In this document: piece by piece, positions 1 to 32,525 of the stretch
Layout: every line of letters begins with the position of its first letter
How positions within the stretch are numbered: position 1 is the stretch's first letter
Assembly (NCBI GenBank): GCA_031285245.1
Contig: JAITWN010000165.1
Location: forward strand, 1 to 32,525
Reading direction: 5' to 3'
Origin: Chromatiales bacterium
GTDB lineage: Bacteria > Pseudomonadota > Gammaproteobacteria > SZUA-140
DNA: 32,525 nt
Translations under genes and position numbers: made by a program
The notes under the pieces: generated by a model
The model's database searches: none
What the model saw: the letters and a program-made list of their open reading frames with translations, nothing else
What the model was told of the DNA's origin: nothing

Positions 1-1
1 C

Positions 2-595
2 AAAGATATGGCGGGTAGTTGGACCACCGGGGGTATGAAAAACGGTATCTCGGTGTTCTTCGACAGTATCCGCGACGCCATGCAGATTGTTTCGCGCCAG
101 TCTGATGAAACCTTCAAGCTGGTACAGTCGATTTATAAGCGCTTTCACGATGATTACGGACTGCGCGTCACGCCACCGCGTATGTTTCCGGCGAAGAAGT
201 TCAGTGAAGAGCTCGATTTGCTTTATCTGAAGGCTGAAGAATTCCGCAACAGCCCAAGCACAACCATGACGGAACAGAGCTTCGTGGTGAAAAAATTCTT
301 CATTTCACTGGTAAGCCATGCCCGTAATATCTTCATCCAGGCGAACAAGGAAGCCGATGCTTGGCTGAAGGAACTGGTCAACCCATTGGTCGGCCAGATT
401 CAGGAAATGCTCAGCAGCACCGAACGGCACATGAAGACCCTGAGCAAAATAAGGGAGTCCAAGGACAATCTGGAAGCTCAGCTCAATGAGCTCCTAACTA
501 TCAGAGATACCGTGACCCAGCAGACCGCCAGCCTGCAGCAGATTCGATGGGCGCTGGAAAAGTGCACACCACCGTCCCAGCAGTCCTCAAACTAA
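2..595 (+). CDS. C-terminal part of a helical protein, probably a dynamin-like GTPase family protein (5' truncated by window edge)
   Basis: Frame is open from the window start. Long helical/coiled-coil sequence (SWTTGGM...FFISLVSHARNIFIQANKEADAWLKELVNPL) resembles the C-terminus of proteobacterial dynamin-like proteins. The GTPase motifs are not in the window. Confidence 0.55.
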   Translation, partial: KDMAGSWTTGGMKNGISVFFDSIRDAMQIVSRQSDETFKLVQSIYKRFHDDYGLRVTPPRMFPAKKFSEELDLLYLKAEEFRNSPSTTMTEQSFVVKKFFISLVSHARNIFIQANKEADAWLKELVNPLVGQIQEMLSSTERHMKTLSKIRESKDNLEAQLNELLTIRDTVTQQTASLQQIRWALEKCTPPSQQSSN

Positions 596-760
596 AGACT
601 TAAGCCGCCCGTTAGCCTTTGTTTCTTTGGAATTCTTTCACCCTAAGGCCAAGCGCCGCGCCCGACACCGGCGGCTTGCGCCTGCTGGGTTGATCCATTA
701 CACTAGTCCGCAATTCTTTTGATTGATCGCAGTTTAGAAACTAGAGGGAGGGCTCGTTTC

Positions 761-868
761 ATGTTCCCAGGTCTTTTGGTACCGATTGTTATCTTCTTTG
801 GCCTAGCTGTTTTTCTGTCGAGCTCTATCGCTGGGCGCGCACTGCAGAACGTCAAGAAGAAGTCTTAA
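761..868 (+). CDS. 35-aa single-TM microprotein MFPGLLVPIVIFFGLAVFLSSSIAGRALQNVKKKS (not in ORF track)
   Basis: Translated by hand. SD-like GAGGGAGGG just upstream, hydrophobic helix with basic tail, followed directly by an intrinsic terminator. Confidence 0.7.
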   Translation: MFPGLLVPIVIFFGLAVFLSSSIAGRALQNVKKKS

Positions 869-885
869 AATACCGCTTGCGTCAG

Positions 886-918
886 AAAAACCCGGCCTCT
901 GAATGCCGGGTTTTTTTT
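886..918 (+). terminator. Rho-independent terminator (possibly bidirectional)
   Basis: AAAAA-CCCGGC-ctctgaat-GCCGGG-TTTTTTTT. Confidence 0.85.
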
Positions 919-964
919 GGCGTTTTTCCGATTACTCTTCCCCACTCTCGCTCATGTTGTGGTC

Positions 965-1504
965 ATGCCTCAGGAAACTCCCGCACAGGATCTGCGTAAA
1001 CTCATCAAGTTCCTGATCGCCTCGGCGTTCTACTTTTTTGTTGGAACTGTCCATGGCGTCGCTCAGGTTATTCCTTCAGTGCGTATCTGGCTCGATTCGA
1101 TTGGCAGCCCCTACGGCGGCCCCGGTCACATGATCGATCCCTTAGCCCACGCCCATATCAACGTCGTCGGTGGTGTCGTGCTCTTGTGCATGGCAGTCAC
1201 TTATTACATGCTCACCACGCTGTCGAGGCGACCGATCTGGTCCATGCGGCTGGTCGATCATTCCTTCTGGTGGACCGCGCTCGGCGTTGCCGGCTTCTAT
1301 TCCACGCTGATGACCTTCGGCATTGTCGAAGGCAATATGCTGCTGCGTGGTGAAACCGAGGCTATCTATAAATTACACCGCTTCTACGGCCCCTTCATCG
1401 CTATCATCTCGACCGGGATGGGCGTGGGTTTTTGGCTGTTTTTTGCCAATATTTTCATGACAGCTAAATCCATTTACTCTACCCCCTCGTCCAAAACCGC
1501 ATGA
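965..1504 (+). CDS. Single-repeat (~4 TM) heme-copper oxidase subunit I-like protein
   Basis: AHAHINVVG...YY...RR..WS...FW aligns without gaps to the helix X-XI region of the CcoN in this window. ATG 965 is preferred because the track's TTG 917 lies in the terminator U-tract. Confidence 0.75.
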   Translation: MPQETPAQDLRKLIKFLIASAFYFFVGTVHGVAQVIPSVRIWLDSIGSPYGGPGHMIDPLAHAHINVVGGVVLLCMAVTYYMLTTLSRRPIWSMRLVDHSFWWTALGVAGFYSTLMTFGIVEGNMLLRGETEAIYKLHRFYGPFIAIISTGMGVGFWLFFANIFMTAKSIYSTPSSKTA

Positions 1505-2034
1505 TACTCGAGTGCGGATGCCCGTCGACTTATCCAGACTGGCACCAGCAAGATGTTGATCTGGGCGGACGCTGCATACACCAGGTTTCGGTTCCTATGC
1601 TGCTGCATATGCCGATTGGCTACGATGCACAGCTACGCCGGCAACAGGACAATATCGATCGGCTTGGACTTGAGGAGACCTGGCCCGGTCTAGCGCTGGT
1701 CCGGACCGGCATGCTGCGCGGCAATATCACCCGACTGCTGGAAAACACGGAATCGCCCTCCCATCACGTTTCCTGGCTGCCGCGCCCTTATCAGGTCTAC
1801 GCTCATTTGCATCATGGTGGGCTTGGCAGCGTACGCCCTGCACTGCGCGATATGCAGGCTCGGCTGCTCGATACCGGACGCATGCCTGGAGAATTACTGT
1901 TGGGACACTTGACCTGCACACGATGTGCAGATCAGCGCGGTGGGGAAAAGATACTTCTGCTCAGGCAGTGGCGCGAAAGCGCCGTATTACGCAAACGCAG
2001 AGAAAAAACAACCGGCGCTAGCGTGAAACGCTGA
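1501..2034 (+). CDS. Hypothetical soluble protein with CxC and CxxC motifs (possibly GyrI-like fold)
   Basis: ATGA overlap with the upstream gene; N-terminal ECGCP and C-terminal TCTRC; fold assignment is tentative. Confidence 0.6.
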   Translation: MILECGCPSTYPDWHQQDVDLGGRCIHQVSVPMLLHMPIGYDAQLRRQQDNIDRLGLEETWPGLALVRTGMLRGNITRLLENTESPSHHVSWLPRPYQVYAHLHHGGLGSVRPALRDMQARLLDTGRMPGELLLGHLTCTRCADQRGGEKILLLRQWRESAVLRKRREKTTGASVKR

Positions 2035-2392
2035 CCGGAAACTCCAGCACTCGCTCTTCAAGCCGATCACGCAGATACACATAGAGCGTCTGATCGCCAG
2101 AATCCAGCCGTACTGCCCGCCGATATACACCGATGTTGCCATCCTGAATCGCTTGCTGCCAGGGCGCATCGGGCTTGCTACGCAGAGACACCACCAAATC
2201 TTTGGCCGGTAAGTGATCTGAATTAGTGGCCACGATCATGAATTCATTCATTCCTTGTCGCAGAGGAATCGGGCGAAATTCGATCGTGATATTGATATCA
2301 CCCCATTGCTGAGACGGCAATCTCGACTGATCTCCATCATTACCGCAAGCAAGCAACATCAGCATCACCAGCATGACGACGAAAATCCTCAT
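2018..2392 (-). CDS. Lipoprotein with FixH/YtkA-like beta-sandwich domain (CcoH-like)
   Basis: Start at ATG 2392 (ATGA overlap with upstream stop) gives a signal peptide with lipobox LLAC. Pattern P.P...G.N.F...G.Y resembles YtkA/FixH domains. Located in a cbb3 cluster. Confidence 0.6.
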   Translation of the reverse strand: MRIFVVMLVMLMLLACGNDGDQSRLPSQQWGDINITIEFRPIPLRQGMNEFMIVATNSDHLPAKDLVVSLRSKPDAPWQQAIQDGNIGVYRRAVRLDSGDQTLYVYLRDRLEERVLEFPVSVSR

Positions 2393-2703
2393 GCTGGATC
2401 TCTCGCATCCGCAGCATTGTGCTGGAGATAATCTAGGATCATGCGTAACTGCTCGGGCGGAATCGGCCCAATGCGGGTCGCAATCCTGCGTTGTTGCATA
2501 CGCGAAACGATCGCTGGCCACTCCGACGCAACGCGGCTACCCGACTGAGGCGCCGCGTGGCAACCACCACAATAATAGAGATACGCCTTCTGTGGCTCAT
2601 GCGGCGCATAATTTTCCTGCGCCGACGGAGGAGGTCCTTCAGAGGTACATGCCGCGAGCATCAGCGCACCAACAATTCCGACAACCGCTCTAGCCTGCAT
2701 CAT
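2389..2703 (-). CDS. Monoheme cytochrome c lipoprotein
   Basis: Lipobox LAAC, heme motif CGGCH, and W...V.RM downstream motif providing a candidate axial Met. Confidence 0.8.
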   Translation of the reverse strand: MMQARAVVGIVGALMLAACTSEGPPPSAQENYAPHEPQKAYLYYCGGCHAAPQSGSRVASEWPAIVSRMQQRRIATRIGPIPPEQLRMILDYLQHNAADARDPA

Positions 2704-3161
2704 GGTTTGCCAGAAGCATCCTGCTTCGATTCGCTGCTCTCATCGCTTCTAGACTGCTTGTCGCTATCGAGTCTGCCCGCGATGTTGCTACCGTAGAACT
2801 GAACCATAAAATAAACAAAAGCACCGAAAACCAAGATATACGCGATCGCGGCACCAAAACCCCAATTGACCCACTCGCGCTCATATCCCGGGCGATCGCC
2901 CCAGAACGGAAAACTCAGACCTATCGCCACCAGAAACACCATGACGATAATCGCGATGAACCAGACTGGGACATTGCGCTGCGACTCAGGGATTCGGTCT
3001 ACCAGCTCCCAATCCTCAAGACCGCGCTTGGCGAGGCGCTCTTCATCCGAAGCATAACCAAAGTGATCATCCGGCTGCGCGCCCCACTCACTGTGCACCG
3101 GATCCAGATTGGGAGCGGGCTTCCCGCTTTCATCCTGAGATTGTTTCTCTTCGTCGCTCAT
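2700..3161 (-). CDS. 2-TM membrane protein, short paralog of 10770..11405
   Basis: Shares I.E.....P...FP.WG.RP and W...G....I.Y...F...V...V blocks with the 211-aa protein; translationally coupled on both sides. Confidence 0.75.
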   Translation of the reverse strand: MSDEEKQSQDESGKPAPNLDPVHSEWGAQPDDHFGYASDEERLAKRGLEDWELVDRIPESQRNVPVWFIAIIVMVFLVAIGLSFPFWGDRPGYEREWVNWGFGAAIAYILVFGAFVYFMVQFYGSNIAGRLDSDKQSRSDESSESKQDASGKP

Positions 3162-4501
3162 GCGCCTCCCTCAACCAGATGATGGACGCGGAAACTACGA
3201 CGCTCGCCATCTGGCGCGTTGAGATAAACCAAGAAAGGATGTAGCCCAGGCGCAAGACCAGCATTGATACGCAGATGGATATCCTTGCGACCGGCGCTCA
3301 AAAATTCGGCGTGATCCGCCTCTAACTGATAAGAACCCTCAGGCAGACCTTCGACGCTGACACTAATATCAACTGGCTGATAGAGCTTGCTCGCGATATT
3401 GATGCGGTAATCCCACTCGGCAGCATGCGCAGTCTCCGCGCGGTAAACCGTGTGTCGATAGGCATCATAAGACCACAAGCCCCAAGTGAACAACGCCACG
3501 CCAAACGCTGTCAGCATCGCTGCCCAAGGCGCACGCAACATCACCGAACCAACGTTGCCGCGTCGAGACGTCTGCGCGCCACTCTGCTCTCCGAACCCGA
3601 AACGCAGAAGACTATTGCCGGTCTTGCGCGCGCCGCGCACGGTGCTGCACGCAGTAATGCATTCACCACAGTTGATGCAGGCGTCATAAACCACCGTCTG
3701 CCGCGGATCAATGCCGATGAAGCAGGAGGTTTCGCAGAAATTACAACGCGCGCATTCATCCTGGTGGCTATTGTCATAGGCGATACGCAAGGTCTCACGT
3801 GTCTTAAAAGAATGCTGCCAAACACGATAGACACACATGAATCTGCACCAGAAGTGGCGCACAAACGCGATGTTGACGAACAGTATCAACACGAAGATGG
3901 TGTATATCCAATGCAGAGAGCCCGCGAGACGCTCATCGTGTTGGAACGTTACGAAATGCCACAGTTGTTCTGGAGAATAGAAATAGAACATCGGCACAAA
4001 CGCCGTCACCATTGCCGCGAGGAGAAAAACGCTACCGAGGATCGTCCAGTTGATCCACTTGTTTTTGCCAGAGGAAACTTTAATCGGCTTGCCATCCAGA
4101 CTGACCTCCGCGCGCTTACCAAGCAAGCGGTGCGTCATGTGATTAGCCCACTCAGCGAGCGTATTCTGCGGGCAGGACCAACCACAAAATGCTGTACCAA
4201 CTAGCGAATAAGTCATCACCAGCAGACTGGATAGCGCCAGCCATAAACCAATCACGATGTAGAAATCAGAAAACCAGATCTGCCGATCAAGGACAACGAA
4301 CGCACCATCCACCGGATCAATACGGAACAATCCGGAAACGGGGATCAGGATCGCAAGCAGAACTGTACCGATTTGGACTGCGCGGCGCCGGCTGTGCAAC
4401 TTGCGACCAGCCTTGGCATCCGCGCTGACAATGGGGATTTGCGACAGTGCCTTCGAGTAGTGCATGCCGCAAATACTAGCACGCGACGCATCATCTTTCA
4501 C
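3158..4501 (-). CDS. ccoG: CcoG/FixG-family membrane 4Fe-4S protein (cbb3 accessory)
   Basis: CGWSCP, CRFMC, CARCNFCETSC and CINCGECITAC motifs; multiple TM helices; C-terminal Ig-like segment. Confidence 0.8.
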   Translation of the reverse strand: MKDDASRASICGMHYSKALSQIPIVSADAKAGRKLHSRRRAVQIGTVLLAILIPVSGLFRIDPVDGAFVVLDRQIWFSDFYIVIGLWLALSSLLVMTYSLVGTAFCGWSCPQNTLAEWANHMTHRLLGKRAEVSLDGKPIKVSSGKNKWINWTILGSVFLLAAMVTAFVPMFYFYSPEQLWHFVTFQHDERLAGSLHWIYTIFVLILFVNIAFVRHFWCRFMCVYRVWQHSFKTRETLRIAYDNSHQDECARCNFCETSCFIGIDPRQTVVYDACINCGECITACSTVRGARKTGNSLLRFGFGEQSGAQTSRRGNVGSVMLRAPWAAMLTAFGVALFTWGLWSYDAYRHTVYRAETAHAAEWDYRINIASKLYQPVDISVSVEGLPEGSYQLEADHAEFLSAGRKDIHLRINAGLAPGLHPFLVYLNAPDGERRSFRVHHLVEGGA

Positions 4502-7131
4502 GAACCGGGCACGCTACGCACAGCATCGCCAAGCTGGGTTGCAGTGCGCACTTCACGGTCGAGCGGATTGACCGCAGAAAGCCGGGAAAGATACTGCGCA
4601 GCGAGCTCAGCATCACCGGTATCACGCGCCATTTGCCACAACATCCGCAGCGTATCGGCATGATCAGGGCGTGCGCGTAACAATGCCTCAAGCACCTGAC
4701 GGCGCTGTACAAATGGAACGCCACCGAGACTCGAAAGAACATTGTCTGCCAGAGCGAACCCCACCCAGCGGTCTTGCGGGTTCACCTCGAAAGCCGAGCG
4801 AATGAGCCGCTGTGCATCCGGCATATCGCTATTGATGCTTGCCAACCATGCGCGCAAGGCCAAAGCAGAGCCACTATACCCGCGCTCAAAATGACGCTCG
4901 TCCGCCGCATCAACACCAAGCTCTTTCATAGCGCTAGCTAGCGATGGGCGCTGCTGCAACAGCCACGACAACACCACATCGAGCTCGATACCGCCACCAT
5001 AACGCGCATGGGGCAAGCCGAACTCGATACGCGGCCACCATTCATCCTGCATGGGCCCCTCTGCGATCACCACTCGGCCGCAGTAGCGGCCGAGCCAGGT
5101 CCACAGACCTTCGCCACCGGTTTGATCAGCGCTCTGCGCCGAGCTCTCAGCGGATATTCTTTCCTGGACTGCACGCAGTCGTTCACGTGCATCAACACCA
5201 GACAAGCCGCCGACCATGGCGATGCGAAATCCATCCATGAACATCGCCGCATCTGGGAACACGTGCTCAAAGCTGCGCAAAACCGTTTGCAACGATTCAA
5301 TATCGAATTGATTCAGTGCCAGCCACTGCACAAAAACACCGCCCGGCGCGAGACGTGCGCGAGCACGCTCGAACTGCTGCACGGAAAGCAGCGCACTGCG
5401 CCCCACCAGATCAGGATGAAAAACATCGCCGACGATGACATCAAAGCGAGCGCTACTGACGCTGAGATAACGCCGCGCGTCATCACGCACAATCGTCGCA
5501 TAATCGCCCACATTGCCATTCACCGGCTTAAACCATAAGCGCGCAGCTTCGATCGCCCCTGCGGACAGCTCAACCGCGACACGGTCGAGAGCCGGATACC
5601 CGAGAGAACCCGCTGCCGAGACACCGGTTCCAAGTCCGAGGAAAAGTATCGAGTGTGGATCTGGGTGCAGTAACAATGGCAAGCGTGCCTGATTTTTCTG
5701 CAACTCCACCGCGGCCTGCTCGCTAGACGCATCCATACGCTGCAAATCACTCAGCAGAAGACGCTGCCCATCAGACTGCTCGATCACATGAGTAATCGCC
5801 ATAGCATCTTCATAGCGATAGAGATCATGACTTTCTTGCTGAGCAGGCATAAGTTTGGAAACCGGGGGGAAAACAGCAACTGGCGAGGCGAGCACAAGAA
5901 CAACTGGTAGCGCGAGCCACGTTACTCGTGAAGCCCACACCATTGCAGCTACCAACAGCGCCACCGCACCGACCACTATCGTCGCTGGCGTCCCAATCGT
6001 CGGCACCAGCAACAGCCCTGCAACCAATGCACCCAGCGCCGCACCAATCGAATTGATTCCATACAACAAAGGACCATGCGCACTGCCGCCATAGCGCTGA
6101 CTTAATAACGGCAGCCAGGAACCGAGCACAAAGGTCGCTGGTAGCGTAACAACAGCGAGTATTATTCCCTCGCTCCACAACGCTGCGGCAAGCGTGGAAA
6201 ACTCCTGGCGCTGAGCCCATGAGGAAATCCAAGGCAACGCATAAAGACTTGCGATACCAGTAGCCGCAGCCAGCATTGGCAGTACAGACAACCAATGCGA
6301 ACTCCTCATATGGCGCGCCAACAAACTACCAAGGCCGATGCCAAACAGATAAACCGCAAGGATCACTGCCATCACATATTCGGTGCGCAGCAACACCATA
6401 CCGTAGAGGCGAGTCCAGCCAACTTCGAGCAGAATCGCTGCAGCGCCAACTACGCCATATGCAAATAGCGCCAGCAGTGGTAGCGATAGCGCATCCGCGC
6501 TAGAAAGTGCAGAAGTATGTTCAGTACGCGCCCCACTCCAAGCCAGCAACGCTGCACCTCCCGCGACCAGAAGTCCTAGTGCTGCAATCCAACCGATCGA
6601 TGCCGTCCAACCGAACGCAGGCAGCAGCCACAATGGCAACAAGGCTCCAATCGCTGCGCCACAAGCATTGAACCCATAGAGCCGACCCAGCGCATGCTCG
6701 TCATCCGCGCCCATCGCGCGCAAGATCATGGGGAAGCCTGCCCCCATGGCAATCGCTGGCAATAGCATGAGGAATAGTAGTGCGCCCCCCTGCAAGAACA
6801 ACCAGGCGCTGAGCGACACATCAGGAGCAAAAACAGTCAGCGCTTTTTCCGCGTACCCAAGCAGCCAGGGCAGCACCAAAGCATAGAGCGCGATGGAGCC
6901 TTCGATGAAGGAAAATATCAGTAGCGGCTGCCGGCGACGTCCTAGCCAGCGTATGGCGAGCAAGCTGCCAAGACCAAGGCCCGCCATGAAAGCCGCAATA
7001 GTAACAACCACGCCGAAGATGCTGACTCCAAACTGCATCGACAGCATGCGCGCCCACAACACTTCAAACGCCAGACTAGTCGCACCAGAACCAGCATAGA
7101 GTACCGGAAGCAAGCGTCTCACCATGCTCAC
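4498..7131 (-). CDS. Fused multi-TM membrane domain / spermidine-synthase-like SAM-binding protein
   Basis: Internally duplicated TM region (SLAFEVLWARML / AILLEVGWTRLY; LYGFNACGAAIG / LYGINSIGAALG), then LFLGLGTG, VEL, DDARRYL and FDVIVGD motifs; helical TPR-like C-terminus. Confidence 0.85.
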   Translation of the reverse strand: MSMVRRLLPVLYAGSGATSLAFEVLWARMLSMQFGVSIFGVVVTIAAFMAGLGLGSLLAIRWLGRRRQPLLIFSFIEGSIALYALVLPWLLGYAEKALTVFAPDVSLSAWLFLQGGALLFLMLLPAIAMGAGFPMILRAMGADDEHALGRLYGFNACGAAIGALLPLWLLPAFGWTASIGWIAALGLLVAGGAALLAWSGARTEHTSALSSADALSLPLLALFAYGVVGAAAILLEVGWTRLYGMVLLRTEYVMAVILAVYLFGIGLGSLLARHMRSSHWLSVLPMLAAATGIASLYALPWISSWAQRQEFSTLAAALWSEGIILAVVTLPATFVLGSWLPLLSQRYGGSAHGPLLYGINSIGAALGALVAGLLLVPTIGTPATIVVGAVALLVAAMVWASRVTWLALPVVLVLASPVAVFPPVSKLMPAQQESHDLYRYEDAMAITHVIEQSDGQRLLLSDLQRMDASSEQAAVELQKNQARLPLLLHPDPHSILFLGLGTGVSAAGSLGYPALDRVAVELSAGAIEAARLWFKPVNGNVGDYATIVRDDARRYLSVSSARFDVIVGDVFHPDLVGRSALLSVQQFERARARLAPGGVFVQWLALNQFDIESLQTVLRSFEHVFPDAAMFMDGFRIAMVGGLSGVDARERLRAVQERISAESSAQSADQTGGEGLWTWLGRYCGRVVIAEGPMQDEWWPRIEFGLPHARYGGGIELDVVLSWLLQQRPSLASAMKELGVDAADERHFERGYSGSALALRAWLASINSDMPDAQRLIRSAFEVNPQDRWVGFALADNVLSSLGGVPFVQRRQVLEALLRARPDHADTLRMLWQMARDTGDAELAAQYLSRLSAVNPLDREVRTATQLGDAVRSVPGS

Positions 7132-7199
7132 GCGCGAAGCCCGCTCAGCGCATCACATCTCTCACACCACTTCGCATTGGGAAAAACGCGCACGACAAC

Positions 7200-7574
7200 T
7201 CAGAAGGGAAAAAACCAGACAATTGCCACCACAGCATGAACAATGGCAAGCGTCACGCTGAAGCCAGCAAAGATCGTATGGGCGACAAAGACCTTCTTGC
7301 CATAGATTGCCATTGCAACACCAAGCCCTGCCGCCGTCAGCAAACATATGAGCAGAGCAATCCCCATGACAAAAAGAATGAGATGTTTGCGCTGATCAGG
7401 AATCGCATTGCGCAATTCCGCCGCACGCTGCGCCTCGGTGAATGCTCTGATCACTTGCCCATCGCCGGAAGATTCTGCCGCGAGAACAGTTGCACCAGAG
7501 AAAGAGAAAAATAAAGGCATCATCACCAACACAAGGGTGATACAGCAAAATCTGAGCTGTGCCAAAAAACGCAT
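7200..7574 (-). CDS. Small membrane protein with His residues in or near TM helices
   Basis: N-terminal signal/TM segment plus two TM helices; KHL, VAHT and IVHA; lies in the co-directional operon. Confidence 0.7.
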   Translation of the reverse strand: MRFLAQLRFCCITLVLVMMPLFFSFSGATVLAAESSGDGQVIRAFTEAQRAAELRNAIPDQRKHLILFVMGIALLICLLTAAGLGVAMAIYGKKVFVAHTIFAGFSVTLAIVHAVVAIVWFFPF

Positions 7575-7584
7575 GATGCTGTGC

Positions 7585-7842
7585 TTATCGCTGCTCGGCT
7601 TCGGGGTTCACTTGTTCTTGAGCCCCCTTTTCACTCTCAGGATGACGCAGCGTCCACCAATAAAGCACCGCCATCAAAATAAATGGCACCATCAATATCA
7701 GTAACAGGAAAATGAAGATATACCAGATGGTATCAATGGTGACATGCAGATAGCGGTAGCTATCGAATGCAAAAGCCGGCGCTGGTAATAAAGCCAATAG
7801 AACGAGCGGCCAACGTGACAGGAACTTCAACAACATGATCAT
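7585..7842 (-). CDS. Small membrane protein
   Basis: Signal-peptide-like N-terminus (AFA), one strong TM helix, ATGA overlap with the upstream gene. Confidence 0.7.
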   Translation of the reverse strand: MIMLLKFLSRWPLVLLALLPAPAFAFDSYRYLHVTIDTIWYIFIFLLLILMVPFILMAVLYWWTLRHPESEKGAQEQVNPEAEQR

Positions 7843-8921
7843 TGCTGTTTAGTACTCCGCTCCAGATCGGCCGCGATTCGAAAACCGAAAAAATCCGACG
7901 CATACTGCGGCCAAGAATAATTACGGTGATAATTCGCTGTGGAAAATGGGTCACTCTTCCATGAACCACCGCGCAATACTTTGTAGCTTCCCTCTACTGG
8001 CACCAAATCGACAACTTTCATCGCTTCATCAAGCGGCGTGGTTGCCTTGGCGACATGTCCTTGGAAATATTCCGGCGATGCATCGTTACCGGGATAAGGC
8101 TGAAAACTGTCAGCCGTCCACTCACTGACATTTCCAGCCATATCCATGACACCAAACGGGCTGCCGCCTTCAGGGAACTTGGTCACTTCACTCGTCGCAC
8201 CGACGGTATAGTAAGTATTGAGGCGAGCAGTATCCATCTCATCGCCCCAAGGCCAGCGACGACCATCGGTGCCGCGGGCGGCTTTTTCCCATTCAGCCTC
8301 TCGCGGCAAACGCCCGCCTGCCCAAGCAGCATAGGCACCAGCGTCATGCCAGGAAACCATCGTGACGGGATGCAGCGCCTGCCCCTGGCGAAACTTCCCG
8401 CCATCCCAATTGAGTGGAGGACGGTGCCCAGTGGCAGCGACAAACCGTGCATATTGTGCATTGGTCACTGGATACTTGCTGATCTCGAACGCCGCGAGCG
8501 AAACGCGATGCTGCGGAGTGTCTTGTACAGCGCTGCGAGAACGATCGGTACCCATCAGAAACTCGCCAGCGGGAATGGTAATGAGCGTATCAATTTCAGC
8601 CCATTGCTCCGCGCTCAAAAGCGCTTCTGCCTCAGCCACCGTATAAGAGTTATACGCAGCAGTGGGGTGCTCATGCTTTTCATGACGAGACAGTTCTTCT
8701 CCGGAGGCGCGTAGGCGCGAGCCCACTTCAGAGAGATCATAGCCCGCTTTCGAGCGCATCTCGTCCATACGCTTGGAGCCGATCTGCAGAATGTGGAGGC
8801 TTCCCCCCACCATAGCCAATGAAATGCAGGTAATGATCGTCGCAGCCAGATAACGCTTACGGCGTTGACGCACACTCTCATCGTTCACGCTTGAAACCCC
8901 GGGCGGATAACTCACACTCAT
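7839..8921 (-). CDS. Membrane-anchored formylglycine-generating-enzyme (FGE-sulfatase/SUMF1/NirV) family protein
   Basis: IPAGEFLMG, PVTNAQY, HPVTMVSW, RLPREAEWEKAARG, DMAGNVSEW, RGGSW and GFR motifs; N-terminal TM helix. Confidence 0.9.
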   Translation of the reverse strand: MSVSYPPGVSSVNDESVRQRRKRYLAATIITCISLAMVGGSLHILQIGSKRMDEMRSKAGYDLSEVGSRLRASGEELSRHEKHEHPTAAYNSYTVAEAEALLSAEQWAEIDTLITIPAGEFLMGTDRSRSAVQDTPQHRVSLAAFEISKYPVTNAQYARFVAATGHRPPLNWDGGKFRQGQALHPVTMVSWHDAGAYAAWAGGRLPREAEWEKAARGTDGRRWPWGDEMDTARLNTYYTVGATSEVTKFPEGGSPFGVMDMAGNVSEWTADSFQPYPGNDASPEYFQGHVAKATTPLDEAMKVVDLVPVEGSYKVLRGGSWKSDPFSTANYHRNYSWPQYASDFFGFRIAADLERSTKQQ

Positions 8922-9385
8922 CCGCTTTTTTCCCCAGAATCAGGATGATCAGATTTACTGCGATAGACCTCTTCTCGCGGCAACCGCCCATAGGTACGTT
9001 TGATAATAATTTCACCAAAGACGCCACCGAAAGCTGCCGCCTCAACCGCCAAGATCACAAACATTATCCAGAAAGGGAAATACAGAAGCTGAGTACCAAA
9101 TGGGGGTTCAGTAAAATAGAGATAGTTGGCATAGCCGATGCTGCGCACGATCAACGGCGGAAAATAGCATAACCATTTTCCACCCAGACCAAAAATCATT
9201 GCTACTACGACGCCAGAAATCAGCGGGACAACAAATATATTGACCATCCACAGCGCTGAAAAAGTATCAAGACCTCGCCACAGTTCAATATTCACTCCAA
9301 GTAAAATATCGCCAAGGTAATTGACAGCACAGCCAGCAAGCAGTGCGATAAAACCTGTGAGATTACGCTTGAATTGCTTGTTCAT
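8918..9385 (-). CDS. Hypothetical ~4-TM membrane protein
   Basis: Hydrophobic helices; ATG 9385 overlaps the upstream TAA (TAATG), so it is preferred over the track start. Confidence 0.75.
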   Translation of the reverse strand: MNKQFKRNLTGFIALLAGCAVNYLGDILLGVNIELWRGLDTFSALWMVNIFVVPLISGVVVAMIFGLGGKWLCYFPPLIVRSIGYANYLYFTEPPFGTQLLYFPFWIMFVILAVEAAAFGGVFGEIIIKRTYGRLPREEVYRSKSDHPDSGEKSG

Positions 9386-9873
9386 TAGCAGTCGTTCTCG
9401 CTTCCTGTCAGTTTGGCGCAACGCGCACGGCGAACTTCATCCAGATCCCAATCGCGAACCTTGAGACTGGCCATATACGCCGCAAGTGTGCGTCGCTCAC
9501 TCTCAGGAAGGTGGGCAAAAGAAGGCATTTGATATTCTTCTTTCAATCGCGAAGGAAGAATTTGCTGGGGATTCTGCGCGGAGAAATATTCAAAAAACCA
9601 TTCCTCACTGTGGATGGATCCCATGCCATCCAATGCGGGCGCTGGCACAGCTTGCATAAGGTTGCGCACTGTCCATAGCGTGTGGCATTCCTTGCAGTTC
9701 TGCTGCCGGTAAATTTCCCCAGCCTCGTGAAGTAAAGCAGCGGACGCCGTCGTGTAAAAAGGAATTTCACGATCGTGTTCGCTGCTCTCCCGCTGACGCA
9801 GAAAGTTCCAGAGCATTGCCCCCAGAACAACTACTGCGATGAGGAGATAAATCCTCTTCTCACCTGTCCTCAT
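9385..9873 (-). CDS. Membrane-anchored monoheme cytochrome c (CcoO/NorC-like)
   Basis: N-terminal TM helix, CKECH, APALDGMG...EW and MPSF (axial Met). Confidence 0.85.
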   Translation of the reverse strand: MRTGEKRIYLLIAVVVLGAMLWNFLRQRESSEHDREIPFYTTASAALLHEAGEIYRQQNCKECHTLWTVRNLMQAVPAPALDGMGSIHSEEWFFEYFSAQNPQQILPSRLKEEYQMPSFAHLPESERRTLAAYMASLKVRDWDLDEVRRARCAKLTGSENDC

Positions 9874-10153
9874 GCTGCTTCGCGTGCTGCGCCTTCTCCT
9901 GCGCCTTCTCGCGCAGAAATTCTTCGCGGCGCTTAACCTGCTGTGCTAATACCTCACGGCTTTTGGCATACTCCTCAGGAGACATTTTGTCCTTGTCGTT
10001 CTCATCGAAGACCAGGTATTTGATGTCTTCATCAAACTGCTCATTCTTATAAGCCCAGCGCAAACCGTACATGGCAGCAAAAATAATTAACCCACCAGCG
10101 ACCAGCCATATATAAATGGTCCATCCGTCTGGAAGTGATTGTAAGAAATTCAT
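9860..10153 (-). CDS. ccoS: CcoS/FixS-like cbb3 maturation protein with charged C-terminal extension
   Basis: Single TM helix followed by WAYKNEQFDED, similar to the CcoS W...GQFDD motif; SD GGAGG upstream. Confidence 0.65.
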   Translation of the reverse strand: MNFLQSLPDGWTIYIWLVAGGLIIFAAMYGLRWAYKNEQFDEDIKYLVFDENDKDKMSPEEYAKSREVLAQQVKRREEFLREKAQEKAQHAKQHEDR

Positions 10154-10165
10154 GATTGCCTCCTC

Positions 10166-10498
10166 CTAGAAAAGTCGGCCATATAACAATTGTAAAGCAC
10201 CAAACCCAACCGCAACAAACATACCGGCGACTATCATGAGAAATAATAGCTTCTCTCCAAACTTCAACCCGCCGCTCGCTTTGGAACTGAGGAAAAAACG
10301 AAACACGATAGCCGCGAAAACCGTAACCCCAATTAACATGAAGAAAAAGATGCCAATGCTGAATCGGTAACTTTCCATACCCTCGATCGTCCAATAGGAC
10401 GACGGGCCGCTCGCTTGCGCTTGTTGCTGTACCGTAATTACCGCGGAGTCCAATCGCGCCAGCAGTGACTGAAGAGGTTCGAACAGAGCCAATTTCAT
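10166..10498 (-). CDS. Hypothetical 2-TM membrane protein
   Basis: Two hydrophobic helices linked by GGLKFGEK; co-directional with neighbours; start codon uncertain. Confidence 0.7.
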   Translation of the reverse strand: MKLALFEPLQSLLARLDSAVITVQQQAQASGPSSYWTIEGMESYRFSIGIFFFMLIGVTVFAAIVFRFFLSSKASGGLKFGEKLLFLMIVAGMFVAVGFGALQLLYGRLF

Positions 10499-10546
10499 GG
10501 TGAGAAAGGAAACCAGAAAAGAAGAAATAAACCTTCAGGGGTATAT

Positions 10547-10580
10547 AAAAAAACGATGCCGCTTTTTCAAGCGGCATCGT
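10547..10580 (-). terminator. Rho-independent terminator after the core oxidase genes
   Basis: Minus strand ACGATGCCGCT-tgaaaa-AGCGGCATCGT followed by a T run. Confidence 0.85.
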
Positions 10581-10610
10581 CTTGGTTCACACAGGAAACG
10601 CTAACCAACC

Positions 10611-10742
10611 TTACTCGTTGTCCCGGATGTGCGGAGCGCCTTTGTCATATTTATCTACAAAAAAGCTGTAAATAAAAGGCACAATGAACACAACAATAAT
10701 CGGGAGCAAGAGCACAAGCGGAGGATTATCGACATCAATCAT
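10611..10742 (-). CDS. 43-aa single-TM microprotein MIDVDNPPLVLLLPIIVVFIVPFIYSFFVDKYDKGAPHIRDNE (not in ORF track; CcoQ-like size)
   Basis: Translated by hand. SD GGAGAG upstream; fills the gap between the 211-aa gene and the terminator. Confidence 0.75.
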   Translation of the reverse strand: MIDVDNPPLVLLLPIIVVFIVPFIYSFFVDKYDKGAPHIRDNE

Positions 10743-10769
10743 GACTGTTAACTCTCCAGGTTATATTAA

Positions 10770-11405
10770 TCAATGACCATGATGAACTGGCTGCCAACGA
10801 TAGTTGGGCAGGCGCTTCACCGCAATCATTACTGCCAGACAAAAGTAGGTTACGTAGAAGATATCGATGGTGTAGCCTTTGTCCCACCAGGGCTGCTTAC
10901 GCTCACGCGTACCATCCGCCTTCCAGTTACCCTCGAAGTTCGCCAGCAATACTTTGTAGCCGACGATGGTGTACTCTTCGAGATCCACCCGCGAGTTTTG
11001 CAACTCAATGATCTGATCTTTGACCAGGCGCAATTCGTTCATCGACAATGGATGGCGAACCTGCAGGGCTTCATACTTCGATTGGCCTTCACGAACAATC
11101 CTTACGATCTCAGCCATTGCTGCCTGATCACCGCCCGCTGCCTGCGCAGCTTGAACACGAGGACTATCCATCGCCGCCACATATTCAGCGTAAATTGCGG
11201 CCTGCGGACGTTGGCCCCAGAGCGGGAATGTCATCAGAAACGCGCTGATGATAGTCAGTCCCAGCAGCCATACCACAGGACGCGGCAGACGATTGTTGTC
11301 TTCGGTAATGCCGCCAAGCCCTTCAGCCTCCCACAGCTTGCGGGCCTTATCATTTTGCTCCTCATCAGAAAGACTGAAGAGCGGGTTGTCAAATTTCCAG
11401 GCCAT
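10770..11405 (-). CDS. Heme-less 2-TM protein with CcoP/FixP N-terminal-like anchor
   Basis: GITEDNNRLPR followed by a TM helix resembles the FixP_N GIeE.dNplP motif; no CxxCH; directly downstream of ccoO; strong SD. Confidence 0.8.
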   Translation of the reverse strand: MAWKFDNPLFSLSDEEQNDKARKLWEAEGLGGITEDNNRLPRPVVWLLGLTIISAFLMTFPLWGQRPQAAIYAEYVAAMDSPRVQAAQAAGGDQAAMAEIVRIVREGQSKYEALQVRHPLSMNELRLVKDQIIELQNSRVDLEEYTIVGYKVLLANFEGNWKADGTRERKQPWWDKGYTIDIFYVTYFCLAVMIAVKRLPNYRWQPVHHGH

Positions 11406-11420
11406 GTCTTCCCCCTCTCC

Positions 11421-12371
11421 TTATTTCAGACTCAGAACAAAGTCAATCAGGTAACGCGCATCGCTCTTAGAAGCGGGCTCAGGCACTTCCGGCGGATAAA
11501 TCCGCTTGCCGGAGGCAAAGTCGCTATAGTCAGCGCGCCACTGGTTGTAGTTGATGACATTGCCACTCGCATCCTTCTCACCCCACAGATAGTCATAGCG
11601 GGGCATGATGGAGTGCGGTTGCACCAAGCGCGGATTGAAGAAGTGCATCATCATCCATTCGCGTGAAGAGTTACGTGAACCGACATGCAACAGATCAGGC
11701 GCTTTACGATCCGAACCAAACGCAGTTGGTGATTCGCTGTTGAAGTCACCGAGACGTGGCGGCGCACCAAACGACTGCCAGTCCTGGGTCTGCTCAGGCA
11801 ACAGCGTGTGGCACCACCAGCAGCCTTCGCGCACGAACATAATCTTGCCCGAGCCGACGTGCTGCGTGTCTTTATCGCTGACCGCCTTCAGAACCATATC
11901 CGGCGTCCAACCATGGGTCGCGGTGGCGTTTTCGATGTAATGAATGGGCTCACCATTCCACCGCCCCTCAGTCACCACAAAAACCGCACCTTGAGCTTGA
12001 TTAGCTTGACCAATCTTGCCTTTATCCAAGCTCAGATCTTCAACCCCCTTACCCATGATTCGGGGATGCCGGATCGAACTGGTGAAAGGTACGCCTGCGT
12101 CGTAAACATAGGCATAGGTCTCGTCGATCGGCGCGCCGGTTTTTGGATCGTTCCGGAGTACAACCGTCAGAGGCTTGTTATCTCCATGCAGGAACGGATC
12201 TTCAACCGAGAAACCACCCACACGACCATACATCAAGCCTTTTCTCAGACCCATTTCGGTTGAGGACACCTGCACAATGTCCAGGCTGGGCATGTACAGT
12301 GTGATCATCATTGATCCACCGAGCGCGATACCGAACAATCTCGCGCCAACTTTATATTCGCGGAATGCCAC
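11421..12371 (-). CDS. ccoO: cbb3-type cytochrome c oxidase subunit II (CcoO) with extra N-terminal periplasmic segment
   Basis: REGCWWCHT, GSDRKAPDLLHVG and HFFNPRLVQPHSIMPRY are CcoO signatures; GTG start with SD GGAGG. Confidence 0.88.
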   Translation of the reverse strand: MAFREYKVGARLFGIALGGSMMITLYMPSLDIVQVSSTEMGLRKGLMYGRVGGFSVEDPFLHGDNKPLTVVLRNDPKTGAPIDETYAYVYDAGVPFTSSIRHPRIMGKGVEDLSLDKGKIGQANQAQGAVFVVTEGRWNGEPIHYIENATATHGWTPDMVLKAVSDKDTQHVGSGKIMFVREGCWWCHTLLPEQTQDWQSFGAPPRLGDFNSESPTAFGSDRKAPDLLHVGSRNSSREWMMMHFFNPRLVQPHSIMPRYDYLWGEKDASGNVINYNQWRADYSDFASGKRIYPPEVPEPASKSDARYLIDFVLSLK

Positions 12372-12412
12372 GTCTGATTCCTCCCCTAAATATTATGCTT
12401 GCGGATATCCGA

Positions 12413-13819
12413 TTAGCGCTCGTACGCAATCTCGTGGGGCAGACGGCCCGCCGGGATTACAGTACCTTCGCGCGCAGTCATCCACATGTTGTAGAGCCAG
12501 ACGAGATTTCCGGTGAAAACCATGGTGCCGCCCACCCAACGCGCGATCATATACGGATGCTCCGCAATCACGACGTCAATGTAAGGAACCTCATAGATCT
12601 TACCTGCGCCCTGGATCAAACCTGCAATGGTCATCGAGATCCAGTAGATCGTGAAACCGATCAGCAGGAACCAGAAATGGAAGTTGGCCAGTGCGAGCGA
12701 ATACAACTTGCGGCGCATGATGGTCTGCAAGCCGTAGTAAACTGCAGCTGCTTCCAAGAAGGTGGAGAAGCCAAGCAGCGCAAGGTGAGCATGCGCCACG
12801 ATCCAGCCAGTACCATGGATATACCAGTTGATCGCACGGGTCTGCTGGAAACCACCCTGCATGTTGAGCGGAATCGCCATCAGCACGCCGGTGATGGTGA
12901 ATTTGATCTCAACGTTGTCGACAAAGAAACGCCACTTGCCCGTCATGGTGAGCAGCAGGTTCGACACGAAAGCGATTGCCGGCACCAGAATCAACACACC
13001 TTCCACTGAAGCGAATGACTTGAGCCACTCCGGCAACGGAGAAGACATCAAATGATGCGCAGCAGGCGTGGAGTAGAACACCACCACTGACCAGAAGTGC
13101 AAGTGACCGATACGGTGTGAATAGAGCGGATTACCCGTAATCTTCGGCACTGTATAGTAAGCAATAGCTGCAGCAACTGGTGTAATCCACAAACCGAGCA
13201 CATTGTGTGCGAACCACCAAGTCAGATACGCCTCGGTGAGCCCGGTGAGCTGGAAGTACTCCGGCAGGTTACCTACGAACAGCACGATGAACAGCATAAA
13301 GACCGCAGAAGCGAAGAACCAGTTGGTAGTGTAGATACCCTGAGTACGACGCTTGATAACCGTCATCCAAACGTTGATGCCGAGCGGCACAATGACACCA
13401 AACAGGATGATGAGGTCAATGAACCAAGGGAAGTCGGAGTATTCACGGCCAGAACTCATACCCGACCAAAGACACGTCAATGCTATCGACAAACCTGCAT
13501 TCCAGACGAAACAGTTCCAAACACCGAGTTTTTCAGACCAGAGCTTGGTATTACCGAGGGCTGGCGTGATGTACATCATTGCCATCGCGAAAGCCATCGA
13601 AATCCAGCCGAAAATCACGGCCATCACATGCACCTGACGCATGTGCCCAAACGAGAACAGTTCCGAACCAGTAACAAAGTCAGGGAACGCAAGCTTGGCG
13701 GCATTGAACGAGCCAAGACCCGTCCCAATAACAAACCAAACGATGGAAGAAATGCCAAAATATACGGCGGATGAACCCCTTGGGATATCCTCGGTTTTGG
13801 CGAACAGGTACTTGAACAT
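12413..13819 (-). CDS. ccoN: C-family (cbb3-type) heme-copper oxidase subunit I, divergent
   Basis: All six His ligands present (RQVH, WWFAHN, AAHH, AHAH); helix VII Tyr in YSTPAAHH has the C-family spacing; REY, YYTVPK and LYS..HFW motifs. Confidence 0.93.
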   Translation of the reverse strand: MFKYLFAKTEDIPRGSSAVYFGISSIVWFVIGTGLGSFNAAKLAFPDFVTGSELFSFGHMRQVHVMAVIFGWISMAFAMAMMYITPALGNTKLWSEKLGVWNCFVWNAGLSIALTCLWSGMSSGREYSDFPWFIDLIILFGVIVPLGINVWMTVIKRRTQGIYTTNWFFASAVFMLFIVLFVGNLPEYFQLTGLTEAYLTWWFAHNVLGLWITPVAAAIAYYTVPKITGNPLYSHRIGHLHFWSVVVFYSTPAAHHLMSSPLPEWLKSFASVEGVLILVPAIAFVSNLLLTMTGKWRFFVDNVEIKFTITGVLMAIPLNMQGGFQQTRAINWYIHGTGWIVAHAHLALLGFSTFLEAAAVYYGLQTIMRRKLYSLALANFHFWFLLIGFTIYWISMTIAGLIQGAGKIYEVPYIDVVIAEHPYMIARWVGGTMVFTGNLVWLYNMWMTAREGTVIPAGRLPHEIAYER

Positions 13820-13912
13820 CGGACTTACCTCCCCCCTAAAGCGCTATTTTCGTAATCCCTGCCTGCATTTTCCGTGGCCTAAATATATAGAGCCCGCGGA
13901 AGCAATGCTTAA

Positions 13913-14008
13913 TCAGGAATGATCGCCCGGCATCAGCAAATACCAAGCAAACCACATGCTCGAAAACGCGAGCATAATACAACTGATTGCTGCAATCATA
14001 GCCAACAT
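13913..14008 (-). CDS. 31-aa single-TM microprotein MLAMIAAISCIMLAFSSMWFAWYLLMPGDHS (not in ORF track)
   Basis: Translated by hand. Strong SD GAGGAGG; lies between the 91-aa gene and ccoN. Confidence 0.7.
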   Translation of the reverse strand: MLAMIAAISCIMLAFSSMWFAWYLLMPGDHS

Positions 14009-14068
14009 TGCTACCGCCTCCTCGGATACTGGTGAACTCGCGGACAGACCCGAATACTGAACTCGGAA

Positions 14069-14344
14069 TTAATGGGCCGACTTTTCGAGTTCGCCGTGGC
14101 GCTTGAGCGCGAGCATCACGATAATCGTGAATGCCACGCCGAACACGATCATGCACCAGTTCATGAAGCCCTGGAACGTGACCACGTTATAGGCATCGAG
14201 CCCTATGCCACCCCAATCATCGAAAGGACCGCGGCCCAGCGCGCACATAAGTGCCGCACCGAACACGCTGCCATTGCCCATGCCGGTGAGACCGCCACCG
14301 ATGACGGCTACCCAGAAGGTTTTACTGTAGGTGAGACGATTCAT
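14069..14344 (-). CDS. Gly-rich 2-TM membrane protein, first gene of the ccoN operon
   Basis: SD GGAGGGGAG; two hydrophobic segments; GGGLTGMGNGSVFG. Confidence 0.8.
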   Translation of the reverse strand: MNRLTYSKTFWVAVIGGGLTGMGNGSVFGAALMCALGRGPFDDWGGIGLDAYNVVTFQGFMNWCMIVFGVAFTIIVMLALKRHGELEKSAH

Positions 14345-14534
14345 TAACTCCCCTCCGCAGGACTCTGAAATCCGGACATCCTTTCGGCACGCGTGATGTT
14401 ATGACTTATCGCGCCGGTATTCTGGCTTGCTCGATTAACAACTCGAGATAGTGCCAGATGACTACAAAGACGACCTTACTATATTTGTGGCTACAGATGC
14501 TTGCATAGCGATTTCCCCTCGTCAAGCCTGGATA

Positions 14535-14548
14535 TTGATACTTCTCAA
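14535..14548. promoter_or_regulatory. FNR/ANR-type binding site
   Basis: TTGAT-ACTT-CTCAA matches 9/10 of TTGAT-N4-ATCAA, in the divergent intergenic region upstream of the ccoN operon. Confidence 0.65.
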
Positions 14549-14713
14549 TGCAGACTTAATTTTAAAGAAAATCTGATGCCACTAATAATTTTGCACTGCA
14601 GAGAATATCAACCCTGCTGGCCGTCTGCAAGTGTTGAACAGCATGATTATTGAATATTGCAAGCGCATCTATCATGCTTTGATCTTCAGGCTCGAAGTGA
14701 TGTTGGAGAACAC

Positions 14714-14911
14714 GTGAAAGAACTAATTTTTTATGGAATCGTCGGCGTATCCGCGCTTTTCATCCTGGGATTTTCGATACACATGCTGATTGGCGGACTG
14801 GTTGCGCCTGAAACCGAGCAACTCATCATTGTCGCAGCTTGTGTAAGCGGTATAGGCGCCATGGCCTATATGGTGTGGGATGTGCGCAAACGGCGGCGGC
14901 AGCCGCATTGA
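14714..14911 (+). CDS. 65-aa 2-TM membrane protein
   Basis: GTG 14714 preceded by SD GGAGA; two TM helices and an Arg-rich tail. Confidence 0.7.
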   Translation: MKELIFYGIVGVSALFILGFSIHMLIGGLVAPETEQLIIVAACVSGIGAMAYMVWDVRKRRRQPH

Positions 14912-14912
14912 T

Positions 14913-15368
14913 TCACTTGAAGACGCTCAGCTTACCCAAGATTTCCTGATACATCTTCAGATCGCCAAATTGTCCGCGGTGGAAAACATACTGACGACGC
15001 TGTCCGGATAAATCCATTCCACTCAAACCAAATGACTTTCCAGCGTAGTCCGGGAAAAAACGCACGTCTTTTACTAGTTCGACACGATCGCCGCTGCGCA
15101 AACCGACAGTCACTCGCTCTCGGTCACAACTGAGCGATAACGGCGAAGAAGGCAGTAGCATCAATCGACCAGACAGCACTCGATTAGCGCCGGCAAAGGT
15201 GAAGAAGAATCCCATGAAGAAAAGCAGGTAAGCCCAACTCTGAGAGGAGCTGAACCAAAGCTTGGCGCCAGTTGCGAGTAGGAAAATCACGGTGGGGACA
15301 TATAACAACAAGTCCCACACCATTCCTCTTTTATCCTGAGACAGGAGATAAGGCAAAGGCTCTTGCAT
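14913..15368 (-). CDS. Hypothetical protein with 2 TM helices and a small soluble beta domain
   Basis: Last gene of the 17096-14913 unit, starting 4 nt after the upstream stop. Confidence 0.75.
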   Translation of the reverse strand: MQEPLPYLLSQDKRGMVWDLLLYVPTVIFLLATGAKLWFSSSQSWAYLLFFMGFFFTFAGANRVLSGRLMLLPSSPLSLSCDRERVTVGLRSGDRVELVKDVRFFPDYAGKSFGLSGMDLSGQRRQYVFHRGQFGDLKMYQEILGKLSVFK

Positions 15369-15372
15369 AAGA

Positions 15373-15900
15373 TCAACCGACCTGCTGCCCCCGATCTTCC
15401 TGCCGCAATTGCACCGACATCACTCGTGTGAGCGTGGCATCCAGCTCATCGTAAAGCAATCTGCCCGCACGCTTGAATTGCACGACTTGGTTGCGATCGA
15501 TGACAAAAGTCCAAGGGTCCCCCATAACCTGGAAGGCTGTAAACGCCTCGGGATTGCGATATTGGTCCATGTGCAGGAAGAGTACATCATTCTGGTACTT
15601 TTCCATGATGCCCTTGAGCATTTGCAACTGCACATCGCAGACTGTGCAATGGCCTGGCGTTGCGAATTCAAGTACGACAGGCTTACCTGCCGCCAGCGCT
15701 TTATCAAGAGAGTACTGGTACATCCTTTCGTCAGGATAACGATAGGTCGTGATGAGACTGAAATCACCGCCAACATCAGCGAGAGTCTTGGTAGTTAGGG
15801 AAGGCGCGACAGAGCCTACGGTGACGGACTTTTGTACATCACACGCTGTCAGTGAGAACACCGCCAGGATACCCGCTAACGTCAAAAAACGTTTGCTCAT
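15373..15900 (-). CDS. Thioredoxin-fold lipoprotein (CxxC)
   Basis: Lipobox LTAC; KPVVLEFATPGHCTVC; GDPWTFVID (cis-Pro region); ATGA overlap at 15897-15900. Confidence 0.85.
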   Translation of the reverse strand: MSKRFLTLAGILAVFSLTACDVQKSVTVGSVAPSLTTKTLADVGGDFSLITTYRYPDERMYQYSLDKALAAGKPVVLEFATPGHCTVCDVQLQMLKGIMEKYQNDVLFLHMDQYRNPEAFTAFQVMGDPWTFVIDRNQVVQFKRAGRLLYDELDATLTRVMSVQLRQEDRGQQVG

Positions 15901-16445
15901 CCCTTGCGCCCCCACCCTGGATCTTTTTCCCAACCCATGCAGGTACGAAAAATATTGTAGCCCCAGATCATATTAGCCAGCAGAACCAGAGATCCGAAAA
16001 TACCCAGCGCCCCCATTAGTGGACGGATCATTTTTTCCACTTCATCCGGCGCGTGCAACAAACTCTGCGTTCCGCTGATTATTCCAGCCGTAGTAAACAT
16101 GATTACCATTCCAAGCAAGCCTGTGTTGTGAATCCAAAAATGGACTTTCACCAGACGCAGGCTATGAATTTCGCGTCTTACTAGGCGCGGAATGAAATAA
16201 TACACAGCACCAAAAATCGCCATCTCCACCCAACCCAGCAAGTTGACGTGAGTGTGAGCGCGCACGATCAACTCTCCGCCCATTCCTGCGCGCCCATGAA
16301 CAAATTGGCGAATCTCTGGAATACCGCCCATCAGCGCGCCCCAGGAAAAACCGATGATGCTATATATGATGCAGGCATAGACAAACAGCAGCGTATAACG
16401 TGTGTATTCCTTGTCGATCGCCCAGGGTTCATTGACGCTGCTCAT
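15897..16445 (-). CDS. Single-repeat (~4 TM) heme-copper oxidase subunit I-like protein
   Basis: AHTHVNLLGW...AVYYFIP...RR..HS...HFW aligns without gaps to CcoN helices X-XI; ATG 16445 has SD AGGAG. Confidence 0.8.
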   Translation of the reverse strand: MSSVNEPWAIDKEYTRYTLLFVYACIIYSIIGFSWGALMGGIPEIRQFVHGRAGMGGELIVRAHTHVNLLGWVEMAIFGAVYYFIPRLVRREIHSLRLVKVHFWIHNTGLLGMVIMFTTAGIISGTQSLLHAPDEVEKMIRPLMGALGIFGSLVLLANMIWGYNIFRTCMGWEKDPGWGRKG

Positions 16446-16502
16446 TTCCGCTCCTGTCTTGCTACACACTTAAATCAAAGTTACAAACCATAATCAAAAA
16501 TT

Positions 16503-17096
16503 TCACTCGCTCGGCGCATTGCCTTTTTCTTGCGGCACTTCTTTCTCGCGTACATCACTGTACTTTTCTTTCCAGGACTCCGGAGCAAAATTTTTCAGCA
16601 TATTATCCACGAACGCCGATTCGCCCTTGGGCGGGGCAGGCGCCGACGGAGAGCCTTGATCTGATTTGAGCTCTGAGAGGAAAATCGAGATTAATCGCAA
16701 TTCTTCAGAAGGTAGCAAAGACACAGAGGCGGCCTCTTTGGGAGGATAGCCATGATCAAATGTCTTTGCGCCATAAACTGCCTCTGGGTCACGCAGGAAG
16801 TTGTAGATCCATTCCTGAGTCCGACGCGAACCTAGGCCATCGAGTGACAAGCCCATGTTGGTGCCGTTGCGCATCGCTCGATGGCAAGCAGTACAACGAT
16901 GGGTGCGGAAAAGTTCTGACCCGCGTTGACCATCTGCGGAAAGATCGAAGTGAGTGGTGACCTCAAACACTGCCCCGCTGGCACGCAAGCGGTAGGCTTC
17001 TAAAGCGAGGTATGCAAGCACCGCAAAGCCAATGAAAGCTATAGCGATACCGAACAGGATCTTTTCTCCCTGCTTTAATGACTGTCCGCCGGCCAT
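16503..17096 (-). CDS. Membrane-anchored monoheme cytochrome c (CcoO/NorC-like)
   Basis: N-terminal TM helix, CTACH, GLSLDGLGSRRTQEWIYNFLRDP. Confidence 0.85.
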   Translation of the reverse strand: MAGGQSLKQGEKILFGIAIAFIGFAVLAYLALEAYRLRASGAVFEVTTHFDLSADGQRGSELFRTHRCTACHRAMRNGTNMGLSLDGLGSRRTQEWIYNFLRDPEAVYGAKTFDHGYPPKEAASVSLLPSEELRLISIFLSELKSDQGSPSAPAPPKGESAFVDNMLKNFAPESWKEKYSDVREKEVPQEKGNAPSE

Positions 17097-17122
17097 GGCG
17101 CGATTATCCAGTAATAGCAGCC

Positions 17123-17136
17123 TTGATGCAAATTAA
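17123..17136. promoter_or_regulatory. FNR/ANR-type binding site
   Basis: TTGAT-GCAA-ATTAA (9/10 match) inside the longer imperfect palindrome GCCTTGAT..ATTAAGGC, between the terminator and ATG 17096. Confidence 0.6.
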
Positions 17137-17153
17137 GGCACTGATGAGAAAAC

Positions 17154-17178
17154 AAAAAAGGGCGGGTAACCCCGCCCT
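17154..17178 (-). terminator. Rho-independent terminator of the cytochrome c4 gene
   Basis: Minus strand AGGGCGGG-gtta-CCCGCCCT followed by a T run. Confidence 0.85.
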
Positions 17179-17239
17179 CTTGATCAGCCACCACATTGCC
17201 GGCTATCGACACCGGCAGCGTGGGGCTTATTTCATGTAC

Positions 17240-18013
17240 TTACTTCCCCCGGACGGAGACGTGACGCTCCGGGCGACGATAATTGCCCAACGTATACGGC
17301 GAAGCACCCGTCAAGAACGCCGCAGCATTATGGATGTCCTCATCGGTCATCTTGCGCGCTACTTTCTGCATCTGCTCAAGCGGGTCGTTGTTGCGACTGC
17401 CATCGCGCCAGTTGGTCAACTGGTTAACGAGGTAAACGTACTTCTGCTGACCGATCATGGGATAAATCGGCTCAACACCACGGCCATTGTAATCATGGCA
17501 AGAACGGCAGGCAGGAATATCACGCTCCGACACACCAAAGCTGACGATTCTCAAACCTTGAGCAGGATCACCAACGGTAACGCCTGCTTCTCTCAACGCT
17601 TTGAGATTGGAAGAACCCGTAGCTGATATCTTAGGGTCATGAGCCAAGCTGCTCACGTAGGCAGCCACATCGCGGCGATCTTCACTAGTCAGCTGCTTGG
17701 CGAAGATAGGCATCACCACACCCGCGCCGATACCAGCACGCCGATCTGTCGCAAAATCCTCTAACTGCTTGACTATAAATTCCACAACTTGACCGGCAAG
17801 ACGGGGAGTTCCCAGATTATCATTCCCCATTGCGTCCTCTTCGTGGCAAGACATACAAGCTGGCACATCGCCCTTGCCGTTTCTGAAGATGGACTGACCG
17901 TTCTCCAAACTGGCCGTTACGAAGCCGCCCCCCGCGGCCTGGACCTGCGCTACCGCGCTGACGGCGATAATCGCACCGGTGAGCATCGAAGCCAGGGTCG
18001 TTAAGCGTCGCAT
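17240..18013 (-). CDS. Periplasmic diheme cytochrome c4 (Cyc1-like)
   Basis: Sec signal peptide; CMSCH and CRSCH; PRLAGQ and YPMIGQQ motifs; candidate axial Mets (VMP, QMQ). Confidence 0.92.
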   Translation of the reverse strand: MRRLTTLASMLTGAIIAVSAVAQVQAAGGGFVTASLENGQSIFRNGKGDVPACMSCHEEDAMGNDNLGTPRLAGQVVEFIVKQLEDFATDRRAGIGAGVVMPIFAKQLTSEDRRDVAAYVSSLAHDPKISATGSSNLKALREAGVTVGDPAQGLRIVSFGVSERDIPACRSCHDYNGRGVEPIYPMIGQQKYVYLVNQLTNWRDGSRNNDPLEQMQKVARKMTDEDIHNAAAFLTGASPYTLGNYRRPERHVSVRGK

Positions 18014-18064
18014 TGGATCCCTCTCAAGAAGTTTTCTTATGTACGTTCAAGCAGCAGATGGCGC

Positions 18065-18093
18065 ATGATACGTACGTGAATATGAAGCGTCAA
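18065..18093 (-). promoter_or_regulatory. sigma70 promoter for the cytochrome c4 gene
   Basis: Minus strand TTGACG (18093-18088), 17-nt spacer, TATCAT (18070-18065), about 50 nt upstream of ATG 18013. Confidence 0.7.
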
Positions 18094-18175
18094 ATCGTTT
18101 GTCGCGCCGCCGCAGCAATTCCGCATGCATCCATACCCCAGGAGAAAGCCTCCTTGAGCAGGGTAAATGCGGTAC

Positions 18176-18265
18176 TCAGGAATTCTTCTTCAGCAGGAAA
18201 GCTGCGAAGCCCAGAGCGAGCGGGAACCAAACGGCATAAATGATAAGTACCTGGCCTGTCGACAT
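18176..18265 (-). CDS. 29-aa single-TM microprotein MSTGQVLIIYAVWFPLALGFAAFLLKKNS (not in ORF track)
   Basis: Translated by hand. Purine-rich AAAGGGGGG 5 nt upstream; clean hydrophobic helix followed by KK. Confidence 0.62.
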   Translation of the reverse strand: MSTGQVLIIYAVWFPLALGFAAFLLKKNS

Positions 18266-18480
18266 CGCTACCCCCCTTTAACATATATCTTTAACGACAT
18301 CTCGGTGGCTGCATGGTTTGCTTGCGCAGCCCCGACTTTTATTCTGAGCGGTCTGTATATCATGGGATATTTTTCATTGCAAGCCCGCAATAACTCTGTC
18401 GTCATGCCGCTGCACAAAGATGATCTCCCGCGACACACGCGCTAGAATCCAGCGCGTTTTCTAAATCAGCAGAGATACGA

Positions 18481-19914
18481 ATGAGCTTCATCGCACGCAG
18501 CAAAGACTGGCTCTCTCAAGCCTCGGCAAGGTACTGGGGCGTAATTGCACTCGCTTTGTGGGGGGCAGCGGTTTTTGCCTTCGGGCTGCTGCGTCTCGAC
18601 ACCCACGGCGCTGAAGAAGCCGGCGCGCGCGCGCTGCTCTTGGTGTGGTCCGTTGGTGAGCGCATCGCCAGCACGGTGGTTATTCTCGGACTGCCGGATC
18701 TACGCGCACTATTGCAAATTCCGCTCGGCGCCTACTGGCCCGGCAGTATGGTGGCCGCAAAAGTATACGCGCTGCTCATCACCGCCATTGCCGCCGCCAT
18801 GCTGTATCGCTGGAGTCGGCGCGAACATGGCCCGGAAACCGCACTCATCGCCACCGGGCTGCTGTTGATCACCCCCATCACGATCGCCCAGGTAGACGCC
18901 CTCGGCGCCGGCCCCTATCTCCTGCTCGTCTTCGCAGTCGGCGCATGGCTCGACCGCACCTACCGCCGCGTACAACGCCCGCTGGGCGGCTGGTTTTTCC
19001 TGCAACTGCTATGGATCATGATCGCAGTCAGCATTCACCCTGCTGCCATTGCTTATCCACTCGCGCTGCTGTGGCAATGGAAAATAGACCCGATAGATGG
19101 GCGTCATCAACGCCATCAATACATCGGCATCACCCTGGCACTGATCTTCGTGCTGGTGCTGCGCAAGGGATGGCCAGCATTGCACTGGCTAGGCAACCCT
19201 CTGACCGCGCTTTCAAGCGCCGTGCTCGGGCAGGAATTCCAGGGTGAAACGCTGCCATTGCTGGTGGGAATCACCGTTGTCGCATTTCTGGTCTACCTGC
19301 TGATCGCCGAAAGAAAGCGCCTGACCACAGAACCGCTAACACGCATGCTCCTGATCGGCATGCTCATCGGCACCCTCTGCGCTGATGGCCCATGGGCCAT
19401 GCTGTGTCTCGCCGTCGCCCTCTACTTCGGCATCGCACGCCTCATCGCATTCAATCAAGCGTTTGGCAGTACGGGCTTGAGCGGTCAACGCGGCATCGTG
19501 CTGCTCGCCATATTTGTCGCATCCACATTATTCATGCAGGCGCAGAAGGCTCACCACCAGGCCATTGTGCAAAATCTGCTACCGCCAGTGGACCAGCTCA
19601 TTCTTACCTTCAGCGTAGAAATCGAGGACACCGATGCAGACGCCGCTCACATCGTGACAATGAGCCAATGGCCGGGCAAAACCATGCTTGCCACCCGACG
19701 CCCAGCGCTGCCATTACCACCGCCCTTCGCAGACAGTCAGACGCTATTGGGAAAAATCAGCGGAGTAAGCTATCTGCTCTTCAATCCGAAGCAACCCGCG
19801 AACACGGCCCTAGCAGCTCAGCTCGCCGAGCTTACCGGCGTTACAGAAACCTTATTGCTGGAAGAAGGCGGCGCAGTCGTGCATTTCAGGCAGTCACCCA
19901 CCGAATCGCCCTAG
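18481..19914 (+). CDS. Polytopic membrane protein, possibly GT-C (ArnT/PMT-like) glycosyltransferase
   Basis: About 11-13 TM helices plus a C-terminal soluble domain; pattern 'ALIATGLLLITP'; family assignment is tentative. Confidence 0.6.
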   Translation: MSFIARSKDWLSQASARYWGVIALALWGAAVFAFGLLRLDTHGAEEAGARALLLVWSVGERIASTVVILGLPDLRALLQIPLGAYWPGSMVAAKVYALLITAIAAAMLYRWSRREHGPETALIATGLLLITPITIAQVDALGAGPYLLLVFAVGAWLDRTYRRVQRPLGGWFFLQLLWIMIAVSIHPAAIAYPLALLWQWKIDPIDGRHQRHQYIGITLALIFVLVLRKGWPALHWLGNPLTALSSAVLGQEFQGETLPLLVGITVVAFLVYLLIAERKRLTTEPLTRMLLIGMLIGTLCADGPWAMLCLAVALYFGIARLIAFNQAFGSTGLSGQRGIVLLAIFVASTLFMQAQKAHHQAIVQNLLPPVDQLILTFSVEIEDTDADAAHIVTMSQWPGKTMLATRRPALPLPPPFADSQTLLGKISGVSYLLFNPKQPANTALAAQLAELTGVTETLLLEEGGAVVHFRQSPTESP

Positions 19915-19965
19915 CTTCATCGCGCTGACCAGCGGATAAATCTGACGCTACAACCAGAGCCGGAT

Positions 19966-20430
19966 TTATCCGCCACCCTCTGTATCCGCCTTGATGCCAC
20001 GCTGATAGACCATAATCGAGCCGATGCGCAGCGCGGTCAGCACCAACAGCAGCGCACTCATGGCATAGATATCCACAGGCGAGATCTGATGCTCGAACAA
20101 CTGAATCATCACCTCCCGCAGCACGAATACGATCGCCGCATCGACGATAAACGTCATGCGTAGACGAGCGGAATTGAAATATTCAACGAGCGAGCGCGAA
20201 AGCTCGATGAGAATGAACAACGTCAATACGTCGGAAATGATGCGCTGAAAATCACTGGCGAGTTCGCGCTGCACAAACAGATCGCCCACCGTCATGAACA
20301 TGCGCACCATGCCAATGATGATGCTGAAGGTCAAAAACGCGATCATGACACTGAAAACGATATTGAGCGTCCAATTGAAAATCGCCTTGACACGATTCGC
20401 GCCTACTAACCCGCCGATCAATTTCACCAT
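19966..20430 (-). CDS. psiE: PsiE-family membrane protein
   Basis: ISDVLTLFILIELSRSLVEYF...FIVDAAIVFVLRE motif, 4 TM helices. Confidence 0.8.
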   Translation of the reverse strand: MVKLIGGLVGANRVKAIFNWTLNIVFSVMIAFLTFSIIIGMVRMFMTVGDLFVQRELASDFQRIISDVLTLFILIELSRSLVEYFNSARLRMTFIVDAAIVFVLREVMIQLFEHQISPVDIYAMSALLLVLTALRIGSIMVYQRGIKADTEGGG

Positions 20431-20495
20431 TGCGCTGATTCCTTACTGACGCCTGCTGGATAGTTTGCCAATATCGCGACTCTGATTGTCGCCGC

Positions 20496-21314
20496 TCAGC
20501 TCTGACAGCTGGAACAGAAATACGAAGAGCGCTGCGCCTGGCGAATGGAGCGGATCGGCGCGCCACAGCTCAGGCATGGTTCGCCCTCGCGACCATACAC
20601 CGCGAGACGCTGCGCGAAATAGCCCGGACGACCATCACCGCCGCTAAAGTCGCGCAGCGTAGTGCCGCCCTGACGAATCGCTTCACGCAAGACTATCTGG
20701 ATCTGCTGTGCAAGCCGTTCATAACGCGCCATCGAAATACGGCCAGCCGCGCGCTGCGGATGAATGCCAGCTTGAAAAAGCGCTTCGCTCGCATAGATGT
20801 TGCCCACGCCGACCACGACATGCGCATCCATGATGAACGTTTTCACCGCAGAGCGCCGGCCACACGACAACGCGTACAGATGAGCACCATTAAACCCTTC
20901 TTCCAACGGCTCGGGGCCAAGCTTGGCGAGTAACACATGGGAGTAAGGATCTTCCCGCGTCCATAACGCGAGCCCAAAACGACGCGGGTCGCGCAAACGC
21001 ACGATGACTTCGTCATCAAAAACAAGATCCAAATGATCGTGAACGCCGGGCGCAGGCGCATCCGCACCAAGTACGCGCAAACTCCCCGACATGCCAAGAT
21101 GCATGATCAAAGTGCCGGCAGCGCTACGCAGCAGCAGATACTTACCGCGCCGCACGACATCATCTACCACCTGTCCGGTGAAATCACTCTCAAGCGCACT
21201 TGAAATCGGCTGACGTAAACGCCTCTCCCGCACTCTCACCGCCGTCACCCGCCGCTCACACACATGCGGCATGATCCCACGGCAAGTGGTTTCGACTTCG
21301 GGCAGTTCAGGCAT
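20496..21314 (-). CDS. mutM: Formamidopyrimidine-DNA glycosylase
   Basis: MPELPEVET, RRGKYL, HLGMSG, GNIYASEALF and C-terminal zinc finger. Confidence 0.98.
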   Translation of the reverse strand: MPELPEVETTCRGIMPHVCERRVTAVRVRERRLRQPISSALESDFTGQVVDDVVRRGKYLLLRSAAGTLIMHLGMSGSLRVLGADAPAPGVHDHLDLVFDDEVIVRLRDPRRFGLALWTREDPYSHVLLAKLGPEPLEEGFNGAHLYALSCGRRSAVKTFIMDAHVVVGVGNIYASEALFQAGIHPQRAAGRISMARYERLAQQIQIVLREAIRQGGTTLRDFSGGDGRPGYFAQRLAVYGREGEPCLSCGAPIRSIRQAQRSSYFCSSCQS

Positions 21315-21322
21315 AGGAAAAA

Positions 21323-22201
21323 TTACTGTGCATCATCAAGGGGAGGAACATTGCTGTTTTGCAGCATGGGCAATAGCTGCCTCGCCTGCTCTTCCGTCAA
21401 CACGTAGCAGATACCAAGATCAGCCCGCACCAGCAGCAAGTCCGCATCGCGCTCACGCACTTCGAAACGAATATCTTCGCCCGCTTCAAAACCAATCCGC
21501 ACCGCGCCGATACCAACCGCGCTCGCATCCGCCGGCTCCACCGCCAGCGCCTGCGCATTGCGCCATTCATCAACCAGCTCATTAATCGCATCAGGCGTGA
21601 AACCATCAGCAGGAGACGCCGTCCATCTTCCACCCTCACCATGAGTCAGCGCGAGACCAGGTAATTCAATCATCACTGGATGACTGTTTGGCGACAGCAA
21701 CTGCGTCGACACAAACGACGTATAGTCGGTTTGAAGCCGGAACAGGTAGAGATCATCAGTCAGGTGAATGGTATCTCCCACCTGGATATAACGCCGATGA
21801 TCGAGAGGTTCGCTACCACCAAAAGCGATACGTAAATCGTCGGCTTCAAGCACCGCGCTCGGCGGATCGAGTCCATACTCGCGCAAATCACGCCCGATAG
21901 CGCCAAAGTGCGCTTGACTCGCTGTTTCCAGCACGCGCAACAACGCGTCGATACGAAATTCATTGGCATACACGTGCAGCGGTGCATCCATCCGCCACAT
22001 ACCCTGGCTCTTATCGAGACTGACCGGGGCGCGATTGGAAGCTGGCCACTCTATGATAAGCCGCGTAACTTCATTGGCATGAAGCGGCGTAAGCGGCTGC
22101 GCTTTGACAGACGGCACATCCCCTGGCTGCTTCCACACCAAAGCAGCCAGCGCGAGAACGATCAACAGCAGAACGAAATTGAGTACCAGCCTACGATTCA
22201 T
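21323..22201 (-). CDS. DUF4340-domain protein
   Basis: N-terminal TM anchor, W.M..P and YGLDPP motifs; usual position after a GldG-like gene. Confidence 0.8.
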   Translation of the reverse strand: MNRRLVLNFVLLLIVLALAALVWKQPGDVPSVKAQPLTPLHANEVTRLIIEWPASNRAPVSLDKSQGMWRMDAPLHVYANEFRIDALLRVLETASQAHFGAIGRDLREYGLDPPSAVLEADDLRIAFGGSEPLDHRRYIQVGDTIHLTDDLYLFRLQTDYTSFVSTQLLSPNSHPVMIELPGLALTHGEGGRWTASPADGFTPDAINELVDEWRNAQALAVEPADASAVGIGAVRIGFEAGEDIRFEVRERDADLLLVRADLGICYVLTEEQARQLLPMLQNSNVPPLDDAQ

Positions 22202-22219
22202 CGCACCAGCATCCTGTCA

Positions 22220-23599
22220 TCAGCGACGGCGACGTCCGAACCAGATGATGAACCCGCTGACCAGGAACAGTAGCGGCAACACCATGAGAAAACCAAAACC
22301 AATCGCTCCCATCGCAATCGGCGAAAGTTGCAGCGTCGCATCCGGCGTGATGCGCGCCGGAATAGCGATGAGATGATCATCCCCGCTCAACCAGTTGGCC
22401 ATATTGAGACCAAGCTGAAGATTACCCGCAAGACCAAGAAAGCTGTTAGAAAGAAAGTCGCCATCTGCAACCAGCAACACGCGCTGCACGGCGCTTCCAC
22501 CGCCCTCGGCTTGCGTCACATTGCGCGTCAGCGCCGCACCAATCACGAGCGGCCCGGGAAGATCCTGACCTTCATCGTAGCTGATCGTCCCTTGCGTTTC
22601 GTTGCGCTCCAGCCAGGCACTGGAAAGTGAATTGAGCAGCGCGGTTGCGGTCCATTCATCAGAACGCTCATAACTGATCGCACCGGCAACAGGGAACAGC
22701 GTGTTGTAATCGAAGTCGCGGGTAATCTCATGCGCGGGATAACTTGCGACCAGCGCCATGCGTGGATCGTTGGTACCGAACAGCATCATGCCGACCTGCG
22801 ATACCGCTGGATCAACGATGACACCAGACTCCCACGTCACGCCCAAGCGATGCGCCAGCGCATCGAGCCCCGGCGACGCATCAGGATCACGCAACCACAG
22901 CAATCTACCGCCACCATCGACATACTTGACGATGCGTTCAACCTCCGCTGGCAACAATGGGATCTGCGCAGATGCAATGACGAGCACCGCATCTTTTGGC
23001 AACGCACGCCCAGCCTGCTCCAATAAATTGAAGCGCTCGACTTCAATGCCCTGTGCTTGCAGCTGCTTGGCCCAGGACGAAAGATCATAACTGGCACTGC
23101 CTTCAGGATCACGCTCGCCGTGCCCCGCGAGAAACAGCAAACGATGCTTCCCACCACGCGCAACGCGCTGTAGCGCATTACTCAGCGCGCTCTCGGAAAG
23201 TTCGCGCAAACGCTCAGACCTATCCTGATACTCGATCACCATCTCGCCATCCATGGTGATGCCGAGTTCGCGCACGCGCTGTGGCTCGACATCGGGATCA
23301 ACGAAAGTCAGATGCAGATCGGGTTTATGACGCTGATAGCGTTCCACCAAACCAGAGATACGCTTGCGCAACAACGGCTCTTCGCGCGCATATGCCACGA
23401 TCGTCAAATCGCCATGCAGTTCCTCAAGCAGCTTGACGCTTGCCTCCGACAGCGTGTTACGCCCGCTCGCGGTCCAGTCAGACTCATGAGCATAGTGGGT
23501 AGCAAGCCATCCGAGCAGGCCAACAGCGGCAGCAAGCAGCAGAGCGAACAGCACATCGTGCAGACGCAAGGCGAATTTCGTACCGCGAGTAACTTTCAT
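22220..23599 (-). CDS. GldG-like ABC transporter auxiliary component
   Basis: DWTASGRNTLS, GHGER, DGDFLSN motifs; N- and C-terminal TM helices. Confidence 0.88.
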   Translation of the reverse strand: MKVTRGTKFALRLHDVLFALLLAAAVGLLGWLATHYAHESDWTASGRNTLSEASVKLLEELHGDLTIVAYAREEPLLRKRISGLVERYQRHKPDLHLTFVDPDVEPQRVRELGITMDGEMVIEYQDRSERLRELSESALSNALQRVARGGKHRLLFLAGHGERDPEGSASYDLSSWAKQLQAQGIEVERFNLLEQAGRALPKDAVLVIASAQIPLLPAEVERIVKYVDGGGRLLWLRDPDASPGLDALAHRLGVTWESGVIVDPAVSQVGMMLFGTNDPRMALVASYPAHEITRDFDYNTLFPVAGAISYERSDEWTATALLNSLSSAWLERNETQGTISYDEGQDLPGPLVIGAALTRNVTQAEGGGSAVQRVLLVADGDFLSNSFLGLAGNLQLGLNMANWLSGDDHLIAIPARITPDATLQLSPIAMGAIGFGFLMVLPLLFLVSGFIIWFGRRRR

Positions 23600-23605
23600 G
23601 CGAAA

Positions 23606-24346
23606 TCAGTGCTGCAAACGGTAGGAATCAAGGCGGCGCACGCTGAGCGCGAGGAAAGCGAAGATGACGATCAGATAGTACGCGATATCCCGCGTACTGA
23701 CGATGCCACGTAATAGCGGTTCGTAATGGCGGACTATCGACAACGCAGCAAATACCTTGCTATCGCCATTCCAATCCACGATCCACAGCATCAGCAATGC
23801 GCCAAAAGTGGCGATCGCCGCAACGACAGGTTGCGCAGTCAATGCAGACATGAACAAGCCGATCGCAGCAAACGCTGCCAACATCAAAAAAAGCCCGAAC
23901 AGCCCAGAGAAGAGTAAACCGAAATCGAGCGCGCCACCACTTAGCAACGACAGTGGCATCAGCGCGATCAACACCATCATCACCGCGATGAAGCCAAGCG
24001 TACCGAGATATTTCCCCAACACGATTTCGGTCATCGACACTGGCGCCGAGAACAACAAACTGAGCGTGCGATTACGTAGCTCATCGGAAATCAGACGCAT
24101 GGTCAGCAGCGGCACGATCAAGAGCAGCACCAGCGCTGCATTGCCAAAGAACGGCCCAACCACAATTTCAGTCACACCAGGTGCATCGGCAGTTACCGCC
24201 AGACGCGGCTGCAACTGCAGAAAAAAGTCCACCTGAGTCGTAAACATATAACCGAGGATGATCTGAATCACTGCAAGCAGCACCCAGGCCAGCGGCGACA
24301 AAAAAAGGCTGCGCAGTTCGCGCCCCGCAATCGCCAGCACCATCAT
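23606..24346 (-). CDS. ABC-2 permease (GldF-like)
   Basis: RELRSLFLSPLAW, PLLTMRLISDE, IVLGKY. Confidence 0.9.
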   Translation of the reverse strand: MMVLAIAGRELRSLFLSPLAWVLLAVIQIILGYMFTTQVDFFLQLQPRLAVTADAPGVTEIVVGPFFGNAALVLLLIVPLLTMRLISDELRNRTLSLLFSAPVSMTEIVLGKYLGTLGFIAVMMVLIALMPLSLLSGGALDFGLLFSGLFGLFLMLAAFAAIGLFMSALTAQPVVAAIATFGALLMLWIVDWNGDSKVFAALSIVRHYEPLLRGIVSTRDIAYYLIVIFAFLALSVRRLDSYRLQH

Positions 24347-25320
24347 GCTGCTTCCTCGCGTGGCGAAGTATCCGTTGACGTATCGCTGGTGGTGATGTCA
24401 ACAAAAATCTCTTCGAGCGAGCGCCGTTCGCGACTGAGTTCATAAAGCTTCCAACCTTCAGTCGCCGCGCGCAGCGCCAGCCGCTCGGCGAACTCACCAC
24501 CTTCCGGCGCATGCCGTAACCGGACACGGCCACCACCGAGATCTTCGATCTGCGTTACTCCATCGAGCCCACTCAGCACGGCAATCGGCGGCGGATTGCG
24601 CAAACCCACTACAAGCCAGGACATCTGCGCACGCTGCTGCATTTCGGCAAGTGTATCGTCGAATACAAGGCGGCCACGATGCATGATCAGCACGCGATCA
24701 CACACCGCTTGCACCTCCGGGAGAATATGCGTTGAGAGAATGACGCTGTGCTCACCGCCAAGCTCTCGGATCAATCCACGGATTTCACGAATCTGAATGG
24801 GATCAAGACCAACAGTAGGCTCATCGAGAATAACGACTGCGGGCGCATGCACGATCGCCTGCGCAAGGCCAACACGCTGCTGATATCCCTTCGACAGATT
24901 ACCGATGAGACGACGACCGACTGCGCCGAGTCCGCAGCGCTCTTTGGTGCGCGCGATCGCTCCAGCACGGTGCTCGCGCGCTATACGATGTATGCGCGCG
25001 CAGTACGAGAGGTACTCATCGACCGTCAGATCGTGATAGAGCGGCGGTTGCTCAGGAAGAAAGCCGAGCTCTGCTTTTGCAGCGCGTGGCTCATCGAGGA
25101 TATCAACGCCATTGACGAAAACACGTCCCGCGCTCGGCGCGAGATTGCCGCTGATGACCTGCATGGTGGTGGATTTACCTGCGCCATTTGGCCCAAGAAA
25201 ACCCAGCACCTCACCGCGATGCACTTCGAAACTGATATCGGCAACCGCGCAGAGCGAACCGTAACTGCGCTCGAGATGCTCAACTTGAACCAAACTGGAA
25301 AACTGACGGTCGGTAGTCAT
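24343..25320 (-). CDS. ABC transporter ATP-binding protein (GldA-like)
   Basis: Walker A GPNGAGKST, signature LSKGYQQR, Walker B ILDEP, STHIL. Confidence 0.95.
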   Translation of the reverse strand: MTTDRQFSSLVQVEHLERSYGSLCAVADISFEVHRGEVLGFLGPNGAGKSTTMQVISGNLAPSAGRVFVNGVDILDEPRAAKAELGFLPEQPPLYHDLTVDEYLSYCARIHRIAREHRAGAIARTKERCGLGAVGRRLIGNLSKGYQQRVGLAQAIVHAPAVVILDEPTVGLDPIQIREIRGLIRELGGEHSVILSTHILPEVQAVCDRVLIMHRGRLVFDDTLAEMQQRAQMSWLVVGLRNPPPIAVLSGLDGVTQIEDLGGGRVRLRHAPEGGEFAERLALRAATEGWKLYELSRERRSLEEIFVDITTSDTSTDTSPREEAA

Positions 25321-25379
25321 GGCGGGGCATTATACCGAGCTTTGTGCGTTTACACTCTCTCGCCATTGATCACCGCACT

Positions 25380-27128
25380 TCAGAAACTTCTCTGCATCGA
25401 CGCCACCAGATGATCGACCGCCGCGCCGATCTCGGCACGCGAGCCCAAACGCAGAATGCGCCTGACTTTCGGCGTAAGCAGCGCGATATCGCTATCGACG
25501 ATGGCGCGCTTGATTTCAAGCAACGAGCCCGGCGCAACGCTGAAATCACGCAAACCCATACCAAGGAGTAACCATGTGTAAAAAGGGTCGCCCGCCATCT
25601 CCCCACACATCGATACTGGAATGCCCGCCCGCCGCCCGGCGGCGATAGTCATGTGGATGAGTTTGAGCACCGCAGGATGCAGCGGATCGTAGAGGTAGTT
25701 GACCTCCTCATCCATACGATCGACAGCGAGCGCGTACTGAATGAGATCGTTGGTGCCAAGGGACAGAAAATCGATACAACGAGCAAAACTCGCCGCCGAT
25801 AGCGCCGCCGCCGGCACCTCAATCATCGCGCCCACATGAATGTCAGCATCGAAATCCACACCCGCGGCACAGAGCGCCGATTTCTCCGCTGACAGCAAGG
25901 CGAGCGCCTGATGCAGCTCGCTCTCGGCGCAAAGCATGGGAAACATGATGCGCACCGGGCCATAAGCCGAGGCACGCAAAATCGCGCGCAACTGCGTCGA
26001 AAACATGGTGGGATCTTGCAGACACCAGCGAATAGCGCGCAAACCCATGGCGGGGTTGCCACCATCAGCCGGTGGACGCATCCCAGCCAGCCATTTGTCC
26101 ATACCGAGATCGAGCGTGCGAATAGTGACCGGCGCCCCCTTCATCGCCTGCACGATACGCACATAGGTATCGAACTGCTCAGCCTCATTGGGTAGATCTC
26201 GCTGCCCCAGAAAAAGCATCTCGGTGCGAAAAAGCCCAATACCGGCGGCACCCGCCTCGCGCGCGGCGCGCGCGTCCTCGCGCATCTCGGCCATCGCCAT
26301 CAACACGATGGTTTGCCCATCACGCGAGATCACTGGCCGCCGCTTGAGCTTGCCGAGCAAGGCGCGGTAATGCCGCTCTTCTTGCTGGCAATGGCGGAAA
26401 TAATCCATTTCCAGCAGGCTCGGCGCGACCACCACCATGCCGTGACGCCCTTCGATAGCGACATCATCGTCATGATGGATATAGCAGCGCGCATGATGCA
26501 CACCGAGTACCGCCGGCACACCCAAACTGCGCGCAAGAATCGCAGTATGTGAATTAAGACCACCGCACTCGGTGACGAAAGCCGCAACACCATGCTTGTA
26601 CATCAGCATGATCTCAGCCGGCGCCAGATCGTCAGCAACCACCACCGCGCCGCGCGCGCGATGATCAAACATATCGCTCGGGAAGCCTTCATCTCCCTGC
26701 AGATTCTGCTGAATGCGATTGATGACGTGTTCGATGTCATCTTTGCGCGCACGCAGATAGGGATCATCCATCTCCTCGAACACCTGCATCAGCAGATCGC
26801 GTTGCAGCTTGAGCGCCCATTCGGCATTACATCGTCTGCTGCAAATGATTTCTACTGGACCTTCACGCAGCGTGTGATCGTCGAACATGACGATGTGGGT
26901 ATCGAGCAGCGCGGCTGCTTCGCTGGGGGCATCGGGGGAAATATCGTCGCGCACTGCGCGCAACTGGCGCTTCGCTTTTCGCAGTGCACTGCGAAAGCGC
27001 ACTACTTCATCTTCAATCAGTGATTCGGGGATGGAATATTCACGAATATCGAGCGTTCCACGACGCAGCACCGCCGCTTTCCCGATGGCGATTCCTTTCG
27101 ATATGCTGATGCCGCTCAGTGCCATCAT
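25380..27128 (-). CDS. ptsI: PTS enzyme I (PEP-protein phosphotransferase), no GAF domain
   Basis: SHTAILARS phospho-His, GLFRTE, SLGTNDLIQY, CGEMAGD. Confidence 0.95.
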   Translation of the reverse strand: MMALSGISISKGIAIGKAAVLRRGTLDIREYSIPESLIEDEVVRFRSALRKAKRQLRAVRDDISPDAPSEAAALLDTHIVMFDDHTLREGPVEIICSRRCNAEWALKLQRDLLMQVFEEMDDPYLRARKDDIEHVINRIQQNLQGDEGFPSDMFDHRARGAVVVADDLAPAEIMLMYKHGVAAFVTECGGLNSHTAILARSLGVPAVLGVHHARCYIHHDDDVAIEGRHGMVVVAPSLLEMDYFRHCQQEERHYRALLGKLKRRPVISRDGQTIVLMAMAEMREDARAAREAGAAGIGLFRTEMLFLGQRDLPNEAEQFDTYVRIVQAMKGAPVTIRTLDLGMDKWLAGMRPPADGGNPAMGLRAIRWCLQDPTMFSTQLRAILRASAYGPVRIMFPMLCAESELHQALALLSAEKSALCAAGVDFDADIHVGAMIEVPAAALSAASFARCIDFLSLGTNDLIQYALAVDRMDEEVNYLYDPLHPAVLKLIHMTIAAGRRAGIPVSMCGEMAGDPFYTWLLLGMGLRDFSVAPGSLLEIKRAIVDSDIALLTPKVRRILRLGSRAEIGAAVDHLVASMQRSF

Positions 27129-27190
27129 GACACGGGTCCGCTGCAGTGGGCGGCAGACCCGTGCTATTTCAAGCCACGGTTACCGCCCTT

Positions 27191-27466
27191 TTAGAATTCC
27201 TCGCCGAAACGGCGCTGGATGAGATCGATGATCGCCGTCACTGCGCGCTCCTCACCATCACCTTCGGCGATGATGTCGATCATCGTGCCCTGCCCCGCGG
27301 CTAGCATCATGACGCCCATGATGCTTTTGCCATTCACGCGTTTGCTGCCGCGCTGAATATGTACATCGCACTTGAACTGCGATGCGAGGGTCACCAAACG
27401 CGCTGCCGCCCGCGCATGCAGGCCGAGCCGGTTGATGATCTGCGCTTCGCGCTGTACCGCCATCAT
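27191..27466 (-). CDS. ptsH: HPr/NPr phosphocarrier
   Basis: GLHARAAA (His15 region) and KSIMGVMML (Ser46 region). Confidence 0.93.
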   Translation of the reverse strand: MMAVQREAQIINRLGLHARAAARLVTLASQFKCDVHIQRGSKRVNGKSIMGVMMLAAGQGTMIDIIAEGDGEERAVTAIIDLIQRRFGEEF

Positions 27467-27480
27467 TCCCCCTAAAAATA

Positions 27481-27894
27481 TCAGACTTCGCTGTTACCGC
27501 AACAACGAAAGATACCTTCGACACCGCCGCTCACCGCTTTTTCCGCGAGCTGCGCAAGCTCAAGCCCTGGATAATTGAGCAGGCGAACGAGCATAGGCAG
27601 ATTGAGTCCTGCAACGACTGCCACTTCGATGCCTTGACCACTGAGCGCCGCTGCGATATTGGACGGCGTCGAGCCGAACATATCAGTGAGCACGATCACG
27701 CCATCACCTTCATCGAGATCGCGCACGGCCTGGAGTGCTTGGCACAGCAGCGCTTCGGCATCGGCAGGATCGCAGGCGGAAATTACCGGGATCGCCGTCA
27801 CCGGCAACGGACAACGTCCCAGCATCGACACCGCAGCTGCGAGAATCGTGCTACCAATGTGATCGTGAGTAACCAAACAAAGTCCAACGCTCAT
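27481..27894 (-). CDS. PTS EIIA component, mannose/fructose type
   Basis: LVTH, LTDMFGSTPSN, GLNLPML. Confidence 0.92.
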   Translation of the reverse strand: MSVGLCLVTHDHIGSTILAAAVSMLGRCPLPVTAIPVISACDPADAEALLCQALQAVRDLDEGDGVIVLTDMFGSTPSNIAAALSGQGIEVAVVAGLNLPMLVRLLNYPGLELAQLAEKAVSGGVEGIFRCCGNSEV

Positions 27895-28751
27895 CGCAGC
27901 TCCCGATGACGCACCATGATATTGCCACGCATTCGGCGAAAATGGGCCGCCAGCGCTTCAGCCATATATACCGACCGATGCTGCCCACCCGTGCAGCCGA
28001 TCGCCACACACATATAATTGCGATCATCGGCTTCGCAGACCGCAATCCAGCGCTCGAGAAAAATTTTGATGTCCTCGAACATCGCTGTGACACTCGGCTG
28101 CTGCTCAAGAAAGCCGATGACCTGCGGATCTGTGCCGCGATACGCGCGTAGCTGCGGATCCCAATGCGGATTAGGCAGGCAGCGCATATCAAATACATAA
28201 TCGGCGTCTGAAGGGATGCCGTGTTTGTAACCGAAGGAAACGAAGAGCAAAGACAGCGTTGAATCGTGACGCTGCGCGATGCGCTCGCCAATCAGTACGC
28301 GCAACTGATGGACGTTGAAGGCGCTGGTGTCGATATGCAGATCAACGCTTGCAACGATCGCACCGAGCAGTTCGCGCTCTTCCGCGATCGCCTCGGTGAG
28401 AGAAACATTCGGCCTAGTCAGCGGGTGCTTGCGGCGCGTTTCGCTGAAACGCTTGATGAGCACATTGTCAGCGGCGGTGAGAAAGATCACCTCGCAATCA
28501 ACACCAAGCTCACGCACTTCGCGCACGATATCGCCGAAGCGACCAAGATCACGCACGAGATTACGCGCATCGATACCGACAGCAACATTATCGATACGAC
28601 GCGCGGCCTGCGGGTCCATGATCTGCGCGGCAAAACTCGTCAACAAACCAAGCGGCAGATTATCGATGCAATAGTAGTCGTGATCTTCCAACGATTGCAG
28701 CACGACGCTCTTGCCCGAACCGGACAAACCGCTGACGATCAACATCTTCAT
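27891..28751 (-). CDS. rapZ: RNase adapter RapZ
   Basis: SGLSGSGKS, IDNLP, SFGYKHG, GCTGGQHRSV. Confidence 0.97.
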   Translation of the reverse strand: MKMLIVSGLSGSGKSVVLQSLEDHDYYCIDNLPLGLLTSFAAQIMDPQAARRIDNVAVGIDARNLVRDLGRFGDIVREVRELGVDCEVIFLTAADNVLIKRFSETRRKHPLTRPNVSLTEAIAEERELLGAIVASVDLHIDTSAFNVHQLRVLIGERIAQRHDSTLSLLFVSFGYKHGIPSDADYVFDMRCLPNPHWDPQLRAYRGTDPQVIGFLEQQPSVTAMFEDIKIFLERWIAVCEADDRNYMCVAIGCTGGQHRSVYMAEALAAHFRRMRGNIMVRHRELR

Positions 28752-29725
28752 GACATACCATCCAGGATTACACGCTGCTGGCGCTCGATGAACACACGCG
28801 CAGCATCGTAGCCATTCATCAGTAACATTTGATTATTGATCGCGCTCTCCACCAACACCGCAAGATTACGGCCCGGAATCACAGGTATGATCAATTGCGT
28901 GACCGGCACCCCGAGCACCGCGCGCTCCTGCCTGCTGCCTTTGAGACGATCGAGAGCCCCCAACTCATCCCCGCTCATACGCTTGAGCTCGATAATCAAG
29001 CGCAGCACCTTATTCAGGTTGATCGCGGAATCTCCAAACATGGAGCGGATATCGAGCACGCCGAGGCCCCGCACTTCAAGAAAACCACTCAGCTCTGGCA
29101 CAGCGCAGCAACCACTAACGATATCCGGCGCGATGCGATGAAACTCCGGTGCATCATCTGCAATCAAGCGATGACCACGGCTGATCAGCTCGAGCGCTAC
29201 TTCACTCTTGCCAATGCCGCTCTCACCGGTGAGCAGCACGCCAATGCCATACACCGCCATGAAAACACCGTGCAGCGTCATACGCTCTGCCAGCACGTCG
29301 GCAAGATAGTACTGCAACTTACCTATGACTTCGTAGCCGGGAGCATCGCAGCGAAAAAGTGGCGTGGCAGTGGCATCACACATCGAGATCAACTCGGGAG
29401 GCGCCTGTTCACCATCAGACACCACGATGAATGCTGGCCTTGCCTCAAATAGGCGGGAAAAAAGCTCGGCACGCTCATCAGCGCCAAGCGCAAAAAGATG
29501 CGCGGTCTCTGCTCGGCCAACCACCTGCACACAATGCGGACTCACTACGTTCAAATAACCCACCCAACCGACCAGAGGAAACCCCAGCGCTCCCGGAGCC
29601 GCTCCAGCACACGAGGGGCTAGAAAGGATGACGCGCACCGCGCCAGCACTCCCCGCCACCCAGACCAACCCCAAGCCCTGCTGATGCTTCTCGAATAGGG
29701 CTGCGGGTGTGATGCTATTTTTCAT
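28748..29725 (-). CDS. hprK: HPr(Ser) kinase/phosphorylase
   Basis: LHGV, GESGIGKSE, LIADD, LEVRGLG, PGRNLAVLVE. Confidence 0.96.
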   Translation of the reverse strand: MKNSITPAALFEKHQQGLGLVWVAGSAGAVRVILSSPSCAGAAPGALGFPLVGWVGYLNVVSPHCVQVVGRAETAHLFALGADERAELFSRLFEARPAFIVVSDGEQAPPELISMCDATATPLFRCDAPGYEVIGKLQYYLADVLAERMTLHGVFMAVYGIGVLLTGESGIGKSEVALELISRGHRLIADDAPEFHRIAPDIVSGCCAVPELSGFLEVRGLGVLDIRSMFGDSAINLNKVLRLIIELKRMSGDELGALDRLKGSRQERAVLGVPVTQLIIPVIPGRNLAVLVESAINNQMLLMNGYDAARVFIERQQRVILDGMS

Positions 29726-29730
29726 ACGAA

Positions 29731-30243
29731 CTAGGCGGACGACCCCGTCGCCTTCTCTGCCTTTTCTAAGCTAGCTGCGTCGGCAGCAGGCCGCCATGAA
29801 ACCAGCAGATCGTAGATTTCTTTTCCAGTCCTTGCCTCGTGAATGCGTGCGCAGAAACGCGAATCGCTAAACATCTCAGCGAGCAGCGCGAGAATATTCA
29901 AATGCTCAGTGGTGGACTGCTGGGGAACGAGCAAACCGCAGATCATATTCACCGGCTTGCCGTCACTTGCTTCGTATGCAACGCCCTGGCCGATCTTGAG
30001 GAAAGCACATACCGCATGATCCAAGCCCTTCAAGCGACCATGAGGAATAGCGGCGCCATGACCAAGACCTGTACTGCCAAGACGTTCGCGCTCGATCAGA
30101 CTGGCAAACACTTCACTCGCGCTAAGGCCGATATCTTCTGAGACCATCAATTCGCTGATCAGCTCCAGCGCACGCTTCTTACTACTCACCGTCCCGCAAT
30201 AGCTGACTCTGCCCGGGCTCAATAGATCTGCGAGTTGATTCAT
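29731..30243 (-). CDS. ptsN: PTS EIIA-Ntr
   Basis: SSKKRALE, RERLGSTGLGHGAAIPHGR; start could be ATG 30243 or 30267. Confidence 0.93.
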   Translation of the reverse strand: MNQLADLLSPGRVSYCGTVSSKKRALELISELMVSEDIGLSASEVFASLIERERLGSTGLGHGAAIPHGRLKGLDHAVCAFLKIGQGVAYEASDGKPVNMICGLLVPQQSTTEHLNILALLAEMFSDSRFCARIHEARTGKEIYDLLVSWRPAADAASLEKAEKATGSSA

Positions 30244-30305
30244 ATCTTGCGATCTGTTCCGGTCCATCCCGTCCAGATCAAACCTCCGTGCGTACAAAGC
30301 CGCCT

Positions 30306-31913
30306 TCATACCAGGCGCTTGCGCTCGCTGGATGCGGGAATAGAAAGCGCCTCACGATACTTCGCAATCGTGCGGCGCGCAACGTTGATGCCCTGTTCCT
30401 TGTTGAGGATCTGCGCGATCTTGCTGTCACTGAGCGGCTTGCCGTGATCTTCTGCTGCCACCAGTTTCTTGATGAGCGCGCGAATCGCTGTCGCCGAGCA
30501 TTCTCCGCCCTCGTCGGTACTTACGTGGCTGGAGAAAAAATACTTGAGTTCGAAGATACCACGCGGGGTATGCATATATTTCTGCGTGGTCACGCGCGAA
30601 ATCGTCGACTCATGCATTTCAACTACGGTAGCCACGTCATGCAAGACCAGCGCTTTCATCGCCTCTTCACCGTGTTCCAGAAAACCACGCTGACGCTCAA
30701 CGATGCAGCTTGCAACCTTGAGCAGAGTTTCGTTTCGACTTTGCAGGCTCTTCACGAACCAGCGCGCCTCCTGCAACTGATTGCGCATATAAGCATTGTC
30801 ACTGCTGCTATCAGCGCGGCGTACGAGCCCGGCATAGCCAGCATTGATACGCACTCGCGGCACCGCATCAGGGTTGAGCTCCACGCGCCACGTATTTTTA
30901 TCTTTGGTGACGATGACATCAGGAACGACGTATTCCGCGCGTCCATCGGCAATCTGATGCCCAGGGTGCGGATTCACTGACTGAATCAGCATCAGCACTT
31001 CCTGCAACTCGGGCTGCGAACACTTCAGCCGTCGCATGAGCTGGTTGTACTCGCGATCGGCAAGCAATTGCAGATGTTCGCCAACCAGCTCCTTGGCCTT
31101 CTCCAGCCAAGGCGTATCAGGCGGCAGCAACTGCAACTGGATGAGAATGCATTCGCGCAGATCGCGCGCGCCGACGCCGATCGGATCAAAGTTCTGAATC
31201 TGGCGCAGCACCGCCTCGACCTCCTGCAAATCGAGATCGAGCAGTTCACGAGCCAAGCCCTCACGGATGTCTTCGAGCTGCACCGCGAGGTAACCGCGGT
31301 CATTGATGCTGTCGATGATCGCGTGGGCAATTTCGACATCGCGCGCGCTGAAATTCGTCATGTGCATCTGCCAGGTCAGATGGTCGCGCAGCGTTTCCGA
31401 TGCGCAGTCCTGGCTTTCAAACTCGCGCCCTTCGGCATCACCACCCTGGCTGTGATGCGACAACGCGCTGTCGTAAATGTCTTCCCATACGCTGTCAACG
31501 GGCAGATCATCGCTCAGCGTCCTGAGTTCAGGGCCATCGGTAATGTCGCTCTGCAAACCCGCTGACATTTCCGGTGATTCATCAAAACTGCCGGCGCTGC
31601 TATCGGAATGATCATCCGCCAGATGATTATTGAGCGCGCTGTCCGCATGGCTATCGCCATACATCGGCGCTTCGCCGAACTCCACCGCGGCGCTATCTTG
31701 CTGCGCCACTGCATCGCTATCGCGAGCTTCGCCAGAACTTTCCCCGCCACCCTCTTCGCCGTCAGACAACTCCAGCATCGGGTTGGAATCAAGCGCTTCC
31801 TGGATTTCTTCGCGCAAATCGAGCGCGGACAATTGCAGCAAGCGAATTGCCTGCTGCAACTGAGGAGTCATGGCCAGATGCTGGCCGATACGAATTTGCA
31901 GGGTTTGTTTCAT
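30306..31913 (-). CDS. rpoN: RNA polymerase sigma-54 factor
   Basis: [23 protein letters not shown] and RpoN box [10 protein letters not shown]. Confidence 0.98.
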
Positions 31914-32035
31914 TGATCGCAGATCATCTGACGCCGCGCAGGGGCATCGCTCGGCTAATTCTAATGCAAAACATCCGGCATAGCTCTCCGATCACCACGC
32001 GCAATAGTCGCTCGCCACTTGCATGCACGCATGGC

Positions 32036-32524
32036 TCATAGCCGGAAATCCGCGCCCAAATAAACTTCTCTCACCTGCTCGTTAGCCAGCAGCTCCATGG
32101 GCGGACCTTGCGCAAGCAGAGTACCGCCACTCAGGATATAAGCGCGCTGACAAATGCCAAGTGTTTCGCGAACGTTGTGATCGGTGATCAGAACGCCGAT
32201 CCCCTTATCCCGCAGGTGGTTGATTATGCGCTGAATATCCAGAACGGACATGGGGTCGACGCCAGCGAAGGGCTCATCGAGCAGGACATAACGTGGTTGC
32301 ATAGCGAGCGTGCGTGCAATTTCAACGCGACGACGCTCACCGCCCGATAAACTCATACCGAGCGCATCACGCAGATGTTCAACGTGAAATTCCTCGAGCA
32401 ATTCGGCGATTCGCCGTTCCTGAGCAGCACGATCGAGATCACGGCGCGTCTGCAAAACCGCACGCAGATTGTCAGCAACCGATAGCCTGCGAAACACCGA
32501 AGCTTCTTGCGGCAGATAACCGAT
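32036..32524 (-). CDS. lptB: LPS export ABC ATPase LptB (5' truncated by window edge)
   Basis: [43 protein letters not shown]; directly upstream of rpoN. Confidence 0.97.
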
Positions 32525-32525
32525 A

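Follow-up and report, generated by a model that had tools for sequence, protein, structure and literature searches.

The window, a 32,525-nt contig (JAITWN010000165.1) of a Chromatiales bacterium analysed at its full length, carries a long gene cluster around a divergent cbb3-type CcoN, which raises the question of whether these genes build an unusual terminal oxidase and whether the arrangement has been seen before. The original prediction, a differently built oxidase with its own assembly pathway that resembles a cassette of Fe(II) oxidisers, is partly supported.

Extent of the cluster and its CcoN-CcoO core

ORF lists, translations and Pfam/NCBIfam scans gave 27 co-oriented or tightly linked genes across positions 917-19914, of which 26 lie within 761-18265 and the last is a divergent glycosyltransferase-like gene at 18481-19914. 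As predicted, they include CcoN, CcoO, four further c-type cytochromes, two truncated CcoN copies and a thioredoxin-like lipoprotein, together with an FGE-fold protein, a membrane/spermidine-synthase fusion and CcoG-like and CcoS-like proteins. Nearly every product is membrane-bound (translations, hydropathy); small membrane proteins, at least ten of which had been expected, number 12 by hydropathy, including two (31 aa and about 65 aa) newly called here. Of 23 gene junctions 10 overlap, and in eight the overlap is 4 nt (ATGA/GTGA type, with an internal ATG start presupposed for two), so that the tight packing behind the earlier claim of translational coupling is present and coupling itself may follow from it. 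The ORF at 18090-18284 was rejected as probably spurious, as was the one at 13836-14156, which overlaps two better-conserved genes, mem91 and s31. Presence counts below refer to loci long enough among 80 related loci with 10-kb flanks. The core features are:

12413-13819, -: CcoN, catalytic subunit (PF00115, 261.9 bits)
11421-12371, -: CcoO with a ~140-residue periplasmic insertion at about residues 30-173 (FixO 65.4 bits; 79/79 loci)
10770-11405, -: haem-less FixP_N-like protein with a TM helix, a helical periplasmic domain and a second TM helix (weak PF14715; 75/75 loci)
2700-3161, -: 153-aa two-TM protein, paralogue of the FixP_N-like N-terminal part, with a PFWGxRPG motif (hhalign; 41/54 loci)

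CcoN scores 225 bits against TIGR00780, below the NCBIfam equivalog cut-off of 583, and falls outside the canonical ccoNOQP clade (support 100), in a cluster-type clade that also has support 100, as the original prediction anticipated. All seven ligand and cross-link positions are retained (H60, H207, Y251, H257, H258, H345 and H347), with P. stutzeri numbering and residue roles (haem/CuB ligands, cross-link tyrosine) that we take to apply to them. The alignment places Gln at the Glu323 position and Ala at the Tyr317 position, suggesting possible differences from the studied enzymes in how protons are delivered or haem b3 is tuned. In 80/80 kept loci, labelled Tenderia, Gallionella, Sideroxydans, Ferrovum, Chromatiales and others, the CcoN counterparts share 84-95% identity with ours; a protein carrying the name Mariprofundus ferrooxydans shares 78%. 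Relatives G002 and G003 encode both canonical and cluster-type CcoN.

CcoO also lies below its NCBIfam equivalog cut-off; its haem domain (174-270) aligns with residues 55-155 of canonical CcoO, and the insertion has a predicted structure at pLDDT 87-96, with no match among solved structures in the PDB (best E 0.27). The predicted absence of CcoP holds in that a profile search found none reaching the cut-off anywhere in the genome (87.7% complete), with the qualification that the FixP_N-like protein encoded after ccoO weakly matches the CcoP N-terminal domain (PF14715 20.6 bits, under the 24.9 cut-off; 11/23 orthologues match). Its translation has no CXXCH motif, and its AF2 model (mean pLDDT 80.5) gave no fold match in the PDB. 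The 153-aa protein aligns with its N-terminal part at hhalign probability 88.5% (E 2.7e-6). FixQ and FixH were not found, and there is no P-type ATPase inside the cluster, as the claimed absence of the CcoI Cu-ATPase requires.

Cytochromes, truncated CcoN copies and accessory proteins

The remaining genes, in order, are:

917-1504, +: truncated CcoN copy 1, miniN1 (PF00115 33.7 bits, profile 304-411; TIGR00780 positions 304-414; start uncertain, ATG at 965)
1501-2034, +: 177-aa Cys/His-rich protein, ATGA overlap with miniN1 (weak PF20603, 20.8 bits, below cut-off; outside the reach of the 10-kb flanks in the related loci)
2018-2521, -: lipoprotein-like protein, likely start 2392, lipobox LLAC (translation)
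2389-2703, -: monohaem cytochrome c lipoprotein, CGGCH (14 loci at >=50% coverage)
3158-4501, -: CcoG-like polyferredoxin membrane protein (TIGR02745 105 bits, cut-off 316.7; 48/56 loci)
4498-7131, -: 877-aa fusion of ~11 TM helices, a spermidine-synthase-like domain and a TPR tail (NF037959 81 bits, cut-off 40; PF01564 29.9 bits; 51/57 loci)
7200-7574, -: 124-aa membrane protein whose two C-terminal helices hold conserved His (53/59 loci)
7585-7842, -: 85-aa protein with a signal peptide and a single TM helix (55/63 loci)
7839-8921, -: membrane-anchored FGE-fold protein (PF03781 193 bits; 59/65 loci)
8918-9421, -: three-TM protein, likely start 9385 (58/67 loci)
9385-9873, -: TM-anchored monohaem cytochrome c, CKECH (PF00034 31.7 bits; 67/68 loci)
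9860-10153, -: CcoS/FixS-like single-TM protein (PF03597 19.1 bits, cut-off 23.1; 70/71 loci)
10166-10498, -: two-TM protein, conserved from about residue 38 (69/73 loci)
10611-10742, -: 43-aa single-TM protein (68/74 loci)
13913-14008, -: 31-aa single-TM ORF, s31, between mem91 and ccoN (tblastn E<0.01 in 77/80 loci, same position)
14069-14344, -: 91-aa Gly-rich membrane protein, mem91, with a TGMGNGSVFGA motif (77/77 loci)
14657-14911, +: about 65-aa two-TM ORF convergent with p151, conserved part from about 14711 (tblastn E<0.01 in 53/80 loci)
14913-15368, -: 151-aa protein, p151, with N-terminal TM helices and a cytoplasmic domain (52/71 loci)
15373-15933, -: thioredoxin-fold lipoprotein, conserved HCTVCD (PF00085 24.5 bits; 50/69 loci)
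15897-16469, -: truncated CcoN copy 2, miniN2, 182 aa by the database start (PF00115 49.9 bits)
16503-17096, -: TM-anchored monohaem cytochrome c, CTACH (PF00034 31.2 bits; 50/68 loci)
17240-18013, -: periplasmic dihaem cytochrome of c4 type, Cyc1-like (two CXXCH and a signal peptide; PF00034 in two stretches; 50/65 loci)
18481-19914, +: 9-TM glycosyltransferase-like membrane protein, divergent from cyc1 (weak PMT_2/EpsG, below cut-off; 36/56 loci)

The two TM-anchored cytochromes are paralogues (hhalign 99.3%), and hhalign gave no support for a likeness of either to CcoO (4.8% and 0.6%). Both truncated CcoN copies cover COX1 profile positions ~304-411. miniN2, whose profile aligns with solved cbb3 structures over CcoN residues ~333-462, has invariant H71, H73, H109 and H113, and the sole name among its 763 homologous clusters is subunit I. 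A miniN1-like copy sits at the equivalent far end, on the opposite strand, in relatives G001, G002 and G003.

CcoS-like and CcoG-like genes are present in the cluster, which corrects the original prediction. In the CcoG-like protein, Fer4_18 and Fer4_5 exceed their cut-offs and the motif CGWSCPQ and two CxxCxxCxxxC motifs are conserved; among CcoS-like orthologues, 15/23 match FixS at E<=0.01 and QFDEDIKY is invariant. We note that the CcoP-N-terminal, CcoS and CcoG assignments all fall under curated cut-offs. The spermidine-synthase-like call was borne out by both profiles; that of an FGE protein stands for the fold (nearest solved structures ToxD, OvsA, EgtB and FGE) and not for the chemistry, as the catalytic cysteines are absent and the sole Cys sits in the TM helix. 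Atlas searches yielded no lead for mem91 and a weak one for p151, to bacterial PH-like families. The lipoprotein-like protein at 2018-2521 is present in 3 loci reaching that far, and Pfam gave it no family.

Conservation and published counterparts

The same gene set recurs in 80 related loci, which is more than chance: among loci long enough, genes of module A (2018-14344) are present in 76-100% and those of module B (14657-19914) in 64-77%, in line with the predicted co-occurrence with CcoN. The modules remain linked despite inversions and transpositions in L022, L039, L056, L061, L064, L065, L070, L072, L076, L079 and L080; in rearranged loci the about 65-aa ORF keeps its place next to p151 and the glycosyltransferase-like gene accompanies module B.

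The cluster is not new, having already been described in iron-oxidising and electrode-feeding bacteria, and the resemblance put forward in the original prediction is right. The Candidatus Tenderia electrophaga cbb3-1/cbb3-2 region comprises 26 genes, ALP51721-ALP51744 (bioRxiv 10.1101/2022.05.06.490989, Fig. 2B legend; mSystems 2017, PMC5371394), and the order given in that legend matches ours: dihaem cytochrome, monohaem cytochrome, truncated CcoN, thioredoxin, small proteins, CcoN and CcoO, then small proteins, monohaem cytochrome, FGE-fold protein (entered as a 'serine threonine protein kinase'), single-TM protein, CcoG, monohaem cytochrome and truncated CcoN. Tenderia-labelled loci L023 and L052 have this order, with CcoN 88% identical. 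One of these papers places Tenderia 'complex IV-2' with the most strongly expressed genes (PMC5371394), although the two accounts are at odds over the main oxidase; Tenderia, unlike the present MAG, also has canonical ccoNOQP and a fused ccoNO. In our genome the only haem-copper oxidase matches are CcoN and its two truncated copies; at 87.7% completeness, a canonical oxidase could be unassembled. A heuristic search found no Cyc2-like ORF in the genome, contig C178 carries a uet-like multihaem cluster, and the host seems to resemble Tenderia and not a classical Cyc2 iron oxidiser.

The 'distal' cbb3 of Fe(II) oxidisers (S. lithotrophicus ES-1, Zetaproteobacteria) is likewise described as a second, non-canonical ccoNO set adjoining a cyc1 homologue; the name of the subtree reportedly goes back to Ducluzeau et al. 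2008. In Sideroxydans-labelled locus L061 both modules occur and CcoN identity is 84%, and the 'distal' label reaches our cluster by elimination, since Sideroxydans MAG G003 has one canonical and one cluster-type CcoN. Expression of distal ccoNO in ES-1 is reported as about 3-fold over proximal, and the distal genes rose on thiosulfate and not on Fe(II), so the cluster is not iron-specific. The literature searched yielded no biochemical data on any member of the cassette.

Canonical CcoNOQP/CcoGHIS (for example P. stutzeri, PDB 3MK7/5DJQ) shares with the cluster a C-family subunit with the same haem/CuB ligands and cross-link tyrosine, the CcoO haem domain, and CcoG and CcoS counterparts; the cluster differs in having no dihaem CcoP, CcoQ, CcoH or Cu-ATPase, and in Gln for Glu323, the extra CcoO domain and about 18 extra genes. 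Details new here are the haem-less CcoP-N-terminal-like protein and its paralogue, the CcoO inserted domain, the cysteine-less FGE-fold protein and Gln for Glu323; relative to the available Tenderia account, the 31-aa ORF sequence and the CcoS-like assignment also go beyond it, as do the FixP_N-like assignment, the CcoO insertion and the FGE cysteine loss.

Probable oxidase and donor-side modules

The cluster is probably an orthologue of the published 'distal' cbb3 cassette, which is also found in Gallionellaceae, Ferrovum and Zetaproteobacteria, with an oxidase module A and an optional donor-side module B. Module A would be a C-family haem-copper oxidase with a CcoN-CcoO core, presumably reducing O2. 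It lacks the CcoP haem domains, ccoO is followed by the gene of a haem-less protein whose N-terminal anchor resembles that of CcoP, and CcoO bears an extra periplasmic domain. Electron entry is probably taken over by a membrane-anchored monohaem cytochrome, and the CcoS-like, CcoG-like and further unassigned membrane proteins may act as dedicated maturation factors. Module B would contribute the periplasmic dihaem c4/Cyc1 cytochrome, which may be the donor as originally predicted, the second anchored monohaem cytochrome, a truncated CcoN retaining the HxH haem-ligand helix and the thioredoxin-like lipoprotein. The analysis establishes gene content, orthology, linkage and the retained catalytic residues; what each subunit does, the route of the electrons and the use of O2 are inferences, and for the two anchored cytochromes position and topology allow no more than a guess at their role.

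Less likely, the membrane proteins of the two modules, ~20 in number, would for the most part join one obligate supercomplex that takes in the two truncated CcoN copies as well as every anchored cytochrome and is wired to extracellular electron uptake, as put forward in the Tenderiales preprint, which calls the region 'a sort of alternative complex IV' (bioRxiv 10.1101/2022.05.06.490989). The membrane location of nearly all products, the overlapping junctions, linkage that outlasts rearrangement and the uet-like cluster agree with this, and the median conservation of CcoN (86.5%, against 42-67% for its neighbours) would fit many contact surfaces. However, about one-quarter of loci, including full-length Gallionella L051 and L066, have no module B within their 10-kb flanks, and the module moves as a separate block. 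Homologues of CcoG, CcoS and the thioredoxin are assembly factors, not subunits, in studied cbb3 systems.

The optional-module oxidase reading also fares better than one in which the enzyme is not an oxygen reductase but reduces nitric oxide, has some other activity derived from the C family or is a catalytically dead relic, which is very improbable. The unreached ccoN and ccoO equivalog cut-offs and the Gln and Ala substitutions would suit such an enzyme, and about half of the wider-family CcoN-like representatives lack full ligands (the complete set occurs only in 22/48 and 4/18 rows). Yet 7/7 cluster-type rows keep the three CuB histidines together with the helix-VII tyrosine, a cross-link residue typical of O2-reducing C-family enzymes, and Gln at 323 occurs in 20/22 non-canonical rows with the full ligand set. 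cNOR (NorBC) belongs to the same superfamily and also pairs its 12-TM subunit with a monohaem cytochrome c, but its structure match to CcoN is far weaker (E 2.8e-8 against 1e-61 for cbb3). CcoN is moreover the sole haem-copper oxidase found in the genome, and the ES-1 literature describes strong expression of distal genes in aerobic cultures.

That the accessory genes are neighbours by descent, with no functional tie, deserves little credence: the 80 loci belong for the most part to related Gamma- and Betaproteobacteria, and the preprint itself notes that co-distribution may be a relatedness artefact (bioRxiv 10.1101/2022.05.06.490989), but the flanking housekeeping genes fpg (19/80 loci) and psiE (4/80) are not kept with the cluster, linkage holds across inversions and reshuffling, and the truncated CcoN, FixP_N-like, FixS-like and CcoG-like proteins are homologues of cbb3 parts.

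Gene content and boundaries of the cluster

The window is one of 222 contigs of a 1.9 Mb metagenome-assembled genome (MAG) that is 87.7% complete. According to the ORF list and translations, 27 genes lie within 917-19914, 23 of them in two minus-strand runs, and Pfam/NCBIfam scans recognise the following among them:

12413-13819 (-), CcoN
11421-12371 (-), CcoO
17240-18013, periplasmic dihaem cytochrome
16503-17096 and 9385-9873, two membrane-anchored monohaem cytochromes
2389-2703, monohaem cytochrome lipoprotein
15897-16469 and 917-1504, two truncated CcoN copies

The same scans identify a thioredoxin-fold lipoprotein, an FGE-fold protein, a CcoG-like polyferredoxin and an 877-aa membrane/spermidine-synthase/TPR fusion, and the gaps between recognised genes are filled by 12 small membrane proteins. 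Genes overlap at 10 of 23 junctions, at 8 of these by 4 nt (2 of the 8 assuming an internal ATG start). The gene inventory of the original prediction was correct. Two small ORFs can be added to it. A 31-aa single-TM ORF (13913-14008, -) between mem91 (14069-14344) and ccoN occupies this position in 77 of 80 related loci, and a two-TM ORF of ~65 aa (14657-14911, +) was found in 53 of 80, staying beside p151 (14913-15368) in rearranged loci. An overlapping 106-aa ORF (9 loci) and an antisense 61-aa ORF (22 loci, weaker) are apparent shadows of these new ORFs.

The right flank (psiE, fpg, an ABC-2 transporter set and a ptsP-npr-rapZ-hprK-ptsN-rpoN block) is housekeeping, so the cluster ends at 19914. 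The content of 20496-32497 is ordinary, comprising fpg, a DUF4340/ABC-auxiliary/ABC-2 set, ptsP, HPr, EIIA-Man, rapZ, hprK, ptsN, rpoN and an lptB-like ATPase. Outside the cluster on the other side, a 195-aa coiled-coil-like ORF (8-595, +) enters from the contig start; its single weak match is ATG17-like (E 6e-4, under the cut-off).

Several canonical parts were not detected. The best match to the dihaem CcoP model TIGR00782 anywhere in the 87.7% complete genome scores 39.8 bits against 179.95, and FixQ (CcoQ) and FixH (CcoH) have no match in the genome at that completeness. No CcoI-type Cu-ATPase is encoded in the cluster, and the genome's only P-type ATPase sequences are fragments at the ends of contigs C171 and C65. 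The 211-aa protein encoded after ccoO (FixP_N-like, 10770-11405) has no CXXCH and matches FixP_N weakly, as do 11 of 23 orthologues, all under the cut-off. Its AF2 model (mean pLDDT 80.5) places a helical periplasmic domain between two TM helices; the protein returned nothing by profile against PDB sequences or by Foldseek (best E 4.4). Its N-terminal part has a paralogue in mem153 (2700-3161; hhalign 88.5%). CcoO carries a domain of ~140 residues inserted between anchor and haem domain, confidently folded in the model (pLDDT 87-96) and with no solved-structure match by Foldseek (best E 0.27).

Class and active site of CcoN

CcoN has the 12-TM COX1 fold (PF00115, 261.9 bits against a gathering threshold of 34.8, profile positions 4-436), and it matches cNOR far more weakly than solved cbb3 structures. 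On four counts it is classed as non-canonical and outside the canonical (proximal) clade. First, equivalog level is reached neither by CcoN (TIGR00780, 225 bits against a cut-off of 583) nor by CcoO (TIGR00781, 63 bits against 200.65); canonical CcoN copies in relatives score 665-672 bits. Second, 2 of five relatives' genomes, one of them labelled Sideroxydans, also carry a canonical CcoN. Third, a library clustered at 50% identity (1.84 billion representatives) holds a single full-length member of the cluster-type CcoN clade (88%); the next match is 57% identical over residues 9-334 and other full-length matches reach at most 39%. Fourth, in a tree of 81 rows, rooted only at the midpoint and with SH-aLRT values taken from a quick search, the 7 cluster-type rows share one clade (100*) on a long stem, and the canonical enzymes fall within an 8-row clade (100*) separated from it by several starred branches. 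Besides the window, the rows comprised 5 cluster-type, 2 canonical and 2 fused sequences, together with 71 representatives between 440 and 560 aa long.

A third type, apparently a fused CcoN-CcoO, is present in 2 of the five relatives' genomes and was not found in the window's genome. These CcoN sequences (G001:C2:1286350-1287684 and G002:C1:37765-39126, in loci L097 and L100, open frames of 973-997 aa) share Gln323, and the tree places them on its non-canonical side.

Compared with Pseudomonas stutzeri CcoN (3MK7 chain A), residues H60, H207, Y251, H257, H258, H345 and H347 are kept, and all seven ligand or cross-link positions are present in 7/7 cluster-type rows. We take these to be the six His ligands of haem b, haem b3 and CuB and the helix-VII cross-link tyrosine. 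Glu323, presumably the residue beside the haem b3 ligand, is replaced by Gln in 7/7 cluster-type rows; Tyr317 is Ala. Because 20 of the 22 other non-canonical rows with a full ligand set also have Gln323, and the three canonical rows with a full set have Glu323, the alignment identifies Gln323 as a mark of non-canonical enzymes and not a defect. Around half of the full-length CcoN-like representatives (P0121-P0270) have at least one metal ligand missing in the alignment, the full set being kept in only 22/48 and 4/18 rows; either many of these oxidase-like proteins are degenerate or the alignment is locally wrong. In the window's genome (87.7% complete), haem-copper oxidase matches are confined to CcoN and its two truncated copies, and cytochrome bd is present.

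Conservation and two-block organization

A scan with one genome per species yielded 362 stretches encoding a CcoN relative, of which the best 80 were kept. CcoN identity is 84-95% over the full 468 residues in all of these best 80 of 362, whose record titles name, among others, MAGs of Ca. Tenderia, Gallionella, Sideroxydans, Ferrovum, Chromatiales and Burkholderiaceae. A wider protein search added a Mariprofundus ferrooxydans protein 78% identical to CcoN and Zetaproteobacteria MAG proteins at 77-79%. CcoN is much more conserved than its neighbours, with a median identity of 86.5% across the 80 loci (L004-L083) and two proteobacterial classes; in the same loci the median is 66.5% for CcoO and 42-63% for other cluster genes.

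Retention of cluster genes in related loci, counted only over loci long enough to reach each gene
mem91: 77/77
CcoO: 79/79
FixP_N-like: 75/75
CcoS-like: 70/71
Anchored cytochrome 9385-9873: 67/68
FGE-fold: 59/65
Fusion protein: 51/57
CcoG-like: 48/56
mem153: 41/54
Block B genes: 49-52 of 65-71
GT-like: 36/56

The genes form two blocks. Block A runs from mem91 through mem153, and Block B (14657-19914) holds cyc1, an anchored cytochrome, a truncated CcoN, the thioredoxin-like gene and p151, together with a divergent GT-like gene. The two are mutually inverted or transposed in at least 11 loci and are still adjacent, and the housekeeping flanks are not retained in relatives (fpg present in 19/80 loci, psiE in 4/80). 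Since the blocks stay together through rearrangement while the flanking genes do not, the comparison argues for a functional linkage of the cluster, not mere relatedness. Two full-length Gallionella-labelled loci, L051 and L066, have no Block B within 10 kb, so Block B may be dispensable.

Accessory proteins, proposed function and published counterparts

The CcoS-like protein (97 aa, 9860-10153) scores 19.1 bits with FixS against 23.1, yet 15 of 23 orthologues match FixS and the motif QFDEDIKY is invariant. The CcoG-like protein reaches 105 bits with TIGR02745 against 316.7 and has conserved Cys motifs. The FGE-fold protein has the FGE-sulfatase fold (PF03781, 193.4 bits); it matches solved FGEs only over residues ~180-275, and among solved structures it is closest to ToxD, OvsA and EgtB. 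FGE catalysis requires a pair of copper-binding cysteines near the C-terminus. The sole Cys of this protein lies in the N-terminal TM helix and the domain has no conserved Cys across 57 rows, so a working formylglycine-generating enzyme is ruled out on sequence grounds. The 877-aa fusion falls short of equivalog level for the spermidine synthase SpeE (TIGR00417, 39.6 bits against 249.55) and fits the subfamily 'fused MFS/spermidine synthase' (NF037959, 81 bits against 40). CcoA-type copper importers presumably carry Met/His motif pairs; none is conserved in 44 rows of the fusion, a weak negative for a CcoA-like role.

The truncated CcoN copies correspond to CcoN residues ~333-462, which span the final helices and their HxH haem-ligand motif; four His are invariant, and their 763 homologous clusters are all named only subunit I. 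Complex prediction for the copy at 15897-16469 with the anchored cytochrome at 16503-17096 (score 0.01, mark 0.32) speaks neither for nor against binding. The two anchored cytochromes are paralogues of each other (hhalign 99.3%); a likeness to CcoO is unsupported (4.8% and 0.6%). ESM Atlas gave no lead for mem91 (0.76) and a weak PH-like lead for p151 (0.93, 141 shared features). FNR/ANR boxes were rejected: the 1-mismatch sites at 14535 and 17123 in the window are not conserved, the search gave 3 boxes in all against 1.19 expected (8 of 100 shuffles reach 3), and boxes occur upstream of mem91 in 5/75 loci (shuffled 2) and upstream of the anchored cytochrome in 0/62 (shuffled 0).

Block A would encode a CcoN-CcoO oxygen reductase in which the haem-less CcoP-like anchor, the CcoO insertion and an anchored monohaem cytochrome would stand in for CcoP, with several small membrane proteins as likely subunits. 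The CcoS-like and CcoG-like proteins, and perhaps the FGE-fold and fusion proteins, would serve maturation, and Block B would supply electrons from the periplasm. The step from gene presence to 'subunit' or 'donor' is one that we infer. A more ambitious reading, which we consider unlikely, is that CcoN-CcoO, haem-less CcoP-like anchors, two anchored monohaem cytochromes and truncated CcoN jointly form a new oxidase architecture; truncated CcoN, built on a third of the oxidase fold, would serve as small b-haem carriers, CcoP would be replaced by the extra haem modules, which would draw high-potential electrons from donors outside the cell (such as Fe(II), minerals or cathodes), and the strong conservation of CcoN would reflect many subunit contacts.

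The cluster is a further member of a published type and not a discovery. The Fig. 2B legend of the Tenderiales preprint (10.1101/2022.05.06.490989) describes a conserved 26-gene region of Ca. Tenderia electrophaga with cbb3-1 and cbb3-2 complexes, most products being membrane proteins, seen earlier in freshwater iron oxidisers, and proposes 'a sort of alternative complex IV'; going by that legend, the supercomplex idea is not new. Gene content and order in the legend are those of the window and of Tenderia-labelled loci L023 and L052. The original prediction had pointed to a resemblance to the cyc1/'distal' cbb3 cassette of Fe(II) oxidisers, and was right, given the matching order in the legend and a CcoN that stands apart from canonical ccoNOQP enzymes in the midpoint-rooted tree; its expectation that accessory genes accompany CcoN elsewhere is borne out by the retention counts and by block adjacency after rearrangement.

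Eddie et al. 2017 found the Cyc1 region to be syntenic with M. ferrooxydans and 'complex IV-2' to be very highly expressed; Zhou et al. 2022 report that S. lithotrophicus ES-1 has cbb3 clusters of the proximal and the distal kind, with a homologue of cyc1 next to a cbb3 cluster, and distal ccoNO at ~3x the proximal level, up on thiosulfate; McAllister et al. 2020 describe both cbb3 forms and a conserved cytochrome cassette in Zetaproteobacteria; and the paper on Ferrovum JA12 had already proposed co-located cytochromes as substitutes for subunit III. The two Tenderia papers disagree on the main oxidase: in 2017 canonical ccoNOPQ was weakly expressed and complex IV-2 among the highest expressed, whereas the 2022 preprint describes the canonical complex as the predicted main oxidase. 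Our literature search found no purification, structure or mutant of a cluster-type enzyme.

High expression of this oxidase type is reported both for neutrophilic iron oxidisers and for Ca. Tenderia, an electroautotroph grown on cathodes, and the enzyme may be a site where iron or electrode electrons finally meet oxygen. The present analysis adds two small ORFs and the two-module structure, describes a haem-less CcoP-like anchor with its paralogue, an insertion domain in CcoO and a cysteine-free FGE fold, and points to Gln323 as a non-canonical mark. With ~18 conserved genes of at most putative function, the cluster is a testable problem in iron and electrode respiration.

Elsewhere in the genome (1.9 Mb, 87.7% complete), no RuBisCO large subunit was found, although relatives are described as autotrophs, and a rough filter (ORFs of 350-600 aa with a single CXXCH close to the N-terminus) found no Cyc2-like ORF; at this completeness neither result implies absence, and both may be assembly gaps. 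A 5-haem and monohaem pair on contig C115 looks like alternative complex III. Contig C178 (~4800-17000) encodes together an 11-haem cytochrome (928 aa), three 3-haem cytochromes and one 4-haem cytochrome. This set resembles the uetA-J extracellular electron uptake cluster described for Tenderiales, which the preprint (10.1101/2022.05.06.490989) links with the 26-gene oxidase region.

Follow-up and report, generated by a model that had tools for sequence, protein, structure and literature searches.

Stand-alone single-repeat relatives of CcoN at the two ends of a conserved oxidase gene cluster in iron-oxidising and electroautotrophic Proteobacteria

Results

Two short CcoN-like genes and their neighbours

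The window, by which we mean the whole 32,525-nucleotide stretch of Chromatiales bacterium DNA that was analysed, contains two short genes related to the oxidase catalytic subunit CcoN. The family A gene (965..1504, plus strand) encodes 179 amino acids and the family B gene (15897..16445, minus strand) 182 amino acids, counted from an ATG at 16445 that is preceded by GGAG; both open reading frames lie where the original prediction had placed them. That prediction was silent on strand: the plus-strand reading of 15897-16445 is riddled with stops, and the minus strand is open and holds the family B frame. Residue numbers of family B (C33, H72, H74, E82, H110, H114 and C177) follow a 190-residue reading of the protein (P0002). 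AlphaFold2 (AF2) models contain four long helices for each protein (pLDDT 85.2 and 78.9), in line with the roughly four transmembrane segments expected beforehand, whereas a crude hydropathy scan finds two strongly hydrophobic segments in each.

Both genes overlap the following gene by an ATGA stop/start and are thus indeed coupled to their neighbours. The partner of A (1501..2034, plus strand, 177 aa), which adjoins it in 12 of 13 family-A loci, has no predicted transmembrane segment, resembles PF20603, carries an invariant N-terminal CxCP together with TCxxC near the C-terminus, and is predicted to adopt a GyrI-like/SOUL-like fold (TM 0.65/0.60). The partner of B (15373..15900, minus strand; 76/76 loci) is a thioredoxin-like lipoprotein with a conserved HCTxC, translation of which starts in the overlap, at Met12 of the long ORF; the last gene of this operon encodes a membrane-anchored conserved protein of unassigned family (14913..15368, minus strand; 70/70 loci). 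New here are both translationally coupled partners, of which the HCxxC lipoprotein with its thioredoxin likeness, next to B, is periplasmic and the four-cysteine GyrI/SOUL-like protein, next to A, is cytoplasmic. Directly upstream of B, in 80/80 loci, lies a gene for a monoheme cytochrome c that is anchored in the membrane by its N-terminus (16503..17096, minus strand), a paralogue of the anchored monoheme cytochrome c at 9385-9873 (minus strand). It is preceded by a diheme cytochrome of the c4 type (17240..18013, minus strand; 63/70 loci), which is probably the homologue of the Cyc1 described for iron oxidisers.

Between these ends, all on the minus strand, are encoded a full-length divergent C-family CcoN of 468 aa (12413..13819) in which HxH, HH and the histidine of helix VI are all present, a CcoO-like monoheme subunit whose N-terminus carries a long extension (11421..12371), and a further conserved set of genes (2018..11405). 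The latter comprises a FixP_N-like protein of 211 aa that lacks CxxCH and hence heme, a weakly CcoS/FixS-like protein of 97 aa (9860-10153; 19.5 bits, cut-off 23.1), the cytochrome at 9385-9873, a polytopic protein of 167 aa, an FGE-sulfatase-domain protein (7839-8921), two small membrane proteins, a spermine-synthase-like/TPR polytopic protein of 877 aa (4498-7131), a CcoG-like polyferredoxin (3158-4501) and proteins of 153 and 167 aa. Family A is oriented convergently to the CcoG group. A diheme CcoP is absent from the cluster. Taken together, A and B belong to one large conserved cluster, which the original prediction had overlooked, and the genomic context hints at both redox and assembly functions for the two proteins.

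The same gene order recurs in 80 related loci (80/80, 76/76 and 51/54), with numerous small membrane proteins conserved among them. It also matches a figure legend in a preprint on Candidatus Tenderia electrophaga (Fig. 2B; bioRxiv 10.1101/2022.05.06.490989), which gives diheme cytochrome, monoheme cytochrome, truncated CcoN, thioredoxin, then CcoN and CcoO, CcoG and a second truncated CcoN. The two proteins named there as truncated CcoN, ALP51724.1 and ALP51744.1, would correspond to families B and A, respectively, judging by that order and by the loci L021, L023 and L036 of Tenderia metagenome-assembled genomes (MAGs), where the cluster is the same and B is 65-69% identical. The observation of two truncated CcoN is therefore not new, a precedent that the original prediction had missed. 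In its passages on them the preprint names the two proteins and speculates on an 'alternative complex IV'; the repeat mapping, residues, partners and co-occurrence counts come from the present analysis.

A and B are ancient copies of one CcoN repeat

The original prediction had offered an ungapped alignment of 42 residues of A, B and the CcoN of the window, which we reproduced exactly (AHAH/AHTH/AHAH to FW) and in which 21 columns are invariant across the three. Profile, hhalign and fold matches extend this likeness and uphold the description of A and B as free-standing single-repeat homologs of subunit I. A search with the Pfam COX1 profile (PF00115), proposed earlier as a check, gives E 4.6e-8 for A and 2.9e-13 for B, each match covering positions ~306-411 of the 436 in the profile; with 49.9 bits B passes the cut-off of 34.8, while A scores slightly below it alone (32.8) and above it (36.5) in a genome scan with its neighbours in frame. 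All 25 family-A members analysed match COX1 at E<=0.01 (best E 1.1e-11). In hhalign comparisons A aligns with CcoN 342-451 (95.9%), B with CcoN 334-448 (98.0%) and A with B (98.4%). The top PDB matches of both AF2 models are cbb3 CcoN chains, and the B monomer superposes on CcoN with an rmsd of 1.8 A over 119 columns and 8.4 A over 166. Hence the likeness of A and B to CcoN is far above chance: both are homologous to helices IX-XII, sharing sequence and fold with Pseudomonas stutzeri CcoN (3MK7 chain A), the helix-X HxH and the YY...P...YS..L...HFW loop motif.

The family-B profile matches all three repeats of P. stutzeri CcoN (3mk7_A), at 342-460 (34.5 bits), 208-246 (21.0 bits) and 15-107 (10.2 bits), and places its first histidine on H60 and its HxH on H345/H347. 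Neither family approaches the CcoN equivalog TIGR00780 (36.1 bits for A, 50.0 for B, cut-off 583.15), for which the full-length CcoN of the window itself scores 225.1 bits. DUF2871 (PF11070) proteins are likewise small and polytopic, and the papers retrieved on them deal with staphylococci or gene design, with no function reported; this profile does not match A and matches B weakly (residues 32-153, E 6e-4), at 20.5 bits where 27.4 are required, which excludes B from the family. We conclude that both proteins are true free-standing copies, of ancient origin, of a single CcoN four-helix repeat, nearest to repeat 3 (IX-XII).

That A and B align with just the C-terminal third of CcoN might suggest recent truncation or pseudogenes of a duplicated ccoN, to which we assign a negligible probability: length, selection and taxonomic spread refute it. 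Relatives found for the two families number 768 and 933, the top 120 in either family sharing its length; a search for longer relatives of A found none, and the 14 matches of the B profile at E<=1e-30 are all of at most 211 aa except for one triple-repeat protein. Close relatives are thus of single-unit length and not full-length homologs, whose discovery had been named as grounds for rejection. Both families are under purifying selection (pN 0.11-0.27 versus pS 0.66-0.81, synonymous change being saturated and non-synonymous change low) and span three proteobacterial classes. The HxH is invariant among orthologs (121/121 in family A, 194/194 in family B), and the earlier view of both ORFs as intact genes and not decay fragments holds. 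A divergent form, A', also keeps the motif, and among the 150 best representatives so do 39 of the 46 proteins of single-unit size; such proteins were, as the original prediction stated, already known and are annotated but functionally uncharacterised.

A and B lack the oxygen-reducing site and carry residues of their own

The functional core of subunit I consists of twelve helices in three four-helix repeats, with six conserved histidines: two for the low-spin heme, one for the high-spin heme and three for CuB. A and B have four helices and, of the six histidines, the helix-X pair alone (2/6). In CcoN this HxH ligates heme b3 and heme b, heme b being held by H60 of repeat 1 and H347 of repeat 3; these ligand roles are reported from the structure paper of 2010, and the residue numbers agree with the 3mk7_A alignment. 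Counterparts of the helix-VI histidine, the helix-VII HH and the cross-linked tyrosine are absent from A and B in the alignments with CcoN. Because they align to its last third, they are single units without an oxygen-reducing centre, and because they have none of the CuB ligands they are not oxidases, so that the term 'mini-oxidase-like' used earlier is not supported.

Other residues are conserved as well. In family A, H55, H62, H64, D44, D58, R40 and Q34 are invariant, H30 is present in 116/121 sequences, and a near-invariant periplasmic loop, GSPYGGPGHMIDP, is gained relative to CcoN. In family B, H72, H74, E82, C33, H110 and H114 are invariant (194/194) and C177 nearly so (191/194). The CcoN of the window, as aligned, has no equivalent of E82, H114 or C33, and 3mk7_A none of E82 or H114; C177 lies past the end of the latter alignment. 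Eleven consecutive residues in TM2 of B (N76-F86) show no variation in 25 sequences; every helix face is thus constrained, as expected of a buried, cofactor-flanked helix.

A, B and one CcoN clade occur together

In a sample of 201 class-level genomes (family A at E<=1e-58, family B at E<=1e-20), A, B and a CcoN at 72-100% identity are found in the same 14 genomes, whereas none of the ~39 genomes with only a CcoN of <=33% identity has A or B. Among Zetaproteobacteria, Gallionella and Tenderia genomes reached via family-B loci, A is present in 5/5. This strict three-way co-occurrence is new here. A ~17-kb respiratory cluster centred on a divergent CcoNO oxidase is common to Gamma-, Beta- and Zetaproteobacteria that oxidise Fe(II) or are electroautotrophic, and A and B, located at its opposite ends, form an obligatory part of it.

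Archaeal relatives with three HxH repeats

Nine archaeal-type proteins of 390-437 aa (such as P0253, P0263, P0267 and P0270, two of them named 'cbb3-type cytochrome c oxidase subunit I [Ca. Hydrothermarchaeales archaeon]') are each built from three HxH units, have no HH and accordingly lack a CuB site. Such twelve-helix proteins are new here. Each repeat resembles B, with HxH followed by a GW/GF motif, but in contrast to B the three units are fused into a single chain, within which they are 34-48% identical (five proteins analysed). They are distant from B (E 4e-36 and weaker), their repeats group by protein in a poorly resolved tree, and their genomic context differs (CGGC, FeS_assembly_P and DUF438-hemerythrin-PAS genes); they are distant relatives and not orthologues. 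Both single-unit and triple-unit HxH relatives without a CuB site are present in Hydrothermarchaeales MAGs.

Discussion

Heme binding by A and B through the HxH, in an oligomer, appears plausible. We tentatively favour, at somewhat less than even confidence, a role as heme-carrying accessory subunits of this oxidase system and not as catalysts. Each unit would bind b-type heme by its HxH near the periplasmic face, and since a partner helix would be needed to close the site, the unit would work as an oligomer; a COX1-like ring could sandwich a low-spin heme between the first histidine of one unit and the second of its neighbour, as H60 and H347 do in CcoN. B might receive electrons from the monoheme cytochrome c encoded upstream, fed in turn by the Cyc1-type diheme cytochrome, and A would be tied to its cytoplasmic GyrI/SOUL-like partner. 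The invariance of the HxH (also in A'), its mapping together with the H60 equivalent onto the CcoN repeats, the CcoN fold, the unvarying TM2 stretch, the low pN relative to pS and the shared 14 genomes are consistent with such a role. The redox neighbourhood argues for it as well: an anchored monoheme cytochrome c precedes B, and at the divergent locus L099, one of two, A' sits between such cytochromes and a CcoN. The archaeal-type chains of three HxH units fit the oligomer logic, although they are distant and non-orthologous. On the other hand, the good fit of the B monomer is confined to 119 columns, the putative ligand series of B (H72/H74, E82, C33, H114/H110, C177) is unneeded by a pure carrier, and, as every heme would be located close to the periplasmic side, heme alone leaves the link between A and a cytoplasmic protein unaccounted for. 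More specifically, and in our estimate unlikely, three such units, identical or mixed, could form a COX1-like ring with a low-spin b heme in each inter-unit pore, between the second histidine of one unit and the first of the next, yielding a copper-free 'tri-heme cytochrome b' of which the fused archaeal proteins would be the single-chain version.

The maturation-type neighbours (CcoG, the weak CcoS-like ORF and the thioredoxin-like lipoprotein) suit an assembly role equally. A and B might be dedicated scaffolds that mimic the CcoN repeat with both heme ligands, bind heme b, possibly also copper, transiently and pass it to the nascent divergent CcoN, A receiving heme from the SOUL/GyrI-like protein and B cooperating with the HCxxC lipoprotein. 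Reduced or duplicated cofactor-binding copies that hold a cofactor for or beside an enzyme exist in NifEN (versus NifDK) and the one-helix Hlip/OHP proteins (versus LHC), which have no homology to A and B and could serve as models for this alternative alone. We consider it possible but rather doubtful. The restriction to a single CcoN clade, the convergence of A on the CcoG group, the predicted fold of its partner, the coupling of B to the HCTxC protein and the failure to find SCO1/SenC and FixH in this 87.7%-complete genome speak for it. Yet B is conserved like the core subunit CcoO (62-77% versus 59-83% identity to the window across loci), and assembly factors usually drift faster than core subunits; two distinct families, each with its own partner, are retained everywhere; a CcoN chaperone has no obvious place among the CuB-less HxH relatives of Hydrothermarchaeales; and the SOUL likeness is a lead at the level of fold. 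The invariant residues of B could instead form a transmembrane ladder conducting copper, another metal or protons, with C33, H110, H114 and C177 on the cytoplasmic side, E82 mid-membrane and H72/H74 on the periplasmic side, a depth order read off the helix boundaries in the model. Cu(I) or H+ would pass to the coupled HCxxC lipoprotein and then to the oxidase, and both the residues unmatched in CcoN and the failure to find Sco/SenC would fit. We regard this as improbable: the ladder is absent from A, the genome encodes a P-type ATPase, so that a CcoI/CopA route may exist, and to export a cation against the membrane potential takes energy, for which no source is evident. Equally improbable is that A and B are cofactor-free structural or regulatory subunits docking on CcoN, for instance in place of missing CcoP/CcoQ helices; the heme-less FixP_N-like protein, the lack of a diheme CcoP and the many small membrane proteins of the cluster would suit this, but in the absence of a ligand one would hardly expect both heme-ligand histidines and many polar residues within the membrane to stay invariant in hundreds of sequences.

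Neutrophilic iron oxidisers and electroautotrophs probably depend on A and B to respire, as both are invariant and occur only with this oxidase clade, the cluster is the sole heme-copper oxidase locus found in the present genome, and related genes of Ca. Tenderia are reported among the most highly expressed. To learn which of heme binding, cofactor delivery or ion passage they serve would close a gap in the Cyc2-Cyc1-oxidase model for iron oxidation. According to an old idea, subunit I stems from a triplicated four-helix heme protein, and single and triple units that keep the HxH and lack CuB make this testable in extant proteins. If it exists, the tri-heme ring would be a new membrane redox module beside the divergent cbb3 oxidase of iron oxidisers and a living model of the heme-copper oxidase ancestor that predated the CuB site.

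A and B are genuine single-unit relatives of CcoN

The two single-repeat CcoN-like proteins lie where they had been predicted: A at 965-1504 on the forward strand, with a translation of 179 aa, and B at 15897-16445 on the minus strand, the forward translation of this interval being interrupted by stops throughout. The minus-strand frame of B opens at a GTG to give 190 aa (the reading by which its residues are numbered here); homologs and a GGAG six bases upstream indicate that the true start is the ATG at 16445, the exact coordinate of the original prediction, which yields 182 aa. Comparison with the Pfam COX1 profile bears out the family assignment, with E 4.6e-8 for A (32.8 bits, slightly below the cut-off of 34.8) and E 2.9e-13 for B (49.9 bits), the matches covering only profile positions ~306-411 of 436. 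The ccoN profile TIGR00780 likewise matches at only positions ~304-460, with 36 bits for A and 50 bits for B (cut-off 583). The predicted gap-free block of 42 residues was reproduced in a three-way alignment of A, B and the full-length CcoN of the window, with 21 invariant columns. In profile comparisons, A and B match each other at 98.4% probability, A matches CcoN 342-451 at 95.9% and B matches CcoN 334-448 at 98.0%.

The AF2 models of both proteins consist of four long helices, in agreement with the roughly four transmembrane (TM) segments anticipated for each (A, pLDDT 85.2; B, helices 20-49, 64-97, 104-135 and 141-177, pLDDT 78.9). Foldseek ranks CcoN chains of cbb3 oxidases first for both, with a probability of 1.00 and an rmsd of 1.8 Å across 119 columns for B against Pseudomonas stutzeri CcoN (3mk7_A), and TM scores of 0.65-0.69 across ~181 columns for A. 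A complex prediction of A, B and two hemes, run without controls, scored 0.13/0.12, below the mark of 0.32, and is counted neither for nor against such a complex.

Both proteins belong to large families of similar length. Family B comprises 768 relatives at E<=1e-3 from 931 candidates, the best 120 of which measure 168-186 aa, and family A 933 relatives from 1006 candidates, the best 120 measuring 160-214 aa; these closest homologs are single units rather than full-length oxidase subunits. A length-unrestricted profile search returned 14 matches at E<=1e-30, all of at most 211 aa except for a triple-repeat protein of 413 aa, and a search for longer relatives of A found no fused or longer form, which is weak evidence. 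Against five orthologs each, A and B show pN of 0.11-0.27 and pS of 0.66-0.81 (saturated). Across 194 distinct family-B sequences, C33, Y36, H72, H74, N76, E82, S103, H110, H114, N115, N166 and N172 are invariant and C177 occurs in 191; across 121 family-A sequences, Q34, R40, D44, H55, D58, H62, H64, S93 and N162 are invariant and H30 occurs in 116. The HxH motif is therefore kept in every sequence of both families (H72/H74 in B, H62/H64 in A). Relatives of the same length, low pN against saturated pS and the invariant residues together rule out that A and B are fragments, as the prediction of intact ORFs had held.

A and B retain a heme-ligand pair and lack the CuB site

In order to locate the two proteins within CcoN, we mapped the family-B profile onto 3mk7_A. 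It matches all three pseudo-repeats, best the third (342-460, 34.5 bits) and more weakly 208-246 (21.0 bits) and 15-107 (10.2 bits); family A shows a like pattern over the repeats of 8smr_E. Counted along the alignment, the HxH of B falls on H345/H347, its first histidine also aligns onto H60 of repeat 1, and its second histidine is displaced by one residue from H207 of repeat 2. From the 2010 structure, we take H60 and H347 to be the heme b ligands, H345 the heme b3 ligand, and H207, H257 and H258 the CuB ligands. On this assignment, A and B carry two of the six metal ligands of P. stutzeri CcoN and no CuB site, and therefore cannot be oxidases; the 'mini-oxidase-like' role originally proposed is not supported.

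Single units also occur in a wider family. Of the best 150 representatives recovered by the B profile, 46 have the size of one unit, 39 of them with an HxH..G motif, and nine proteins of 390-437 aa (P0253, P0262, P0263, P0267, P0270, P0280, P0291, P0309 and P0328; loci include L110, L111 and L113) carry at least three HxH motifs and no HH pair, hence no CuB site. In the five triple-HxH proteins examined, the internal repeats are 34-48% identical to one another, compared with just 29-35% over short stretches in the CcoN of the window. Two triple-HxH proteins are labelled as Ca. Hydrothermarchaeales archaea, and P0263 is neighboured by a CGGC-domain protein, a FeS_assembly_P protein and a DUF438-hemerythrin-PAS_10 protein. 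In a repeat-unit tree built by a quick method (48 rows, 162 columns), the triple-HxH repeats cluster by protein, the backbone is not resolved, and B and A (the latter together with its divergent form A') form separate well-supported clades, A+A' joining CcoN repeat 3 at only 82% SH-aLRT.

A conserved gene cluster is tied to one CcoN clade

A scan of species-representative genomes yielded 564 stretches with a family-B relative, the best 80 of which come from MAGs labelled Gammaproteobacteria, Chromatiales, Thiotrichales, Ca. Tenderia, Zetaproteobacteria/Mariprofundaceae and Gallionella. Mapping the proteins of the window onto these 80 loci, with each gene counted only in loci reaching far enough to show it, revealed a conserved order. 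A diheme cytochrome c (63/70 loci) is followed by an anchored monoheme cytochrome c (16503-17096; upstream of B in 80/80), B itself, a thioredoxin-like lipoprotein (downstream of B in 76/76) and a 151-aa protein (70/70), whose Atlas neighbors are unnamed clusters only. Between this B operon and ccoN lies an 84-aa ORF with two TM segments on the opposite, forward strand (14657-14911; conserved in 68 of all 80 loci). On the minus strand follow CcoN (12413-13819; 51/54), CcoO (11421-12371), a FixP_N-like 211-aa protein (10770-11405) and a 97-aa protein (9860-10153), then a second anchored monoheme cytochrome c (9385-9873), a 167-aa protein, a membrane-anchored FGE-sulfatase-domain protein (7839-8921, minus; 43/44), two small proteins and an 877-aa polytopic spermine-synthase-like/TPR protein with ~14 TM segments (4498-7131, minus). 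Both the window and locus L078 of Gallionella go on with CcoG, followed by two small proteins and then by the pair of A and a 177-aa gene, which lies on the opposite strand and is convergent with the CcoG group.

The CcoO carries an N-terminal extension of ~170 residues, and the cluster encodes no diheme CcoP, the FixP_N-like protein being devoid of CxxCH. The two anchored cytochromes, which are paralogs of each other (100%, E 1.5e-56), may act as stand-ins for CcoP; as CcoO homologs they were rejected, with non-significant profile probabilities of 1.9% and 20.9%. When the remaining small membrane proteins encoded here were compared by hhalign in search of a cryptic third repeat, probabilities did not exceed 2.6% except for the FixP_N-like protein (30.8% over 25 residues), and the idea of such a repeat was rejected. 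The minus-strand ORFs 10047-10577 and 13836-14156 have homologous matches in just 2/80 related loci, overlap or abut conserved genes, and are probably not genes. Further along, 25380-31913 (minus) is an ordinary rpoN-linked regulatory block unrelated to A and B (sigma-54, a PTS EIIA(Ntr)-like protein, HPr kinase, RapZ, EIIA-man and enzyme I).

To assess co-occurrence, the same 201 class-level genomes were searched for family A, family B and CcoN. The 14 genomes with family A (E<=1e-58) are also the 14 with family B (E<=1e-20) and the 14 with CcoN at 72-100% identity. Apart from two genomes with an intermediate CcoN, described below, the ~39 others that gave a CcoN match reach at most 33% identity, and none holds A or B. 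All five (5/5) genomes of Zeta, Gallionella and Tenderia traced via B loci contain family A as well, and in the genome of the window (87.7% complete) A, B and CcoN are the only COX1 matches. This CcoN is ~30% identical to ordinary CcoN, scores 225 bits against TIGR00780 (cut-off 583), is 72-95% conserved inside its own clade and has an invariant intramembrane glutamate in helix X (E356, 54/54) one turn away from the position of E82 of B. Two further genomes (G045 and G152; loci L099 and L100) encode a CcoN of 56-58% identity with A' directly upstream, preceded in L099 by two anchored cytochrome c genes. A' is 38-40% identical to A, replaces H30 by Q and H99 by V, and retains GH.IDPLAHAH; family B was not found in either genome.

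Possible roles of A and B

As predicted, A and B are coupled to their neighbors, each by an ATGA overlap with the following gene, and these partners lie on opposite sides of the membrane. The 177-aa gene directly follows A in 12/13 family-A loci. Its product has no predicted TM segment, a weak PF20603 match, PF20603 clusters as Atlas neighbors (0.94, 0.93) and, in 13 homologs, an invariant N-terminal CxCP...P..W and a TCxxC close to the C-terminus; its Atlas neighbors and its structural neighbors, of GyrI-like (TM 0.65) and SOUL heme-binding (TM 0.60) type, are leads only. The lipoprotein after B has a thioredoxin-like domain and a conserved FATP.HCT.CD motif. The 97-aa protein, which has a single TM segment and matches FixS/CcoS weakly (E 0.002, 19.5 bits, cut-off 23.1), may be the CcoS-like maturation factor of the cluster. 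The genome of the window, at 87.7% completeness, encodes a P-type ATPase; searches of it for FixH and SCO1/SenC gave no match.

The observation underlying the original prediction is confirmed, and its interpretation is partly supported. The two histidines of the HxH, being two residues apart on one helix, would point to different sides, like the corresponding pair of CcoN, which serves two different hemes. One four-helix arc alone would be unable to close either site; in a ring of units the second histidine of one could pair with the first of the next, an arrangement suggested by the pseudo-symmetry of the family-B profile matches on 3mk7_A and equal to that of H347/H60 at heme b. A three-unit working form would fit, since fused three-unit proteins exist, and B might receive electrons from its upstream cytochrome c. 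Histidine geometry, ring pairing and the fused proteins lead us to favor, tentatively and at somewhat less than even confidence, that A and B are heme-b-carrying oligomeric accessory subunits, B being fed by that cytochrome. Nearly as good an account, which we hold possible though rather doubtful, is that they are assembly scaffolds for the oxidase, as the CcoG and the CcoS-like ORF of the cluster, the thioredoxin-like lipoprotein and the SOUL-like partner of A would suggest. The invariant transmembrane His/Glu/Cys ladder of B could also point to an ion or copper path, which we consider improbable.

A 'distal' subtree of CcoN was reportedly described by Ducluzeau et al. in 2008. For iron oxidizers, a 'proximal' and a 'distal' type of cbb3 oxidase are described in PMC8788666, PMC7029218 and PMC10734462, and PMC5371394 reports that the gene for Cyc1 lies in a region with synteny to Mariprofundus and that 'complex IV-2' is expressed very highly. 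A preprint on Tenderiales (bioRxiv 10.1101/2022.05.06.490989) lists this region for Ca. Tenderia electrophaga, labels ALP51724.1 and ALP51744.1 (by gene order, probably members of families B and A) 'truncated CcoN', notes conservation in some freshwater iron oxidizers and puts forward the idea of 'a sort of alternative complex IV'. It names the gene at the position of the FGE-sulfatase-domain protein (7839-8921) 'serine threonine protein kinase'. A and B are another instance of this annotated pair, and in line with the prediction that single-unit homologs are known but functionally uncharacterized, the literature searched held that label and no functional or structural study of such proteins. 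As new elements, the present analysis adds the mapping onto individual repeats, the sets of invariant residues, the partners, the strict co-occurrence of A, B and this CcoN, and the symmetric triple-HxH relatives. The function of A and B would bear on the respiration of iron oxidizers and on the origin of heme-copper oxidases.

Follow-up and report, generated by a model that had tools for sequence, protein, structure and literature searches.

The N-terminal glutamate of CcoP, the diheme subunit of the canonical cbb3 oxidases, is linked to the entrance of the proton channel in these enzymes. In the 28 canonical CcoP sequences aligned here, the invariant pattern consists of a Glu, the sequence N-N-P-L-P-x-W-W, and a helix ending in Y-P-G, and two CxxCH motifs are present in 28 of 29 extracted sequences. 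CcoH (FixH) is known as an assembly factor: in the available parts of the literature its helix is placed beside CcoN TMH9, near the CcoP helix, and CcoH cross-links to CcoP and CcoN.

Neutrophilic iron oxidisers are reported to express 'distal' cbb3 oxidases at high levels as their terminal oxidases, and the distal cluster of Sideroxydans lithotrophicus ES-1 is reported to be expressed. In the accessible text of the genome papers these enzymes are described with subunits I and II only. The paper on Ferrovum JA12 refers to a 'missing subunit III', and in the Tenderiales preprint the genes in the places of our proteins A and B go without a name. The relationship to FixP_N, the paralogy of A and B, and the 43-aa ORF described below are absent from the accessible parts of both accounts.

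The window (the whole stretch of 32,525 nucleotides analysed here) carries in full the conserved gene region that encodes an oxygen reductase of the C family, a cbb3 oxidase of 'distal' type. Such distal clusters occur in Gamma-, Beta- and Zetaproteobacteria that oxidise iron or sulfur; relatives of this cluster are found in Tenderia, Gallionella, Ferrovum, Nitrotoga and MAGs of Zetaproteobacteria. It contains two proteins, A and B, which belong to large families (1774 and 952 database homologs respectively) annotated throughout as 'hypothetical'.

The oxidase locus and its core unit

The features on which the argument depends are as follows.

12413..13819, minus strand: CcoN, 468 aa, catalytic subunit of the 'distal'-type cbb3 oxidase (COX1 and TIGR ccoN matches, invariant residues, tree)
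11421..12371, minus strand: CcoO, 316 aa, monoheme subunit (FixO match)
10770..11405, minus strand: protein A, 211 aa, heme-less two-TM hairpin with a FixP_N-like N-terminus, candidate third subunit (ORF)
10611..10742, minus strand: unannotated 43-aa ORF with a single TM, directly after A (tblastn)
10550..10583, minus strand: terminator-like hairpin plus T-run at the end of the unit CcoN-CcoO-A-43-aa ORF (folding)
10166..10498, minus strand: tm110, two-TM protein, first gene past the terminator (BLASTP to natural hybrids)
3158..4501, minus strand: CcoG-like ferredoxin-type membrane protein (TIGR ccoG, 3.2e-30, below cut-off)
2700..3161, minus strand: protein B, 153 aa, paralog of A, a two-TM hairpin without heme motif whose blocks are 5 aa apart (ORF)
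2389..2703, minus strand: monoheme cytochrome c, 104 aa (CGGCH motif; weak cytochrome c family matches)

CcoN matches COX1 in the Pfam scan (E 1.4e-77) and scores 225 bits against the TIGR ccoN model, whose cut-off is 583; in the tree it groups in the distal clade. Residues H64, H205, Y249, H255, H256, H343 and H345 do not vary among the CcoN sequences compared, 19 distal and 15 canonical. We take the histidines to be the ligands and Tyr249, on helix VII, to be the cross-link residue. The features of a C-family heme-copper oxygen reductase, namely six His ligands and a cross-link Tyr in CcoN together with a monoheme CcoO, are thus presumably all present. The FixO match of CcoO is confined to residues 174–266, and a large extra region precedes its one heme motif, CWWCH. 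In the genome from which the window comes (87.7% complete), this CcoN is the only full-length COX1-family gene, and no cytochrome c oxidase other than the distal enzyme was found.

A adjoins CcoO in 79 of 80 related loci and is followed in the window by the 43-aa ORF, which is found in 78 of the 80 (tblastn, E<0.01). This ORF has one TM-like segment and matches no Pfam family, FixQ included, in the Pfam scan; across the whole genome the best match to FixQ (PF05545) is on a different contig, with E 0.39. The hairpin that closes the unit has a 15-pair stem (dG −28.8 kcal/mol, z −7.4), which was matched by none of 200 shuffles. The division between a 'core' and an 'assembly' set of genes, made in the initial annotation with A placed in the core, therefore has a physical basis in the window.

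Kinship of A and B and likeness to the CcoP anchor

The segments of A and B discussed here are listed below.

11205..11315, minus strand: A residues 31–67, G-G-I-x-E-D-N-N-x-L-P, TM1 and F-P-L-W-G-Q-R-P (block 1, FixP_N-like segment; invariant columns, hhalign)
11301..11303, minus strand: codon for A Glu35 (in register with the Glu that is invariant in canonical CcoP)
10890..11204, minus strand: A residues 68–172, the 105-aa insert, a predicted periplasmic helical domain plus a small β-hairpin (AlphaFold2)
10812..10877, minus strand: A TM2, residues 177–198, after the motif Q-P-W-W-D-K-G-Y (block 2; conservation, model)
2994..3086, minus strand: B residues 26–56, W-G ... F-G-Y-x-S-x-E-E-R ... 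R-G-L-E-D-W-E, presumably cytoplasmic (invariant columns)
2889..2993, minus strand: B residues 57–91, I-P-E-S-Q-x-x-V-P, TM1 and F-P-F-W-G-D-R-P (block 1; alignments to A and M)
2985..2987, minus strand: codon for B Glu59 (motif I-[PS]-[ED]-S-Q)
2790..2873, minus strand: B residues 97–124, W-x-N-W-G-F and TM2 (block 2; aligns to Q-P-W-W-D-W-G-Y and TM2 of M)

The initial annotation described A and B, two minus-strand ORFs at 10770–11405 and 2700–3161, as heme-less paralogs that align without gaps in two blocks, and the ORFs are as it gave them. Block 1 (A 33–67, B 57–91) is gap-free with 10 of 35 residues identical, as reported there, and has an ungapped BLOSUM62 score of 56. Each block was slid across all windows of the 27,705 stop-to-stop ORFs (at least 40 aa) of the same genome. 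For block 1, the best non-self match of each protein is the other, with next best scores of 37 (B block) and 29 (A block). BLASTP of the whole proteins gives a gap-free match over 58 residues (A 10–67, B 34–91; 15/58 identical; E 9e-6 for the single comparison). With hmmsearch --max against the 27,705 ORFs, the top non-self hit of each family HMM is again the other protein (E 0.04 and E 0.0088). The profile–profile comparison that had been suggested as a check, made with a 31-sequence alignment per family, gives 89.9% probability and E 1.7e-6 over 41 columns (hhalign), with the qualification that all the family alignments are shallow (Neff 1.65–2.2). It is concluded that A and B are homologous, in that their sequences identify them as distant paralogs with a block 1 far above chance.

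Block 2 (A 173–196, B 97–120) fared less well. The count of 7 identities in 24 is correct, but the block taken alone is at chance level: its score of 26 is exceeded by unrelated ORFs (40, 37, 35, 33 and 31 for the B block; 35, 33, 32, 31 and 30 for the A block), and it is left unaligned by hhalign of A against B. The linkers between the blocks are 105 and 5 aa by residue numbers, again as first described.

Block 2 becomes credible only through a bridging family, designated M, because M has the QPWWDxGY motif of A and aligns to B across both blocks. M proteins are heme-less two-helix hairpins of about 110–135 aa with motifs common to A. There are 208 database homologs, some named 'N-terminal domain of cytochrome oxidase-cbb3, FixP' and others 'hypothetical'. 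In a compact cluster (L204), M follows a short CcoO (173 aa) and so occupies the gene position of A. Its loop has the length of that in B, and it carries neither the insert of A nor the long conserved N-terminal segment of B. By hhalign, M matches A with 94.7% probability (E 5.9e-8) and B with 91.9% (E 7e-7, over 79 columns spanning both blocks and both helices); the QPWWDxGY motif is shared with A at a BLASTP E of 0.002. B was not found in the one M-bearing genome searched, G045, which is 98% complete and has M instead of A. A may be an M-type anchor whose loop has gained a periplasmic domain of 105 aa, or M may be A minus this domain. In the AlphaFold2 model residues 70–150 of A have pLDDT 85–91; the insert, which is missing from both B and M, has no clear match among solved folds.

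The absence of heme motifs extends to all three families: CxxCH occurs in 0/120 members each of A, B and M, and the Pfam scan finds no match to the cytochrome c family in A or B. The two CxxCH motifs in two cytochrome c domains by which CcoP is recognised are accordingly found in neither A nor B.

The Pfam family for the CcoP anchor is FixP_N (PF14715), with a gathering cut-off of 24.9 bits. A of the window falls below it, with 20.6 bits (E 3.6e-4) in the Pfam scan and 22.7 bits in a six-frame search, compared with 49.5–91.7 bits for 62 canonical CcoP matches in the class sample. In its own genome, 87.7% complete, A is the sole match below E 0.1, the other (0.44) being in a frame with a stop. 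No second candidate for the third subunit came up there. FixP_N matches 28 of 31 A-family members and all 31 M members at E≤0.01, and the M protein of L204 scores 26.2 bits, above the cut-off. Compared with the 28 canonical CcoP sequences, the A profile gives 82.5% (hhalign, E 9.8e-6), with the Glu and N-N-x-L-P in register. Glu35 is invariant in 31/31 A sequences and aligns with the invariant E50 of the CcoP alignment.

The resemblance to CcoP had been claimed for both proteins; it is supported for A, and for B only indirectly. B of the window has no FixP_N match at E≤0.1, only 9 of 31 B members are touched by it (E 0.033–0.1, amid transmembrane noise), and the B profile has no match to canonical CcoP in the FixP_N register (2.5% by hhalign). 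The tie of B to FixP_N runs through A and the M family. M itself prefers a different register against CcoP (59.6%, compared with 17% in the FixP_N register), and a combined profile of M, A and B matches the CcoP N-terminus about equally in two registers (80.6% and 78.5%). The near equality of the two registers implies that part of the signal is generic, consisting of a Trp-rich helix start and the transmembrane helix that comes after it. No CcoP chain was found when the A and B alignments were used for profile searches of solved structures.

An L-INS-i alignment of CcoP, M, A and B places the Glu, the Pro, TM1 and [FY]-P-x-x-G in register. Of the CcoP pattern, A retains the Glu, N-N, L-P and F-P-x-W-G, while the W-W is not kept; B retains Glu or Asp, the Pro, one Trp and F-P-x-W-G. 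For both proteins this holds in a register that has a second, equally scoring one beside it. Among 120 B homologs, the motif I-[PS]-[ED]-S-Q has Glu in 106 and Asp in 10. Residues 26–56 of B, upstream of this motif, are highly conserved, and natural hybrids whose C-terminus is tm110-like begin with this N-terminal segment of B (tm110 matches hybrids P0282, P0283 and P0267 with BLASTP E of 2e-11, 8e-6 and 1e-6). These hybrids are encoded far from any oxidase gene, so the segment is not specific to oxidases.

Proposed roles of A and B

A is probably the third subunit of the distal cbb3 oxidase, which was earlier thought to be missing. The explanation that we favour as a whole, and regard as reasonably likely, is that A is a heme-less subunit III of the CcoP-anchor type and B a short-loop copy wired to the CcoG-like module. 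The data show the homology, the lack of heme motifs, the arrangement of the genes and their joint inheritance; the binding sites and topology of A and B, the role of the Glu, and the function of B are our inference. The N-terminal cytoplasmic segment and first helix of A would be the same ancestral anchor module (FixP_N) that ties the diheme CcoP to CcoN. Through this module A would dock on CcoN-CcoO, with Glu35 presented at the cytoplasmic face, a topology suggested by the positive C-terminal tail of A and by analogy with CcoP. Electron entry would then fall to CcoO and to the cluster's separate monoheme cytochromes c. In an exploratory comparison of pairwise distances, in which related genomes are not independent, A shows its strongest co-variation with CcoO (partial r 0.55) and CcoN (0.43).

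B would be a second, short-loop copy of the hairpin, inherited with A and wired to the CcoG-like maturation module. It has two helices and a 15-aa loop, and its charge distribution is not decisive for topology. While cofactors are being inserted, or afterwards, it may bind to A or to a surface of the CcoN type, acting as a CcoH-like assembly partner or stand-in and not as an electron carrier. The joint inheritance of A and B, the failure to find B in G045 and the fixed place of B behind the CcoG-like gene, detailed in the next two paragraphs, also speak for this reading.

B might instead stay in the mature oxidase as an additional subunit, next to A on CcoN or bound to the periplasmic domain of A. 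Inheritance would suit such a subunit: A and B strictly go together in the 25 genomes of the order with a completeness of 90% or more, both being present in 22 and both missing from 3, and the two sequence subtypes of A and B co-vary. The failure to find B in G045, where the third subunit has no insert, would fit a contact between the invariant loop of B and the insert of A; and the best, though weak, distance co-variation of B is with A (0.28, followed by tm167 0.23, CcoN 0.19 and CcoG 0.17). However, the terminator-like hairpin and some 7.5 kb lie between the B gene and the core genes, the constant neighbour of B is the CcoG-like gene and not CcoN-CcoO-A, and one locus (L020) carries CcoN-CcoO-A without any downstream genes within 10 kb. 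We consider a permanent place for B in the oxidase unlikely.

The gene order could also be read to mean that B has no contact with the oxidase, and forms with the CcoG-like protein, the 104-aa cytochrome c and a 167-aa protein a separate module that handles copper or transfers electrons across the membrane. Wherever a locus has both, B comes immediately after the CcoG-like gene (57/57 and 68/68, 125 in total). Overlaps of 4 nt join the MFS gene to CcoG, the CcoG stop to the B start, and the B stop to the cytochrome c start. In the rearranged locus L191, CcoG-B-x167 is intact while the rest of the cluster is inverted, and A and B are on opposite strands in several genomes. Against this, 4-nt overlaps are common throughout the cluster and so single out no partner, the distance co-variation between B and CcoG is weak, and B keeps the FixP_N-type elements (Glu/Asp, Pro, helix and F-P-x-W-G) that in its relatives go with CcoN-CcoO. 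A module of this kind therefore seems to us rather doubtful.

As for A, it could be an assembly factor or a loose accessory in the manner of CcoH or CcoQ, the mature enzyme being CcoN-CcoO only. Small membrane proteins encoded in or beside the canonical operon can be assembly factors, and in the available literature CcoQ is described as one and CcoH is located at TMH9 of CcoN. We think such a role for A improbable, given that A has the anchor module of a true subunit, lies within the core unit upstream of the terminator-like hairpin, and is the most constant neighbour of CcoN-CcoO. Moreover, FixH and FixQ are unmatched in both A and B (Pfam scan, E≤0.1), and the families listed as matches of the 31 A and 31 B members do not include FixH (PF05751).

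A wider evolutionary scheme may be sketched, which we put forward as speculation with a low probability of being correct. The M/A/B hairpins would be the original third subunit of cbb3 oxidases, from which CcoP arose by fusion to a diheme cytochrome c; A would have gained a periplasmic domain on which the free cytochromes c of the cluster dock; and B would be a mimic that occupies the site of A on CcoN, with its carboxylate at the mouth of the proton channel, while the CcoG-like module loads copper, and would then be swapped for A. The duplication giving A and B would have taken place in the large cluster of the iron oxidisers.

Very improbable, finally, is convergence or shared composition (Trp-rich helix starts and hydrophobic helices, without common descent) as the source of the likeness between A, B and CcoP: the chance-level block 2, the two equally good registers against the CcoP N-terminus, and weak Pfam matches of the 31 B members to many unrelated transmembrane families are in its favour, but the gap-free match of A and B reaches about 25 residues into the soluble N-terminal segment, block 1 tops every other window of the genome widely, three independent family pairs reach 90–95% by hhalign, the order of motifs is collinear in all four families, and the genes belong to one conserved cluster.

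If A is indeed a heme-less anchor of the CcoP type, the distal enzymes would have a defined core of three or four subunits (CcoN, CcoO, A and perhaps the 43-aa protein), in which the diheme electron-entry domain is predicted to be replaced by separate cytochromes. A would then make it possible to ask in a natural system what the CcoP anchor contributes beyond holding hemes, its conserved Glu included. Names and markers would also become available for three large 'hypothetical' families. B, for its part, is a concrete candidate for a step of assembly confined to enzymes of this class.

Comparison with known systems

In the alignment that sets the families in register, A and B resemble canonical CcoP/FixP in a conserved Glu (Asp in a few B homologs) within a presumably cytoplasmic segment, followed by a Pro motif (N-N-x-L-P in A, x-x-x-x-P in B) and a TM helix ending in [FY]-P-x-x-G. 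The gene position of canonical CcoP, after ccoO, is common to A and M. They differ from CcoP in having no cytochrome c domains and no CxxCH, and in that their second TM helix comes after the anchor helix and not before it. A differs further in its 105-aa periplasmic domain, which is not a cytochrome, and in a FixP_N score of about 21–23 bits, far from the canonical range.

The B gene resembles that of CcoH (FixH) in directly following a ccoG-type gene, as in the canonical ccoGHIS operons. There is no likeness in sequence (no FixH match in B at E≤0.1), and the architecture is different: B has two helices and no periplasmic domain, whereas CcoH has one helix and a periplasmic domain. A described locus of this type is the cbb3-1/cbb3-2 region of Ca. 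Tenderia electrophaga, where, going by the legend to Fig. 2B of its description (genes 2–26), the gene order is the same as in the window.

The oxidase cluster and its gene order

A and B, heme-less two-TM proteins of 211 and 153 aa, are encoded on the minus strand among the following features.

Genes and features of the cluster and its flanks
upstream of CcoN: diheme cytochrome c, monoheme cytochrome c and thioredoxin-like lipoprotein
15897-16469, minus: truncated CcoN paralog, 190 aa, upstream of CcoN
12413-13819, minus: CcoN, 468 aa (COX1, E 1.4e-77)
11421-12371, minus: CcoO, 316 aa, with its FixO match confined to residues 174-266
10770-11405, minus: A, 211 aa, next gene after CcoO in reading order
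10611-10742, minus: unannotated 43-aa single-helix ORF, directly after A
10550-10583, minus: terminator-like hairpin and T-run (15 pairs, dG -28.8 kcal/mol, z -7.4), between the 43-aa ORF and tm110
minus: tm110, two-helix protein of 110 aa, following the core unit
minus: weakly FixS-like protein, 97 aa, after tm110
minus: membrane-anchored monoheme cytochrome c, 162 aa, after the FixS-like gene
minus: membrane protein, 167 aa, after the 162-aa cytochrome c
within 4498-8921, minus: FGE-sulfatase-family protein, 360 aa (E 7e-57)
minus: two small membrane proteins, between the FGE-sulfatase-family gene and the MFS/spermidine-synthase-like gene
within 4498-8921, minus: MFS/spermidine-synthase-like fusion, 877 aa
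3158-4501, minus: CcoG-like protein, 447 aa
2700-3161, minus: B, 153 aa, after the CcoG-like gene
2389-2703, minus: cytochrome c, 104 aa, after B
2018-2521, minus: 167-aa protein (x167), last gene in reading order
917-1504, plus: truncated CcoN paralog, 195 aa, downstream of the cluster on the opposite strand

The CcoN of the window reaches only 225 bits against the NCBI ccoN model, which has a cut-off of 583, and it is therefore a divergent C-family enzyme. The distal clade of such enzymes was reportedly defined by Ducluzeau and colleagues in 2008. A quick tree separates distal from canonical CcoN with full support, on very long branches. In a comparison of 19 distal-type with 15 canonical CcoN, no variation is seen at the ligand histidines or at the helix-VII Tyr (Y249). 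The COX1-family genes of the genome (87.7% complete) are this CcoN and two truncated copies only, and a cytochrome bd oxidase is found on another contig. Both truncated paralogs match the COX1 profile only at its positions of about 304-411, and both retain an H-x-H motif. Both are conserved neighbours of the cluster.

The 43-aa ORF lies directly after A and is followed by the hairpin, and the core operon referred to in the initial annotation is thus CcoN-CcoO-A-43aa. The 43-aa ORF matches no Pfam family and gives no FixQ match, is conserved in 78 of 80 related loci, and could encode a fourth small oxidase subunit. A comparable hairpin with a T-rich tail occurs at 37 of 77 loci in a crude scan run with no control. 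Of the ten gene junctions from the FixS-like gene to x167, seven are overlaps. Five of these measure exactly 4 nt, among them MFS-CcoG, CcoG-B and B-cytochrome c. The longest ORF for x167 overlaps the gene for the 104-aa cytochrome c by 133 nt. Its true start is probably further downstream, because tblastn matches from other loci begin at about residue 40-60.

A pattern scan using one genome per species gave 213 relatives of A, of which the best 80 loci were examined. These come from MAGs labelled Chromatiales, Candidatus Tenderia, Gallionella, Ferrovum, Nitrosomonadales, Candidatus Nitrotoga, Zetaproteobacteria and others. Fifteen genes are collinear across the 80 loci, many of which end at contig ends. 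A is present in 80, CcoO in 79, and CcoN, the FixS-like protein and cytochrome c162 in 76 each, followed by tm110 (72), tm167 and s85 (69 each), s124 (68), CcoG (59), B (57), x167 (53) and cytochrome c104 (41). The FGE-sulfatase-family and MFS/spermidine-synthase-like proteins are likewise constant members of the cluster (74/80 and 67/80). A adjoins CcoO in 79/80 loci. B directly follows the CcoG-like gene in all 57 loci that hold both, and in 68/68 loci of a second set, from metagenomes. In one rearranged locus (L191) the CcoG-B-x167 block is intact and the remaining cluster is inverted; in another (L020) CcoN-CcoO-A stands without any of the other genes in the 10 kb downstream.

A and B are inherited together. 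Within the order of the window (36 genomes), A is present in 31 and B in 32. Of the order's genomes, 25 reach at least 90% completeness: 22 of them contain A and B, and three contain neither. Discordance is confined to three genomes of 66-89% completeness. Each protein has two sequence subtypes, and the subtypes co-vary. They coexist even inside one genus (G129-G155), with scores for A of about 360-400 as against 236-265 bits and for B of about 204-274 as against 130-154. In several second-subtype genomes A and B lie on opposite strands, as in L191.

The available part of the Tenderiales preprint describes exactly this gene order for Ca. Tenderia electrophaga, leaves the A and B positions unnamed, lists the truncated CcoN paralogs as 'truncated CcoN', and terms the region 'a sort of alternative complex IV'. 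A candidate counterpart of the cluster is the set of 20 mostly hypothetical genes common to Sideroxydans ES-1 and Mariprofundus PV-1, mentioned in the accessible text of Emerson et al. (2013). Iron oxidisers have two forms of cbb3, of which one is assigned to the 'distal' subtree of Ducluzeau et al. (2008) and reported to be highly expressed in the portions available of Zhou et al. (2022) and McAllister et al. (2020). In the available part of the Ferrovum JA12 paper, only subunits I and II were found, and a nearby cytochrome c was suggested to replace the 'missing subunit III'. Searches of the literature on FixP_N (PF14715, the N-terminal anchor of CcoP) and on truncated, CcoP-like or missing CcoP gave nothing relevant, though Ducluzeau et al. 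(2008) may cover subunit composition; the literature searched contained no discussion of the families of A, B or M, a third related family described below.

Relationship of A, B and M to the CcoP anchor

The initial annotation described A and B as paralogs that align without gaps in two blocks. The identities (10/35 in block 1, A residues 33-67 with B 57-91; 7/24 in block 2, A 173-196 with B 97-120) and the linkers of 105 and 5 aa are as it gave them. Block 1 was scored at every position along the 27,705 stop-to-stop ORFs in the genome that the window comes from. The likeness is well above chance: A and B are reciprocal best non-self matches, with a BLOSUM62 score of 56 against 37 and 29 for the next best. 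Block 2 taken alone does not exceed chance: several unrelated hydrophobic windows score higher than its 26. BLASTP gives a gap-free match of 58 residues (E 9e-6), about 25 of them extending into the soluble N-terminal part.

Both families are large and tightly conserved, with 1774 database homologs of A and 952 of B, every one of them 'hypothetical'. Profile-profile comparison of A with B, using alignments of 31 sequences each, gave a probability of 89.9% (E 1.7e-6), with block 2 left unaligned. In hmmsearch with --max on the same ORF set, the other protein is the top non-self match of each HMM (E 0.04 and 0.0088); an earlier whole-genome search with the two profiles gave no cross match among the 4-5 candidates scored.

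A third family, M, came to light when 120 other genomes of this class were sampled: a single CcoN, at 58% identity, was intermediate in type. It is encoded in a compact form of the cluster (L204), in the order cytochrome c, truncated CcoN, small membrane protein, CcoN, short CcoO (173 aa) and M (114 aa). The L204 CcoN groups with distal CcoN in a quick tree search, in which it is a long branch. A truncated CcoN accompanies the compact cluster as well as the large one. M shares its gene position with A and its short loop with B. Its sequence starts D-G-I-x-E-G-N-G-x-I-P-W-W, and its first helix ends as that of A does (F-P-W-G) and its second starts as that of A (Q-P-W-W-D-x-G-Y). In profile comparisons M matches A with 94.7% probability (E 5.9e-8) and B with 91.9% (E 7e-7), the latter over 79 columns that cover both helices. 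Searched with the M profile, three of four large-cluster genomes return the A gene as the only match (E 1e-4 to 1.2e-3 per genome). One genome that is 98% complete (G045) has M in place of A, and a search of it with the B profile did not find B. Three pairwise links (M-A, M-B and A-B), and not a single one, thus underlie the A-B paralogy, including that of block 2.

The length of CcoO differs between the two cluster types, being 316 aa in the large cluster and 173 aa in the compact one (906-1427 in L204). The large-cluster protein has about 140 extra residues between membrane anchor and heme motif, and long CcoO and the insert of A co-occur in one cluster type.

The initial annotation also likened both proteins to the N-terminus of CcoP. 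In 28 canonical CcoP sequences from the class sample, the N-terminal segment shows invariant H, D, E, P, P, W and W, in that order, followed by a helix ending P-G. The likeness is supported for A, whose profile matches the CcoP anchor with a probability of 82.5% (E 9.8e-6), in an alignment that superposes the Glu and N-N-x-L-P. FixP_N is matched at E<=0.01 by 28/31 members of the A family, and the A of the window scores 20.6 bits, under the curated cut-off. It is the only FixP_N match below E 0.1 in its own genome; the one other match, at E 0.44, is in a reading frame interrupted by a stop. For B the likeness is indirect only: the direct B-CcoP profile match is 2.5%, and 9/31 members touch the FixP_N model, at E 0.033-0.1, amid matches to unrelated membrane families. 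M passes the FixP_N cut-off (26.2 bits, cut-off 24.9), and 31/31 aligned members match at E<=0.01. A precomputed FixP_N tag is attached to most of its 208 database homologs, and a few have been given the name of the domain by a source; M is thus already domain-tagged in databases.

M alone gives only 17% against the CcoP N-terminus in the FixP_N register. The combined M, A and B profile fits in two registers with about equal score, the FixP_N register (78.5%, E 1.7e-5) and a second (80.6%), in which the two helices of the hairpin lie on two helices of gammaproteobacterial CcoP. Some of the signal is repetitive, since a P-W-W-like motif opens each of the two hairpin helices; together these features hint that the arrangement is permuted or contains an internal repeat. 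When 12 members from each of the four families are put into one L-INS-i alignment, a common register nevertheless holds for the Glu, the Pro, helix 1 and [FY]-P-x-x-G.

CxxCH is absent from 120 homologs each of A, B and M. These proteins are therefore FixP_N-type anchors without cytochrome domains, and are not CcoP. We conclude that a heme-less, hairpin-shaped derivative of the FixP_N anchor exists in three related families.

Predicted structures of A and B

The AlphaFold2 model of A, made from the 31-sequence alignment, has a mean pLDDT of 68.7 and helices at 42-63 and 177-198. Between them is a confidently predicted domain of four helices and a β-hairpin (pLDDT 85-91 over residues 70-150). 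Foldseek with the whole A model found nothing in the PDB at E<=0.001, and the best Z from VIA-align against 48,161 chains was 5.6, for generic helical hairpins, with no clear fold match. The whole model was the query, so the insert itself may still have a known fold. The B model (mean pLDDT 61.8) has two transmembrane helices (66-82 and 100-124), preceded by a short helix at 39-48. Hydropathy agrees with both models. When solved structures were searched with profiles of the A and B alignments, no CcoP chain was returned, only coiled-coil or transmembrane noise. The C-terminal tail of A is positive (3 K+R, 0 D+E), which would fit an N-in, C-in hairpin with the insert outside; the charges of B are indecisive for topology.

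Candidate roles of A and B

From its sequence and genomic context, A is best read as a putative third subunit of the distal enzyme, because it combines the CcoP anchor module with the CcoP gene position and is the most constant companion of CcoN-CcoO. Its distances also co-vary best with those of CcoO (partial r 0.55) and CcoN (0.43; exploratory). We infer the binding of A to CcoN, the position of its conserved Glu35 and the function of the 105-aa insert. The corresponding Glu of CcoP is said, from the work of Buschmann and colleagues in 2010 and later mutant work, to have a role at the proton-channel entrance.

B is a paralogous short hairpin, inherited with A and wired to the CcoG-like module. 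A search of a protein atlas placed it in unnamed clusters of its own, with no usable named match. Rare natural hybrids (P0282, P0283 and P0267) join the conserved N-terminal segment of B (F-G-Y ... R-G-L-E-D-W-E) to one helix and a tm110-like C-terminal part, which matches tm110 by BLASTP at 2e-11, 8e-6 and 1e-6. The one hybrid on a long contig (L116, 8531-9034) has unrelated neighbours (DUF4142, LysR) on a contig with no oxidase genes, and so gives no clue to function.

The suggestion that B and the 104-aa cytochrome c form a split CcoP is unsupported, as there is no cytochrome c fusion among the clusters matched by the B profile; these number 51 at E<=0.001, are all of 172 aa or less, and include neither CcoP nor A. 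Pairing of B with the downstream truncated CcoN was down-weighted, since L204 has a truncated CcoN of the same type and B was not found in that genome.

Three candidate roles are considered for B. It may be a transient stand-in or assembly partner at a CcoN-type surface, it may be a permanent extra subunit beside A, or it may be a subunit of a separate CcoG-cytochrome c module. Its mirror-tree co-variation is weak with every partner (best with A, 0.28), and this is too weak to name one. The functional split proposed in the initial annotation, with A as a subunit and B as a placeholder or alternative subunit, is a plausible proposal. For the canonical enzyme, the available part of Steimle et al. 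(2021) places the CcoP helix near TMH8/9 of CcoN and the CcoH helix at TMH9. The gene position of B is that of CcoH in canonical ccoGHIS operons.
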